Notes: a model not told the origin generated them from the sequence alone. A DNA stretch of 64,000 nt from Bugula neritina (GCA_964035545.1 OZ037765.1:13650698-13714697), one strand, 5' to 3'. Positions 1 to 64,000 are shown, counted from the stretch's first letter. Numbers and translations: made by a program.

Positions 1-528
1 TTAAATCTATAATATTCTCATAATGTTTCTCTAACTTTTTAATCTACATTGTTACTTACAACAGCTTGAGTCACTATGACTATGTATATTTATGCATTAC
101 CTATAATGATGATGCCCAACTATTTTGATTTTGATGTAACTTATATTATCTAAAACCTTCCTGTGGTCTAATGCAGTTTATATAATTTCTATTTTTCCCA
201 TTATATTTCCAGGGTACGATTTGATAGTTAATAAACTTAATGAACCTGTTGCCAAGTTGGCTGATAGATAAAGTCAATCACAATCTAAGTCATCCAGACA
301 CTGTCACAAACCTGATACAATGCTATACATTTACAATTATTCATTTCCAAGATTATTTGGTGATTTAATTTTAATTCATTCAACTTTTCTATTACATTTT
401 ATTAAAAGAATATTAATAAACAACACTAAACATTATAAAAATACACACAATAAAAACATACAGGTGCTGCTTTTTATTTACAAGTATTCATACAATCATA
501 AATCAAATTAGTTTCTACTAGTGTTTAC

Positions 529-610
529 CTTCCCATGGTGTTCCAACAGGTCCACATATCTGAGCAGACCACTCATATATATTGTCATTGATTAAAGAAA
601 CATCTATTCC
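529..610 (-). CDS. Ubiquitin-conjugating enzyme E2 (UBE2U-like), coding exon 2; gene continues off the left edge
   Basis: ttgtag acceptor, GIDVSLINDNIYEWSAQICGPVGTPWE(G), donor GTAAAC. This is the classic UBC motif W-x3-I-x-GP-x2-TP-W/Y-EG. Confidence 0.88.
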
Positions 611-1388
611 CTACAAGCGTTTACAAAAGTAAAAATATTGATATATATTGTAAATATTATATTTGTTGCACATAGTCCAATTTTCACTTCAGGCAAATGT
701 TTCAAGATTAAGTCAACAAATCTACATTAGCCTAGAAGGCCTTGAGGGCATATCAAAAATAGAAATGATAATACAACAAATAAAATATCCGCTATCCCAA
801 CCTGACTACAAAGCTTCAAAAAAATAAAATTTAAAAAATCAAAATATTCAAGAACTAGAGTGTTCTTGTAGGCAAATTCAGAGAAAATTAAATACCAGTT
901 TCAGAGTTAGAGAATTGGATGACTAATTTTAGGCAATGTGTAGGTATTCGTATTCTTAAAAACCATAATATTTATAATGCAGCCATAGCTTTGCAATCAT
1001 TGTTATTTTAGTTTTATTAAAAACTTGCCAATTACACCTGACAAAAGCAAGGGTAACATGTATACAAAAAATTTCGCAGTAACTTTGTAATTAAATCTCA
1101 AAGTCCTAAACTTTACTTAGTTGCAAATATGTGGTAAAATTACAACAAGCTAAGTAAAAAAAATAGCAAAATCAAGTCTGTTAATGAATCAAACAAAAGC
1201 TACAACTTGAGTTTACTACGGTCAATGTTATTTTACTTAAAGCTTGTCGTTCTCATTCTGATTTTCATAGTCAAAGTGGTAATGCTATTTAAAAAAATTA
1301 ATTGTTTAAACACAGTAGGTATTTCAATAACTTGATTCATTGTGAAATAGACAAATAGTTTAGAATTTAGATAAATAAAATGTCTTAC

Positions 1389-1472
1389 CCACAGTGATGG
1401 GTTTCCCGTAGAACTAGAAGTAGATAGGGATTTTAGTTCTTTCTGAATTAACAGATGCGAACGAGATAGCAT
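1389..1472 (-). CDS. Ubiquitin-conjugating enzyme E2 (UBE2U-like), coding exon 1
   Basis: ATG at 1472; MLSRSHLLIQKELKSLSTSSSTGNPSLW followed by donor GTAAGA (phase 0). Resembles the E2 helix 1 and joins in frame to exon 529-610. Confidence 0.8.
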
Positions 1473-1779
1473 AATTAGTAATTACTTTTAATTAATCGTT
1501 TAAACAACTATTTTTATTCTGAAACACGCTATAAAATTATAATAACTATATTGCATTGGTTTTGCTTTAAATATGTTTAATTTACTCTGTAATACTATCA
1601 ATTACAATCATAAAAAAGCACTACGGTTATCATTATGATTATATTCGTGTAACGTGCTATATGCAGTAAGCTTCGTTGCGGATATTATTGGCCGAAAAGT
1701 CATAGCTTGCTATTATTGGTCAAAGCATTATTATTTGGCGGAAAGTGAGAAAGCAGCCATTTCGATTTGTAACCAAATA

Positions 1780-1835
1780 GCTTGCGCACAGTCAAACACT
1801 ATTTGTAGGTATCCAATAGCGCCGGAAGTTGCGTT
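1780..1835. promoter_or_regulatory. Probable core promoter upstream of the E2 gene
   Basis: CCAAT at 1813 next to the ETS/GABP-type motif CCGGAAGT at 1822, in a locally CpG-richer patch ~350 bp upstream of the E2 ATG. Confidence 0.4.
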
Positions 1836-3193
1836 TTCTCTGCGCCTTTCTGATGATAATGCTTGGCTAGCTAGCCAGAGTGATTTCGCTTATTAGGTTT
1901 ACCCTTATTAGTTATTACATATAAGATTTGAGAGTCATCCCATGCATCTATAACTTTTGAAGTATAGAACACCAGATGGTCTCCTATACCTACTGATGAC
2001 ACTCCCAGTATAATATTACAGACCCGCTGCATATTTCATGACTAGCCTACTTAGCAGCTATAGCATGGAGTTGAAATGCTATTGGCACTTCACCCAATTG
2101 TGACAACTGGCTAGTTTGCAATAATTATAATTTTACTTTTTGTCCAAGTTTGCTGGGGTGTACTAAATAAATTGAAGTAACCCTTATACAATTGCTGAAT
2201 AATTTGTTTAGCCCATGAGCTGAACTGTAGAAAAAAAAGCATCTGCAATTGTTATCTTGCATAAACAGGCATTGGCGCATCCAGTGATTTATAAACATTA
2301 GAACATATTTTTAGTAAGCATATTACCTAGTATTTTGGTGGATTTGAATATTAATTGTGGGAAATATATTGAAAATGTTTTACGGCCCTTTGCTACAATA
2401 AGTACACATATGTATCATACTATAGACCTATATGTATTTTATGTATTTGTAAAAATTGTGCAGCATAAAGCCAAGACTGATAGCTCTAGCATTGTTTAAA
2501 TGAAAAGTGGGTTGGAAAATGCATCATTTGAGGGACAGATTTATGAACTATTCTTTCAACTTCAACTGAACAACATAGTTCTAGCCACAATAGTCATAGC
2601 AATTTTATTTTAATCAACACATTAAGGCCAATTGTTTCTTCAGAGCATCTACTACAAACATAAGTATTATACACCATATTTACATACAATAATATATGGT
2701 ATCACTTGCTCTTAGGTTGGGCATATCAATTATGCAACTATATGCCTCCCAACACTTGAAGGAATATACTTCTAAGAATACTTTATGTTGACTTGGCAAT
2801 TAAATGGTAGATGCCATAGACATGGTCAATGCAAGTCTCTTTTATTGAGCTACATTACCAAGTGTTGATAAAAGCAAAGTATTTAAAAACGTACATTTTG
2901 TAGTTGATACCAGCAGCATGCGAGGCTAGAAACAATAACACTTGTATTTCAACGCATCAGCATTCATGAGAACACAACTCCAAAACATAAGCAAACTTCC
3001 ACCAACTATGTATTGTAATTGATAGTGTATGAAGTACTATTTTAGCAATCTTGTGAAATCTATATCATGTTGAATAGTTACTTACACAACTTATATAAGA
3101 ATTTAGAATACAAGGTCGCTACATCTATAAAATAATAAAAAATAAATACAAAAGAGTGTCATAAAATATCTTGTACAAAACAAAATGCCAATA

Positions 3194-3396
3194 TCAGAGT
3201 GCGACTGGTGTATCTTCGAGGCTTAGCTGAAATTTACATAGCTGCCGTAAAAATCCTCGGTTTGGCATGACCATCCGTTTTTGCAAAATTGTTTGTAGAC
3301 CTTCCAGTGCCGTCATCTTATGATAAATCATCAAGTAAGCAATAACTACAGCAGCAGATCTGCTTATTCCTTGGTGGCAATGTACATAAACACCTC
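3194..3396 (-). CDS. Atypical dual-specificity protein phosphatase (DUSP3/13/26/29-like), last coding exon
   Basis: cgcag acceptor; VYVHCHQGISRSAAVVIAYLM carries the HCx5RS P-loop and AYLM motif, then PNRGFLRQL and TGA. Confidence 0.93.
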
Positions 3397-3870
3397 CTGC
3401 GTATAAAACACATATCAAAAATTAGTCACTAAATTAGAATAGCACAGCATATGCAATAAATTAGATTAACGCAATTGCAGGTTCACATAATGCTACTTTT
3501 CCTAAAGTTTGAAAATTTGATATCTGAGAAATTATTGGTTTATTAATTTTTGCTACTGATCTAATTGCAATAATAATTAATAATATGTAGCAACCAGTAT
3601 GTTGATATGCTAACATTCCTAGACTAGATGAGTCATCATCAGATTTTGAGAAATATGTTTTTCTATTATAAAATAGGTTTTTTTAATTCTGATAATAGCA
3701 TGCATCTGCTCTAAGCTATAAGTTGGAAAAAAATTGTAACCAACTTAAAATCTGAAAAAGTATATTTTGTAGCCTTTAGAAGTTATTGTAAAATGCTTAG
3801 CAGTCCAAGTTCAAAAGAGTCCATTGTAAATAATTGATGTGCACATTTCAAAAAATAATAAAATTTACAC

Positions 3871-4091
3871 CTGTTTCTAGCTTTTCTTTTATATACTCTG
3901 CAGCATCTTTGAAATATAAGGAGATGTCAAACTTTACACTGTCATGACCAGGAATACCAAAGTAGGAAATTCCAGAATCAGCATAGTATTGCTCATTTGT
4001 ATCCACTTGGCCAAATCGTTTTCCTTGGGCACAGTTGATCACACACGTTATCTGATTTTCCTTCAATTTAGAAATGTCTTTAGCTGTCTTT
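3871..4091 (-). CDS. Atypical DUSP, coding exon 3
   Basis: ttgcag acceptor; KTAKDISKLKENQITCVINCAQG...YFGIPGHDSVKFDISLYFKDAAEYI includes the general-acid Asp loop. Phases 2/1 fit the neighbouring exons. Confidence 0.92.
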
Positions 4092-4537
4092 CTGCAACAA
4101 AGAAATTCTAGCATAATATCCACCACAAAAGGAGCTGTACAACTGTATTATAATAAGAATGCTGTCTTAAAATATTACTATATAAGTTTATCTGTAGGCA
4201 ACACTACAACATGATATTGAAAGAGTATTAGGCTCAGCTAATATTTTTAATTGTAAAATACTTGCACTGCAACAGTTTGCTCAAGCATTTTACATGACCA
4301 CAAGTTATGCTACAGATACTAGGGGCCTCATGTAATTAAAAACTTATTATTCTATACTAATCACTGAAAAATTATGTGCCTTGTTTTATTACAGAGCCTA
4401 TCTAGAAAAATTAGGCTAAAGCAAAAACTAGTTGACAATGTAATATTTTCAAGATACAAGACATACTCTTTAGACTTTAGTCATTTTTAACCACAAAGTA
4501 GAAATATATTTTAATAAAGAAATAAAGCTTTGCCTAC

Positions 4538-4634
4538 TCTCCACCAATGTATATTCTTTCAAACACTTGATCAAATTCATTTGGACTTGGTACCAATGCA
4601 CCGCTATGATGGACAGCCACAAACTGTCTTTTCC
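4538..4634 (-). CDS. Atypical DUSP, coding exon 2
   Basis: caacag acceptor; KRQFVAVHHSGALVPSPNEFDQVFERIYIGGE; donor GTAGGC. Splicing gives the typical DUSP string IYIGGEKTAKD. Confidence 0.88.
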
Positions 4635-5920
4635 CTGTTGGAAATAATAATTTTATAATGAGTAATAACTACATGGGAGAGGATATGATAAATAGTATTC
4701 GATTTATTACAAAATCTGACAATTTGAAACTATTTGCTATTGGAGAGCTACTGTAGACTCTGGTCTTTACACAGTATGCAATAATATGCAAGATATGCAT
4801 GCAATAAAATGGAGCTCTCTGAAAAGTTGTACATAAGAAATTTTAATGTGAAATTGTGCTATATACATAGTAACATTTACCGCCAAAAGAGTCTAGTAAA
4901 AATATAAGTGTCACAAATTCTACTTTATAAACTGTTATAATACATATCACTCTCTTTTGTTGTTTAGCTTACACTTATAATTAGTATGCCACACAAGTCT
5001 ATTGCAAGTATTATTGCGCAATAATTGTTTACATTCTTAATCACTTTTCATTGGCTAATGAATAGTGCCTGTTCTGCATGAGTCATGCACAGTGTGTAAT
5101 GTGACAGTATTTTCTAGACTTATCAATTTAGTATAAGAGCAGATGCTTTACTTGTAAAAACCCAGTTCAACAATAAAGTTCTTATAAACCACACAACTCA
5201 ACAAAGACCATTATATTACAACAGGACATCTTATCTCTAATTCTGGTAGAAAAAGACATCTCGATATTTTTAGACACCAGATGTTTCTAATTGAACCGTC
5301 ACACTGTGCACACCCAAACTTTGTGACAATAATATAAGTCAAAGACTGAAACTAACTGCAAGGTTTCCGCTGTTTGAATTAAAAACTTAAGACTAGTTTT
5401 TTTTTCTAAAGTGAAGTCGCATGCACTATGGTTTGAAAATTTAGATTTTTAAGCAACAGTGATGGTGTTGAAAATTATACAAGACAGTGAACTTCCAACC
5501 TTCTAATATTTGTGAACCTACCGCAGAAATCTAAAAGAGTCATGTTTTGATCTAGTAGCAGAAAACATCTATGGCTTTATAGAATTACAGAGAAACTATT
5601 CCAAAATGTGGTTTGCTAAGTACACTTCTCATGACAGAAAAATACAATTATAGCACAGTGGTACTTTCATCAAACAAAAGCAATGCTTTTTAAAGTACCT
5701 ATGCAGATAAAAGCTACTATGGATATGGCAAGGCAGACAGATAAATTGCATAACTGCTGCTTAGATAGCATCAGTAATCCTAAAATAAATAGTCGTTGGT
5801 CATTTATAATTTTTGGTGATCTAATATTATTTGTTAAGTTATACTTTCAATGCCAATTTACCAACTGATTTGTTGGTTATTAGTTCGTTGAAAGTTTGTA
5901 AGTAATAGACAAAATATAAC

Positions 5921-6017
5921 ACAAGCCTCCAGAGTCTTTAATGGCTTCAGCATAAGTATAGTCCAGAAAATTCTGCAGTTCCTCGAGTTTTTTATGCAAG
6001 GCTTCACTAGCATCCAT
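5921..6017 (-). CDS. Atypical DUSP, probable first coding exon
   Basis: MDASEALHKKLEELQNFLDYTYAEAIKDSGGL with a phase-1 donor (weak GTTATA). Exons of 97+97+221+203 nt sum to 618 nt (205 aa plus stop). An acceptor-like ttctatag lies 5 nt upstream of the ATG. Confidence 0.65.
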
Positions 6018-7019
6018 ATTTCCTATAGAATAAATGGATATATAAACTACTGCTTGGTACTATTGCTAACCAATACTTATAGACAGTTAGAGTACCCAGA
6101 AAAATTGAGCAGCGTCTAAAAATATTAGGCTACTAGAGATAGTTGTCAGCTTAGCTACCAGCAACATTGATATATTGTGAAATTGTTAGGACTGCCATAA
6201 TAGTTATATACTTCTTAATGAAACACTCACTCCTTACTAGAAATTTTACACTTTTTAATATTTAAAAAATGTTTTTAATTTTGAAAATATTCTCAAGAAC
6301 CAGAATCAATAACAATAGCTGAGAAGGCAAACAGAGTGAAACAAACATTAACTTTAGGTTAAAGTTTACAGAACCTCTGACATACTTTATCTATGCAGTA
6401 ATGAAAAGTAAACACAAGCATGCACTTTGAACTTTCAAACAGAGTCAGTGTATAAAGGTGTGTTGCAAAAATAGACACAGCTGTGGCCTGCATTATCATA
6501 AACATGAAAGACTATATACAGCTAGAAAAACCAACTTTGACTAACACTAATGTGACAAAAGCAAATGTCTGGGGTAAACTAGACTCTTCATATGATACAT
6601 CAACAGAGAGTTTGTTGAACGTAAATTTTGTGTCGATGACAATAAATAGCATAGTTTACTTTCCAGGACCACAAGCCAAGAAAGAAAACAACATGAAGTT
6701 GCTGAAGAATTACACCAAACTGTCGTTTGTGATAAAAAATCAACTCATTAGTAGATGAATTTACTGACATTTTGCTTCCTTAGCATGTAAATGACTTATC
6801 TACTGAGTGGGGTCGCTGGTGTAAGACTTTCAGTGATAAATTACTAGCTATTAATCTGGTAGCTAAAACTGAAACTGCAGGGAGACGCAAAATAGCTTTG
6901 TTTTGACACATAAGGGGTGAAAATGTTTGTTAGCTGTATGGTCAGCTAGAGTTCTTCAACGAAGATGGTACTACAGAAATAAATGAGGGCACAGATTCTG
7001 CTTGCGTATCAAAGACCAT

Positions 7020-8370
7020 AAAACAATGGCACATAGACTTTGGCCACATGAACTACACTGACATATGCCAGCTAGCACAACAGGTATGCAAATCCTGCAA
7101 TCCAGCAAACTCTGCACAAGCTCCACATGTCAGACCAATAAATTGGGACAGCAAACTAAATCTCAAGATGAATCCCAACTACATGCTACAAAACCATTAC
7201 AACGTGCACACACGGATTTACCAGGTCCTATCTCTCCTATTTCACGTAAGGTCACAAATTCATCATAAATTTCATTGACGAATACTCAAGCATGATCTTT
7301 CAATATCTATTACGTTTTAAAGATGAAGCTTTTTCAGCCTTACAAAAGTTTTTAGCTGACGTAGTGAACATAAGCAAAGTCCATGAACCCCACAGCGATA
7401 GCGGTAGAGAAGACACCATTCAAGTTTTTCGGAACATAATCCTTCAACACGGTATAAAACACACTAGCATTGTCTCTCACTCCCCTTACCAAAATAAAAA
7501 AGCAGAGCGACCTTAGCACAGCACTTTGGAAATGGCTCGCTGCCTTATTTCAGACGCCCATTTGCTTAAAAATCTTTGGCCACATGATATTAACTGCTCT
7601 CAATACTTTTGCAATAGAAGTTATCAACAGCGAACCAAATAAACAGCCTATGACATTTTTACTCAACTCAAACCTGACATGCGAAAATTTTTAATTTTGG
7701 CTCTTAACGTCATTATCTCGACGAATCACCTCATTCTAAACTTTCCTTATGGCATAAACAAAAAAACCCACAGTTACTTCATTCTAAATGAAAATAGAAA
7801 TAAAGTTGTAACTACAAGAAACGCTATTTCAAGTCCTCGCTACTCTTCATAATTTCATGAACTAGAGGAAGACGGCAATCATCGACCAACCCTTCCTTCT
7901 AAACCTAATAATTCATCTGATGAAATAAACGAACCTACATCTAATCGTTCAGAACATTTCACTGAACAAGAACATCCCAATCATGAAAACCAATCTCCAG
8001 TCTCTGACTCACCTGAATCAGAATCAATTGCCCAATCTAAACCTCCCCGTAAACACCGCATGCCCACGAAATTTGATGATTATCTCTTCACAACATCCAT
8101 TGACTACCCATATGCAGGCATTCCCGATTTACCCAGTCCTATGAGGAGGCTGTCAACACAGTAACTCTGAAAACTTGAAAGCAGCCAAGCAAAAAGAATG
8201 ACCCGCTAGTCAAAAAAAACAAACCTGGACCGTCACTCCTTTTTCTCCTAACTGCTCAGACATGAAAGGACGCTGGATCTTTATGCTTAAACAAGGATCC
8301 AATGCCAACAAAGTCCAATACAAAACAAGACATGAGCCTGCGGTTACTCTCAGAAACCCTATATCGACTA
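7020..8370 (+). mobile_element. Ty1/Copia LTR retrotransposon relic (pre-integrase, integrase, start of RT)
   Basis: WHIDFGHMN, PLQRAHTDLPGPI, HSDSGRE, SPYQNKKAER, EMARCLI, KGRWIF; broken by stops and frameshifts. Confidence 0.85.
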
Positions 8371-8371
8371 C

Positions 8372-8742
8372 ACATTAAACAATTAAAGAAAATTGAAACT
8401 TGGTGCAATAAAAATAAATTAACTGTAAACATGAGTAAAACAAACTATATGATAATCAAAACAGCGCAAAATAAACAAGATTTAAATGGCTTTGCCTTAG
8501 AAATGTTCAACAAAAAATTAGTCGAGGTAAAATCAACTACCTTCTTAGGTATTATAATAGATTCACATCTTTCTTGGCAACAACATTGCAGTAAACTTTG
8601 TCAAAACCTAAGGCCCTTAGTAGGCTTGATAAGTAAATGTTCCCATCACCTACCTAGAAAAATTCTAATACAAATATAGAACTCTTTTGTAAATTCTAAA
8701 TTAACATATTCTCTAGAATCGTGGGGTAATACAGCAAACATT
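8372..8742 (+). mobile_element. Non-LTR (CR1/L2-group) RT C-terminal fragment
   Basis: WCNKNKLTVNMSKTNYMII, FLGIIIDSHLSWQQH, LTYSLESWG. Confidence 0.8.
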
Positions 8743-8744
8743 TG

Positions 8745-11700
8745 AAGACCTCACTGAAAGAACCATCAAAGTCACATTTTTGTCAAATTGCAGTTATCTG
8801 CACCATGCGATAGCTTGGGCATCAAAGTTTGTCATAGTAGTGCCAAACTAGCATAAAATGATCAAAGTCACATGAAAACAAGGGTTAAAATATTGCCTCA
8901 CTGTGAAAGAATGATCAGAGTCAGTCTAAACTATAATACAATGATCAGGGTCCAATGCTAACAATGATAAAGTGATCAGAGTCCAGTCATGTGATCAATA
9001 TTAGCCAATGAGATCACTTGACCTTCGTTTGTCCTATTTTGTAATGTTTTTATTTCTAATAAGCCTAGTTCAGTAGTGGTTGTTGTGTGAAGTTTTCCAA
9101 GTTAGCCAGCAAAATTCTACCATGGAAGAACACCCTGAGCAAACTGATAAGCCTAAGAAGAGACAGAAACATCTCACTAAGGCAGAAGAGGCTAAAAAAC
9201 GTAGAATAATGAGGCATAAAACTGGAGCTGATTGCCAATGTTCCAGGTTTAAATGTTTTGATAACGTGATTTCAACTGAGAGAGATATGTTGATTTCACA
9301 GTTTAATGAAGACTATAAGTCTAAAGATGAGCAGGATGCTTACTTAGCAGGTGAGTTTTTAGCCTAACATGTACTCACAATGTATGTAACCACAGCATAT
9401 TTATCTGCTTTTTGTTACCGAGTGTAACTGAAGCTTTTTCTAATTAATTACTCGTATAGTCTGTTGTATTTGTCTGATGATAACATCCTAACAAACTTGA
9501 GACTACAGAGCACATAATTTCAAAATAATTATAAGCAATACATTTTTTCTTTTTTATATATTCTGTTGGCAATGCATTAGTGAAACCATTACCATTGGGT
9601 ATTTTATGTAAATCAACATTAAATTTAATGAGAGCTTTCATTTTGGTTAATTGAAATTAATGTAGCACTGACAAGGTTATTAATGCTTTTCTACTGGTAA
9701 GTTTCAGTGGTAATACAAGTAGTAATAGAGTAGAGTTTGTTCATTTGAGTTGTGTAAAAAAGATTTCTTGGTGCAACATGCTGGGAGATTTTGCTGTTTG
9801 ACCTTGTTTAGATAATCAAATCGAAAATAGAGAAATCAGTTTCTTGAATCCCTGTATTCAAGCGCCTACTAAAAATGTAAGTTAGTTCTGAAAAATACTA
9901 GTTCAATACGCTAACTTTTACTGGCTGCAGGATTGAATTCAGTGCAAGATGTAGCTAGACGGCGGTTCAGAAAAGATGATGTGGATGAAAAAACCCCCCA
10001 CAACTACTCATACATTTACAGTGTGCGTGTTATGAGAGAGGGCACATTAAACACTATACGCGTATGCTTCGGGCATTTCAGTCTCTCTTGGATATCAACA
10101 ACCGTCGACTGCAGACCATAAAGCATTCTCTTGCGACCACCGGTAGGTTGTGAATGATCAATTATAAGACTAAGGAAGCAAGGTTTGTCTAATAATATAA
10201 ATTACATTACATAAATGAGTGAAAGTCAGCAAGACTGAGGTTAATAAATTTGGTACAAATAGGTTTCAACTAATAGTAATGATTACTGGTGCATTTGGTG
10301 AGGCACTCTGTTTTTACATTGATGTCGTAGTAACAGCCGCTGCTAGGAAGTGATCATTGCTTAATTTCATGAAGTGACAGAACTCTTTATTGAATCTATG
10401 TTGTAGGCAAAGCACCAACTGACGAACGTGGTCATCACTCCAACTACTCACATAAACTGCCAGCAGAAACTGAAGCGTTAGTCTGTCAGCACATTGAATC
10501 ATTGAAAGGACAAAAGGCTCACTACAATGTGCATAAGAGTAAGCGGCTGTATCTACCGAAACATTAAATCAGGCAAAATTGTTCGAGTTGTTAAGAGAGC
10601 AGCATTCTGATGCAAAGTGTTCGAAAGAGACCTACCGTAAAATACTAACTACGATGTACAACATAGCATTTGGGTATCTACGATCTGAAACCTGTTAAGC
10701 ATGCAACGAGTTTTTAGCTTCCAAGCGCACTTTAGATGCCAAGCTAAAAGACGACCCCCTCAATTCGCAACTTCTTGAAGAGTGTCGAAGCCTGGAGACT
10801 AAGAAAGCTGTTTATCTGAGTAAGGCTGAAGTATTTTATGAGCGAAAGAGACAGGCAAAGCTGAAAGCTAGGCAAGATGGACGTATGTGGCAATCTGCAT
10901 GGATTACCAGAAAAATTTGCCGTGTCCAAACATAACAAATGACGTGTATTACATGCGACAACTTACATGCATTTCGTTTGACATTCATAATCTTGCACCT
11001 AACAACGCTACATTTTGTGTATATGATGAAACTGGCTAAAAAGGGTGCAGATGATGTGTGCTCTATATTGTCACATTTTGTAAAAACGTTATTCCCGTTA
11101 GTTGCAATGCTACATATCTTTTGTGACTCCTGCGCAGGGCAGAATAAGAACTGGACAGTCATCCGCTTCTGTCATTACTTGGTAAATGTGGTCAAGCAGT
11201 TTCGTGAGCTACAACTCACATTCCCTATTCGTGGCCATTCATACATGGAGTGACAAGAATTTTGGGGCTGTCAATCAAAAACATCCAGCTGAGGTATCCA
11301 AAGAATGGTGGTCTGAATTTCGAGCATGCAGAAAATCTCCCGGCCTTATTCTGTAGTTGAAATGGAGCAGGATATGTTATACAATATATCTGACTGTTCC
11401 CAACCCGATCAGCACGAGAGACAGTACTTCGGCAGGCACTCTCAAAATCGGTAATGCACCTTGATTCGTGGAATGGGCAATGGAAAGTTAGTCAAGTAAC
11501 AAAAAAGAAAGGGCAGTGTGCCTCCCTAAAAAGAAGCCGCTATATTTAGAACGTCTACCAATCTTACAAGATAAATATGACATTCAGCACTTGAGGAAGT
11601 TTTGTGGACCGGAGGCTAAAGTGTTATTCGATGAGTTGAAATCTGACAGTCAGCTGCACGATGAGCTCCAAGAGGAGATTAATCCTAAATAATGACTTGG

Positions 11701-11750
11701 TATTCAGGAATTTGAATGTTTTCATATTAAATATGACATTGAATGAACTT
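8745..11750 (+). mobile_element. Sola1-like DNA transposon with a spliced, decayed transposase (exons ~9122-9350, 9931-10142, 10407-11690)
   Basis: CQCSRFKCF...EQDAYLAG, DERGHH, YNIAFGYLRSETC, KKGADDVCSIL, FCDSCAGQNKNW, FPIRGHSYME; GT-AG introns; internal stops. Confidence 0.75.
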
Positions 11751-12179
11751 CATAGATTTTTGTTTTATAAACTAACTATTTGTACTATCCCACAAGATTT
11801 TCAGAATTCAGTTACAATTATATTGTATAGTTTTTGAGAGATAAAAGTAAAGATATTTGCAACTGAGTTGAATTGCACGATGTCTATTAGAGCATGGAGA
11901 ATAGCAATCAAAAACAGATGCCCACTACTGGAACTAAAAGCCGAAGTTGACCTAATGGTTGTCAGCCCCATGATATGCAAGTACAATAATGGTGAAGAAG
12001 ACCATCTGGAAGCGACTAGGAATGATTAGGTTATGAAGAATATAACTCAGATTACTGTAAAACTAAGCCTGCAAAGTCATTATTACTGAGTGAAAACGCC
12101 TTGGGCTAGAATGATCAAGTTATAATCTTGATATCAACAAAGAGACTGACCAGATACAATGACTTGAAACCATGATACA

Positions 12180-12560
12180 ACTACTATCACAAAAATCATA
12201 GAAGTTGAGCTCTACACTCTCTGCAATACTGATATCCAATGTAAAAATAACTTAATAAAGAACCATCCCATTGAACTATATGTAGCATTACGTGTGTCAA
12301 TGAGGGATTCCAAGGCAATTCAACTAATGCATGACTGCGACGACATGTAGCTATGATGAAGTGCTGCCCTTTAAGAAATCTGCTTCTATAGCAGCAACTA
12401 ATGATCCTGACAAAGGGGGAATTTCTAAGGTACAGAATAGTTTGGTACAATTGGTCATCAATAACTTTGATGACAAAAATTTATTCACTGATTGAAAACT
12501 TTCTGCTTTCTCCTAGGCAAAAATAATCATTCAGCTACATTGAAATATCAAGTGTCAATG
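12180..12560 (+). mobile_element. Academ-like DNA transposase relic
   Basis: Degenerate reading ELYVALRV...TCSYDEVLPFKKSASIAA...VQLVINNFD matches the YDE...DNxD pattern of this transposase type. Family assignment is tentative. Confidence 0.45.
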
Positions 12561-13179
12561 TTGGCTAGCTACAGCGAATATCTTAAGACTAGATGTTCGA
12601 GCCATTGCATGAAAAGCATAAAAAGTTTGATTCAAATAACAATTGGAACTTTTAGATTACAGTAACTAACATATATAAGATTAAGCATGCCTGGGCTACC
12701 TCTGCCTAGATGAATGGTGAAAAGGCTATTTCAAATGGCTATTAAGAACTACTAGGTATCATAATATACTTGAGTAGGCAGTCAATGCCTTTTCAATAGA
12801 GCTTGTAAAATAGGCTTAGAGCAGTGCAAAAACAAGTGGAAGTGTCTACAAAAAAACTGCCATACATAGAGCATATTTAACCATTGAAGGAGTCAAACCT
12901 AACCTAGCCAAAGAAAAAATCTTTCGTTCACTTTTGTATTTGAGACTCTAATTGAACATTCCAAAACAAGTAATATGCATGAATTTAAAATACTAGCTCT
13001 CAATTTGTTCCGCTGACATTTGCCCCAGAAAGCTGGTCTCTTGCTAAAACTGCAAAAAAATTCATTTTTTAGAAATAGATTGTCAAACAAGCAAACAAAC
13101 TAAATTAAGAAAAGGGCTTACTAGAAGAAAAAATAAGCTAAAGTAGGTAGGCCACATCTTAATGGGAAAAATGGTTTAA

Positions 13180-14220
13180 TCATTATTTTATGAACATGAT
13201 TTATGCACAAGATTTTTCCTAAAGCAAGAGACTTCAAATCTGTCAAAGGTACTGAAGAAAAACGCTTTCATGTCTAGAAGCATGTAATTCTTACAATAAA
13301 TGAGTTGTTAAAAAATTACAGAAATACATATTATGAAGACAAAAGGGATCGATCAAAATTAGCATTTTCAGATCGCAGCACTGCATAACTGAAGGACACA
13401 GATACATTCAATGTTGGTTTGTACAGTGCATATTACTTTTAAATTCATAATCAGTACAATTCCTGCACTTACTACGGTCATTTTATGATCTAATGGATTA
13501 GGTTGTATGTAACGCAAAGTCAAAACTTTACAAGGTTCACCAAAGTTCAAACTGCTAGGATAGAATTCTGTAATCCGCTATCTTGAATTATTTTGTGATA
13601 AAGATAATTTGAAACATTTTGCAGAGACTTTATAATGCAACCAGTGGATGACCACATATTGTACAACTCTACACAAACCAATTAATACATTCCCAGAGAA
13701 TTGTCAACTTGCTTGCAGGAAATCTCGACAAGCTGACAGCTCACCATTATGTTGCAAAGAGTGAACGTATCTCAATAAAGAGAATGAAAATTTTCTTGAA
13801 GATGAAGCCATCCTCATTTTTAACTTCACAGAATATCATAGCGTCATTATAAAAGATGAGGAACAGGGGTTTCACTAGGAGAAATCTTAAACTGCTCAAC
13901 ATCTCTTTAGGGCTTATTTTCCTAAGATGAGAAAGTTAAACCTTACTGTGTGCGTGAAGTAAGCAATTGCTTACAACATTCACAAATCACATAAAAAATA
14001 AATATTCCTACTTGAAAACAGTATTTCTTTCATGGAGCAGCTTCGAAATATGAGTTATAAAAAATTTGTAATCTTTTGTGATATAAAGATGATTTTGAGC
14101 TTCATGTAGAATGGAATCTCTTAGAACCAGTCATGGCAAGAATGCTTGTGATGGTGTAGATGGTGCAAATAAAAAAAAATCTGCTAAAGCAAGTCTGCCA
14201 AGACCAAACATCAAGACATT
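13180..14220 (+). mobile_element. Sola2-like transposase relic
   Basis: HSMLVCTVH, FNFTEYHSVIIKDEEQGFH (degenerate DFAENY...Q.FHW), EWNLL..SHGKNACDGVDG. Confidence 0.7.
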
Positions 14221-14479
14221 TGGTTACTATGTGTAAGAATTAGAAGCTGACGAGAAAAACTTTATGGCCTAACTAATTAGAAGAATGCGTAGGTGAGAGA
14301 GAGAAAATAGAAGAAACTCTTGATGATATAATATCTTTGCATAGCTACCCAAGTATTCCTTCTCCAAAGAGTATTGCAGGTGAAAATGGGAATGTAGCAC
14401 CAAGTTTCAACGCTGAGCATTCAGCAACAAGTAATAGGCAGTCGTTGGGCAGCAACGTGAGTGATCTACACGTCTTTGA

Positions 14480-15720
14480 GAAATCCATAACAAACGCTGT
14501 GCATGTGAATTATCTCCTCATACCTGAACTGCTGGTGTCTGCAGGTAACTCTCTTGAGTATGCAGATGGGAGATTTCCCTTAGAACTCTTGTATAAAGAA
14601 CAAATATTCCTGAAAGTGACTAAATTGAATATTTGAAAAAGTATGTAGAAATCTTTGTAAGGAAAGCAATTAATGGATATAGCCTACTAAATTCTGATGG
14701 TGCATATTACAAAACATAGGAGATTTTATGAGAATGATTTGGTTTTAGTTATACAGGAGCTGAATCTTTCAGAACAAAATTGAATAGTTGGCCTAAAATC
14801 AAACCTCGCGACAGACTTGCTATTCAGAAATAATAAAAATTTTTGTGCCAATATGAAGCTGCTATGCTCAAATTTAATGAATCGAAGATTCTCAATGATT
14901 CGCAGCAAAACAAATGCATGGAAACTTTCTGAGTGGATGTCAAGTAGTTGGAAAAGAAAGGCAGGTCAATTTAGGAAAGCAGATAGTAGTTAACCAAATT
15001 TTGGCTTGTTTGCAGAATTTGTTGAAATTAAACCAGACATTATTGATTTTGTGAAAGGTAGTGCTGAACACACTGATAGATTGGATGCCAAAAAATACAA
15101 ACAGGCACCAGTTCTAATAAACCAGTCGCCCATACACGTTCAATTTCATTCAGATCAAGCAAGCAACATATATTTTGCTACATGAGTAACCGCGTAATTG
15201 GTGAATGCTTATCTTTGCCAAGCTGCCATTACATGAAAAAACCAGTATATAGGTAAACATAGCCTTTGTTTTCAATGTCACAAAACAAACCACACCAAAG
15301 CACAATGCATTAGACCATGCATTTACAAGAAATGTCAAGATAAACACCCTACTAGCACTCATTATGGAAGTACACATAGCAATTCAGGCGACAGTGAAAA
15401 AATTCAGTCTGATGTTGGATGGTGTAACCATAATGATGGTCATGGTCAAGATTACTAGTAAAAGCAGTGTACCCAATGACAAAGAAAATGCAACTCCCAA
15501 CTTAGACAGTGCTGAGAATGCAAGCAACTGTTTTAGTACTATAATTCTGGCCTAAGTTTCTATATAGTGCTGGTCTGGTTGTCTGACACAAATGCACCCG
15601 AAAAAGAAATCTTGGTTTATGAAATGTTTGATACTATGTCTTACACTAACTTTGTTACAACAGAAGTAGCTAATCAGTTAAATGCACTTGGACTCAGACA
15701 TGCTAAACCGGCAGCCTTGT
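14480..15720 (+). mobile_element. BEL/Pao LTR retrotransposon gag-protease relic
   Basis: LIPELLVSAGNSLEYAD, YLKKYV, SFRTKLNSWPKIKPRD...FLCQYEAAM...ILND, CQDKHPTSTH, VYEMFDTMS (protease-like). Confidence 0.7.
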
Positions 15721-15981
15721 GACTTTTAGCGGCCTTTTGAGTTGGTAAATATGGCATTTGGATCTATTATTAAAATGAAAGATTGGTTCAGCTTCAACCC
15801 TTTCTGAATTGTGCTCCTTACTAAGGCAGCCAAAACTGCGAACCCTACAATTCTGGCATTCCCAAGTTTATTAAATGAATAATGACTGGCAAACTTGAAA
15901 AATAACCCCATTTTTCATCATTATGCTTAGTTGATCATTAGCTGCCTATTAGTATTATTTGATTAGTAACCAAGTGGTCAG

Positions 15982-17891
15982 CATGAGCAAACGACAGGAA
16001 CTGTAGCGCAAAAGAAGTCACCTAAATGATGCTGAGACAAAGGAACTCCTGATGGTACCTCTTTTTTTAGGCGGGAAGCTTTGTGCTGAATGCAGCAGTA
16101 CAGTAAAAACCAAGGAACGATGCAATGCTAAGTCTCACTATGAGGTAAAACATGGCCAAACATACAATCAAGAAAACCCAGATATTAAGAAGGAAAAAGT
16201 GGCCTCTTTGATGAATAGCCATCAGAAGCAAGAATCAATGATGAGAAGGCCGGCAGATGAAAACAAGAGAGCACTGCTAGGTGGTTCTAAGATAAGAGTA
16301 TCTCATAAACAAAAGAGGAAAATTTTGTAAGCTAAGTTTCAATTTTTAGATTTACATGTATTTTATTACTGTAAATCTTTCAGCAAATTCTATTCCAACT
16401 CAAATCCTGAAACAAAGTTTATACTTACAAGATCCATTCTCAATTTCCTATGTAAACCTGGTCAAATTATTAAGGGATGCATTGAAATTGCAGCGAATAC
16501 CATCTGAGATAGTGAGCAAGCCAAACAGGTTTTTCAGAAAATCTTCCTGTCACGACTTACAATAACTCGTCAAACTGAGCAGTTGAATATGAATATCTAG
16601 ACACAATTGGAAAACAGAGTGAAGGAATTTGTAGCTTACTCCATAGCACTCAATGGGTGAACTGATAAGAGTGGACACAGATAAACTGAAAAATTTCATT
16701 AGAGGTGTAAAAAAATCACATAGTCATTGAGAATTTCATATCTGTTTGACACATGAAGGACACCGCTACAGGTAAAGATATTTACAAGGAGGTCATGGCC
16801 ACCATAGAAACTAGAAATTTGATTCTCAAACAACTCAGTGCTATTATAAAAGATGGAGAACCATCTATGAATAATGTTAGGAATTGCTTCACCACCTTGT
16901 TTCTTGACAAGACAAAATATAAGGACATCAGTCCTTCAACTTCGGCATTTCATTGCTGTATCCATCAGAAGAATCTTGCAGCCAACATTCTTTGGGGTGT
17001 GAAAAAACTGCCAGCTACATCAGTCCAAGAGGTCTGAAACATCAACAATTCCGACAATTTCTTGGTAAATTACAAGTAGTATATGAAGATATTCTGTATT
17101 TTGCAAGAGCGCAAGGATATTTAAAGGGAAAGATGGTGGGAAGACCATAAAAGCTCCAAACAGATTCTTAACTTTTGTGAATGTCATGGGAGAGATCTAC
17201 CTGAGTTCAGAGATCCAGCAATTTCTCAAGGAATTGGCATTCCGTTTTGACATACTCACTCATCTCAAGAACCTAGATACAAAACTGCAAGGCAAGGACA
17301 AGCAAATGTCTGACCTGCATCACTATGTGGGTGGATTTGGTGAAATGTTTGAGCGTTGGATATAAGAGGCAGATAGTTGCTATGTTGACCCATAGAGCTT
17401 TTCCTCACTGGCAGGATGTCCTAGGGAAAATCAGGACATAGGGAAAATCCGATAATTATTGATCGTTATGAAAAATTTGACAAGAACTGAAGGGTAAGTT
17501 TGAGAATAGATGCATGAACTTCAAAAACAGCAAGGACAACATCACTGCTTTTTCAGCAATACTCCAACTCAAGGCGTCTGGTCACCTGCAAAATGAAGTC
17601 ATTCGGCTGAAAAATGATCTAGTTTAGACTCCTCTCATGGCACCTGACCAAGACCTGCTCAATATATACCCATGCCTACCCCCAACCTACTACCCAAGGA
17701 CAAGGAGTTTTGCTGGCAGACTTCTCAACATGTTTGCTAGCACATATCGATGCAAACAGTTATTCTCTTTCAAATTAGGATCGATACTAACAGACTCGCA
17801 TCTGGCCTGAACATTTCATATAATTGCATCAGACATTGAACGAAAATATCAAACCATAAATTGCTCCGTTCAATGCCAACACTTCCATTGA
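15982..17891 (+). mobile_element. hAT transposase relic (GTF2IRD2/SPIN-like)
   Basis: BED-like CAEC...HYEVKH, MKDTATGKDIY, DGEPSM, FHCCIHQKNL, RGLKHQQFRQFL, MFASTYRCKQLFS. Confidence 0.85.
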
Positions 17892-19079
17892 TATACAATT
17901 ATATGATTACAGTCTTGAACAAATCAGGTTATTCTACTAGATTTTTGTTTTTAACAAAATAACTACATCTTAAGGGGGAAAGTCTTTCATTATTAAATGT
18001 GAATGAATAGAATGTGATTGAAGCTATCCAAAAGGTCACCCAAACTACAGATTAATTAGTCTACCATCTGAAGAACAGAGGAAAGCGATAAAGAAAACAA
18101 ATTTTCAAAATGAAGAATCTGCGAAACCGAAACATTTACAAAACATGCATTCTTTCTGTAGAAACAAGTACCACACGTGACACATCAAAGTAAAAAAGTT
18201 TCACGATCTAACTGGTCAATGACATTACCATTTTGTGGATCTGAAGAAAAGGAGTGATTAGATAGTTTTTAATAATATATGTTAATAACTTTGAATTCAC
18301 CATCTCTACCGATTTCCATTAGATTTATTGTGAATGAAACTTGGTTTATCTTATATGCTACAAGGTCTAATATTTAGTAGAAAAAGCAAGCTACAAGCAT
18401 TTCTTAATATTTCCTAGTATAAATATGAGAGTGCTTTTGAAGTTTGCCGCCAAATAGGCTAATTCTAAGATCTCTGTATAAGGTTCAAACTAAAGTACCT
18501 CTCTTGGCAGCCATTTTTAGTAAATTAAAAACTTCTAAGCTTATTTAAGCTTCCTCATTAAAAATCATTATGACGATGAAGAGAGACTCAGCCCAAGACT
18601 ACAGGGGTCTATTATCTTTTGTATAATTGTAGGGATGCGGTCTCTGTTTAGACCTTAGTAGAAGTAATTGCAGGAACAGATAATTTTTTCTGGTACTAGC
18701 AGTATATGAATAAGAAATTTTGTCCAAAATGCTATTCTGACACTGGAGAGTTACATTTCAGCTAGGTAAAGCTTGCTGGGAAACCATAGTACTTTTAAAC
18801 ACTATAACTAAATTATTAGAAAAAAATGCCTGTTTCTACCAGAAGCAAAAATAAAAAGTTGAGCAGCAAGTTGGAGACAGCAAAAGGTATGTATCTGTTT
18901 AGGTCGAGTACTATTTTAATTTCTTCCAGGACTACCAAAAAAATGTTATTGCAACTTTACCTGTAGTTAAGGGACAGTCAATTTTATGAGATAATGGACA
19001 ATTTTGTTCATGTAACAATTTGTACTAAAAGTACCATTGTTTTTTCTAAATAATTCAAAACCTCAAACTGCATAATATG

Positions 19080-22000
19080 ACTTTTTGTTGATTGAGAAAA
19101 CAATCATGCATAACACTTACCAAAAAAACTATATGTCTAAACTGCGGTGAGTAGCCAAGGAGCATCTGGCAAGGGACTGTCAAAGATCAGTCATATGTTA
19201 CCAACCTCCAACCTTGACCCGGAGTTGTCAACATTGTTTAAAATATGAGAGAAACTACAGAAAATCCAGGTACACATTTATTATTTGAGCCCAACAACCA
19301 AAAAATTCACAAGATTTGTGTCTGCTAGTTTCTTTGGCCAGTAAAAAGAATTTTCTGCAATGTGGTTACAAGTTATATTATGAATTTATTAATGAAATGG
19401 TGTGTCTTATATGCAAGTGATATCTCAAGTTGTCAACTATTTTTTTACTTTCAGGAATATTGCCTCTAATTGAAAAAGGACAGTTAATTAAGAGAGATTG
19501 CTAAAGGTCAGGTTCTAAGAACAGGGTCCAACAAGGATCGAAGGGCCGCTGACTTTAATATAATCAGAACTAAATCGCGTTTTCTTGGGCGTTTATTAAA
19601 AGAACTGCACTCTAATGAAAGCTGTTCTTTTTGGGACTTCCTGGTACCAAAAAAGTATGAGGCAGTTAAAATGTCAGTCTCCAAACTTGGAAACCAAAGT
19701 GCTCAAATTTCCTTACAAATCTCACACTATATTAAACGCCTGGCAACACTTAAGGTTGGGATGGCAAAATCATTAAAGGTAATGAGGAATCGCAGAAAAA
19801 TGCTGAGAACTTCCTCAAGTTGTATGAAAGCAATTGGTCGGCTGAAATTAGTGCCCCCCCCCCCCTAAGCGACAGAGATTGCAGAAACTGAATAAAAAAT
19901 ATGAAATGACTTTGGATACTGACGCTAGTAAACTCTCGGAGTTTATAGACATGGAGCTCCTACTCTCACTGAAGTCAGATCAGATAGGTTCCAGCTGTGA
20001 TAGAATTACTAAGCTTCTGTTAGCAAAAATAATATTATTTATTGGGAGAAGACCAGCAGAATGTGCTGAGCTGAAGGTTGCAGACTACATGAGGTCTGCA
20101 GCACAATGTGAAGACTCACAAGAAATCATCAAAAGCCTGAGCAACTTCTGCCAAAACGTAAGTATATTATTTAACTGTGTTTTGAGCCTTTATGTTCAAT
20201 GACAGGAATTTTGTTTTTTTCATGTCAGTCAGCAATAGAATAAATAAAAAAAAAAACAATAATTTAAAAAAATGTATATGTTATTTCATATGTTATGTAT
20301 ATTTTATATGCTTTTGATGTGTGCAATGATAAATGTTCATTATAATAAAAGTATTATTGACCTTTAATATTATAAAATTACGACAGTTGTGTATATTTGT
20401 AGCAGAAGAGTCAATGTCCAAAAATTTGTATTACTGTATGTTTGTAGTCATTCAGTGGTTGAAGTACGAGGCAAAAGTACAAGAGGTCTTAGAATAGTCT
20501 ATATTTTATTTGATAAACTTGGAAAAGAAGCTGTCTCATTTATTTTGGAAAACCGAAGCTTTTCCAGCGAATTTGTTTTTGGAGGGTATAATATATTTTT
20601 AGCACACTTGATTCAAATATGGTTAAAATACCTCTACTATTTAGCCAATTGATATACCATCGGTCAGGGTGGTGTAACAGTAATAATGCATTATTTTTTA
20701 ATAAACATTTTCCAACTTTAGGCCAAGAAGTCTGCGGTCATTAGATGGATCTACTACACTGGCAGAAATAGTGAGCTGGTGCCCAGATCTAGAAAAACCG
20801 GAACTAATCAAGTTCAGACATGTTCGGAAATACCTGGGAACCGTTTGTCAGGTGATGAGTGCTGTAATTATTATAAAAAAATCCAAATTTTACAAAGACG
20901 TAAAACGAAATATTCAGCTTCAACCATTTAAAATGAAAGAACACAGCTTTGAGCCCGGAAAAATCTTGAGAAGATAATCTTTTAGAATTGCTACAAAATT
21001 TTAAATATTCTGGTTGGGGTGGATGAAAATTTAAATTGTTAAGCCGTTCCTTGATTATACTTGAAGGTTACATGCAATGATAAAACAAGTTTTGGTTACT
21101 AATTATGTTAAATTCTATTCATAAATGAGTTGTAATACTGCTGATGGAACTTCAGTATTGTCAATAAATAGCTTGCCAAAATTCTACTTTGTGGGTTTAT
21201 TGTTTGATGCAAGAAAATTATTAAACTTTGATGTTATTAAACAAATTTGATTTTGTGTTAATAGTATTTTTGCTTCTTTCAGTAAATTAAAAATTATCAA
21301 TATTTATTGAATGCTACATTGCATTTTAAATCTAGTTTACAATACCTAAAATTTGCCTGCTATTTATTTTATATGTTAAAGCTACCTGATAATGAAATCA
21401 GGATGGTTGCTGACCACATGGGTTATGAGCTCAACATTCACACAAGCATATATAGGCTACAATCAAGCCTGATCAAGAGAGCAAAAGGGGCCAGAACTCT
21501 TACTGCTGCCCAGAAAGGCAATATCCATAGGTTTAATCAGACTACTGATCTCAATAGCATTCCTGATGGTATGTATTACTTCTAATATCTGAGATTAACA
21601 AGATACAACATATTTCAAACAGCATTATACTCATTCTTAATAACAGAAGAAATAGAACCGTTGGATAGTGAAAGCGACGATGAAGATAAAGAACATGTAC
21701 ACCAGGAGAACTTTTCAGGTTTGTATCATCAAGCAATACTGACATTGAGTAGCAGTTGTGTTCTGGGGTTCTATAAACTCAGGCAGTGTATGTAAACGTT
21801 TTAGATAGCACTGCAAATGATGTTGAAAAAAAATATATACAAATCAGTTGCTTAAAAAATACTCTGTCTTATATACTGCTTAATTTTATATTGCTTTAAA
21901 GTGAATTCATTTCCATTATTTTTAAAAGGTAGGCAAATAGATAGTATATCTAAGCATATGCTCTACATATATTTTTTGTAGTTGTGAATTTAGCATCAAC

Positions 22001-22520
22001 TAGTTTTATGTTTTTATTTGTTTTCAGTCAACAGTGCAAAGAGTGGTGAAAACAAAATGTAAGTATCTATGAGGAAGCCTACCTTGGCATTTAATCTCAG
22101 CCATTTGTTGTATAATTTTGACAACATTGCATAATAGATCGAAAAAGTTTAAACGTGCAAAAGAGTTTATGTATAAAAAGATTTGGTGATGATTTTATAT
22201 TATTGTATGATTTGTTGAAATAATTTTGGTTTAAAAGTAATAAGTTTCAATTAAATTAATGACTGAGAACATCATTATTGCAAAAACAATGACCTTCTTT
22301 TAGTGGAATGCCTAACGAATAGCTTTCATGATTTGAATTAATGTATCATTACAGCAAGGTGGTCAATTAAGGAGCAGCAAGTTTTTAAAAGGCTCCTTAC
22401 TGGGAGAAATATGCCCAGTAAAGAGCAGCTTGATGAGCTTGTAAAATGCATTCCCACAAGGACGAGGCAAAAAATCTTATTTTATATATCACGCAGGTCA
22501 AAAATTATACTGATTTTTTT
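19080..22520 (+). mobile_element. Crypton-like tyrosine recombinase element, intron-containing and decayed
   Basis: ILFIGRRPAE (catalytic R), VEVRGKS (K), KFRHVRKY (HxxR-like), ADHMGYELNIHTSIYRL (H and Y); several GT-AG introns; C-terminal SANT-like exon RWSIKEQQVF...PTRTRQKI. Confidence 0.8.
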
Positions 22521-22628
22521 GCATATCTCCCCAAGTTTCAATAATTTACAATAACTGCCACTCTCTATTCTTTGTGTCATGCATAACGTCTAACATAAAT
22601 GTAATAATTTTTTAATTTCATTCATTGC

Positions 22629-22668
22629 TACTCTGAAGATGGGTACAGTGGTACCGGAAATATCAGTA
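22629..22668 (+). ncRNA. Minimal hammerhead ribozyme motif (Penelope pLTR type)
   Basis: TACT-CTGAAGA-T-G-GGTAC-agtg-GTACC-G-GAAA-TATC-AGTA: core CUGANGA and GAAA, stem I TACT/AGTA, stem II GGTAC/GTACC, short palindromic stem III. Followed by AATAAA. Confidence 0.6.
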
Positions 22669-22748
22669 TAATTACTTTGCCTAATAAAGTAATAAATCAA
22701 CAATGTTTCTCGTATACTTATTTATAATCAAATTGCTAGCTCGTAAAG

Positions 22749-22883
<135 letters not shown>

Positions 22884-22889
22884 ATAGCT

Positions 22890-22997
22890 TAAAAGCTTGT
22901 AGTAAAATGGTGGAGAAGAAATTCAGACTTCAACATGGTCTTGCAAAATAGTTTCTTGTGTCAAACTCCATTATGGCCTTGTGGAATGGTTTACCAA
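22890..22997 (+). mobile_element. CR1-like LINE 3' fragment
   Basis: KKFRLQH...NSIMALWNGLP (WNxLP terminal motif). Confidence 0.5.
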
Positions 22998-22999
22998 CC

Positions 23000-25900
23000 A
23001 CCAGGTAAATATAACTAGTTTTATCTAGAAAATGCTTATTTTTGGAAAAGGATAGAAATGTCAAAACAGTTGCATCCTCATAAAGATCGGCATCAAGACG
23101 ACATCAATATGAAAAAATGCTAATTTTATGGAAAAAATAGAAGTGTCAAAACAGTTGCATCCTCATGAAGACCGACATCAAGACTGCAACTATTTGCTAA
23201 TCTCACTAAAATATGGCTTCGGCGATGCTGAGGTCTGCCTGAGACTTTCAGTAAAATGGCTGCTGCAGCAAGTTGATGCAAAATTTTATAAATTATTAGA
23301 TCTGCTCCACTATGATAATAGATTGCGGTACAATTAATGATGATATAGCCTACAAAACACAAAGATGAGCCAACAACAGACCCTCCTTACATCAATCCCT
23401 ATCTTGGCTGTAAGCTGGCAACATATCTAACCAAATTCCACGTCAACCTGCCGTCAGTTTTTCGTCGGCCAGTTTTCACCAGTTATTGCTGGTATCCCTA
23501 AATTTTGAACCACTGCCAAGAAGATCTAGTATAAAAGGAGACGCCGAATCCCTGAAAATTATTGTGGATTTTATTATTATTGTGGATTTTATGAAGATGA
23601 AGGCAAGTGAAGACAATGAAGACAATTGGAACACAGAAGATACAGCAGTAGTAGCAGTAACAATAATATTATTATTAGAAGGAATATCAAGAAAATTGAC
23701 TAGTTGATACACATATCAGTAATATAGACTGGTTGCAGTAAGTAACTTAACAATTTTATGTTAAGGATATATTGACCTCTTTTTATTATTATTGAACTAA
23801 AAAGTTTATTGATTTGTACAAAAAAGAAAGGCATAGGAAAAAAGTAGAGAAAGCTCGTCTTTGGCGACAAGCACTTCGGGAAAATGCTAAACAAAATAGT
23901 TTAGATTTAAAAAAAACCCGAAATGCTGAATATCGCAGAGAATATGGAGCTAAGCAAGACGAATTCAAGAAGCAACAAACCTTATCTACACCGACAACGG
24001 AGGCAAAACATATTGCTCAGCTTATAGATGGTGCTTTACCTTCAACAAGTGCTTGTCTAAAAAGTTGCTACTTGAAAAAATCTTGCTAAACAACTGCTGA
24101 ATACAACATAGTGCAAGCTGCGTCCAGCACATGTCAAAAAGTTCCAACAGTTCGAAAAGTGTTGGTTAAAGAACTTGCTAGCTGTAATAAGTTGGCAGTA
24201 AGTGAATGCCTAAAAATATCCAGGAATCACTTTTACTATATTTCACAGAAAGGTAAGGATCCGAACATGCCACTGGAGGTTGTCCATTCCGTTTGCGATT
24301 TTTAATAGTAAGCAAGTGACGTCAATTTGCCTGAATAAAAAATGCAATGGGAAAATACTCGGTGTACTTAAATTTACCCAGCGAAGTGTTTTTGACATTT
24401 ACAAAACTGAACACCTGGGGGTTTCTATCAAAAAGGCCACCTTTGATAAGTTGAAACCTCGTGACATCAAACTCATGAGTGCCTCTAAATATCTCCAATG
24501 TCTTTGTGACATTTGAGACAATGCAAAAAGTTTGCTGCTATTCGATCTTCAGCAGCAAAATGCCTCATCAACATATCATTGGACTTATCGAATGAGGTAG
24601 GGACCACCAAAGCCCATGTGTAGCTTGCGCTCTTTTTGGTGTATCGACTGGAAATGCAGTCTTTGTGGAGTAGGCAAAATAAACGAGCTGCTTCAACAAC
24701 AGGTTCAAGATGATGACCGTGTAAAGCTACTGTACACTAAATGGTCAATGGTGACTGAATTCATCAACGGAAAAGAGATTTGTCGAATACGAAAAGTAGT
24801 TTCAAGTGGAGCGAGATAGGAGTTAGCAAATGATTTGTGCAATCAACTAAAAGCATTTCCATACCACATTTACAACTGTATCTCGCAATCTTCTGCATTC
24901 ACCAACTGCAAAGCATCATTAAAGCGCGGACAGGTAGTAGTTGTTGCTGACTTTGCAGAAAATTATGTCGGCCAGCAATTTGCGGAGGCCCAGTCTGCTT
25001 ACTACTGTCATAACTCAGTAACAATTTGCCCATTTGTTTTAATTTTTCCATCAAATGCTACTGTAAAACATGACTCATTAGTAATCGTATCCAATGACCT
25101 CAAGCATGACGCCTATGCTGTGCAACACTTCATGATAGTATTAGGATCACACCTACAATCCTTATACCCAGAAGTTACAGATGTTATAATGTGGTCTGAT
25201 GGTTGTACATCTCAATACATGAGCAAGCTGCCAATACATAACATAGCACAGGCATATAACATTCCATTCAAGTTAACATGGTATTTCTTTGGTAGCAGGC
25301 ATGGGAAAGGAGAGGCAAATAGTGAATCGGCAGAAGCAAAAGAAACTTGATACGCTGGTCAGGGCTCAACACCTCATAATAAATGATGCTGTCGATGCTT
25401 TCAAGCTGTTGAGGGATAGTGGTGATGTAGAAATCCAAACTGGTCATTTACGTCATCTGTTCTATGTTCCTCATCGTGAAATTGATAGGACTCTAATGGA
25501 TCTATGTGGAGTTTCGGGGGTCAGGCGTCTTCACCAGGCCAAGCAGGGTAGCAACTCATCTCTTATATACAGAAGATCATCATGCTGTTGGGTTGAGAAT
25601 GATTGCCAACATGATGCTACCAATTTATGGACTTCCTTCATATATCCTGATTAGTTATCTAGCTTGTATTCTGTTTTATGTTTCAGTTAAAGCATTTTTG
25701 TTTGTTTTGTAGAAGACGTTTCATATAGGCATTGACACATTTCACTGCTTTGCTTACACTAGTAAAGCTTTTAAAGCTTTCTAAGCTCATACATGACTAA
25801 CAATGATATTGTGACCTCCTATTTCTCTGAAAACCTCACACGTTGCACAAGTGTTCGTACAGATATTGCTACAGAAAGATTGTTAATTATCCTAACCTAA

Positions 25901-27115
25901 CCTTTGAAACTATAAATTTTTTGTCTTAAGGTAGTCGGTGCGATTGATGAGAGTGATCACATAGATGCTGCTTTTCGGGTTTTTTGTAAGGAATTGACCT
26001 ATATAATTACCACCCAAACAAAAAATATTATATTATGTTATATTGTAAATAATTGTAAAACAGTTTCATGTAATATAATAATGAAAGTACAGGCAGAAAA
26101 ATGGCAGATGATATGAGTAGGAGCATTGACCCGGTAAGTACTGTCTTTAGCTTTGTTTAAATTGCTTTTGTGCAAAAAAGAAATTACTTGTTATATGATT
26201 GTGGATTATCTTGACCAATCCTGAAATTTTCAATGCAGACAGTGAATGCAGTAACAATGAGTTGGAGGATGTGTTGGCACTTAAATGTTCCTTGTGATGT
26301 TCTGTATTGCAAGAACCATTGACTTAGTTTGTTCATTTATTGTTTATTTTACGTTGGAAGAAAGTTTACATTTAATGGTTACAATAGGGCTCCTGGGAAA
26401 CCCTCCACTTGAAAAAAAGGTAACGCGCGTTAGTGCCTACCCTTAAGGTGGTGCAGAAATGGCACTTTTGCGAAAATGCCAGTTGTGCTTATACCAACAG
26501 CAAAAGATGACAAAATGCTCGCATGCTTTCAATCAATATGTATACAAGTTAAAGCATGAAAATTCAACACTTTAAATCAGAGTCTTATCAGAGGTCATTG
26601 AAATCTCATGAAGCTCTTTTTCATCTCACGACAACGACCTTGATTCATGCATATGAAAGACCCCCATAGTAAATAACCCTACATGTTAGGGTGAAGCAAA
26701 TCCAACCACCCTAACAGGATGTGATTATGTGCATTTCTATATCTAAATACAATAATATATGGCATAAAAAACTAAATATTTCAATTATTTACGTTACGTC
26801 ATGTATATGACTGACCCGCCCCCTTCAATCGAAGGTTAACTATATATTTGGATTCAGCCTAAAAAATAACCCTTATCAAGCTGAAAAATAAATTTCCGGA
26901 CAAAAGGTATAAAATATAAAGCATAAAAAAACAATATTGTGTCTTTTCATTAGGTTGCGTCATAGTCATGCTTGACCCCCCCCCCTCTGATCAAAAGTAA
27001 ACTTGCATATTCAGATTCAGCAGGTAAAAATACCCCATGTAGATTATTTTAAAAAATATAGACTCAAATATAATTTTCACTAATTTTTTTGCGTTTGTAC
27101 TAAATAACCTGGATT
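23000..27115 (+). mobile_element. Sola2-like DNA transposon copy A (decayed transposase ~23814-25650 plus small 3' exons)
   Basis: ISRNHFYY, LQCLCDI, ADFAENYVGQQFAEAQSAYY, DLKHDA, WSDGCTSQY, FFGSRHGKGEANSE; subterminal repeats at 26790-27060. Ends are approximate. Confidence 0.8.
23030..23185 (+). repeat. Imperfect tandem duplication (~85 bp period)
   Basis: The block aaatgct...tagaa.tgtcaaaacagttgcatcctcat.aagac/t.g.catcaagac occurs twice. Confidence 0.85.
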
Positions 27116-27127
27116 GACCCACATGCT

Positions 27128-27560
27128 ATAGAGATGTGGGATTTTTTCTAAAATCAAAATCAGTACAGCTTATGAATAAATATGTACCAAAAAGAGCAAA
27201 AAAGGCAAGAAAAAGACCACTTTGGGTGGACTATAAAACAAAGAAGTTATGTAACAAAAAATATAAAAATTGAAAGTAGTAAGTTAAATTTCCAACTATA
27301 AATAAATATGATCAATATAAAATTGCAAGAAACACTTACTTTAGAAGTCAAGCGAGCTAAGATGAATTTTAAAAATAAACTGGTAGACAACATTGAAGAA
27401 GACTTTTTATGCCATATTCGCTCTAAGTCGAAGACTAAGGACAGCATTTATGAGCTTGAAAGTTCTAAGGGTGCAACAATACAGACTAAGGAACTGACAA
27501 ACATATTAAATGAATTCTTTAGTGCTGTGTTTACAGATGAGGATTTGACTGACATATAGA
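27128..27560 (+). mobile_element. CR1-like LINE ORF2 linker fragment
   Basis: EMWDFF, KYVPKR...RPLWVD, HIRSKSKTKDSI, ILNEFFSAVFTDED. Confidence 0.75.
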
Positions 27561-27569
27561 TTATGCGTA

Positions 27570-28400
27570 CGTATTGTGGGCTGTAACTTGACTGATCACG
27601 CACAAAGGTCATGTCCACCAGTTTGACACTAAAACTTGATTGGCTAATTTCTGTGCATCGGTTTTTTGTATGCTGACAATATTATGCTAGTTGGTAGCGT
27701 TGACTGATACGCTAGTTTGATTCATTTGTTGTTTTATACTGGTAGCTGTGTTGAGTAAAATGTAGAAATCATTTACATTAGTAAAAAGACTAATTGATTA
27801 ACTACAAGTTATTTCGGCATAATTTTAAAGATTTAAAATGGCTAATGTAACGTTCTCTGGCATCGTATAAAATTATGTAGACTACAATACTAGTGGAGAA
27901 CTTGTTGTTTGGGTGGAGACACTATAACTAGTAGCCCAGCTGGAGGATATAATTGACAAAATTGAGTTTCTACCACATTTCGTGGCTGGTCCAGTTATTG
28001 CTGTCTACCAGCAACTCTGATGATGATGATAAAAAGGACTAAGAAAGGCTAAAATCTCAGCATACTATTGCATTCAGTACAAATTCATTTGCAGCATATA
28101 AGCAGTTCCTTGACAGAGTTTAACAGTTGAGTCAATTGATGTATATCTGGCTCAGTTAATAGGTCAAAAAGATGCTAATGCTTTCTTACGGTGGGCTTTT
28201 GTAGGCGGTTTACCATCTGCGATAGCAATGCAATTAAGATTTCCTGTCAATGTAAATAAAATAGTGCCCTCGTAAATTGTTGCAAAAGCAAGAGGCATGC
28301 TTGCCACTAAATCTTATGATGCCGTTAGTTGAAATGCTTGTGCAGGTGTTGATCACTATCAAACCAATAAGCGATTTAAGAAGTACTGTAAATGTCAAGG
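27570..28400 (+). mobile_element. Gypsy gag relic with probable LTR remnant
   Basis: From ATG 27838: WVETL*LVAQLE...FLPHFVAGPVIAVYQQL, then AFVGGLPSAIAMQLR. Confidence 0.6.
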
Positions 28401-28429
28401 ATATATGGCAACACTAAACCAGAGGATGC

Positions 28430-28851
28430 TAAATTTTAAAGACGTAATAAGTGCAATATTTACCAGTTTCAATGCCAATAAGACTCCTGTTGAAGAAAGG
28501 TTTGAAAAGCTTGAAAAAACCTACGCTGAGGCGGTAAAGGGAAATGCTGTGAATGTGAAGAAAAGCTCTTAGTGAGTTCTTGAAGAGAGCAAATGCTTCC
28601 CTTAAAAATCAAAATATCTTCTGTAACCTTTATAAGAGCAAGGAATTGATGGATGAGCAGTATAAGCTTCGTAGACTATAAAAGAGATGAAAGACGAGAA
28701 ACCAAATCTTAATTTTAGAATAAGGAATAACAGAATATAAAGTAAAGAAATACAGGGGGAATGGAGCTATGTGAACCTATTATCACAGACCACACAGACT
28801 ACAGTCTAAAACTATTTGTAGCTAACATAAGACCTCATAGAGGTAAAAAAT
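28430..28851 (+). mobile_element. LINE ORF1 end and start of endonuclease (5' part of the LINE at 32895-35500)
   Basis: KTYAEAVK, a basic ORF1 tail, then LKLFVANIRPHRGK (APE start) cut by Sola2 copy B. Confidence 0.5.
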
Positions 28852-31800
28852 AGTGCGGAAACTAACATCTAAACAAAGGAAAATATACATGTTCAAGGAG
28901 ACAGGAAATGACTTTAATTGAAAAGCAGCTGCTTCTCACCGCAGAGTCTCTAAAAAGGCTTTCAAAAAAGTAAAAAACAAACATTGCAAGTAAACCACTT
29001 TTTGAAGCATTAACTTGTACTTGCATGCCTCAACTTCAGCTTTGAATTTGAATAATTTATATTCAACAACAGTTCAATATCGTAATCAGCAACGTAAAAT
29101 TCTAATTACAGTAGTTCGAGACTTTAATGGTAGTACTTATCCTAATAATAAGAGTATAAGCATTCCTAATACTGATTGATGTTTGCTGTTTTCTGTAAGC
29201 TTCTTTCTCAAATTTAATTTAATTAGAAACTAACGTAGCAATAATAACATGTTAATACTTCGTACTTGGTAGTAATTTTGATTAGCTTCTTGTTAAACTA
29301 GTAAGTTTTAAACTCAGATTAAAAATAATATACTTTCAGGCTACAGTAAATTAATAGTTGTCAATAGCAATCATTTGTAGAAGGTAACGAATTGAGGTAA
29401 TAGCCTTTTAACAAAATAATTCTTCTTAGCATTTGTCTTAATAGCTTACCAAGCTTTACAAAATCATAATTTTTGATTTGCATATTTTTTATCAACTTGA
29501 CAATGCCTCCCAAGACCAGGCAACAGTCCACTGCTAGAGCGGCGTATTTCAGAGAGTACAGGAGCCGTGCATCCTCAGAAAAAAAGAAGCAGTGGTCTGA
29601 AGAGCGGCAAGAGAGGCGGAGAAAGCAACAACTGAAAGGTATGGCAACATCTAAGCATGATCTAGATAAATTGAAAGTTCAGAAAAAAGATCATAATAAA
29701 ACAGCATACTTGAAACGTAAAGCTAAAGTGAGTTTAAATAAATCTTTTGATAATGCCAGTACAATAGCGGAATCAATTGAGCAATCTACTCGTACAACTA
29801 GTGAAATTTTATCTTTGAGTAATATTGAGAAAGCTACAATAAGATCAGCTCAAGCTCACATAGTTTCTGCCACTGCTACTTGCGTAAAAGAAAGCTGCAA
29901 GTTGAGAGCTGATTTGCTAAGTAAGTTTGAAGAATCAAACAAAACAGCTGTGAGTAGTTTGCTAGGCATTTCACGCAATCACTTTTACTATAAAAGTAAG
30001 AAAGGTTTCAACCCCAAATTTTCACAATCTAATGTAAATACTATCATGGCATTCTACAATCAACCATCAGTTGTTACCATCTATCCCAACAAAGGAATAT
30101 CTAAAGGACAACCCAAAAAGTTTTAAAATTCACCATGGCACAAACATATAAGCTGTTCACTGAATCAAAATAGGCATAACTACAATTTCTAAATTACGGC
30201 CAAAACATGTTAAATTAATGAGAGCTGCAAAATGGTTTCAGTGTGTCTGTGACATTTGTAATAATGTTAAAATGATTTGTAAGGCGATTCATTCTTCAAT
30301 GTTGCGCTGTAGTATGACACCTCCTGAAATAGTGCAAAATGGCGAGGAGTTTAATTTAGCATTAATAGCAGTTTGCGACATTCATAGTAGGTCATGCTTA
30401 AATAGAAACACTTGCTCATCTACACCATCAATACTTACGCCATATTTTTGTCAATGGTTGCAAGATGATACTCACATTCCAATAACTTATGATAAATGGC
30501 AGCAAGTAAAAGAGAACATAAATGCTAAAGTAGTCACAAAATTAAAAAAGTGTGCTGCCTCAGGTTTTAGATGGGAACTTTTTAATGAGCTTTGTGGCCA
30601 GCTCAAAAGTTTCCTTATTCACATTCTTAATGCCATTAGTCAACTTTCTGCCTATTCTAAATGTAAAAAACAGCTTAAGCCTAACGAAATGATCTGTGTA
30701 GTAGACTTTGCAGAAAATTATGTATGTAAGCAATTTTCTGAAGCACAATCTGCTTATTATTTAAGAAATTCCGTAACAATTCACCTCATGGTAGGAATTT
30801 TTGCTAACAAACAAACTGATGTAGCTAGGGATTCTGTAGTCATGATTAGTCTAGATTTAAAGCATGATGCCAGCAGTGTAAAAGCATTTGTGAAGGTATT
30901 TAGAGCTCATGTTGCCATCCATTACCCTAGCATTGAACATATCATATTTTGGTCAGATGGATGTGCAGCCCAGTACAAAAGTAAAGTGCCTTTTTTCAAT
31001 ATTAGTCAAAACTATAACAGCTCTCAAAGAATTACTTGGAATTTTTATGGAAGTAGGCTCGGTAAAAGTGAGTCTGATGGGGAATCAGCTGTAGTTAAGA
31101 ATTTCTTAGATAGGACTATAAACTCTAGACAACTAACAATTAACAATGCCAAAGAAGTTTTTGAGCTTTTGAGTAAATCTGAAAAGCATATTGTTGACTC
31201 TACTAATCGTAGGCATTTTTATTTTGTTGGGCAACCTATGATTGATGAGACACGAAAGGAGCTTAGTGATGCTCGGATTTGTTCAATACCTTATGTGAGA
31301 TCAATCCACCAAGCAGCTGCTAGCCAAAAGTCTCTTTTGTATTCTCTATCATCATGTTATTGCCTTACTGAAAACTGCTGGCACACTGCTGAGATGCAAA
31401 AAGAATTTAAATATCCTGGTTTGTCTGGATTAATTTACTTGTTACTGACGTTGTTTCCTTTACGTTTACTTACTTTACTTATTATGAATGTTTTAGATTA
31501 TATTCTCAAGACATGTATTCTGTGTAAAACCTTTCCTAGCATTTGCTAACATACTAGAAATACACTGTTGATTTTCTAACATTTCCTTCTTTCTATCTTT
31601 GCTGCTTCTACCTGTAGTACAACCATAACCTCTAATAGATGGTGATGGCTATTTAATAAAGCTATAATTTGCTGCTCCTAAAACACAATGATTTTATATT
31701 TAGCAGTAAATTTGTTAGTGTATCAACTATACTATTTCTTTTGTAAAAATTCCATCAGTCTTGTTTACATAAATGAAAAGTACAGTTTTCATGTTACTTA

Positions 31801-32894
31801 TTGCAAAAATGCTGTTTACTTGGTTTAGAGACTTATTTAGAAGTAAAATTCATAAATGGCATTGTTGAAGATGAAAATGTTCAGTTATTGCAAATGGAGC
31901 AAAACATAGATGGGTGATTGAGGACAGTACTGGCGGTGACAGTGCCCTTGCAGATGACGAGTGTGAAGTGATGCAGGTGAGTTTATCTATAAGTTTATTT
32001 TTAGCATGGAGTTGTATTATTCAAAGAGAAAATACCTTCAACTACTAATTTAACTTTTCATTGCATATTTGCAGTTTGTTAACAATAACCCCGATCTATT
32101 TGCAACTGAAAGTGATAGTGAAGATGATTTAGAAGAGTTTAATGATTGGGATGTTTTTGATGTGCCTTGGGTGAATATTTTGTAGTGGTTATAATAGGAC
32201 TACTGGTAAACCTTCCACTTTAACAAAAAGGTAACGAGCCACTTGCCTACCTCACAGGTGGTTTGGAAAAGGCATCTGCTGTATACATATGCTGTCAATT
32301 TTGAGATTTAACCTGTAGAAAGTTATTTCACAAAATAAAGTCAATCTGGTTAAAGTCATAAAACTGTTGTCTATGAATTTATAAATCACTGCATATTTGT
32401 TAACTCCGACTTTACAGAGCCAAATGTCCAAATGGAACTGTTACAGAAAAAAACTAGTATTATTTTTGAAATCAGAGCCATTTAATTAATATAAAACCAT
32501 ATTTCGCTTGTTCAAATACAAACATTTATATTTCGCCAGTTTTTGGACTGCAGAACTTAGCAGTGTCAAAGGTCAAACTCAAGTACATTTAACATAAAAA
32601 ATAATGTCATTTCTGAACTCAGGAGCATTAAATTAACCTAAAGCAATGCTTTTGTTGTTGAAATAAAAATATTTTTATTTTGCCTTTTTTTGCTGACCGA
32701 TAACTTTAAAGGGGTCAAAGATCAATATGAAGCACCCGCAGAAAAAAATAATGTCATTTCTGAATTCAGCACCTATGAGTTACCCATATGACAAATTTTG
32801 AGCTTTTTATCACAACTTTTATTTTTTGATAATTTTTTTCTGTGTACCAATTATTTTGAGTTGGCCCTTTTACAAACATTTGAAGGGCTCCACT
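28852..32894 (+). mobile_element. Sola2-like DNA transposon copy B (transposase ~29503-31418 with frameshift and stop, plus 3' acidic exons)
   Basis: MPPKTR..., ISRNHFYY, FQCVCDICNN, VDFAENY, DLKHDA, WSDGCAAQYKSK, FYGSRLGKSESDGESAVVK. Termini AGTG...CACT are flanked by AAAT on both sides; ~160-bp subterminal repeats at 32440-32790. Confidence 0.85.
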
Positions 32895-35500
32895 AAATCC
32901 TGTAATCAAATTAGGGTTGCTATGCCAAATGGTGATCTCACATAAGACACCAAAAAGTGTGCTGATATACTTAACAGCTTTTTCCACCAGCAAGTTACCA
33001 CATTTCATCAACTACCCACGCTTGGCTATGAGGCGGCCATCGAAGTGTCTGATGTATCTCCCTCTGGGGTAGTTCGACAAATAAACTTGAGGTCTGGCAA
33101 GGCTCCAGGTCCTGATGGTTTTCAAAAAGCTGATTTGAGCATAGATTATCAGCTGACCACTGCACGCTAGAGTAGGATCTTTCAAGTCTCCCTTTAAACT
33201 GGCCAACTTCAGTTGGATTGGAAAACAGCTCATGTGTCACCACACCACAAATCATGGACTATGGACAGTGAAATCTGAGAAATCTGCTCGAAAAAACTGA
33301 CAAAGCTTAGCAACAGACAGCACGGTTTTAGAAGAAACCTCTCCTGTGAGAAGGAGATCTGTGAAACTATGTATGACATTCTGTATGCTATCAACAACCA
33401 AAAGACTGTCCATGCTGCTGTGCTATACTTTACCAAGGCATTTGACCGGGTCCTACATGCCCCCCGTTTTAAAAGTTTTTGGAAATTGCAGATGTTGACA
33501 ATTATCTCCTAAGTTCAGATCACAACTTTCTTACAGACAGACTACAGTGTGTTTTGTTACAACGCTGCAGCTAGGATCCAAAACTGGTTTGCTCAGGTGA
33601 ACCACAGGGATCAGTGTTAGGGCCGGTACTTTTCCTAATCTTTATAATGATCTTTTTGAGTGTCTCAACCGCTCTTGTGCTCTTTTTGCCGCTTACCAAA
33701 AAAATTCCTCATTGGAAGACTGTAAGAGACTTCAGCGAATTGTGGACTCTCTTAGTACTTGGTCAGAAAAGGGAGGGGGAATGTCATTCAACATCTCCAT
33801 GAGCAATTCATGTCACTGAGTGGATTTACGGCATTCTTACAGAGTACAGCGCACATAGTGGATAGCATAACATCAAATTCAATCACAACTAACACAGGAA
33901 CTCCACATGAGTGCTGTTTATCTCCACTACTATTTTCTATTTGCACCAATAGGATTAGCTCAAGCCAGAGCAATGTAACCGTAATTAAATATGTAGATGA
34001 CACTTGTATTATTGGCTGCATTGGCAAAGAGGCTGGTTTAAATATTTACTTTGATGATATTAAAAGAATTTCTAGACAATGTGATCATTCAAATCTATTA
34101 TTAAACCCGACGAAGACCCCAGGAATGATATATTCAACCTATTGCGCTAAACCTCCTACCTCTACTCTCGTATTGAATGGAACTAATATTGCATTGTCTG
34201 ACAAAGTGAGATACTTTGGTGCGTTATTGAATCAGAATTTGAGATTTCAAGAGCATGTACAATCAGTGGTTACAACAGTATCAAGAGGAATGTATATTTT
34301 GAAAAAAATTGGGTATTTTAGTTCTAAACCTCTAGCAAATACATTATTCAAAGTTTCATCTTTTTTTCTCACCTCCTATTCTCTACCTATTATTTCCACT
34401 TATATCTATGAGAGAAGGGCATCGATGTCAACAATTGGTACAACTTGGCGGCAAACAGAACTCTGTGGAGAAGGTTGATCCATCGTCAGTCATTGTCATT
34501 TTTGACTGACTGCTTAGTGAGTGAGTGATATCTATACCAATGATAAGGAGGCTATCAGAAAGATTTTTAAAAAATGCTTCCAACTTGGCATCGAGTATCA
34601 TGACATCGATTTGCCATCAAAGTTATAGCTGACGACCATCTTATTAATGATTTTCTGAGTCAATGCCTTTTTGGAAGATATAGAACCATCAAATAAAGAG
34701 GAACATGGGCCAGAGATAGCTTTTTACGATACTTTGCAAATACTTTAAATGAGCTTTTATTTTAAATAGCTAAACATAGTTCTGACTTGTTTTTTTATCC
34801 AATTTTGTCCATGCTTAATTATTCTAGCTAGTATTTTACACTGAATATGCAATAAATCGATCAATAAACTAATCAAAATAATCAGCTTCAACCCTAAGAC
34901 CAATACTCCCAAATACAAGCTTATTGGATTAGTGTTGGATCATGTTGACTCAACAAAATACCTTGGTGTAATACTGCAATCAGACTGTAAATTTGAATAG
35001 CGCATCCCAAAGAAGGTTCTTGTTGCGAAACAGCAATTCGGCATGATAAAACGTGCACTCTACTAGGCCCCCAAGAGAGCAAAGCTTATAGCCTACAAAG
35101 CCCCTGTTTCCAACACTTGAAATATGCCAGTGCAGACTGGGACCAATCCAGCAAAAACCATATTAGTATAATGAAAAATGTACCAACAGATGCTGTGCAT
35201 TTGATCTCTAACAACAAAGGAAATACTGATATTGGTAAGTAAATGAAAAAGCTGTGTTTGGAGCACTTGATCTAAAGAGAAAAACCGATGCACCAGCCTT
35301 CTTTTGAAAATTTTGTCTAAGGAATAACAACATCTAACTCTGAGTGCTGCCTATGATTTTCTGGATTAGCGGCCACAAGCACTGTACAGGCTCGATCTCA
35401 GGTTTCAGGATTTATCAGATGAGAGCGAACAAGAATGAATACCTTTATAGTTGTCTCCCAAGAACGATAAGAGATATGAGATTCAGCACTGATTGAATGA
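32895..35500 (+). mobile_element. CR1/L2-group LINE RT relic, interrupted at ~33800-34872
   Basis: ILNSFF, KAPGPDGF, FTKAFDRVLH, GEPQGSVLGPVLFLIFI, MSFNIS, then after the insert IISFN...STKYLGVILQSD and LPRTIRD. Confidence 0.8.
33800..34872 (+). mobile_element. 5'-truncated Rex1/Babar-type LINE nested in the preceding LINE
   Basis: TNTGTPHECCLSPLLFSI, KYVDDTCIIG, LLLNPTKT; 3' tail aataaatcgatcaataaa; same family as 45612-47204. Confidence 0.8.
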
Positions 35501-35689
35501 CTTCTCCAGAGCGGCCCATAATCGTAAATCACACACAGAAAAGCTAGTTAGCCTGTCGAGCTAATCTGTACAAGACCGTTAACATTGTTTAAACTACCGC
35601 CCAAGTACTGACAACTTATTTTCTATATGTGGCACACCCATTTTTCTCTTTAGGGAGGTCTAGTGTGGAGAAAACAGGTATCAACAGGT

Positions 35690-36720
35690 ATTACTATTAG
35701 TATTAGTATTATTAATATCACTATTAATATTATTAATAATTATAATGATACAGTTACTAAGTCTAATAGTAATACTAATGGCGATTTATAACTTACAAGG
35801 ATGAAGGAATGAATTAATATAAATAATTGTATCTCATAATAATAATATTAATTCCGTCAAATTTAAAATCAAATTCAATGTGATAGTAATACTAATAGTA
35901 ATAATCATGATAATAATGAATATTAATAATTATAATAGTAATCACAATGCGTTGCTTTATCATTATGATTATGATTATGAACTCATTATCATTATCGATT
36001 ATGAAGTGTTGAAATTGAGAGATTTACTTTTAGTATTTGTTATTACTATAATAGTATAATACTATACTATTAGATACTATTGCTTATAGTTATACTAACG
36101 AATGTGATCTATTACCCTTTTGATCCAAATTGATCAACTAGACATAGAACTTAATTTAATGAGGTTGCTAGAAAACAGTGCTAACTTTCCCGAAACTTTT
36201 CTTCACAATTCCCAACGTGCTACGGAAGACCCGCGCGTTCTTCTATTTCGCGACTAATGTCAATGAAAAAGTCATGGTGTAGTAGAGTAGCTTTAGAAGC
36301 AACCCCAGGTTGGGGGTATCTCATATCTGAGTGCAGCGATATAAAGTTTTCAAGTTTGGATTTCGGGCTTCTACAGGACATGATAATAAAAATCATTATG
36401 ATGAATTCGTAATGACAATGATAATCTGAATCATAATGATAATACTAAAGTGATAGACTGAAACTGAAAAGTAAAAATGAAAGTATATTAATATCAAATT
36501 AAAATTAAATACAAGTGAATATTATTACTATATTTACTTACAGACATTTTATTTTTACTTTTAGTATTTAATGTTTACATTTCACTTTCAGTTACTTGGT
36601 AATGTTTACTAGTAGTAGTACTAGTACTAGTAGTAGTAGTACTGGTACTAGTATTACTATTACATTTACTTATTTACTGTATTAGTATTAGTACTAGTAG
36701 GGTACTGGTGTTATATATTG
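35690..36720. repeat. Low-complexity TAA/TAG/TAC/TGA-rich tracts flanking a GC-richer core (36180-36370)
   Basis: Runs such as attattaataattataat and tagtagtagtactagtactagtagtag. Confidence 0.75.
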
Positions 36721-37326
36721 AAATGACACATCGTACTTAGCTATTATATTAAGTGCATCAGTACATATGTAATGCAGTTTTGCTTCTCTTATAGTTATAC
36801 TTATGGCTAATACTAATAGTAATATGTATTAGTAGCATTTTTGTTTAATGTTCTAGTAGTTAGAGTAGAAATTTGGACAAGCTGACATACCAGCTTGTAA
36901 TTAGGTCAAACATCAATTAGTTAGCTTCTAGATAATACACAGTTAGGCCTACTCTAATTGCAATGATGACAGAAACAAGTAACACAACAAACAATGAGAG
37001 ACCATCTGCTACGCTATTAGTATTATTATGTCTTTACATCTATGCAGGAATAACTAAACAATAAGACACTCATTAGCATAGCTAGACATTGCTGCTCCAA
37101 ATATTATTATTGGGTGAGAACTTAATTAGATAGACTAAATTAACAGTAAAATAAGAAATAATTGGTAGCAATTTAAATAATAAAACCAGAATAAACATTG
37201 TTACTATAAAGCAAGGGCATTAGTCGTACAGTAATTGTATAATAATAAAATTAATTGAAAAGTGAAGATTAACAGCAAAATAAAATTTAGGTGCCAAATT
37301 AGTTTTCATAAACAACCCAAGTTAGA

Positions 37327-38340
37327 ATGGCCAGCACAGCAACAACTAACATATCAACAATTGATGCGCTTGCCATGCCTACTTGGCCAAAAAAATATGA
37401 GGATGCTGATGGTAATAAAGTGAAGGAAGTTATAGATTTCTGGGACTCGTTTCCTGAACGGTACAAGCTAATGGTTCTAGAAAAGGGAACCAGGGTAAGT
37501 GGAACTAGACAGAAAGTGGTTAGCGACACTACTACCACTACCAATACCATACCAATCACTACAACACCACAAGTTAATCATACCATACAGCCAACCACAT
37601 TATTTCCACCACCTCCAGTTACTTCTAGAAAAACTGCCGAGTCTTACCATGTCAATTGAGCCTCAGCTTGACATACGCCACCATTATCGTTTATATACAA
37701 CCCCCTCTCATTACGCACCAGCCCCAGCCTTCATCATGCCGGAATTTTCAAACTTTGAAACCTTTTCAGGCATACCTAATAAAAGTTGGGAAAACTTCAT
37801 TAACCGATTGGAAATACATATCTTAACCTACCAATTCGACGACCAACAAAAAGCACTGAACTTACCATGGAGATTTCATGAAACAGCTTTCACAAAATAT
37901 AAAGACCTTATCCACGAAAAAACTTAACTGCTTGACAAATTACATTATGCTGAAAGAAGAACTGAGAAAATATTCACAGCTCATATCAGACTACAACCTC
38001 ACAATTTAAATAATATTGTGCGGGGTAAATGAACTGTAGGCGAATATTATGTAGAGTTAGCAGCAGCATGCCAATCAGCATATGCTAATGTCCCCGAGAT
38101 TCACCGGAACAAATTTCTTGACAAATTTACCCGAAAACTAAGAGATCCTATATGTTGATGGGTAGACTCAAAAAGTAGTTTATCCCTGAAACAAGCAATA
38201 ATTGAAGCAGAGAAAGCAGAGCTTTCTGAAATTCCGACCAACCCTTCTAAACTAGTCGCTCAAGTGCAGAAGAGAGATGAGATAAAACCTCTCGGAAGAC
38301 AAATTGAAGATCTAAGGGCGTTGGTACAAAGAGAAACGCG
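37327..38340 (+). mobile_element. Gypsy-type gag relic
   Basis: FETFSGIPNKSWENFINRLE...QQKALNLP, LKQAIIEAEKAE; frameshifted; PBS-like aggtgcc at 37289. Confidence 0.6.
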
Positions 38341-38364
38341 TCTCTTAGTTGACATCACTTAAGA

Positions 38365-39010
38365 TCGAAGGCTAAAATTTATGAATGTGCTTACATACAC
38401 TCAAAAACTTTTTACGTTTCTTAAAGAATGACAACTCTGGTTGCTTTAGAATGTACTTTTCATAGCTGCATAGGTTACTTCAGTTAATTACAATTTGCAT
38501 ATTCTTATAATGTTCCATTTGATGTTGAATTGTGTATTGTTTTCTTTCAAATTCCAGATGTGCTTACTGAGTTGTGTATTATTTGCTATATTTGGAAGCT
38601 TTATGAATATTAAATCTAGTTTTCGAGGGTTGTTAAGTAAAGTCCTATGTAAGAATGGTTAGAGTTGTTGTCATGTCTTGTCACAGTTGTTTGGTAGATT
38701 ACATTTTTATATAGGCATTTTCCGTTTAATGGACAGTCTGAAGGTCAACAGTTGCATTGTGTGCCGGTCCGTGTTAGTACTAGTGTTATGTGTAGCTTTC
38801 GGTTTGTGTTGACTTGAGCCATCCATGACATTTTCATATTAGGCATACATGAGTAGCTAATTTTTGTGGTTTGTCTATTGAAAATTTATTCAGCTGATCT
38901 AATGGTGGAAAGCATTTGTGTATGATTTATAAACATTTTTCCCTATGTTGGTTTTCATGATCAAGTTGAAGGGTGTAAAACCCATTTTTAGCTCTGCTAT
39001 TAATTGAATC
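38365..39010 (-). mobile_element. Penelope-like element fragment (RT C-terminus and GIY-YIG endonuclease)
   Basis: KTNIGK, CFPP, KISYSCMPNM, CNC*PSDCPLNGKCLYKNVIYQ, YIG, TQLSKHIWNLKE...IKWNII, NLCSYEK. Confidence 0.85.
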
Positions 39011-40590
39011 ACCAATATGCATTTTAGTTCAAACAATTGTATTATTTGTCGCCATTCCCCCTGCATCATTTAAACTTGGATTAACATCTCCTGTCCTAAA
39101 GTTGATGTCTGGATTGTCAAATTTACGTTGCTTAGCTGTTGGTTGCATCTTGAATTCATTATCACGCTGATATTTGGACCTTACCGGTAGGCAGAATGCT
39201 GGTAGCCCTCTTCACCTGTGGTTAATCCTTTTCAAAAATTCCACTTTTTTCAGCTTCACTTTTAAATGTTAACTTAATGAGTCTAGTTTTACCCTCTTTT
39301 CTGCTCCTAGTCAATAGGCACTTACTGGTTTTCATATCCTTGGAAAACATTATATATTCAGAAATTTCGATAATTGTTCTAGCACTGGTTTATTCAAATT
39401 TTGCTTTCAAGCTAAATAAAATACTATTAATATTCAGGCATCTGAATCTGCATTATTCAAAGATAGCTGCAGCAACTACATAAATATTAAGTTGGCTTAT
39501 GCTGTTGTACTTAGCAACACAAACTATTTAAAATTAAGCTGGTTGAAATTTCAAAATGAAATTCACTCAAATGAGCTACTCTGACACTCAACAACATTGA
39601 ATATTTGTTATTTTGTTAGTTCACCGGTTTTCCTACACCCTGGCAGCTTCTAAAAAATTAAGTTTTTTTACCAGTTTGTTTGTTGATTTACATTGTAATA
39701 CATGCTTTATAGTTATAATATTTTGTAGACGAGTTCTGCCCTGACAAAAAGCTGCAGTGAAGAATTTTTCACTGTCAAGCAAAAACTTCTATTGTTCAAA
39801 GCATTGAAGTTATTAAGCTTAAGCATTACACACCCAAGCTTCAGTCTCTGACTCGAAAATCTTAGTCTTTTGGCTTTTTTTGCTTTGCTTTTTATCCTGT
39901 TTCTTTGGATAATCTGTTTGTTGATAATGATCTTCCATAATAATTGCTTTCACTCAAATACTAAAAATCTTTCAATCCCAAGTCACAATGCAATATCCAA
40001 ACTAGTACAACTACTACACTCTACTGTTATAGGAAATTGCAGAAAGTTCACTAATACCAATCGCTAATTCCTACAATCGCTAGTTTTGATTGGTGCATTT
40101 CATGAACAACTCATGTCCGTTATATTTTTCTAATTCAGTTGTTTCACATTGATTGACAGATGTACAGTTACTGACCAGTGATGTATTTTTTAAAAATTTT
40201 ACGGTTTTCATCATACCACATGCTACAGTGGACAGAATACAGCTTCGCTACGAATTCAAAGGTAGCCTCAATGTGCTGAACATATTCTCCAATGGCGCTG
40301 ACAGCAGGCTCATGTGAATGACGTCTTTGTGGGATGAATTGGTAGATGTAGTACCCAACACATCACTGGTGTTGAGAAAATGAGTACCACATGTCTGTGG
40401 GTAAAACTTACTCACCTTTAGTAGAGCTATATGCCCAAAACTGTTAACACAAGCTTTAATTACCAATAAGTCGATTGGTGATTGAATGCGTGTGTGTACG
40501 AGATTAAGTACGTGAGTAAGTAAGTTGGGATCAAACAATGTTTACATCCTCTTCTCCCCTAGTCTCAGTTGCCCGAGACTGGCTAGAACT

Positions 40591-41238
40591 TTAATGCTGC
40601 GCTTCGGGGTTAGAAGATGTTTCCATCTTCACCTCACCATTCCCAGTTGCCTGAAACTGACCAGAATTGTTGGTCGGTCTCAGACCAAGGTCTGAATCAC
40701 CATGTACACCAGGGGTTGGCGGTTCATTGGCCATTGACACTTTCCGAGGGCGACCAAGGGTCGGCGATTCCTTTACGGCCTTTGACTCCTTCTGGTTACT
40801 ACTAGAACCTTCCGCAACTGTGACTGCATGGTTTGGTATCGTGCTACCCATTTTTCTGGAATGCACATTGGCCACACAGGCCCAGTTTTCTATTGCTACT
40901 TTCATAGCCATTGAACACTGGTATTCCTTTTCCAGGAGACTCTTGCTCACTCAGCTTTTCCAGTTGCCTTGCAAATTTTAGTTGGTGTTCTTGTCTTTCC
41001 GTATTTAACTGCTCTCTCCGCTGTGCATATGCCTCCACATCAAGGAAGTTGCACCCTGTGAAGCCATTCAAAAACTTAGAAACTTTGCTAACAATAGCAT
41101 TTTGAGGCTTTATTGCATCTACGTAGCTTGATGACTTTACTACACTACCGGAGGCAACACTAACATAGTCTAAGTTCTGGTTACCTGAGGTCTTGTTTAC
41201 TTGTGGTGCTGGATCTTGAGAGTCAAAACTATCTACAG
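40591..41238 (-). mobile_element. Possible retroelement gag/ORF1-like relic
   Basis: Overlapping low-complexity ORFs with SSYVDAIK, a coiled-coil-like stretch and KGIPVFNG; truncated by the hAT terminus. Confidence 0.3.
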
Positions 41239-43200
41239 CAGGGCTGTCCAACAGGCGGCCCGGGGGGGCCAGATCCAGCTCTCAAGCTATATTTATGTGG
41301 CCCCCCAAGGTATAGCAAGTTTCAAAAAATGCTCACTCAAATTTGCTATTTAGCCTGTAACAGCCAGCACATAGCATAGTTGACGGCATCCCACTAAGAA
41401 TGTCATAAAATTCTATTAAAATGTAGTTTAAGTTCTTGTACAGTATTGTTCTGTGAGTGGCGTGCGTGTCGCCTACTTGTCATTGTTTAGCCTGAGATTA
41501 AACTACAACCACTAAACAGCAAGCTAGTCATTATAACCTGTTAGCTAGCAAGCCTGTGACTAGTAAGGTGCACGCCAATATTATATTCGCATATCTACGC
41601 GTTCACTGAAGTGTAAAGTGATACACAGTGCTAATTACTCAAGAAAAATACACCATTTTAGTGTATCAAGCCATAATTTATATAAAAATATCTAGAATAG
41701 TTATTGCATTTTATTCAGATATTATGTTTTCCTGCTGAGCTATTTTACCGGCACTAAAAGTCAATTTTCTCGGTAAAATTAGCCAAAAATATGCAGTTCT
41801 TTTCTATAACTTTGAAAAAAAATTCCAATAAGTCGCACTGGGGAAAAATAAGATCCACAACATAGTTTTTAAGTTTGATTCCAGTACAATTAGTCGAGAA
41901 TTTATTTTACTGGTACTGAATTCTTACACAATTACAATGCTAACCTCAGCAAAGCAATTGCCTTTAACTATCCTGTGCAAACACATATTTTAAAGACCTT
42001 TAACAAGGACCAGCCATTATATAAAGACAAGACTTTTTTGAAAGTATAACCTCTAAGATCTCATTTTCAATGAGTTTTTTGTGAAATAAGTAGCTAACCT
42101 GATTTTGAAATCTAATATGCCTACCTCAAAGTAGCTAACCCAGTTTTATTTTAACTGATCAAATAATTTTATTATGTGTTTGTTTTCTAAGTTGTTGTGT
42201 GCCGCCAAGGCAGCAGCTTTACTAATTTAACCAAACAAATATAATATATTTTGTGTGTTTGCTTTGTAAGTTATTGTGTAAGTATTGTCATTTTCCGTTA
42301 CAATTCAGTCTACAACTGCCTTGTGTAAAATACAGTTTTTTCTACAAGTACAAGAATAATAATTTTCAAAGATTGCAATGCGCAAGAAAGTTTATCAGGA
42401 GTGAAGAGTCTTCAGAAATAACTGAAATATTCAGTATTTTATCAAATACTATTTCTGATGTTGCTTAGCTTGCAATTATGTTGATGACAAGTCTAATGTT
42501 ACCGAGGATTTTCTAACAATGTGTAGCCTGCATGGAACCACAACCATAAAGAGTATCTACTACAACTTGCTGAAAGCGCTGACAGATTTTAGCTTGTCTT
42601 TGAAAGAGATGTCTGGTTGGCGTACAGATGGAGCTCCTGCCATGATTGGAAAAGCCAACGAAATAATTGTATCATTGCCCATTGCCTCGTTGGGATATTC
42701 TCCCTATGCCTCTTATGTATCACTGTGTCATAGATCAAGAAAACTTGGCAGCACAGAGTTTAAAGATGAATCATGAATGTGATGCTAGTAGTATCTTCTG
42801 CAATCAACTTTATAAGATCAAGAGCTTTGAATCATCGAAAGTTCAAAATTATGCTGGAAGGGTTGGAATTTTACTTTAAAGATGTCACATACTGTTTCAA
42901 AATCAGGTGGCTTAGTAGTACCAAAACATTGCACAGATTTTACTATTTGCTAAATGAAATATATGTATTTATGCGAAGTAAGGGGCATGAGCATACTGAG
43001 TTTATAGACAAGCATTGGATCTCAAATTTGGCATTTTTGGCTGATATCAGTGAGCACATGTCAAAAGTGAATTTGCAATTGCAGGACAAGCAACTCTTCA
43101 TATCTTCACTTTAGGGGCACATAACTGCTTTTAAAACCAAACTCAAGCTGTGAGAGCAACAAGTACGAGGAAAGAAAGTTATTCCCACTTCAAAACACTG
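41239..43200 (+). mobile_element. hAT (Charlie/SPIN-type) element: left terminus and decayed transposase
   Basis: Terminus CAGGGCTGTCCAAC..GCGGCCCG after target-like ATCTACAG; SLHGTTT, TDGAPAMIGK, YHCVIDQENL, INFIRSRALNHRKF, IRWLS. Confidence 0.85.
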
Positions 43201-43227
43201 CTAGCATGAGGTTATAAATATATATAT

Positions 43228-46200
43228 TGTTGCATGTTATGAATTACCTGTTAGTCCCGTTGAGTCTCATAGATGTATTAAACTAGCAATTGAAATGTAC
43301 CTAAGTATAATGACTGGCCAGTCTATTACTAACACTTAGTCGTGACTGCTCTCTCTATCTTCGCTATGTAACAAGAGAGGGTAACTACCAACAACATAAT
43401 ATAAACTGCAACATCCTTCCCTTCCAGGAAAGCACAAACCAAAAAGATCCAATGGATTACACATAGACACACAAGAAGAAACGAGTAACTATATACAAGG
43501 AAATCTCGATCCTCAGCGAGGATTTAACTAAAAAATAATGACAGGACCGGATATACCTATATAACATCAAAAAACAACTTATTACTATGTACATGGATAT
43601 GGAACAGTTTGCTAGTTCATATCAAATTGAGCATATCTGCTGGGCAGAGTGCCATGAGTAGCCCGCGCACTTCTTCTAGCGGTTGGTTCTGGGTTCCTTG
43701 GAATTGTTGTTGGTTTTCCAACATCCACATAGCCTTCAGTAGCCACATCTGTGGTGGCTTCGAATTGGTCTTCGAGATCTGCATCAAGAACCAGATGGGA
43801 ACTGGATGGAACAGATTTCAGTTGAGTCCTATTCCTTCGAAGTTGGCTACCTCCATAATCAACAATGTAGGATCGAGGTTGGGGTGACCTTGCTAGCACA
43901 GTTGCTTCATTCTATACCTGTTGATCACCTGCTCTGACCAGCACTTTATCGCCTCCCACCAATGGCTTCAAGTCTTTCGCTCTCTTATCATACATCTCCT
44001 TCTGATGCCTTTGCCTCTGTTGGACCGATGGCAATGCCGCGGGTACCTGCGGTTTTAGCATTTGTTCAGGGCCTCTAACACAACGACTAAAAAGCATCTC
44101 TGCTGGGCTAAATGGCAAACCAGCAGTGACTGATAAATATCTGAGTTGGAATCGACCGCCTTCTTCAGAAATTGTTTGACAGTCTGGACATATCTCTCGG
44201 CCATTCCATTCGATTGATGGTAGTGGGAACTAGATGTCGTGATCTTGAAGCTCCATTCCTGAGAAAAACGTCGCATAGCTTCACTGCCAAAAGGCATATT
44301 GTCAGCAATAACTTCAACCGGAATACCATGAACCGCGAAAATAGATCTCAAAGCACCAATGACATGTTTAGCTGTTTTGCCCTTGATGAGTCTTAGTTTT
44401 GGAAAGTGAGAGAAGAAGTCAACAACTAAGTAGTTGTGACCCTGAAACTCCAAAACGTCCATTCCTACCTTGTTCCAAGGAAGTGTTGGGATCTTATGTA
44501 GATGCAATGGCAGTCTTTGCAGGTTGCACACTCAGAAATCAGTCGCCTTATATCTCCATTAATTCCTGGCCAAAAATACTTGGCTTTGCCCTTTCAATAC
44601 ACTTCTCCATACCAAGATGACCCATGTGCAGTCTTTTGAGGTAGGCACTGCGCTCCGACTGAGGAATAACAAGGCGTTCAGCCCTATAGACCAAATCCTC
44701 CTTCACAAACACTTCATCTCGAAAATTCCAAAAGGTTGAAAGGACAAGGGGACTTGTTTCTTAGTTGGCCAATTCCATCCGCCAGTTATCGCGGACTTGA
44801 GACTGTGCATGGTATCATCTTGACCATACGCCCTATTTAGCGTTAGTTTTGCTGAATCCTCCAGCTGTAGGCAGTGTACCATCACTACATCATCCTTTAT
44901 CGCAGGCTCTGTAGTCGGCAGGTATGCCATTAAAAGCGTATCAGCCAAGTATATGATGTTTCCTGGAACATAGCTTATCTCTCTAACCTGGTAACGCTGC
45001 ATCTTAGTCAGCAATTTCTGCAGTCTGGGAGACGGCATTCACGACAATTTCTTTACTATAGACACCAGTGTCTGATGATCAGTCTGAACATCTATGTCCC
45101 TATCATATGTATAGGTATGAAATTTTTCACACCCATACACTATGGCTAGTAATTCCTTGTCGATCTGTGGATAGTTTTGTTCTGCTTCATTCAGAGCTCT
45201 TGATGCATAGGCCACTGGCCTCCCTTCTTGCAAAAGCACGACTCCTAGCCCACCTTTTGAGGCATTGGTCTGTAACACAATGTCCTTAGTCACATCAAAA
45301 AATTGGAGAACAGGTTCACTCATGAGGATTGCTTTGATACGCCTCATCGCTTCATGTTGGTCAGGTGCCCAAATCCATGTTGCATCAAACTTCAATACAT
45401 CTCTTATTGGCTGAATTACCTTTGAGACATTTGGTAAGTAACCTCGAAGAAAGTTCAGTGACCCCATAAGACACTGCATACCTTTTTTTTCAGTAGGATC
45501 TAATCTGGTCAATGGCTTGAACCTTCTCAGGATCAGGTTTGAGTCCTTCTTTCGAAATCATGTACAAAGGTAGCTTACCTCAGATCGATTGTGCTGTATT
45601 TTCTCTTTGTTTTTTTTTGTTTTTTTTTTATTGATTGATTTTATTTCTATCACTAACATGATATATGTTGTGAAAAAAAGGTGTTAAATACCGATGCCCA
45701 CAATATTAAAGATGATAACAGTGTAACATACATGGCTTAAAAATAGGAGTAAAAAGTCTTTGAGACTGGAAGTCACTTAACAAAAATTATTATACAAGTT
45801 TGTTTAGCTTGAGTGCTGCCTGGCGTATAAAAGAATATCTGCCCCATGTGCTTCTGTATTTAATAGTACGATATCGTCCTGATGGGCACTTTTCAAGAAA
45901 GTCATTTAGAAAATGATTGTCATCGTGTATATATTGTAGTAGTAAGGTTTTAGTTATGACATCCATTAGATTGTCGATATCCCCAAGATCTTTGATGCCT
46001 AGTTTGAGTGCCTCTTTAAAAAAGTGTTGGAGTTGCTTTTTATCTTTAGCGTACAGGGAGGTGTAAAGAATGGGTAGACAGTAAGTAAGAAGGGAAATAA
46101 TAAAACTTAAATAGCATACTAGCCAGGGTGGTTGAACTAAGGTAAACAAAATTTCTAACAATATACATTCTTTGACTAGCTTTTGTTGCCACAGAGTTGT

Positions 46201-47500
46201 TGTGCTCTTCAAAACGAAGTTGGTTGTCTATCCGTACTCTTAGATATTTCATATTGTCACTAAGACTGATACTAACATTATTCAAAATCATAGCAGGGGT
46301 GTCTGGCTTAATCCTCTTAGTGGAAAACAACATTTGTTAGGTCTTACTTGGGTTCAACAAAAGGTCTAAGGAATTACATTTATTGGATATTCTATCTACT
46401 TCAGAAAAATAATTACTCAAATCAGACTCATCAGAAATACAACCTATTACACAAGTGTCGTCTGCATATTTTAAAATAGTGACATTACTAGTTTGAGATC
46501 TAATTCCATCAGTGTAAATAGAAAACAAAAGAGGGCTTAACACAGAACCTTGGGGAGTGCCTGTATTGGTGACAATAGGCTGAGACATAGTGCCATCAAC
46601 TAATGTTCTTTGAACTCGACCACTGAGGAAACTGGTTATCCATCCTGTTACATTACAGTCCAGATGTTGTAGCTTAGGTATGAGATGACTAATGTTTATA
46701 GTATTAAAGACCGAAGAGAAATCTAGGAACAGGCATCGTGAATAATTACAAGCTTGTTTGTCAATAAAATTAGTAACAGTCGTAGTGAGGCAGAGCACTG
46801 CATCTTGGGTTGAAGGATGTGAGCAGTAGGCAAACTGAAATTTATCCAAGGGAGTGTGGTTAGAAATGTAGTTCTTCATAAGTCTCTCTAATATTTTCAC
46901 CAGGCAGCTAGTCAGAGCAATAAGACGGTATTGTTTAAGTTGATCCGGATTGTTCACTTTTGGTAGTGGTTTGATTGTTGCAGTCTTCCATATTGAAGGT
47001 GTAGTTTGAGTTTCAATGCAGCGGGAGTATAATTTAGTGATAACATAGGATAAGCCAGTTGCACAGGTTTTAAGAACTTTAGGGATAATTTTGTCAGGTC
47101 CAGCACTTTTTCGAGGGTTGAGCAGCTTCAGACTTTTTAGCACAGTATCCTCATCAATGTCAAATGTAGGAGCAGTTTGAGTTGTAGGGATATCAGCAGT
47201 CTGTGTTGAACCTTACATTGAATTCTCTGTCTCTTTGAAGCACCTTCTTCAGCTTATGGTCATGGTCTTCCTGATTTTTGCCTGCTATTATGAGGTAATC
47301 AAAATAATTATATGCTTACATCTAGATCACCAAAAATTTCCTCGACTCGTTTCTCCAAGACTTCTGTGCTGGAGTTTATGCCAAATGGTAACCGTTTGTA
47401 GCAGTACCTTCCAAAGGGCGTGTTGAATGTGGTTAGTAACTGCGACAGTCGATCAAGTTGGATATGCCAGTAGCCACTTTTTATGTCAACTATCACCTGC
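43228..47500 (-). mobile_element. Ty3/Gypsy pol (RT, RNase H, integrase) with PPT and 3' LTR (43228-43413)
   Basis: GYWHIQLD...TTFNTPFGRYCYKRLPFGI, TNASKGGLG...EQNYPQIDKELLAIVYGCEKF, HYHQSNGMAERYVQTVK. PPT ggaagggaagga precedes an LTR bounded by TGTTGCA...TGCAACA. Confidence 0.9.
45612..47204 (-). mobile_element. 5'-truncated Rex1/Babar-type LINE inserted in the Gypsy RT
   Basis: KSAGPDKI, LDFSSVFNTI, GTPQGSVLSPLLFSIYTD, KYADDT; AATAAA-(TCAA)-polyA tail. The host frame ...FNVRFN | KEKIQ resumes across the insert. Confidence 0.9.
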
Positions 47501-47708
47501 ATAAAAATGTACACATTAGGTAATATTATGATTGTTGTGAAGTGCGATAAACTGTTTACTAGTAGTTTCATATGTGCATGCCACAGTCATGAAATAAAAT
47601 GTATGAATGCTATCAAAGGTACACACTAAAGTTTGCAAATCTGCACAAAAAAATTAAAAATGGTAAACAGGAGTCATTTTGTTTTTAATACTTTATTGAT
47701 CGAAGTAA

Positions 47709-47751
47709 ACTGATATTTCGAGCACCACTGTGTCCATCCATCTTCAGAGTA
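47709..47751 (-). ncRNA. Degenerate minimal hammerhead motif within a Penelope-pLTR-like insert (~47500-48130)
   Basis: Minus strand TACT-CTGAAGA-TGGAT-GGACAC-agtg-GTGCTC-GAAA-TATC-AGT; flanks are homologous to 22600-22730. Confidence 0.55.
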
Positions 47752-48129
47752 TTACAATAAATGAAAGGGATGAAAGTTGTTTCAAGTTAATTAAAAAAAA
47801 GGAAAATACTCTCATTTTTATTTTGCATGAGTAAAAGAATTATAATGTTTTCTCTGCATAGAAATAACTAAAATTTGAGAAAAAAATTTATACATGACAA
47901 AAACAACAAAATTTGTGAAAGTTAGTGGAAATTAATTAGTATAGAATTTATTGGTATGGTTTTAACGGTACCGAGTAATTTTGTATATCAAGTTGAGGTT
48001 TCATTTGTTTGCTGTAGAGAGCTTAGGCTGATTTGCTATGGTGGATTCCTTTAAATGACTGATCTAAAACTATTACAATGTCTATTGATAGTAAAATATA
48101 GCTGGAAGATGACATTGCTAAAAGATTCA

Positions 48130-49689
48130 AAGTTCATGGTACATTATTTAATATAAGTGTTACACAGCCTGAAGTCTGTATGCTAGACCTGTTGTACTCC
48201 AGGAGTCGGACCTTGGATAGTTTTATTTCTACACCCAATTTATTGGCCATCGCTTCAGTTACAGTATTTGTTTCGGCTCCTGTGTCAACTTTAAAAGAAT
48301 TTTTTTCATTGCCCTTCAACTTGACATCCACAAACCACGACTTCTTAGCCTCGACTGCCTATACCATTCCGATAAACAAGGTTGAAAGATTTTTATCCAG
48401 CACTTCTTCTCCAGTCTCAACTCCAACGGCATGAACGAGCTTTTTGGGCATCGTTTTTCAAAGTGATTTAAACCATGATAACTGTTACACTTTTTGCCAT
48501 ATGCCGGACATTTGGCGTAGACATGTTCATACGAACAGAATCTGCATTTTATCTTCTTGTCAGTGGTAAGTCCACCCTTGTGAATGGGTTTGTTGACAAC
48601 AGTGGCAACCTGTCTCATCGCTAAAGAAGACTTATCCCCATCAGCAATCAGACTCAGCTGTGCTTCGGTCATCTCAGTAGCCCAAATATTCTCTACGGCT
48701 TTTTCTAATGTCATCGTGTTGTCACGAAGTAATCTTTCCTTCAGCTTTACAGATGTCAAACCAAAAACGATATGACATAGCAACATCTTTGACTTCACAC
48801 CCTCTGGAAAGTCACACCGCGATGCCTGTGACTTGAGTCGCTTTAAATATACATCTATGGGCTCACTTTCGGTCTGCGACATCGACCAGAACACAAACCA
48901 CTCATAGAGCTCATTTTTTCTCGGGTTACAATATGTATCAAACATATCCAGTACATCAATTAGTACCGTTTTACTTTTCCCAGCTGGGGTCTCCAACTGT
49001 GAAAAAATCTCGTTGGTCTCGTCGCCAGCAATATGCAAACACATTGCTATCTGCCTCCGGGATATGGCTGCATTGCCGGCAGGTTCAGGGTCTGTGGGAC
49101 TCGCTTTGGGAGTTAGAACTACATCAATGGCCATCAAATAATTTTCAAAATTTCTGCGGAACCGTTTCCAGTTCTCCAACACATTGCCCTCAAAACACAT
49201 CCCAGAAGGCTGTCTGAGACCATCCATGACCTTATCAAACAACGGACAAATTCACAAACAACAAAAGAACACCAGCACTGCAACCATCAAAAGAGCTGCA
49301 GGTTCAACATAAAAAAATAAAAACAAAACTTCAGGCAGAACAACAGCAAATATTAAACAAACAATTCAAATCACTGGAATAGTAGGGAAAAGCCGTCAAC
49401 GAATTAATGGCTCACAATCAGTGAATCATATAATCAATCTGCAGTTGAAGCCAGTACGCGCTGCCACCATGTTATATTCTTTCCTTCATATCAAGATCTG
49501 GTGTTGCAGTCAATGACAAAATACGTTAACAGAAGTAGAACAAGAATTTAAAAGTATTACTATGGCTGGCCAGCCGAAACCTAAACTCAACTTGACTAAC
49601 ATTCGAATTTCTAACTTCTGCCCCGCTGGGGGTCATATCCGCTTAGCCCCGGTCCTCTTTTTTTCGACCTCCGGTGTGGCATTGTAACA
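48130..49689 (-). mobile_element. Ty3/Gypsy 5' half: LTR (49470-49689), PBS, gag with zinc knuckle, protease
   Basis: PBS TGGTGGCAGCG after ...TATAACA; gag MDGLRQPSGMCFEGNVLENWKRF, CRFCSYEH..KCPAYGKKC; protease FKVDTGAETN. Confidence 0.88.
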
Positions 49690-49841
49690 CTAAACACAAC
49701 AAGCACAACTTGCCAAATAATTATTTTTTTCTACATGGCTGTGTCTTGGCTAATATTTTCCATTCAACTTTGTAGTTGATGTGACAATCTTTCAATTTTA
49801 AGTATGATTTTTATCAGCTTTTAATCTCATTTTCTGTTAAC

Positions 49842-49846
<5 letters not shown>

Positions 49847-49919
<73 letters not shown>
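49847..49919. repeat. (AT)n microsatellite
   Basis: Perfect AT run of ~73 bp. Confidence 0.98.
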
Positions 49920-49921
<2 letters not shown>

Positions 49922-50539
49922 TAACTGTTGCTTGGTAGATTAAGATTTTTGTGCGTGCAGCATTGACTATTGAGTGGGCAGTTAACCTTGACTCTGCAGT
50001 TGTGCGGTTTATATGTGTTGGTTTAGTTGCTCTTTTAACAGAGATTTATGTGCTTTTTCGAGTAATAGATGTTTAGCATGCAGCTGTACAAGATTTTCAC
50101 TGTTTTGGTGAAAACTTTTATAAAGTTCTTGTTCAGGTGGCAATTCTCTACCTACATCATTGGCTACCTTTAGTCTAAGAGGAGGGGCTATACCATCGTA
50201 CTTACCTTTTTCAATTTACCTTCCTCGTGCTTGATGTAGGCTTTTGAAACTCAAGCTTGTGATTGTATTTACAGAAAATATATTGTCCAATCCCATCCTC
50301 TATTTGTGCAATGGTTGAAGGTATGTTTTGAGGACGGGATGAAGGAGTGAAAGTCCCTAGTTCCTTTCACTGTTCTAGCTGCGTGAAATCTGTTGTTCTG
50401 TATGTGGAAATGTGCTGCAACTTCTTTATTGGCATAAAATAAGGTGATGCTTTGATAGTGTGCAGCACCCCAGTCATGCAGGTTCTTTTGGGGGTGAGGA
50501 TGTGGCCTGAAATTACAACCTGAGAGCTAGCCTTTGAGG

Positions 50540-51300
50540 CTTCTCATTTTACTTTCCCACCTGCTCAATCACAGTTATATTCCCATGACTGGTGACAAAT
50601 AAGTTCTGTTCTGCTTCAAGTCCAGAATCCTCCACATAATTTATCAAATCGCACAAGCTCTTATATTGTCATGCAGCACCATCAAAGAAGTAATACACTT
50701 TCTTGACTATTGGTGAATAATCTTCAGTTGGTCGAGTGCAACATTTTGAAACTTGTAGACTATCATTGTGTCATGTTGTAAACAATTGCTTACCACACAA
50801 ACTTATGTGCTAAGTATCATTGTTTGATTGGTAATATATCACAAAGGGATGGAAAGTTTTCATTGTATTGTTCCAGTGAAATCCTTATGCAGCATTTGGA
50901 GTTATAAAACTTTAACTTCAAGAATAATAGCTTTATCAGGCTTTAGGTTTTCTTATAAATATGTCAAATGTTTGGATTGACTCTTGCCCATATATTGCCT
51001 GGTCAACTTTTCCATTTTTCAACAAGGTCCTCTATGAACTAGGAAGTGATTCAGTGGCTTGAGACTGGTTGATTGCCAATGTTGGCGGTAAACTGATTCT
51101 TTTGTGTCTGGTGTCTCGCATGTTTTCTCAATGGCACTTAATAGACTATTAGCCCTTGTACAATCATTTTCAGTTTAACTTCAGAAGTATTGAAAACTGT
51201 GCAGTAATTAATATCATGATAAGTAGCATTACTGGAGGTTACACATACCAAATATTTGTGATCACATTTATTAAAAATGTGTGTTTAAAAGAATGACTAC
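50540..51300 (-). mobile_element. Sola2-like transposase relic
   Basis: GFHWNNTMKTFHPFVIYY, CLQHDT, VYYFFDGAA*QYK, AEQNLFVTSHG. Confidence 0.7.
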
Positions 51301-52599
51301 AACAGTTACTATGGAAATTTAACTCCGCTTACTCAAGATATTGTATTATAGATTAAGAATGGAGTATCCTGTTGATGTTATCACACTTCTCAAGTGCTCT
51401 GTTCTGTCTCATTATGGTTTCAAGCCAAGTAAGGTAATCTTTGAGTCTATCTCTCCAATGGTATTTAAATCAAAATTCAACCCTGAATCGCAATTGCAGT
51501 CCCACAGCTTGTAAATTGTGATTAGTTCAACGAAGTTGTAGAATAAACTGTGCTTGTTCCCATTATTTTAGATAGTTACACTGTGGATTTTCTTAAGAAA
51601 AAAAGTAATATCTTTCCTAAAATATTGCTGTCATTTTGCGTTTTATGATTATGATATGAAATATAATAACATAGTATGGAATAGTTTGTTTCAGCATATA
51701 AGTTTCACTGTTGATAAAAACTAGTTAGTATTTTAAAAATCATTTTCAGCCCATTACGTTTTATTTAGAAGTTAAAAATTGTCTTTTAGCTTGGCGGAAG
51801 AAACTTATGGTATTGTATTAAACACATGGAACAGTGTAACATACTGAAAAATAACTATTAATGATGTTTTGGTGTTGTAGCGTCTTGTTATAGAGTTTCT
51901 ATCACTCACTCAGCCTAAGGAAGATATTTCTAAACTTGGCTCATTATTCATCAAATACGTAGAAGAAAAGGGAATGAATGTGTCTCTAGACACAAGTGAT
52001 ACTATACGTTCTACATTTTTAGCCTTCGACACTATGGGTGAGCTTGTTTTTGCATAACAAAATTTAAACCCCTCAGTTTTAATGTCTTTTATTTAAAATA
52101 TTGTTAACAAGTGAAAAAATTACCAACTCCCGTTCCAGGAAGCAAATCGATTACTACCTCAGTTTTTGACCGCAACAGTCTGCACCAGAGGGCAAAACAT
52201 GCATGTGTTGTGATTAATTGTTTCAACAGCAACCTCAGAGTAGTTCACTACATTGTAAATCACCTAGACACTTGCAGTATATAACTTACACCCTAGACTC
52301 TACTTCCTTATTGTGGTGCAGTCTTCTACCATCAACTATGTTCTGCTGCTGAAATATTATGAGGTATACACAAAATAGTTTAAAGTGACTGTATGTGTCT
52401 CCTCAACTTACCAATCTAGTTTCTATTTGATCAAAAACCTTTTCATAAAATATAGGTGGTTAGCCAAATGTGATAGAGAAGGTAGATTAATTAAAAGCAC
52501 AAAGCTTGTTGATGTTTTTCGTATAAAAAAAGAATAAATTGACTTGTTATTTTAATATCTACAAGTTGAATTTTGGCCGAAATTGTTCAATAGTATTAC

Positions 52600-53200
52600 A
52601 AAACTTTTTTGTTCCATTGTCATCAGCAAATCAATGAGCCGTCAGCCAAGTCCTAGCATACTGAGTAGGATTGAACATAGAGATTGGATGACCTACTAAT
52701 GATATAAATACCAAATATAATGTGTTGTATTGAAAGTCTGTTTTGTAAATACGAGCAAACATTGTTCATTGTACTAAATCCCCGTTCGAAATAACTATTA
52801 CTCACTGGCAACAAATTAACAATAGCTTTAATGTACACAATCTGATTGGGAGTGCAAGTCAGGTTTTCAATGTAGTCCCGCTATGATATTAGTATATAAT
52901 AATTTGTGCATTTTATTAGGAATGTTTTTCTTCTATCATATCAAGGCAATTTAACATGACTCAGCCATTTCATGGGCTATAGGTAGTTGAGAGGTGCAAG
53001 CATTTGTTGCAGATCACTTTTTAAAACTCATGGCATCATCCTGAGGAAATTGTACTTTCAAGGCAACTCTGCATATTGTCTATAAGAACTTGTAAAAACG
53101 CATCTTTTTTCATGATTGGCCCTGGTAATTTCAGATTAATGCCTTTAAATTTGTTTTCATTATTTGTCCTAGTGACTTTTGATTTGAGTTTGCATTTTTC
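52600..53200 (-). mobile_element. hAT C-terminal dimerisation-domain relic
   Basis: KAIVNLLPVSNSYFERGFSTMNNVCSYLQNRLSI. Confidence 0.7.
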
Positions 53201-53511
53201 CTTCGAGCACCTCTGCCTTGTCTGTGATTACCAAAGCGTCTTCAAGTGTTCAGAGAGCAGTTGCGCATCATATGAACCGCTAAACTGCAGTTGTAACGTT
53301 TTCTCTCTAAAGTATTATTTTTATTCACATACAATCCACTATCAGCAATTGATGAGTAACAGTTATGACATCTTCTGTCTGGTATGCCTCCATCAGTATA
53401 GTGTACAGTATCAGGATTTGGTACTAGGGGAAAGTAGGGGGTTGGTGATATTTTGCATCTGTGTTTACAAGTCGAATATTTTTTCCCAAATTTTCTTGAT
53501 ATTTGGGGAGT

Positions 53512-54733
53512 CACGACGGTCAGTCAATAAGTAGTGGAAATTTTGTTATAACTCTTTATTAGAATAAGATAGAGCTTTATATTTTTTTCGCTTTTCAACA
53601 TAATCCCCTTCTTTTTCTATGCACTTGTTTCACCTTCCCACAAGGTTCTCAAGTCCTGCAGAATAACAGAATAGGATTTCTGGCGGCTGAATTCTGAGCC
53701 AGTTTCACACAGCTCCAATGACCGCTGCATCAGTAGTGAAGTGCTTGCTTCACATGTGGCTCTTTAAAGGTCCAAAAAGATGGAAACAACTTGGTGCTTA
53801 ATCTGGACTATAAAAGGATGATGTAATAACACCTCCCAACCCAGTTTTTCAATTTTGCCCATTGTTCATGCAGCAGTATGTGGGCGAGCATTGTCCTGGT
53901 GGAACACGACACCTTTAATCTGGAGGCCTCTTCTCTAGCTTCTTATGTTTTGCGTAATCACAGTCAAAACCTCACAGTAGTTTTCAGAGTTCACAGTGTT
54001 ACATTGGCTCTTGAAATCCAAAGTTATAGGACTTTTTTATCCCAAAATACTGTGAGCATTACATTCCGTGTTGTCCTCTTTGACTTAAACTTCTTTACAG
54101 GAGAGGCTGTTTGCTTCCACTCTAATTATTGTCTTTTTCATTCCGGTTTGTAATGATACACCCAGGTTTCATCTGTGATTATAATCCTAGATAGGAAAGC
54201 ATTCCCTTCCCGCCTAAGTCTTCTCGTGCATTCTCTGGCAGCCATAAGACGCTGCGCTTTGTGCACATCAGTCAACATTTTGGGTACCCAGAGTGCGCTG
54301 ACTTTGTTGAAGGCTAGCTCCTCATGGACAATATTGTGTGAAATGTCCTAGGTCTCAGCAACATCATCAATAGTTAGTCTTCTATCAGATTTAATCGGCT
54401 TTTTCACTTTTACTACTGTGTCAGAAACTAAAACATCCACTGGCCTACTATTTCCTGGCTCATCAGTAATGTCTTCGCCCATTCTTAAATTCATGAACAC
54501 ACCTATAGCTTGTTTATGATATAGAGTTTTCCCCATATTGTTCTTCCATTCTTCTGTGTATAACACTTGCTCTGACACCCTCAGCTGTCAAAAATATGAT
54601 AACAGCTCTTTGCTCTGGGAGCGTGCATTTTTTCAGCTTGGCGGCCACTCTGTGTCCATTGTATATATTATATTGGTTCAAATTGTGCATTGATATGTCA
54701 ACTGCGAATAACAGAACTGTGAGTGCCCTTGTA
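53512..54733 (-). mobile_element. Mariner (DD34D) element, near full length and decayed
   Basis: EQRAVIIFL, SDRRLTID, WVPKML, TDETWVYHY, FHQDNARPH, YSPD*APSCFHLFGPLK, GDYVEK; degenerate ends cacgacggtc... and ...cccttgta. Confidence 0.88.
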
Positions 54734-54789
54734 GATGATGTGGACATACTAGGTTTGCCGAGCTTCAATACAAAGTTGTACTTCATAAC

Positions 54790-56880
54790 TGTGTCTCTGT
54801 CAGGAGCTTCAGAAAAATAAAATATAAGCCTCTAGATTTTTTTTTGAAAAAAAGTGCATTCAATGTTCAGTTCTTAGACTCTTTAAATCTACCCGACATA
54901 AAATTGCTCACGTTTTTTCGGATATTTCATACTTCATTAAAACATATTCTCCTATGCAGTAAGTATCTTCTTGCCTAACAGTTTTTTGCTCATCTAGCTT
55001 TTTGTTGGCACTTTCTGAACTTGTGTCAAATGACACGGTGTCATCATCACTACCGCTAATTTCATTTGCAGTCTCAATCTCTTGTTCGATTTGCATACTT
55101 TTTTTCTTTGATTGAATTTCTTCTGTTTCTCGTGCTCCTTTAGTTTCTCTGGTTCTAGGGTGTCAGTATTGCTGACTGCTCTGTTCTCTTTTGCATTGGT
55201 TTCTTTGGCTCAGCTTGCGGTAGAGGGATTATATCACTATGTACCCTTATATGTGGTGTTTCAACTAAATATTGTTCTATTCTAGCTAACGTTGAAGGGG
55301 TGGCTGGGTTGTGAGTTTCAGTAGACAAAAAGCTCACAGCGTCAGCGAACATATCGTTCGCAGCATCTGTAATGGAATAAGGTAAGAAATTATGTTCCGG
55401 AAAAATAGAATCGTTAAATGGAAATATTTCGGTTTGAAATCCTACTAAAAGTTAGTAGTTGTCATCGCCTTTAAAAAGGCTTGCCCAACGGAGCTACCAT
55501 CTCATAAACTATCATTCACCTTTCTTGGTTCATTCTCATCTAGTTATCACATGCTTCATTGAAGTAAAAAAATTTTAGTCCATATATGCTGCCGTCCAGC
55601 CGCTGCATTCTATGTGAAGGAAGTGTTAGTATGACAAGAGGAAAAAGAGACAAAGAGAAACTTGAGTCATGGTTATCCATAATTATTAAAACAGGCTTTT
55701 CTTTCAACAGTTTGGCAAGCTTTATGAAGGACGATAGAAGGTCTCTACTAAATATATGCAAGTTCATTCATACAGATTTTGCTGCTACTCCCTTAGTTTA
55801 TGGCGGTGCTCTATTCATAAAAATATCTTTCATTTTGGCTCTAGGAAAGATTGAGTTTTTGATAATTCACCGCGCTCAGATGTTACCAAAGCGATCTGTT
55901 TCTTTTGGTGCTCAGCACCTTGATGGTATTTTTTCTCACTTATCTCCACTTTGTCTTGTTCGGGTAGATATTTTTGCTGTAGTAAAGTCATACTCGTCAA
56001 TGTTGTATATCTCAGTGAGTGAAAACTTGTACCTCATACAAAAAAGCATGTATATTACCTGTTTTTTCATCATGAAATGCTAACTTAAAATATACTTTTC
56101 AAAATTCTGCAAGTCTCCAAAACATCAATTTTGGACAACCAGTTGTTCTGGCTTTCTTGAATATGCTTCACCATTTGCTCTCCATTAATTGAACGCTATT
56201 GTTTTGCTCACCTACTTCTCCATTACATTTTAAGCTTGTCGAAAAATCTTTTTAACAGTGGTTGGGTTACAGCCTGCTTTGCTAATGAAGTGGCTTTCGG
56301 TTTTCGACGTGCCAAGTGGTGCCTTTGTTTCAAACATTTTAGCCAGTTTACACCTAATTGTAGCAAAGATGTTGAACAATGATTAAATATTACAGCATGT
56401 CTACTAGAGTTTGATGTTTTTCTACTGGTATACATTTTGTTTTCACTATTTCCGGTGATTGCTTGTTAGCCAGACGAAGGATGATATTTAATTAACTTAT
56501 AGGCCTACCTGCAGTTTTATTGAGTGTCCAGCTAGTTGATAGAATGATTTTGTTAGCCTTAGCAAACTCATACGCAAGATCACGGACTTCCTTGTGTGTT
56601 AGACCATGAAAAGTATCATCAAGGTTTTTTACATGTTTAGCCAACTCCAGTTCCATGACACAGAAAATATGGTAGCCTTTAGTTAGCAATTTGAGTACCC
56701 AAACATCTTTCTCTTTGAAGGGCTACATTTCCAAAATCTCTAATATGCTTCTTGACATGCATTGCAGGGAAACTACTGACTTGGCTGGTTTTTGCTCTCT
56801 TTCAGCAAGCTTCACCGCTTTATTCAATGTATCAAGATTTGCAGTTCTTGTGGTTTATCATTAATGCTTCCCTGGCATTA
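54790..56880 (-). mobile_element. Pogo/Fot1-like (CENP-B HTH plus DDE_1) transposase relic
   Basis: FHGLTHKEVRDLAYEFAKAN, WLKCLKQRH..RKPKATSLA, IYNIDE, PVLIIMDNHDS, SHRMQRLDGSIYG, SAILTP. Confidence 0.8.
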
Positions 56881-57493
56881 ATGAGATAAATTATATCATC
56901 AAGATACTGACAGTACAATGTGACTGAGCTTTTTTCTACCTGATTTGTACCTCTCCTCTGCTTTATCTGCAGTGCCTGCTGGTGCAGCTTTACTGTCATC
57001 ACAATATCTGAATAGGTCCTTGGCTATACGTAGGTGTTTTAACTTGAAGTTCCAAATGCTGTAGTTAGATGAAAAGGGTTTGTCTACTAGAAATTTGTTC
57101 TTTCATCATTAAATGTGCTTATTGGAGTAATCGTGGGCGCATAACCTGTTTTATAATCTTATGAAATCAGTAGATTTATTTAATTTTCACCACCAATAAT
57201 CAAACAACGGCAAAACCACAAAAACAAGAGGTGGAAAAAGTATCATGGTAGAAGTATCATGTGACTATGTGCACAACGTGCAGACAATTCTTAAAATTCA
57301 AAATTATAACGCAACATTTTTCTAACCGAGTAGTGTTTATTGGCAACAATTTTATTCTAATAAAAGAGTGTGCCCTGTAACGGTTTCAACATTGAGAATG
57401 AATTAATAAAAAATGCTTGAAATCAGAATTATCTAGCATCACATAAAATTTAAACATCAATCAGCAAATAAGTATGTATAGTATATAGTAAAT

Positions 57494-58975
57494 CAGTGGT
57501 TCCAACCTTTTTCATACCATTCCCCCCTTTCATGGACTTTTACTAATAATTCCCCCCTCTTTTTGAAAAGCAATTTATATGTACATTAAAAGACTAAAAT
57601 AGCGTATAATACAAGTCTATATTTGTTCTATTATATTTGATTATAATATATAGTGATTGTAATAATAGTATATAAATATATTAAACACAAGAGCATTCCA
57701 ATTGTCAGTGTGATGCCTGCAACTGATGTTTTTGTGCCAGCTTGCTTATGTCTGGCTCGGTTGTAGACAGGGCACATCTCAGGTCACTCTGCAGATCAAG
57801 GCAGTTTCTTTTTCATTTTTGATAGTCAACATGGATGAAAATCCCACTTCACATAAATAAGTGGTGCTGAATGGCACCAAAACTGTTAGTGCTTTTTCAG
57901 CTATTTGTGGATGCATTTTACTTGCAGACACCCAAAATTTCTCAACTGGCAAAGATTTAAACTCATCTTTCAATGCAGGATTGTTAATCAGCTCAATGAA
58001 GTCCTCCTGCAACTCTTCTGGAATTTCTTCAACAGAGCGCTGAAATGGATTGCGTGTTAAGTCAATAATTTTTTCCTTTTCTGGGGGTAACTCTTGAAAA
58101 TACCGTTCAAACTCTGCTAATAGTTCACTAAGATGCTCAGAGATGTTTTTATTGAAAGGCTTTGGAACAGGTTCATTTGCTAATAGTTCATTGAGTGTGG
58201 AGAAAGACACCATATTTTTCACAAGATCGCGAGTCTGCCTCAACTTTAGTTTCGCCTTGAAAGCATTGATGCTGCTATGAAAAGCAATGACATGATTGCA
58301 TCCTTGCATTCGTAAATTCAGGTTGTTTAGTGCAGCAAATATATCTACCAAGTAAGCCGTACATAGTTCAAATAAATTAGCTTGCATAGCTGCTAAAAGT
58401 TCCTGTTGGTTTTTACTTTCAAGAAATTTTTTGACTTCCATTCGCAGCTCAAAGAGCCGAGCTAGCATGTTTCCTTTGGATAACCATCTTACTTCAGTAT
58501 GAAAAAGCAAAGTGGTGAATGCAGCGTCACTCTCATGACAAAGGGCTGAAAACAGTAGTTTAGTGCTGAAGCCTTGATGTAATTCACAATTTTGATGTTT
58601 GTTGCTAAGTTAGATTTCATTGCCTGTGGTAGTGTTCTTGAAGCAAGTGCCTCACGGTGAATAAAGCAATGCACACCATCTATGTCAGGATTTTCCTTCC
58701 TTGCCAGCTCTACAAATCCTGGTCTTGATCTCAGCATGGCTGGAGCTCCATCTGTACATACACTAATTACATTTTTCCACATAAGCCCAGTTCTCTCAAA
58801 GTATTGGTCAACAAGCTTCATCACATCTACAACTGATGTTGTTGTAAGTAAGGGCTGACAAAACATAAACTCTTCTTCTATAGATTTGCCGTGCACGTAC
58901 TTACTGTACACTATTAGTTGAGAAATATTAGCTACATCAGTGGACTCGTCAAGTTGTATGGAGAAGAATGGCGAC
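57494..58975 (-). mobile_element. hAT Buster/Charlie (ZBED5/ZBED8-like) element: 3' half and right terminus
   Basis: FSIQLDESTD, CTDGAPAM, HCFIHREALAS, FHTEVRWLSKG, PFSTTYLCEVGFS, ending QASH*; terminus CAGTGGTTCCAACCTTTT at 57494. Confidence 0.9.
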
Positions 58976-59045
58976 TAAGATAAGATAGTGTCTTCTTATT
59001 TATGGAGTCAGCAGAAAGAGAATTTAGTTCTACAAGGCCATGCAA

Positions 59046-59300
59046 CTATTTCACTAAAAAGCTGTTGGGTTTCCTAACCTGAATCTTGTACAGTTTCCAA
59101 GTCTGAGAACCGTTTAGTAGGGTGGTCAGAACAATAGCTCCGTACACTTGACTTTTCACTCTGATTGTTGCATTAATTTTGTTACAGAGTTTCTCTCCTA
59201 GTCTCCCAAATGCGACTGAAGCTTTACAAATCCTTGTTTGCAGTTGAGTGTCTAGCCTTCCACCGTGGGTAATTGTGCTGCCAGGTATGTAAACCAGCTT
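59046..59300 (-). mobile_element. RTE-clade LINE fragment
   Basis: RICKASVAFGRL...KSQVYGAIVLTTLLNGSQTW; paralogous to 61200-61390. Confidence 0.8.
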
Positions 59301-60240
59301 CTGTTTAGACTGTCCAGTGAGTTTTAGACAATGCCGTTTCATGTGTGGTCCCCCACACCTAAAACACTCTAACCTACGTCCTGAAGATTTTGTAGACGAG
59401 TGGGTTACGCCCACAATTTCCTAGAATATTGCTCTAAGACCCAAGAAATAAATCAGTCACTGTTTAGTGTTGACTTCCATCTGTTGCATCATTTGCATCA
59501 TGAGATTTTCCATGTTGCTAGAAGTTTAAATTGCAGAAGTTGTAAAACAACTTTTACTGCTCTTTCCAACATCAAGGTATGCTTATGTAGCTTTGACAGT
59601 GTTAGACACGGATTCAATTTGCAGCAACATTAGATGTCTTCTCAAAGCATTATGCTTCAAAGCTCTCATAAAAGCATCTATGGCAATAGTATCTTTAGAC
59701 TGAGTCAATGTCTAGGTAACCAATCTAGGCTGGCCGCTCTACTTCCGAGCCAAGAACATAGAGAGAACTATTCTGTTCATATTTTAATAGTTGGTATATC
59801 TTAGTGGTGGTACAGTTTGTCACGGGCACACCTGGTGTTCATACCAAACCTGCTTTGCAGTGTCTTTTAAACTAGCTAAAGGATACTCCCTCTGTTACAA
59901 TCCATTGCTGCCTTTTTCACAGCACACTTAAAGTGTAACGGCTGCTGTATCTGTCCACACATTAGCCTCCTTGTTTTCTTGAAATTGCTGGAGATATAAC
60001 TCAACATTTTGTGAGCCATCAACTTTCTGCAATTTGAAGTTATCTCTTCTACTCCCACCCACTTGTAGTAAGTCAACCAATATGTTCAACGGATCTCCAC
60101 ACACTGGAGATGGGATCTGTTGACATCCACTATGAGCAGGCATTATTATGAGAGAAATGCAGAGTAAAAATAGAAATATTCAATTTGAAAAAACAGCAAA
60201 CAACTTATCTTCAATAGCTGGTCCCTCTGCTGCCGCCACT
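59300..60240 (-). mobile_element. Gypsy gag relic with PBS
   Basis: PBS TGGCGGCAGC next to ...TTTACA; FKLQKVDGSQNVELYLQQFQENKEANVW; zinc knuckle CFRCGGPHMKRHC. Confidence 0.7.
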
Positions 60241-60899
60241 GTAAAGCATTTTTACTGTAGTCGACTGATCCAATGTTGAAGCTACACAACTACTTGTGGG
60301 TGTTATTGTGGTAAGTCTATGACTACTGTTTTAACAAGGATGACCTGCCAAATACAGTATCAACTGGAGACAAAATGAGAAGAGTGCAGCTTACAATGTA
60401 AAACTGGCTATGACTAGGATACGCAGTTACAGACCAGGCAACAGCAAGAAATAATGACTACACTGCAACCAATGACTACACTGAGATTAGCAGTGTAAGT
60501 TATTGTCAACCTTACCCAAATTATGAAAGCGATGAGCAGTTATAATTAGACAACCTCTAATAAACCGAATATTAATACAGGGAGATTTTATATCTGAGTT
60601 TTTTGTTACCACACTTTTTTTACTGTTGTATATCAATAATGCAAAACAAAGCTTACTCGTTTAAAATTATTGTATTTGGTACTTATCAGAAAAATTCGAC
60701 TGATCTCAACGAACTGAAACTAAAAACTAATTCTCACCGCACGCAGGCTTAAAGCTAACTTTCGCACTGTTAGTCTCCAAACAAAACAACAAATTTAAAT
60801 GGTAAAAGTCAGAATGACAACAAATACTTTTTAATCAAAACTTTATAATTACTGAAAATAAACTATAAAATGTAACTCACTCACTAAGCAGTCAGTCTT

Positions 60900-62960
60900 T
60901 CAACTGACTGACAATGAATCAACTTTTCCACAGGGTTCTGTTTTGCGCCAAGTTGTATAAATTGTTGACATCAATGCTCTTCACTTTGAGGTGTCTCTTT
61001 AACTTAAGGTATCCTCAATTTCTATGGCCAGACACCAGCTAGGAGAATAGCGTCTGCTTGGGTAGTCAATGTTCATCCATACACGCAATGTGACTCGCCC
61101 ATTTAAGGTTGCAAATTATTACTTAATCATATATTGGTGCTAACTTTGCACGTTGAAGAATTTCAGTGTTGGGGATTTTTTGCCACCATTTAACTTTCAT
61201 GGTGGACCCTAGCTGCTTCATCATAAAGCTGTTGAGTTGTCCAACTTTGTACAGCATCCAAGTCTCAGAGCCGTAAAGTAGGGTGGTCAGAACAATAGCC
61301 TTGTAGACTTGACATTTTACTCTGATTGTCACATCATTGTTGTTCCAGAGTTTTTCTCTCAATCTCCCAAATGCAACTAAAGCTTTACACATTCTAATTC
61401 TAATATGCTTACATTCTCGAGCGGGTTGTCTTTAATTTGCATATTGCACATGACCTCTGTTTTACACATATTTATACACAATCCAAAATCATGGGCAGCT
61501 TTAGCAAATCGTGATGTAGCCACTTGCATATCTTCCAAGCTGCATGCTATTAGTGCTGTGTCATTTGCCTACATCAATTCACGAAACGTAGTCAATTGTG
61601 TACGACTCTTGGAACTGTAAAGAGCGGGGTTGAATAGATTAGCACCAGGTCTGGTTTGCAGATACATACTTTGGGTGGTGTCGAATAATGCTTTGTCATG
61701 TACCGCCGTGAGGTATATTCTAAATAATGTAGGTGCGTGAGCACAGCCTTGCTTTACTCCATTATTGGTATCAAATTGTGGTCACAGCTGGCTTTTGCTC
61801 GATATATGTGCTTCCTTCCCAATATGGAACTGTCGGATCAGCTTAATCAAGTGTGATGAGATACCACATCTTCCAAAGATGATCCACAGTGTCTCTCTGC
61901 TAACAGTGTCAAAGGCTTTGGTGAAGTCTATGAACACAGCATACAAAGGTCTCTACTGTTCTCCACATTTTTCTTGTATTTGATTTAATGTGAAAATCAT
62001 ATCCACTTTGCTTCAAAACCACATTGGGTTTTTGGCAGAATAATAGTTTCAACTGAAAAATTTATCAAGTTGAACAGAGTTCTTGCCATGACTTTACCAG
62101 GGATTAATAGCAGTGATATACCTTGATAGTTGCCACAGTCACGTCGATCACCTTACTTAAATATAGTTATCATGGCAGCGTCCCTCCAGTCTTTAGGAAT
62201 TGTCCTACTTCTCCAAGCTCTACATATGATTCCCCACAATGCCTCTTTCAGAAGTGTGCCGTCTTGCTTTAATATTTCACCAGGAATATCATCCTTGCCG
62301 GGTGCTTTGTTGTTAGCCAGTGCTCTAATTGCATTGTCCACTTCTAGGAAGTTAGGTTCTGCCTCCAATTCATGAGCAGTTGGTATGCTTTTGTTTCTGG
62401 TGATGACTTCCACTGAAACAGCACCGGTCTCATTGAGAAGATCATTGAAATGTTCTGCCCATCTGTTTAAGATATATTTTTCCTCTGTCAGGATGGTTCC
62501 ATCTTTAGCATTGATTTAGATTGTGTGTCTGGTGGTGACGCCCCAAACTTCTTTCAGGCTGTTATAGAAAGCTCTGGTGTTTGTGTCAGCAAGTAGTTGT
62601 CTTTGTTCCACTTTGGATTTCCACCAGGCGGTTTTCAGTTCTATGGTTTTTAGTTTGAGTCAATGACAAGCTTCACGGTGTGCAGCTTTATTAGCACGAG
62701 TTGCCCTACTAGAGAGTAGCTTATCCCGAGTCTTGTTCCTATCTGCCAAAGCTGCTGAAATTCAAGATCGTTTTCGTCGAACCAGTTTTGATGCTTGCGT
62801 TTTGTTTGTTCCAAGTGTAGCCAATGACACACCTGGTAATGTGTTGCGTAGTTTGCACCAGGTGGTCTCAACACTACTGTCTATGATCACTTTTGTCTCC
62901 TTAAGCTCTTTGGTTATTGCATTATCAAGTTGGGCACTTGAGACTGTTGAGATTTATCTG
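60900..62960 (-). mobile_element. RTE (BovB-like) LINE ORF relic
   Basis: HQNWFDEND, NKAPGKDDIPGEILK, NYQGISLL, FIDFTKAFDTVSR, NGVKQGC, YKAIVLTTLLYGSETW. Confidence 0.9.
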
Positions 62961-64000
62961 CCACCATCTGTGACTTAGATTATATAAAAAAAATCCATCA
63001 CATTATCCTTCAACATGACATTCAGATCTTGCAATAAGTAGGCTACTTGAATGCCTAGTCTTGGAGGTACATTTTTGGTGCACTATTTAATCAAATGTTG
63101 AAGTTATACTGCAGCTCTTCATTTTTTGAAAAGCTCGTTTGCAGTGGGTCAAAATAGAAAATTTCTTTTTCAAATCCAAGGTGCTTTGATACCGACTAAA
63201 TCATAGTTTACGTTTATTGCTTTGTTTAGCTGAAGACTAAATTTTCCCTTTGGTTAACAGCTGAAACTACCTATTGCTTGATGTCAAAAGATACATTAAC
63301 ATAATGTACTAACAATTAAATATTATTTAGATGATCTGCCTGATATCGTTGGCTTTCTCATTACTGTGGACTGTGCAAATCATGTCACTCACTGCTGGCT
63401 TTATCAATGGTGAGGAGTTATTTTTGCTGAGCAGCTTGCCAAATGGTGTCTGGGATCAAGTATAGCATATTTCAAGCTATTGTTTTTTCACCAAAAGTAT
63501 TTATCTCTTTACATGTATGCCCAAAATCTTCAGTTTATTTTTATTGTTTACAAGCTTCCTAATTTTCAATTGTACTCGTATATTACTGATCACTTCAGCA
63601 TAGAGCACATTGAAGCTTTGAGATGCCATGACTCTCAATTGTAGTAAAATCAATATCAGGAAATTTATCTTTGTAGCAATATTCTTTGATTTACAAATTG
63701 ACCATAAGTTTGAATAGCACCTTGACTAACATACCCCTATACACTTTTTGCTAAAAACAAATTAAAAACCTACAACACCTATGATGAAATTTTATCAAAA
63801 CAAGAAATCAAAAGTTCAAAACAACCATTTGTGAAGATATATCAAACTGTAATACAACAAAATGCATAGAATATCAATAAAATAGAAAAACTTATACCTT
63901 TGCTAAGTCAACAAGCAGTTCACTAAAATATTTTACCAAAGAGTTGTACCCAGCATCTCATACTATACACACTTTGCCTGGTTTTTTTACTGCCCGAGTA

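What the first reader, a model, noticed from the sequence alone, without database searches (positions are those of the whole stretch)
7000..63000. Near-perfect TE orientation polarity: candidate bidirectional antisense TE-trap (piRNA-cluster-like) locus
Seen: all 17 TE pieces I could orient between ~7 and 38.3 kb are on +. These are Copia, three short LINE fragments, Sola1, Academ-like, three Sola2, BEL, hAT, Crypton, a PLE hammerhead, two Gypsy gag relics, the long LINE and Rex1. From 38.4 kb on, everything is on - except one hAT at 41.2-43.2 kb: PLE, a gag-like relic, Gypsy, Rex1, a PLE hammerhead, Sola2, two hATs, mariner, pogo, two RTE pieces and Gypsy gag. The same families (Rex1, Sola2, hAT, Gypsy, PLE hammerhead) flip with position, so the bias is a property of the locus rather than of a family, and it includes cut-and-paste DNA transposons. 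Seventeen same-strand pieces is about 1 in 65,000 under a naive coin-flip model, although the pieces are not fully independent and the switch point was chosen after the fact. Known: uni-strand piRNA clusters such as Drosophila flamenco accumulate TE fragments antisense to transcription, and divergent clusters have a central promoter. Inference: transcription diverging from a ~36-43 kb zone would read almost every fragment antisense, forming a TE-memory library.
Basis: partly seen in the sequence, partly recalled or inferred. Interest (0 to 1): 0.85.

Follow-up and report, generated by a model that had tools for sequence, protein, structure and literature searches.

The report
Two-armed one-strand transposon pile
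A 57-kb pile of about 25 dead transposon pieces really does point one way in its left half and the other way in its right half, which is the layout of a two-armed piRNA source locus, but no RNA data could be obtained to show that it makes piRNAs.

Summary
Window 6.4-64 kb is an isolated, nested transposon (TE) island of at least ten superfamilies. It lies between two genes that point away from it.

I could orient 25 separate pieces using Pfam, tblastn, ORF-to-ORF blastp, open reading frames in genomic paralogs, and motif reading. All 13 pieces from 6.9 to 38.34 kb are on +. From 40.4 to 63 kb, 11 are on - and one hAT (41.5-43.2 kb) is on +. One switch point fits 24 of 25 pieces. Chance gives 23 of 24 or better about 6e-5 of the time, even with the switch chosen after the fact.

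hAT, Rex1-like and Sola-like elements occur in both arms on opposite strands. The arms are not an inverted duplication, and no element is split as an inversion would leave it. The two "PLE hammerheads", the PLE and the Academ-like piece were not confirmed.

The genome encodes a PIWI-clade protein. Pieces range from 69 to 96% identity to their paralogs, so the bias has persisted over time.

The scan has already flagged at least ten similar one-strand TE piles elsewhere in this genome. I read this locus as a candidate bidirectional unistrand piRNA cluster, a new member of a known kind, with confidence about 0.5.

The parts
3194..4622 (-). Left flanking host gene: a dual-specificity phosphatase (DUSP3-like). 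Exons lie at about 3.19-3.42, 3.85-4.13 and about 4.5-4.6 kb. It points away from the island.
   Evidence: Pfam DSPc E=3.8e-8. Active-site exon and N-terminal exon read.
6934..8200 (+). Copia-like integrase fragment
   Evidence: gag_pre-integrs and rve. 82% identity to a copy on C1.
8266..8676 (+). LINE reverse-transcriptase C-terminal fragment
   Evidence: RVT_1 E=1.7e-4.
9077..11700 (+).
   Evidence: DUF7869 E=5e-9. ORF series read.
13995..14206 (+). Short fragment of the Sola-like family
   Evidence: tblastn, 15 HSPs, weak.
14237..15687 (+). BEL/Pao-like gag piece with a CCHC knuckle
   Evidence: Paralogs carry this frame inside open frames of 1601-1984 aa. 76% nucleotide identity.
15700..18001 (+). 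hAT transposon fragment
   Evidence: blastp to the minus-strand hAT at 58.5-59.0 kb, E=2e-5. Family copies at 76-78% identity.
19488..21600 (+). Crypton-like (tyrosine recombinase) fragment
   Evidence: Atlas leads are all tyrosine-recombinase families. Diverged paralogs are open in this frame.
23817..25723 (+). Sola-like transposase copy
   Evidence: tblastn 449 bits. 84-89% identity to paralogs.
28409..35750 (+). Long LINE, split by two nested insertions. One is a Sola-like element at 28,971-32,867 with a 461-aa ORF (93-94% identity to a C5 copy). The other is a Rex1-like LINE at 33,810-34,875. All three are on +.
   Evidence: The pieces are contiguous in paralogs on C3, C4 and C9. RVT_1 E=1e-8. 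tblastn 476 bits.
36680..38341 (+). LTR-retrotransposon gag relic, the last + piece before the switch
   Evidence: Paralog frames of 443-1220 aa. Boundaries.
38404..38955 (.). High-copy repeat of about 585 bp that opens the right arm. Elsewhere it forms inverted pairs. Its orientation was not determined. The stretch 38,956-40,380 has no scored repeat.
   Evidence: At least 35 copies at 72-74% identity. Inverted pairs in L030 and L031. AT skew flips here.
40380..41281 (-). Unclassified element, the first orientable minus-strand piece
   Evidence: At least 17 paralogs hold this frame open for 250-373 aa. The overlapping + frame has stops in nearly all paralogs.
41534..43227 (+). hAT fragment, the single exception in the right arm
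   Evidence: Paralogs carry this frame in open frames of 514-541 aa. 86% identity to a C1 copy.
43228..49700 (-). Gypsy-like element (integrase, RNase H, RT, protease, gag). It is interrupted by a Rex1-like LINE at 45,627-47,202, also on -.
   Evidence: RT_RNaseH_2 E=3.5e-29, RVT_1 E=4.5e-29, protease and Integrase_H2C2. The LINE RT is 50% identical to the left-arm + RT. 87-96% identity to paralogs.
50275..51018 (-). Sola-like fragment
   Evidence: tblastn, 35 HSPs.
52452..53172 (-). hAT C-terminal fragment
   Evidence: Paralog frames of 679 and 690 aa.
54351..54831 (-). mariner N-terminal fragment
   Evidence: Helix-turn-helix motifs read. Paralogs are open but short. Weaker support than the other pieces.
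55543..56722 (-). pogo/Tigger-like fragment
   Evidence: Paralog frames of 665-689 aa. The 171-aa + ORF over it has 4 stops in its only paralog.
57483..58976 (-). hAT fragment (ORFs of 276 and 161 aa)
   Evidence: blastp to the left-arm + hAT. 94% identity to a C1 copy.
59049..62957 (-). Two separate RTE-like LINE pieces (59.05-59.42 and 60.9-62.96 kb) with a gag-like relic at 59.9-60.2 kb between them
   Evidence: The two C-terminal regions are 65% identical to each other on the same strand. RT motifs read.

Best explanation
Window 6.4-64 kb is a transposon trap built from two unistrand arms set back to back. This is the layout called a bidirectional piRNA cluster.

Proposed mechanism, inferred rather than shown:
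- RNA polymerase II starts in the 38.36-40.4 kb zone and runs outward.
- It reads the minus strand through the left arm and the plus strand through the right arm, so nearly every captured fragment is read antisense.
- The long precursors are cut into PIWI-bound piRNAs that can target sense transcripts of related active elements.
- New insertions land in either orientation. Those that add antisense sequence are kept. Sense insertions bring their own polyadenylation and splice signals into the precursor and are lost. Over time this yields the polarity seen.

Shown here: the island, the nesting, the polarity, the switch, the mixed ages and a PIWI-clade gene.

Inferred: transcription, its direction, piRNA production and the selection step.
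For: - 24 of 25 orientable pieces fit one switch. The chance of 23 or more of 24 fitting is about 6e-5 with a free switch point.
- The bias covers LTR elements, LINEs and five kinds of cut-and-paste or recombinase elements (hAT, mariner, pogo, Sola-like, Crypton-like). Ordinary antisense bias in introns is much weaker and affects mainly retroelements (from my own knowledge, not checked here).
- The same families sit on opposite strands in the two arms, so the bias belongs to the locus.
- Insertions are nested element inside element, always co-oriented.
- Identity to the nearest paralogs runs from 69 to 96% in both arms, so the rule held for old and young insertions alike.
- The island is isolated. 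The +-100 kb flanks are gene-bearing, poor in long ORFs and mixed in strand.
- The flanking genes point outward, so outward precursors would not collide with them.
- The strand antisense to the TEs carries half as many AATAAA signals.
- A PIWI-clade gene lies at C4:9.39 Mb. Bryozoans are reported to have PIWI1 and PIWI2 (PMC11114477).
- Bidirectional clusters, defined as two divergent unistrand clusters, and the antisense content of flamenco are established (PMC4131230). A flatworm has both uni- and bidirectional clusters (PMC4604429).
- At least ten similar one-strand piles were noted elsewhere in this genome.
Against:
- No promoter-like feature, CpG island or unique conserved block marks the switch zone.
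- The AATAAA asymmetry is exactly what base composition predicts, so it adds nothing independent.
- Most pieces are only 70-89% identical to other copies. That is too diverged for efficient piRNA targeting of today's families. Only about five pieces reach 93-96%.
- The 461-aa ORF and its 94% paralog have no near-identical entry in the protein collection that includes run assemblies. This is weak negative evidence for abundant long RNA.
- The genome-wide frequency of such runs was not measured.
Confidence: 0.5

Rival explanations
1. The polarity comes from host-gene transcription, not from a piRNA function. Each arm would lie inside a very long 5' intron, or an upstream transcript, of the outward-pointing flanking gene. 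These genes are the phosphatase on the left and the channel-like gene on the right. Sense insertions would be purged because their splice and poly(A) signals break the host transcript.
For: Each arm's TEs are antisense to the nearest flanking gene. The switch at 38.4-40.4 kb is close to the midpoint between the two genes' 5' ends, about 5 kb and about 73 kb. Antisense bias of TEs inside transcription units is well established (from my own knowledge, not checked here).
Against: The phosphatase's probable first coding exon is at about 4.5-4.6 kb, just outside the island. Its other introns are only about 350-450 bp, so a 32-kb intron would be extraordinary here. No host-like exon or domain was found inside the island. 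Intronic bias elsewhere is moderate and weak for DNA transposons, whereas here it is 24 of 25.
Confidence: 0.17
2. This is a neutral TE graveyard whose polarity arose without selection on transcripts. The cause would be chance helped by mechanistic same-orientation insertion. For example, LINEs prefer the T-rich strand of already A-rich elements, which would reinforce an initial bias.
For: The sense strands here are A-rich. Target-primed reverse transcription favours T-rich nick sites, so LINE-into-LINE nesting tends to be co-oriented. Eight or so of the 25 pieces are non-LTR elements.
Against: The same polarity holds for hAT, mariner, pogo, Sola-like, Crypton-like, Copia, BEL and Gypsy pieces, which do not use that mechanism. 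The chance probability is about 6e-5 for this window. At least ten further loci of the same kind were flagged in this genome.
Confidence: 0.1
3. The flip itself is secondary. A single unistrand pile of about 57 kb would have been split by an inversion of one half, or the assembly is misjoined near 38.4 kb. This would explain the switch but not the polarity within each arm.
For: Other piles noted in this genome are one-armed and 17-35 kb long, about the size of each arm here. The switch falls at a junction between two repeats about 60 bp apart.
Against: No element is split between the switch and either outer end. The downstream flanks of the gag-relic paralogs match nowhere else in the window. 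The two gag relics on opposite strands cover the same part of gag rather than complementary halves. There is no inverted duplication.
Confidence: 0.1
4. Orientation is set at insertion by replication direction. A replication origin near 38-40 kb would send forks outward, and insertion on one template strand would be favoured.
For: The mirror symmetry about a central point is what diverging forks would give. Modest fork-direction effects on LINE insertion have been reported in human cells (from my own knowledge, not checked here).
Against: No known mechanism gives near-total bias across retroelements, cut-and-paste transposons and tyrosine-recombinase elements at once. GC skew shows no clear switch.
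Confidence: 0.03

Closest known systems
Drosophila flamenco (unistrand piRNA cluster)
   Same: Both are a dense nested mosaic of truncated TEs from many families, nearly all in one orientation, in a discrete locus next to ordinary genes (PMC4131230).
   Different: flamenco has one arm, is about 150 kb or more, is dominated by Gypsy-type LTR elements, and has a mapped promoter and piRNAs. This locus has two opposed arms of about 32 and 25 kb. About half of its content is DNA transposons, most pieces are old (70-89% identity), and nothing is known about its RNA.
Bidirectional piRNA clusters (mouse pachytene type; also seen in the flatworm Macrostomum lignano)
   Same: Both have two non-overlapping unistrand units arranged divergently about a central point (PMC4131230; PMC4604429).
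   Different: Mouse pachytene clusters are TE-poor and show no antisense TE enrichment. They are defined by small RNAs and an A-MYB-bound central promoter. Here the definition rests on TE orientation alone, and no promoter was found.
Antisense orientation bias of TEs inside host-gene introns
   Same: In both, TEs are antisense to the local direction of host transcription.
   Different: That bias is statistical, roughly 55-65% (from my own knowledge, not checked here), and affects mainly LINEs and LTR elements. Here the bias is 96% and includes cut-and-paste elements, and the island appears to lie outside the flanking genes.
Other one-strand TE piles in this same genome (scan notes s1-441661, s1-469156 and others)
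   Same: Same genome, same kind of multi-family co-oriented mosaic, similar arm length of 17-35 kb, and equally without RNA evidence.
   Different: Those are described as one-armed. This one has two arms with a sharp switch.

Membership tests
piRNA cluster (bidirectional pair of unistrand clusters) | Abundant 24-32-nt, 1U-biased, 2'-O-methylated small RNAs that map strand-specifically, to the minus strand on the left arm and the plus strand on the right | not testable with these tools
piRNA cluster (bidirectional pair of unistrand clusters) | Long single-stranded precursor transcripts diverging from a central promoter | not testable with these tools
   No RNA data. The sequence of 38.1-39.3 kb and the composition of 34-44 kb show no recognisable promoter or CpG island.
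piRNA cluster (bidirectional pair of unistrand clusters) | Dense, nested, fragmentary content from many TE families | tested here: met
   At least 25 pieces from at least 10 superfamilies in 57 kb. Nesting is shown by paralog contiguity. The flanks are far sparser.
piRNA cluster (bidirectional pair of unistrand clusters) | TE fragments co-oriented within each arm and antisense to transcription | tested here: inconclusive
   Co-orientation is met: 13 of 13 in the left arm and 11 of 12 in the right. The direction of transcription is unknown, so 'antisense' is not shown.
piRNA cluster (bidirectional pair of unistrand clusters) | PIWI-clade Argonaute encoded by the genome | tested here: met
   A Piwi-domain exon at C4:9.39 Mb matches Piwi-like protein 1 at E=1.7e-36, against 1e-17 for AGO2.
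piRNA cluster (bidirectional pair of unistrand clusters) | Content close enough to active elements to guide silencing | tested here: inconclusive
   About five pieces are 93-96% identical to other copies. Most are 69-89%. Intact copies of several of these families exist elsewhere in the genome.
Large inverted duplication / palindrome | The two arms are reverse-complement copies of each other | tested here: not met
   Self-blastn finds only microsatellite matches and one 117-bp inverted match.
Intronic TE accumulation in a host gene | Host exons flank the TE block on the same strand, so the block lies within one transcription unit | tested here: inconclusive
   No host domain was found inside the island. 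The phosphatase's first coding exon lies outside it. Non-coding 5' exons cannot be excluded without RNA.

The most novel reading that the evidence does not exclude
The polarity is not a by-product of piRNA biology. Instead it would reflect an orientation-sorting rule that acts on every class of mobile element relative to a central point. For example, insertion or retention could be tied to replication-fork direction from an origin at about 38-40 kb, or to the outward-pointing neighbour genes. The many one-strand piles in this bryozoan genome would then be a new kind of chromosomal domain.
Probability: 0.06. Interest if true: 0.8.

Novelty: new member of a known kind. Interest (0 to 1): 0.45.

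Why it matters
I found no paper describing piRNA source loci in Bryozoa. Four papers in the library contain both 'piRNA cluster' and 'bryozoa'. Of the three listed, none concerns bryozoan clusters by its title or abstract. I read one of them, and it deals with Argonaute and DICER gene families.

If small RNAs confirm this locus and its ten or more one-armed relatives, two things follow. flamenco-style antisense TE traps would be shown in a lophotrochozoan phylum. The trap would also be shown to sort cut-and-paste transposons as strictly as retroelements.

The locus also gives a ready test case. It is a compact genome with a sharply bounded 57-kb island, one clear exception and a 2-kb candidate promoter zone.

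Without RNA it remains a well-documented candidate.

Tried and rejected
I made no further attempt and did not use read laying.
- Genome background. The frequency of such runs genome-wide is therefore unmeasured.
- Pfam on single long ORFs was a poor annotator. Only about 10 of 60 ORFs of 90 aa or more matched anything. Sola-like, Crypton-like, hAT core, mariner and pogo relics all fell below threshold.
- Rfam at gathering score and at E <= 1 gave nothing. A loose hammerhead-core pattern matched once, at 47.7 kb. The hammerhead claims are rejected as unsupported.
- There are no tRNA genes.
- Inverted duplication is rejected.
- An inversion splitting an element was not found.
- Poly(A)-signal depletion beyond what composition predicts was not found.
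- No CpG island or CpG contrast was found. The whole region has CpG o/e of 0.35-0.45.
- The crude test using ORFs of 80 aa or more gives only p=0.013, because about 25 chance ORFs of that length are expected in AT-rich DNA. The homology-based tally is the better test.
- The Atlas search gave no usable hit for the ORF at 40.85-41.28 kb.
- The organism could not be named. The mitochondrial S12 gene in the flank matches only unnamed run assemblies at 100%. 'Bryozoan' rests on an earlier scan note.
- The minus-strand ORF at 12.2-12.5 kb has no paralog and is taken as a chance ORF.
- The + ORF at 53.03-53.53 kb stays unresolved. Only its first 50 residues match paralogs, and they lie over the hAT relic.

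Full report
**Setting.** The window is G000:C1:13,650,698-13,714,697 of a 216-Mb animal genome in 321 contigs. An earlier scan note calls it a bryozoan. I could not name it independently. A mitochondrial ribosomal protein S12 gene in the flank matches only unnamed run assemblies at 100% and invertebrate proteins at about 70%. I fetched 100 kb on each side.

**The island.** From about 6.4 to about 64 kb the density of long open frames and the G+C content both rise above the flanks. The flanks carry ordinary genes, few long ORFs, and mixed strands.
- On the left, a DUSP3-like phosphatase gene lies on the minus strand at 3.2-4.6 kb (Pfam DSPc). Its exons are read, including a probable first coding exon at about 4.5-4.6 kb.
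- On the right come a Harbinger-type transposase on + at 70.7-71.4 kb, a cyclic-nucleotide-gated-channel-like exon on + at 74.9 kb, and the S12 gene on - at 82 kb.
- The nearest host genes therefore point away from the island on both sides.

1. *Long ORFs and skew.* ORFs of 90 aa or more number 26 on + and 5 on - between 4 and 40 kb, against 11 on + and 21 on - between 40 and 64 kb. AT skew is positive on the left, negative on the right, and flips within 1 kb at 38.0-39.0 kb.

2. *Pfam by arm and strand.* All 350 ORFs of 50 aa or more were split by arm and strand and scanned.
   - Transposon domains appear only on + in the left arm: RVT_1 x3, rve, gag_pre-integrs and DUF7869.
   - They appear only on - in the right arm: RVT_1 x3, two RNase H families, two protease families and Integrase_H2C2.
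   - The left minus set gave nothing in 89 ORFs.
   - The right plus set gave one borderline DUF7875 hit that I did not locate.

3. *The 461-aa ORF.* The ORF at 30.2-31.5 kb has no Pfam domain. It has 99 homologues of about 650 aa. tblastn with them finds the family three times on + (13.99-14.2, 23.8-25.7 and 29.5-31.4 kb), once clearly on - (50.3-51.0 kb), and nowhere in the 200-kb flanks.

4. *Window ORFs against each other.* All-against-all blastp gives six within-arm homologous pairs, all on the same strand. It gives three cross-arm pairs, all on opposite strands. These are hAT at 16.8 kb (+) against 58.5 kb (-), and a Rex1-like RT at 33.8 kb (+) against 46.0-47.2 kb (-).

5. *Frames in genomic paralogs.* For pieces that Pfam missed, I asked which frame stays open in paralogs elsewhere in the genome.
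   - The minus frame at 40.85-41.28 kb lies in open frames of 250-373 aa in at least 17 copies. The overlapping plus ORF has stops in almost every copy.
   - The hAT C-terminus at 52.66-52.88 kb (-) lies in frames of 679 and 690 aa.
   - The pogo piece at 55.5 kb (-) lies in frames of 665-689 aa. The 171-aa plus ORF over it has four stops in its only paralog.
   - The gag relic at 37.5-37.9 kb (+) lies in frames of 443-1220 aa.
   - The CCHC gag at 15.2 kb (+) lies in frames of 1601-1984 aa.
   - The Crypton-like ORF at 19.9 kb (+) has diverged paralogs that are open in this frame. Its Atlas leads are all tyrosine-recombinase families.
   - The hAT at 42.8-43.1 kb is genuinely on +, in frames of 514-541 aa.
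   - Motif reading of the translations agrees throughout.

**Tally and chance.** I count 13 independent pieces on + from 6.9 to 38.34 kb. Next come one on - (40.4-41.3 kb), the + hAT (41.5-43.2 kb), and ten on - out to 63 kb.
- One switch between 38.36 and 40.4 kb fits 24 of 25 pieces.
- The simulation used 24 pieces with a freely chosen switch. Coin flips reach 23 of 24 in 6e-5 of trials and 24 of 24 in 2e-6.
- With the switch fixed, 13 of 13 gives a two-sided p of 2.4e-4.
- A cruder test on ORFs of 80 aa or more gives p=0.013, diluted by about 25 expected chance ORFs.

**What was not confirmed.**
- Rfam finds nothing in the window, even at E <= 1, so the two "PLE hammerheads" are unsupported.
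The repeat forms inverted pairs elsewhere. I could not orient this stretch.
- The Academ-like piece was not verified.

**Structure and age.**
- Paralog contiguity shows nesting. A long LINE (28.4-35.75 kb) is split by a 3.9-kb Sola-like element, which is 93-94% identical to a copy on C5, and by a Rex1-like LINE. All three are on +.
- The Gypsy-like element is split by a LINE that is 96% identical to a copy on C1. Both are on -.
- Identity to the nearest paralogs spans 69-96% in both arms. The orientation rule therefore applied to insertions of very different ages.
- Several families have intact copies elsewhere.

**Trivial explanations of the flip.**
- The arms are not an inverted duplication. 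Self-blastn finds only microsatellites and one 117-bp match.
- No element is split as an inversion would leave it. The flanks of three paralogs of the gag relic match nowhere else in the window. The gag relics on opposite strands cover the same part of gag.
- A misjoin cannot be excluded without reads.

**Mechanism.** The layout is that of a bidirectional piRNA cluster, meaning two unistrand clusters arranged divergently (PMC4131230), with flamenco-like antisense content.
- The genome has a PIWI-clade gene, and bryozoans are reported to have PIWI1 and PIWI2 (PMC11114477).
- Outward transcription would run the same way as both neighbouring genes. It would meet half as many AATAAA signals as inward transcription, but that asymmetry is exactly what base composition predicts.
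- Nothing in the switch zone looks like a promoter, and CpG is uniformly depleted.
- The decisive data are small RNAs, precursors and start sites. I stopped there and did not use read laying.
- Most fragments are too diverged (70-89%) to target present-day copies efficiently. If the locus is active, much of it is fossil content.

**Rivals.**
- *Long 5' introns or upstream transcripts of the flanking genes.* These would give the same geometry, and the switch lies near the midpoint between the two genes. However, the phosphatase's first coding exon is outside the island and its introns are only a few hundred bases long. No host domain lies inside the island, and a 96% bias that includes DNA transposons is far beyond known intronic bias.
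- *Chance, or LINE-specific co-oriented insertion.* This fails for the non-LINE majority.
- *An inversion.* This explains the switch only.
- *A replication-linked bias.* This has no known mechanism of the required strength.

**Context in the scan.** First-stage readers flagged at least ten other co-oriented TE piles of 17-35 kb in this same genome. One was followed up with the same outcome as here: the structure was confirmed, but no RNA was available. I did not test those loci. They make chance unlikely, but they also mean the kind of locus is not new to this scan. What is particular here is the two-armed form.

**Verdict.** The best reading is a candidate bidirectional unistrand piRNA cluster, at about 0.5, and a new member of a known kind.

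Noticed in passing
window:1-320: A repeat of about 320 bp at the window's start has at least 40 copies across the genome at 79-95% identity. Many copies are truncated to the last 110-150 bp. It looks like a SINE or MITE family.
   Followed up: no
window:18259-19135: A non-coding repeat of about 880 bp has many copies at 83-90% identity. A striking share lie on contig C8 between 0.27 and 4.4 Mb, mostly in one orientation. This could be a satellite-like or locally amplified family on that contig.
   Followed up: no
window:38404-38955: A repeat of about 585 bp has at least 35 copies at 72-74% identity. At other loci it occurs as closely spaced inverted pairs (L030, L031). These may be the arms of a foldback or Penelope-type element.
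   Followed up: partly
window:30164-31546 (+): The intact 461-aa ORF belongs to a family of proteins of about 650 aa with no Pfam domain. Most members come from unnamed metagenome or run assemblies. Named members occur in molluscs and in Cotesia wasps ('Cc8L18.2-like'). The element here is 94% identical to a copy at C5:9.667-9.672 Mb.
   Followed up: partly
G000:C2:12,874,000-12,917,200: Four tandem Argonaute-clade (AGO2-like) Piwi-domain genes lie within 43 kb. Further Piwi-domain loci are at C2:7.083 Mb and on C216. The PIWI-clade gene is at C4:9.39 Mb.
   Followed up: partly
flanks: about -44.5/-26.2 kb and -38.1/-28.4 kb relative to the window start (L006-L008): Near-identical ORF pairs recur 10-18 kb apart on the minus strand, which suggests a tandem segmental duplication in the left flank. 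Paralogous Reeler/DOMON-type exons lie on + at -9.5 kb and +89.9 kb, on either side of the island.
   Followed up: no
window:22749-22880 and 49847-49919: Two long perfect (AT)n microsatellites, of 66 and 36.5 copies, lie one in each arm.
   Followed up: no
genome-wide (paralog loci): Several families represented by relics in the island have apparently intact copies elsewhere. These are BEL/Pao-like frames of 1984 aa, pogo frames of 665-689 aa, and hAT frames of 528 and 679-690 aa. The genome therefore probably still has active transposons.
   Followed up: no
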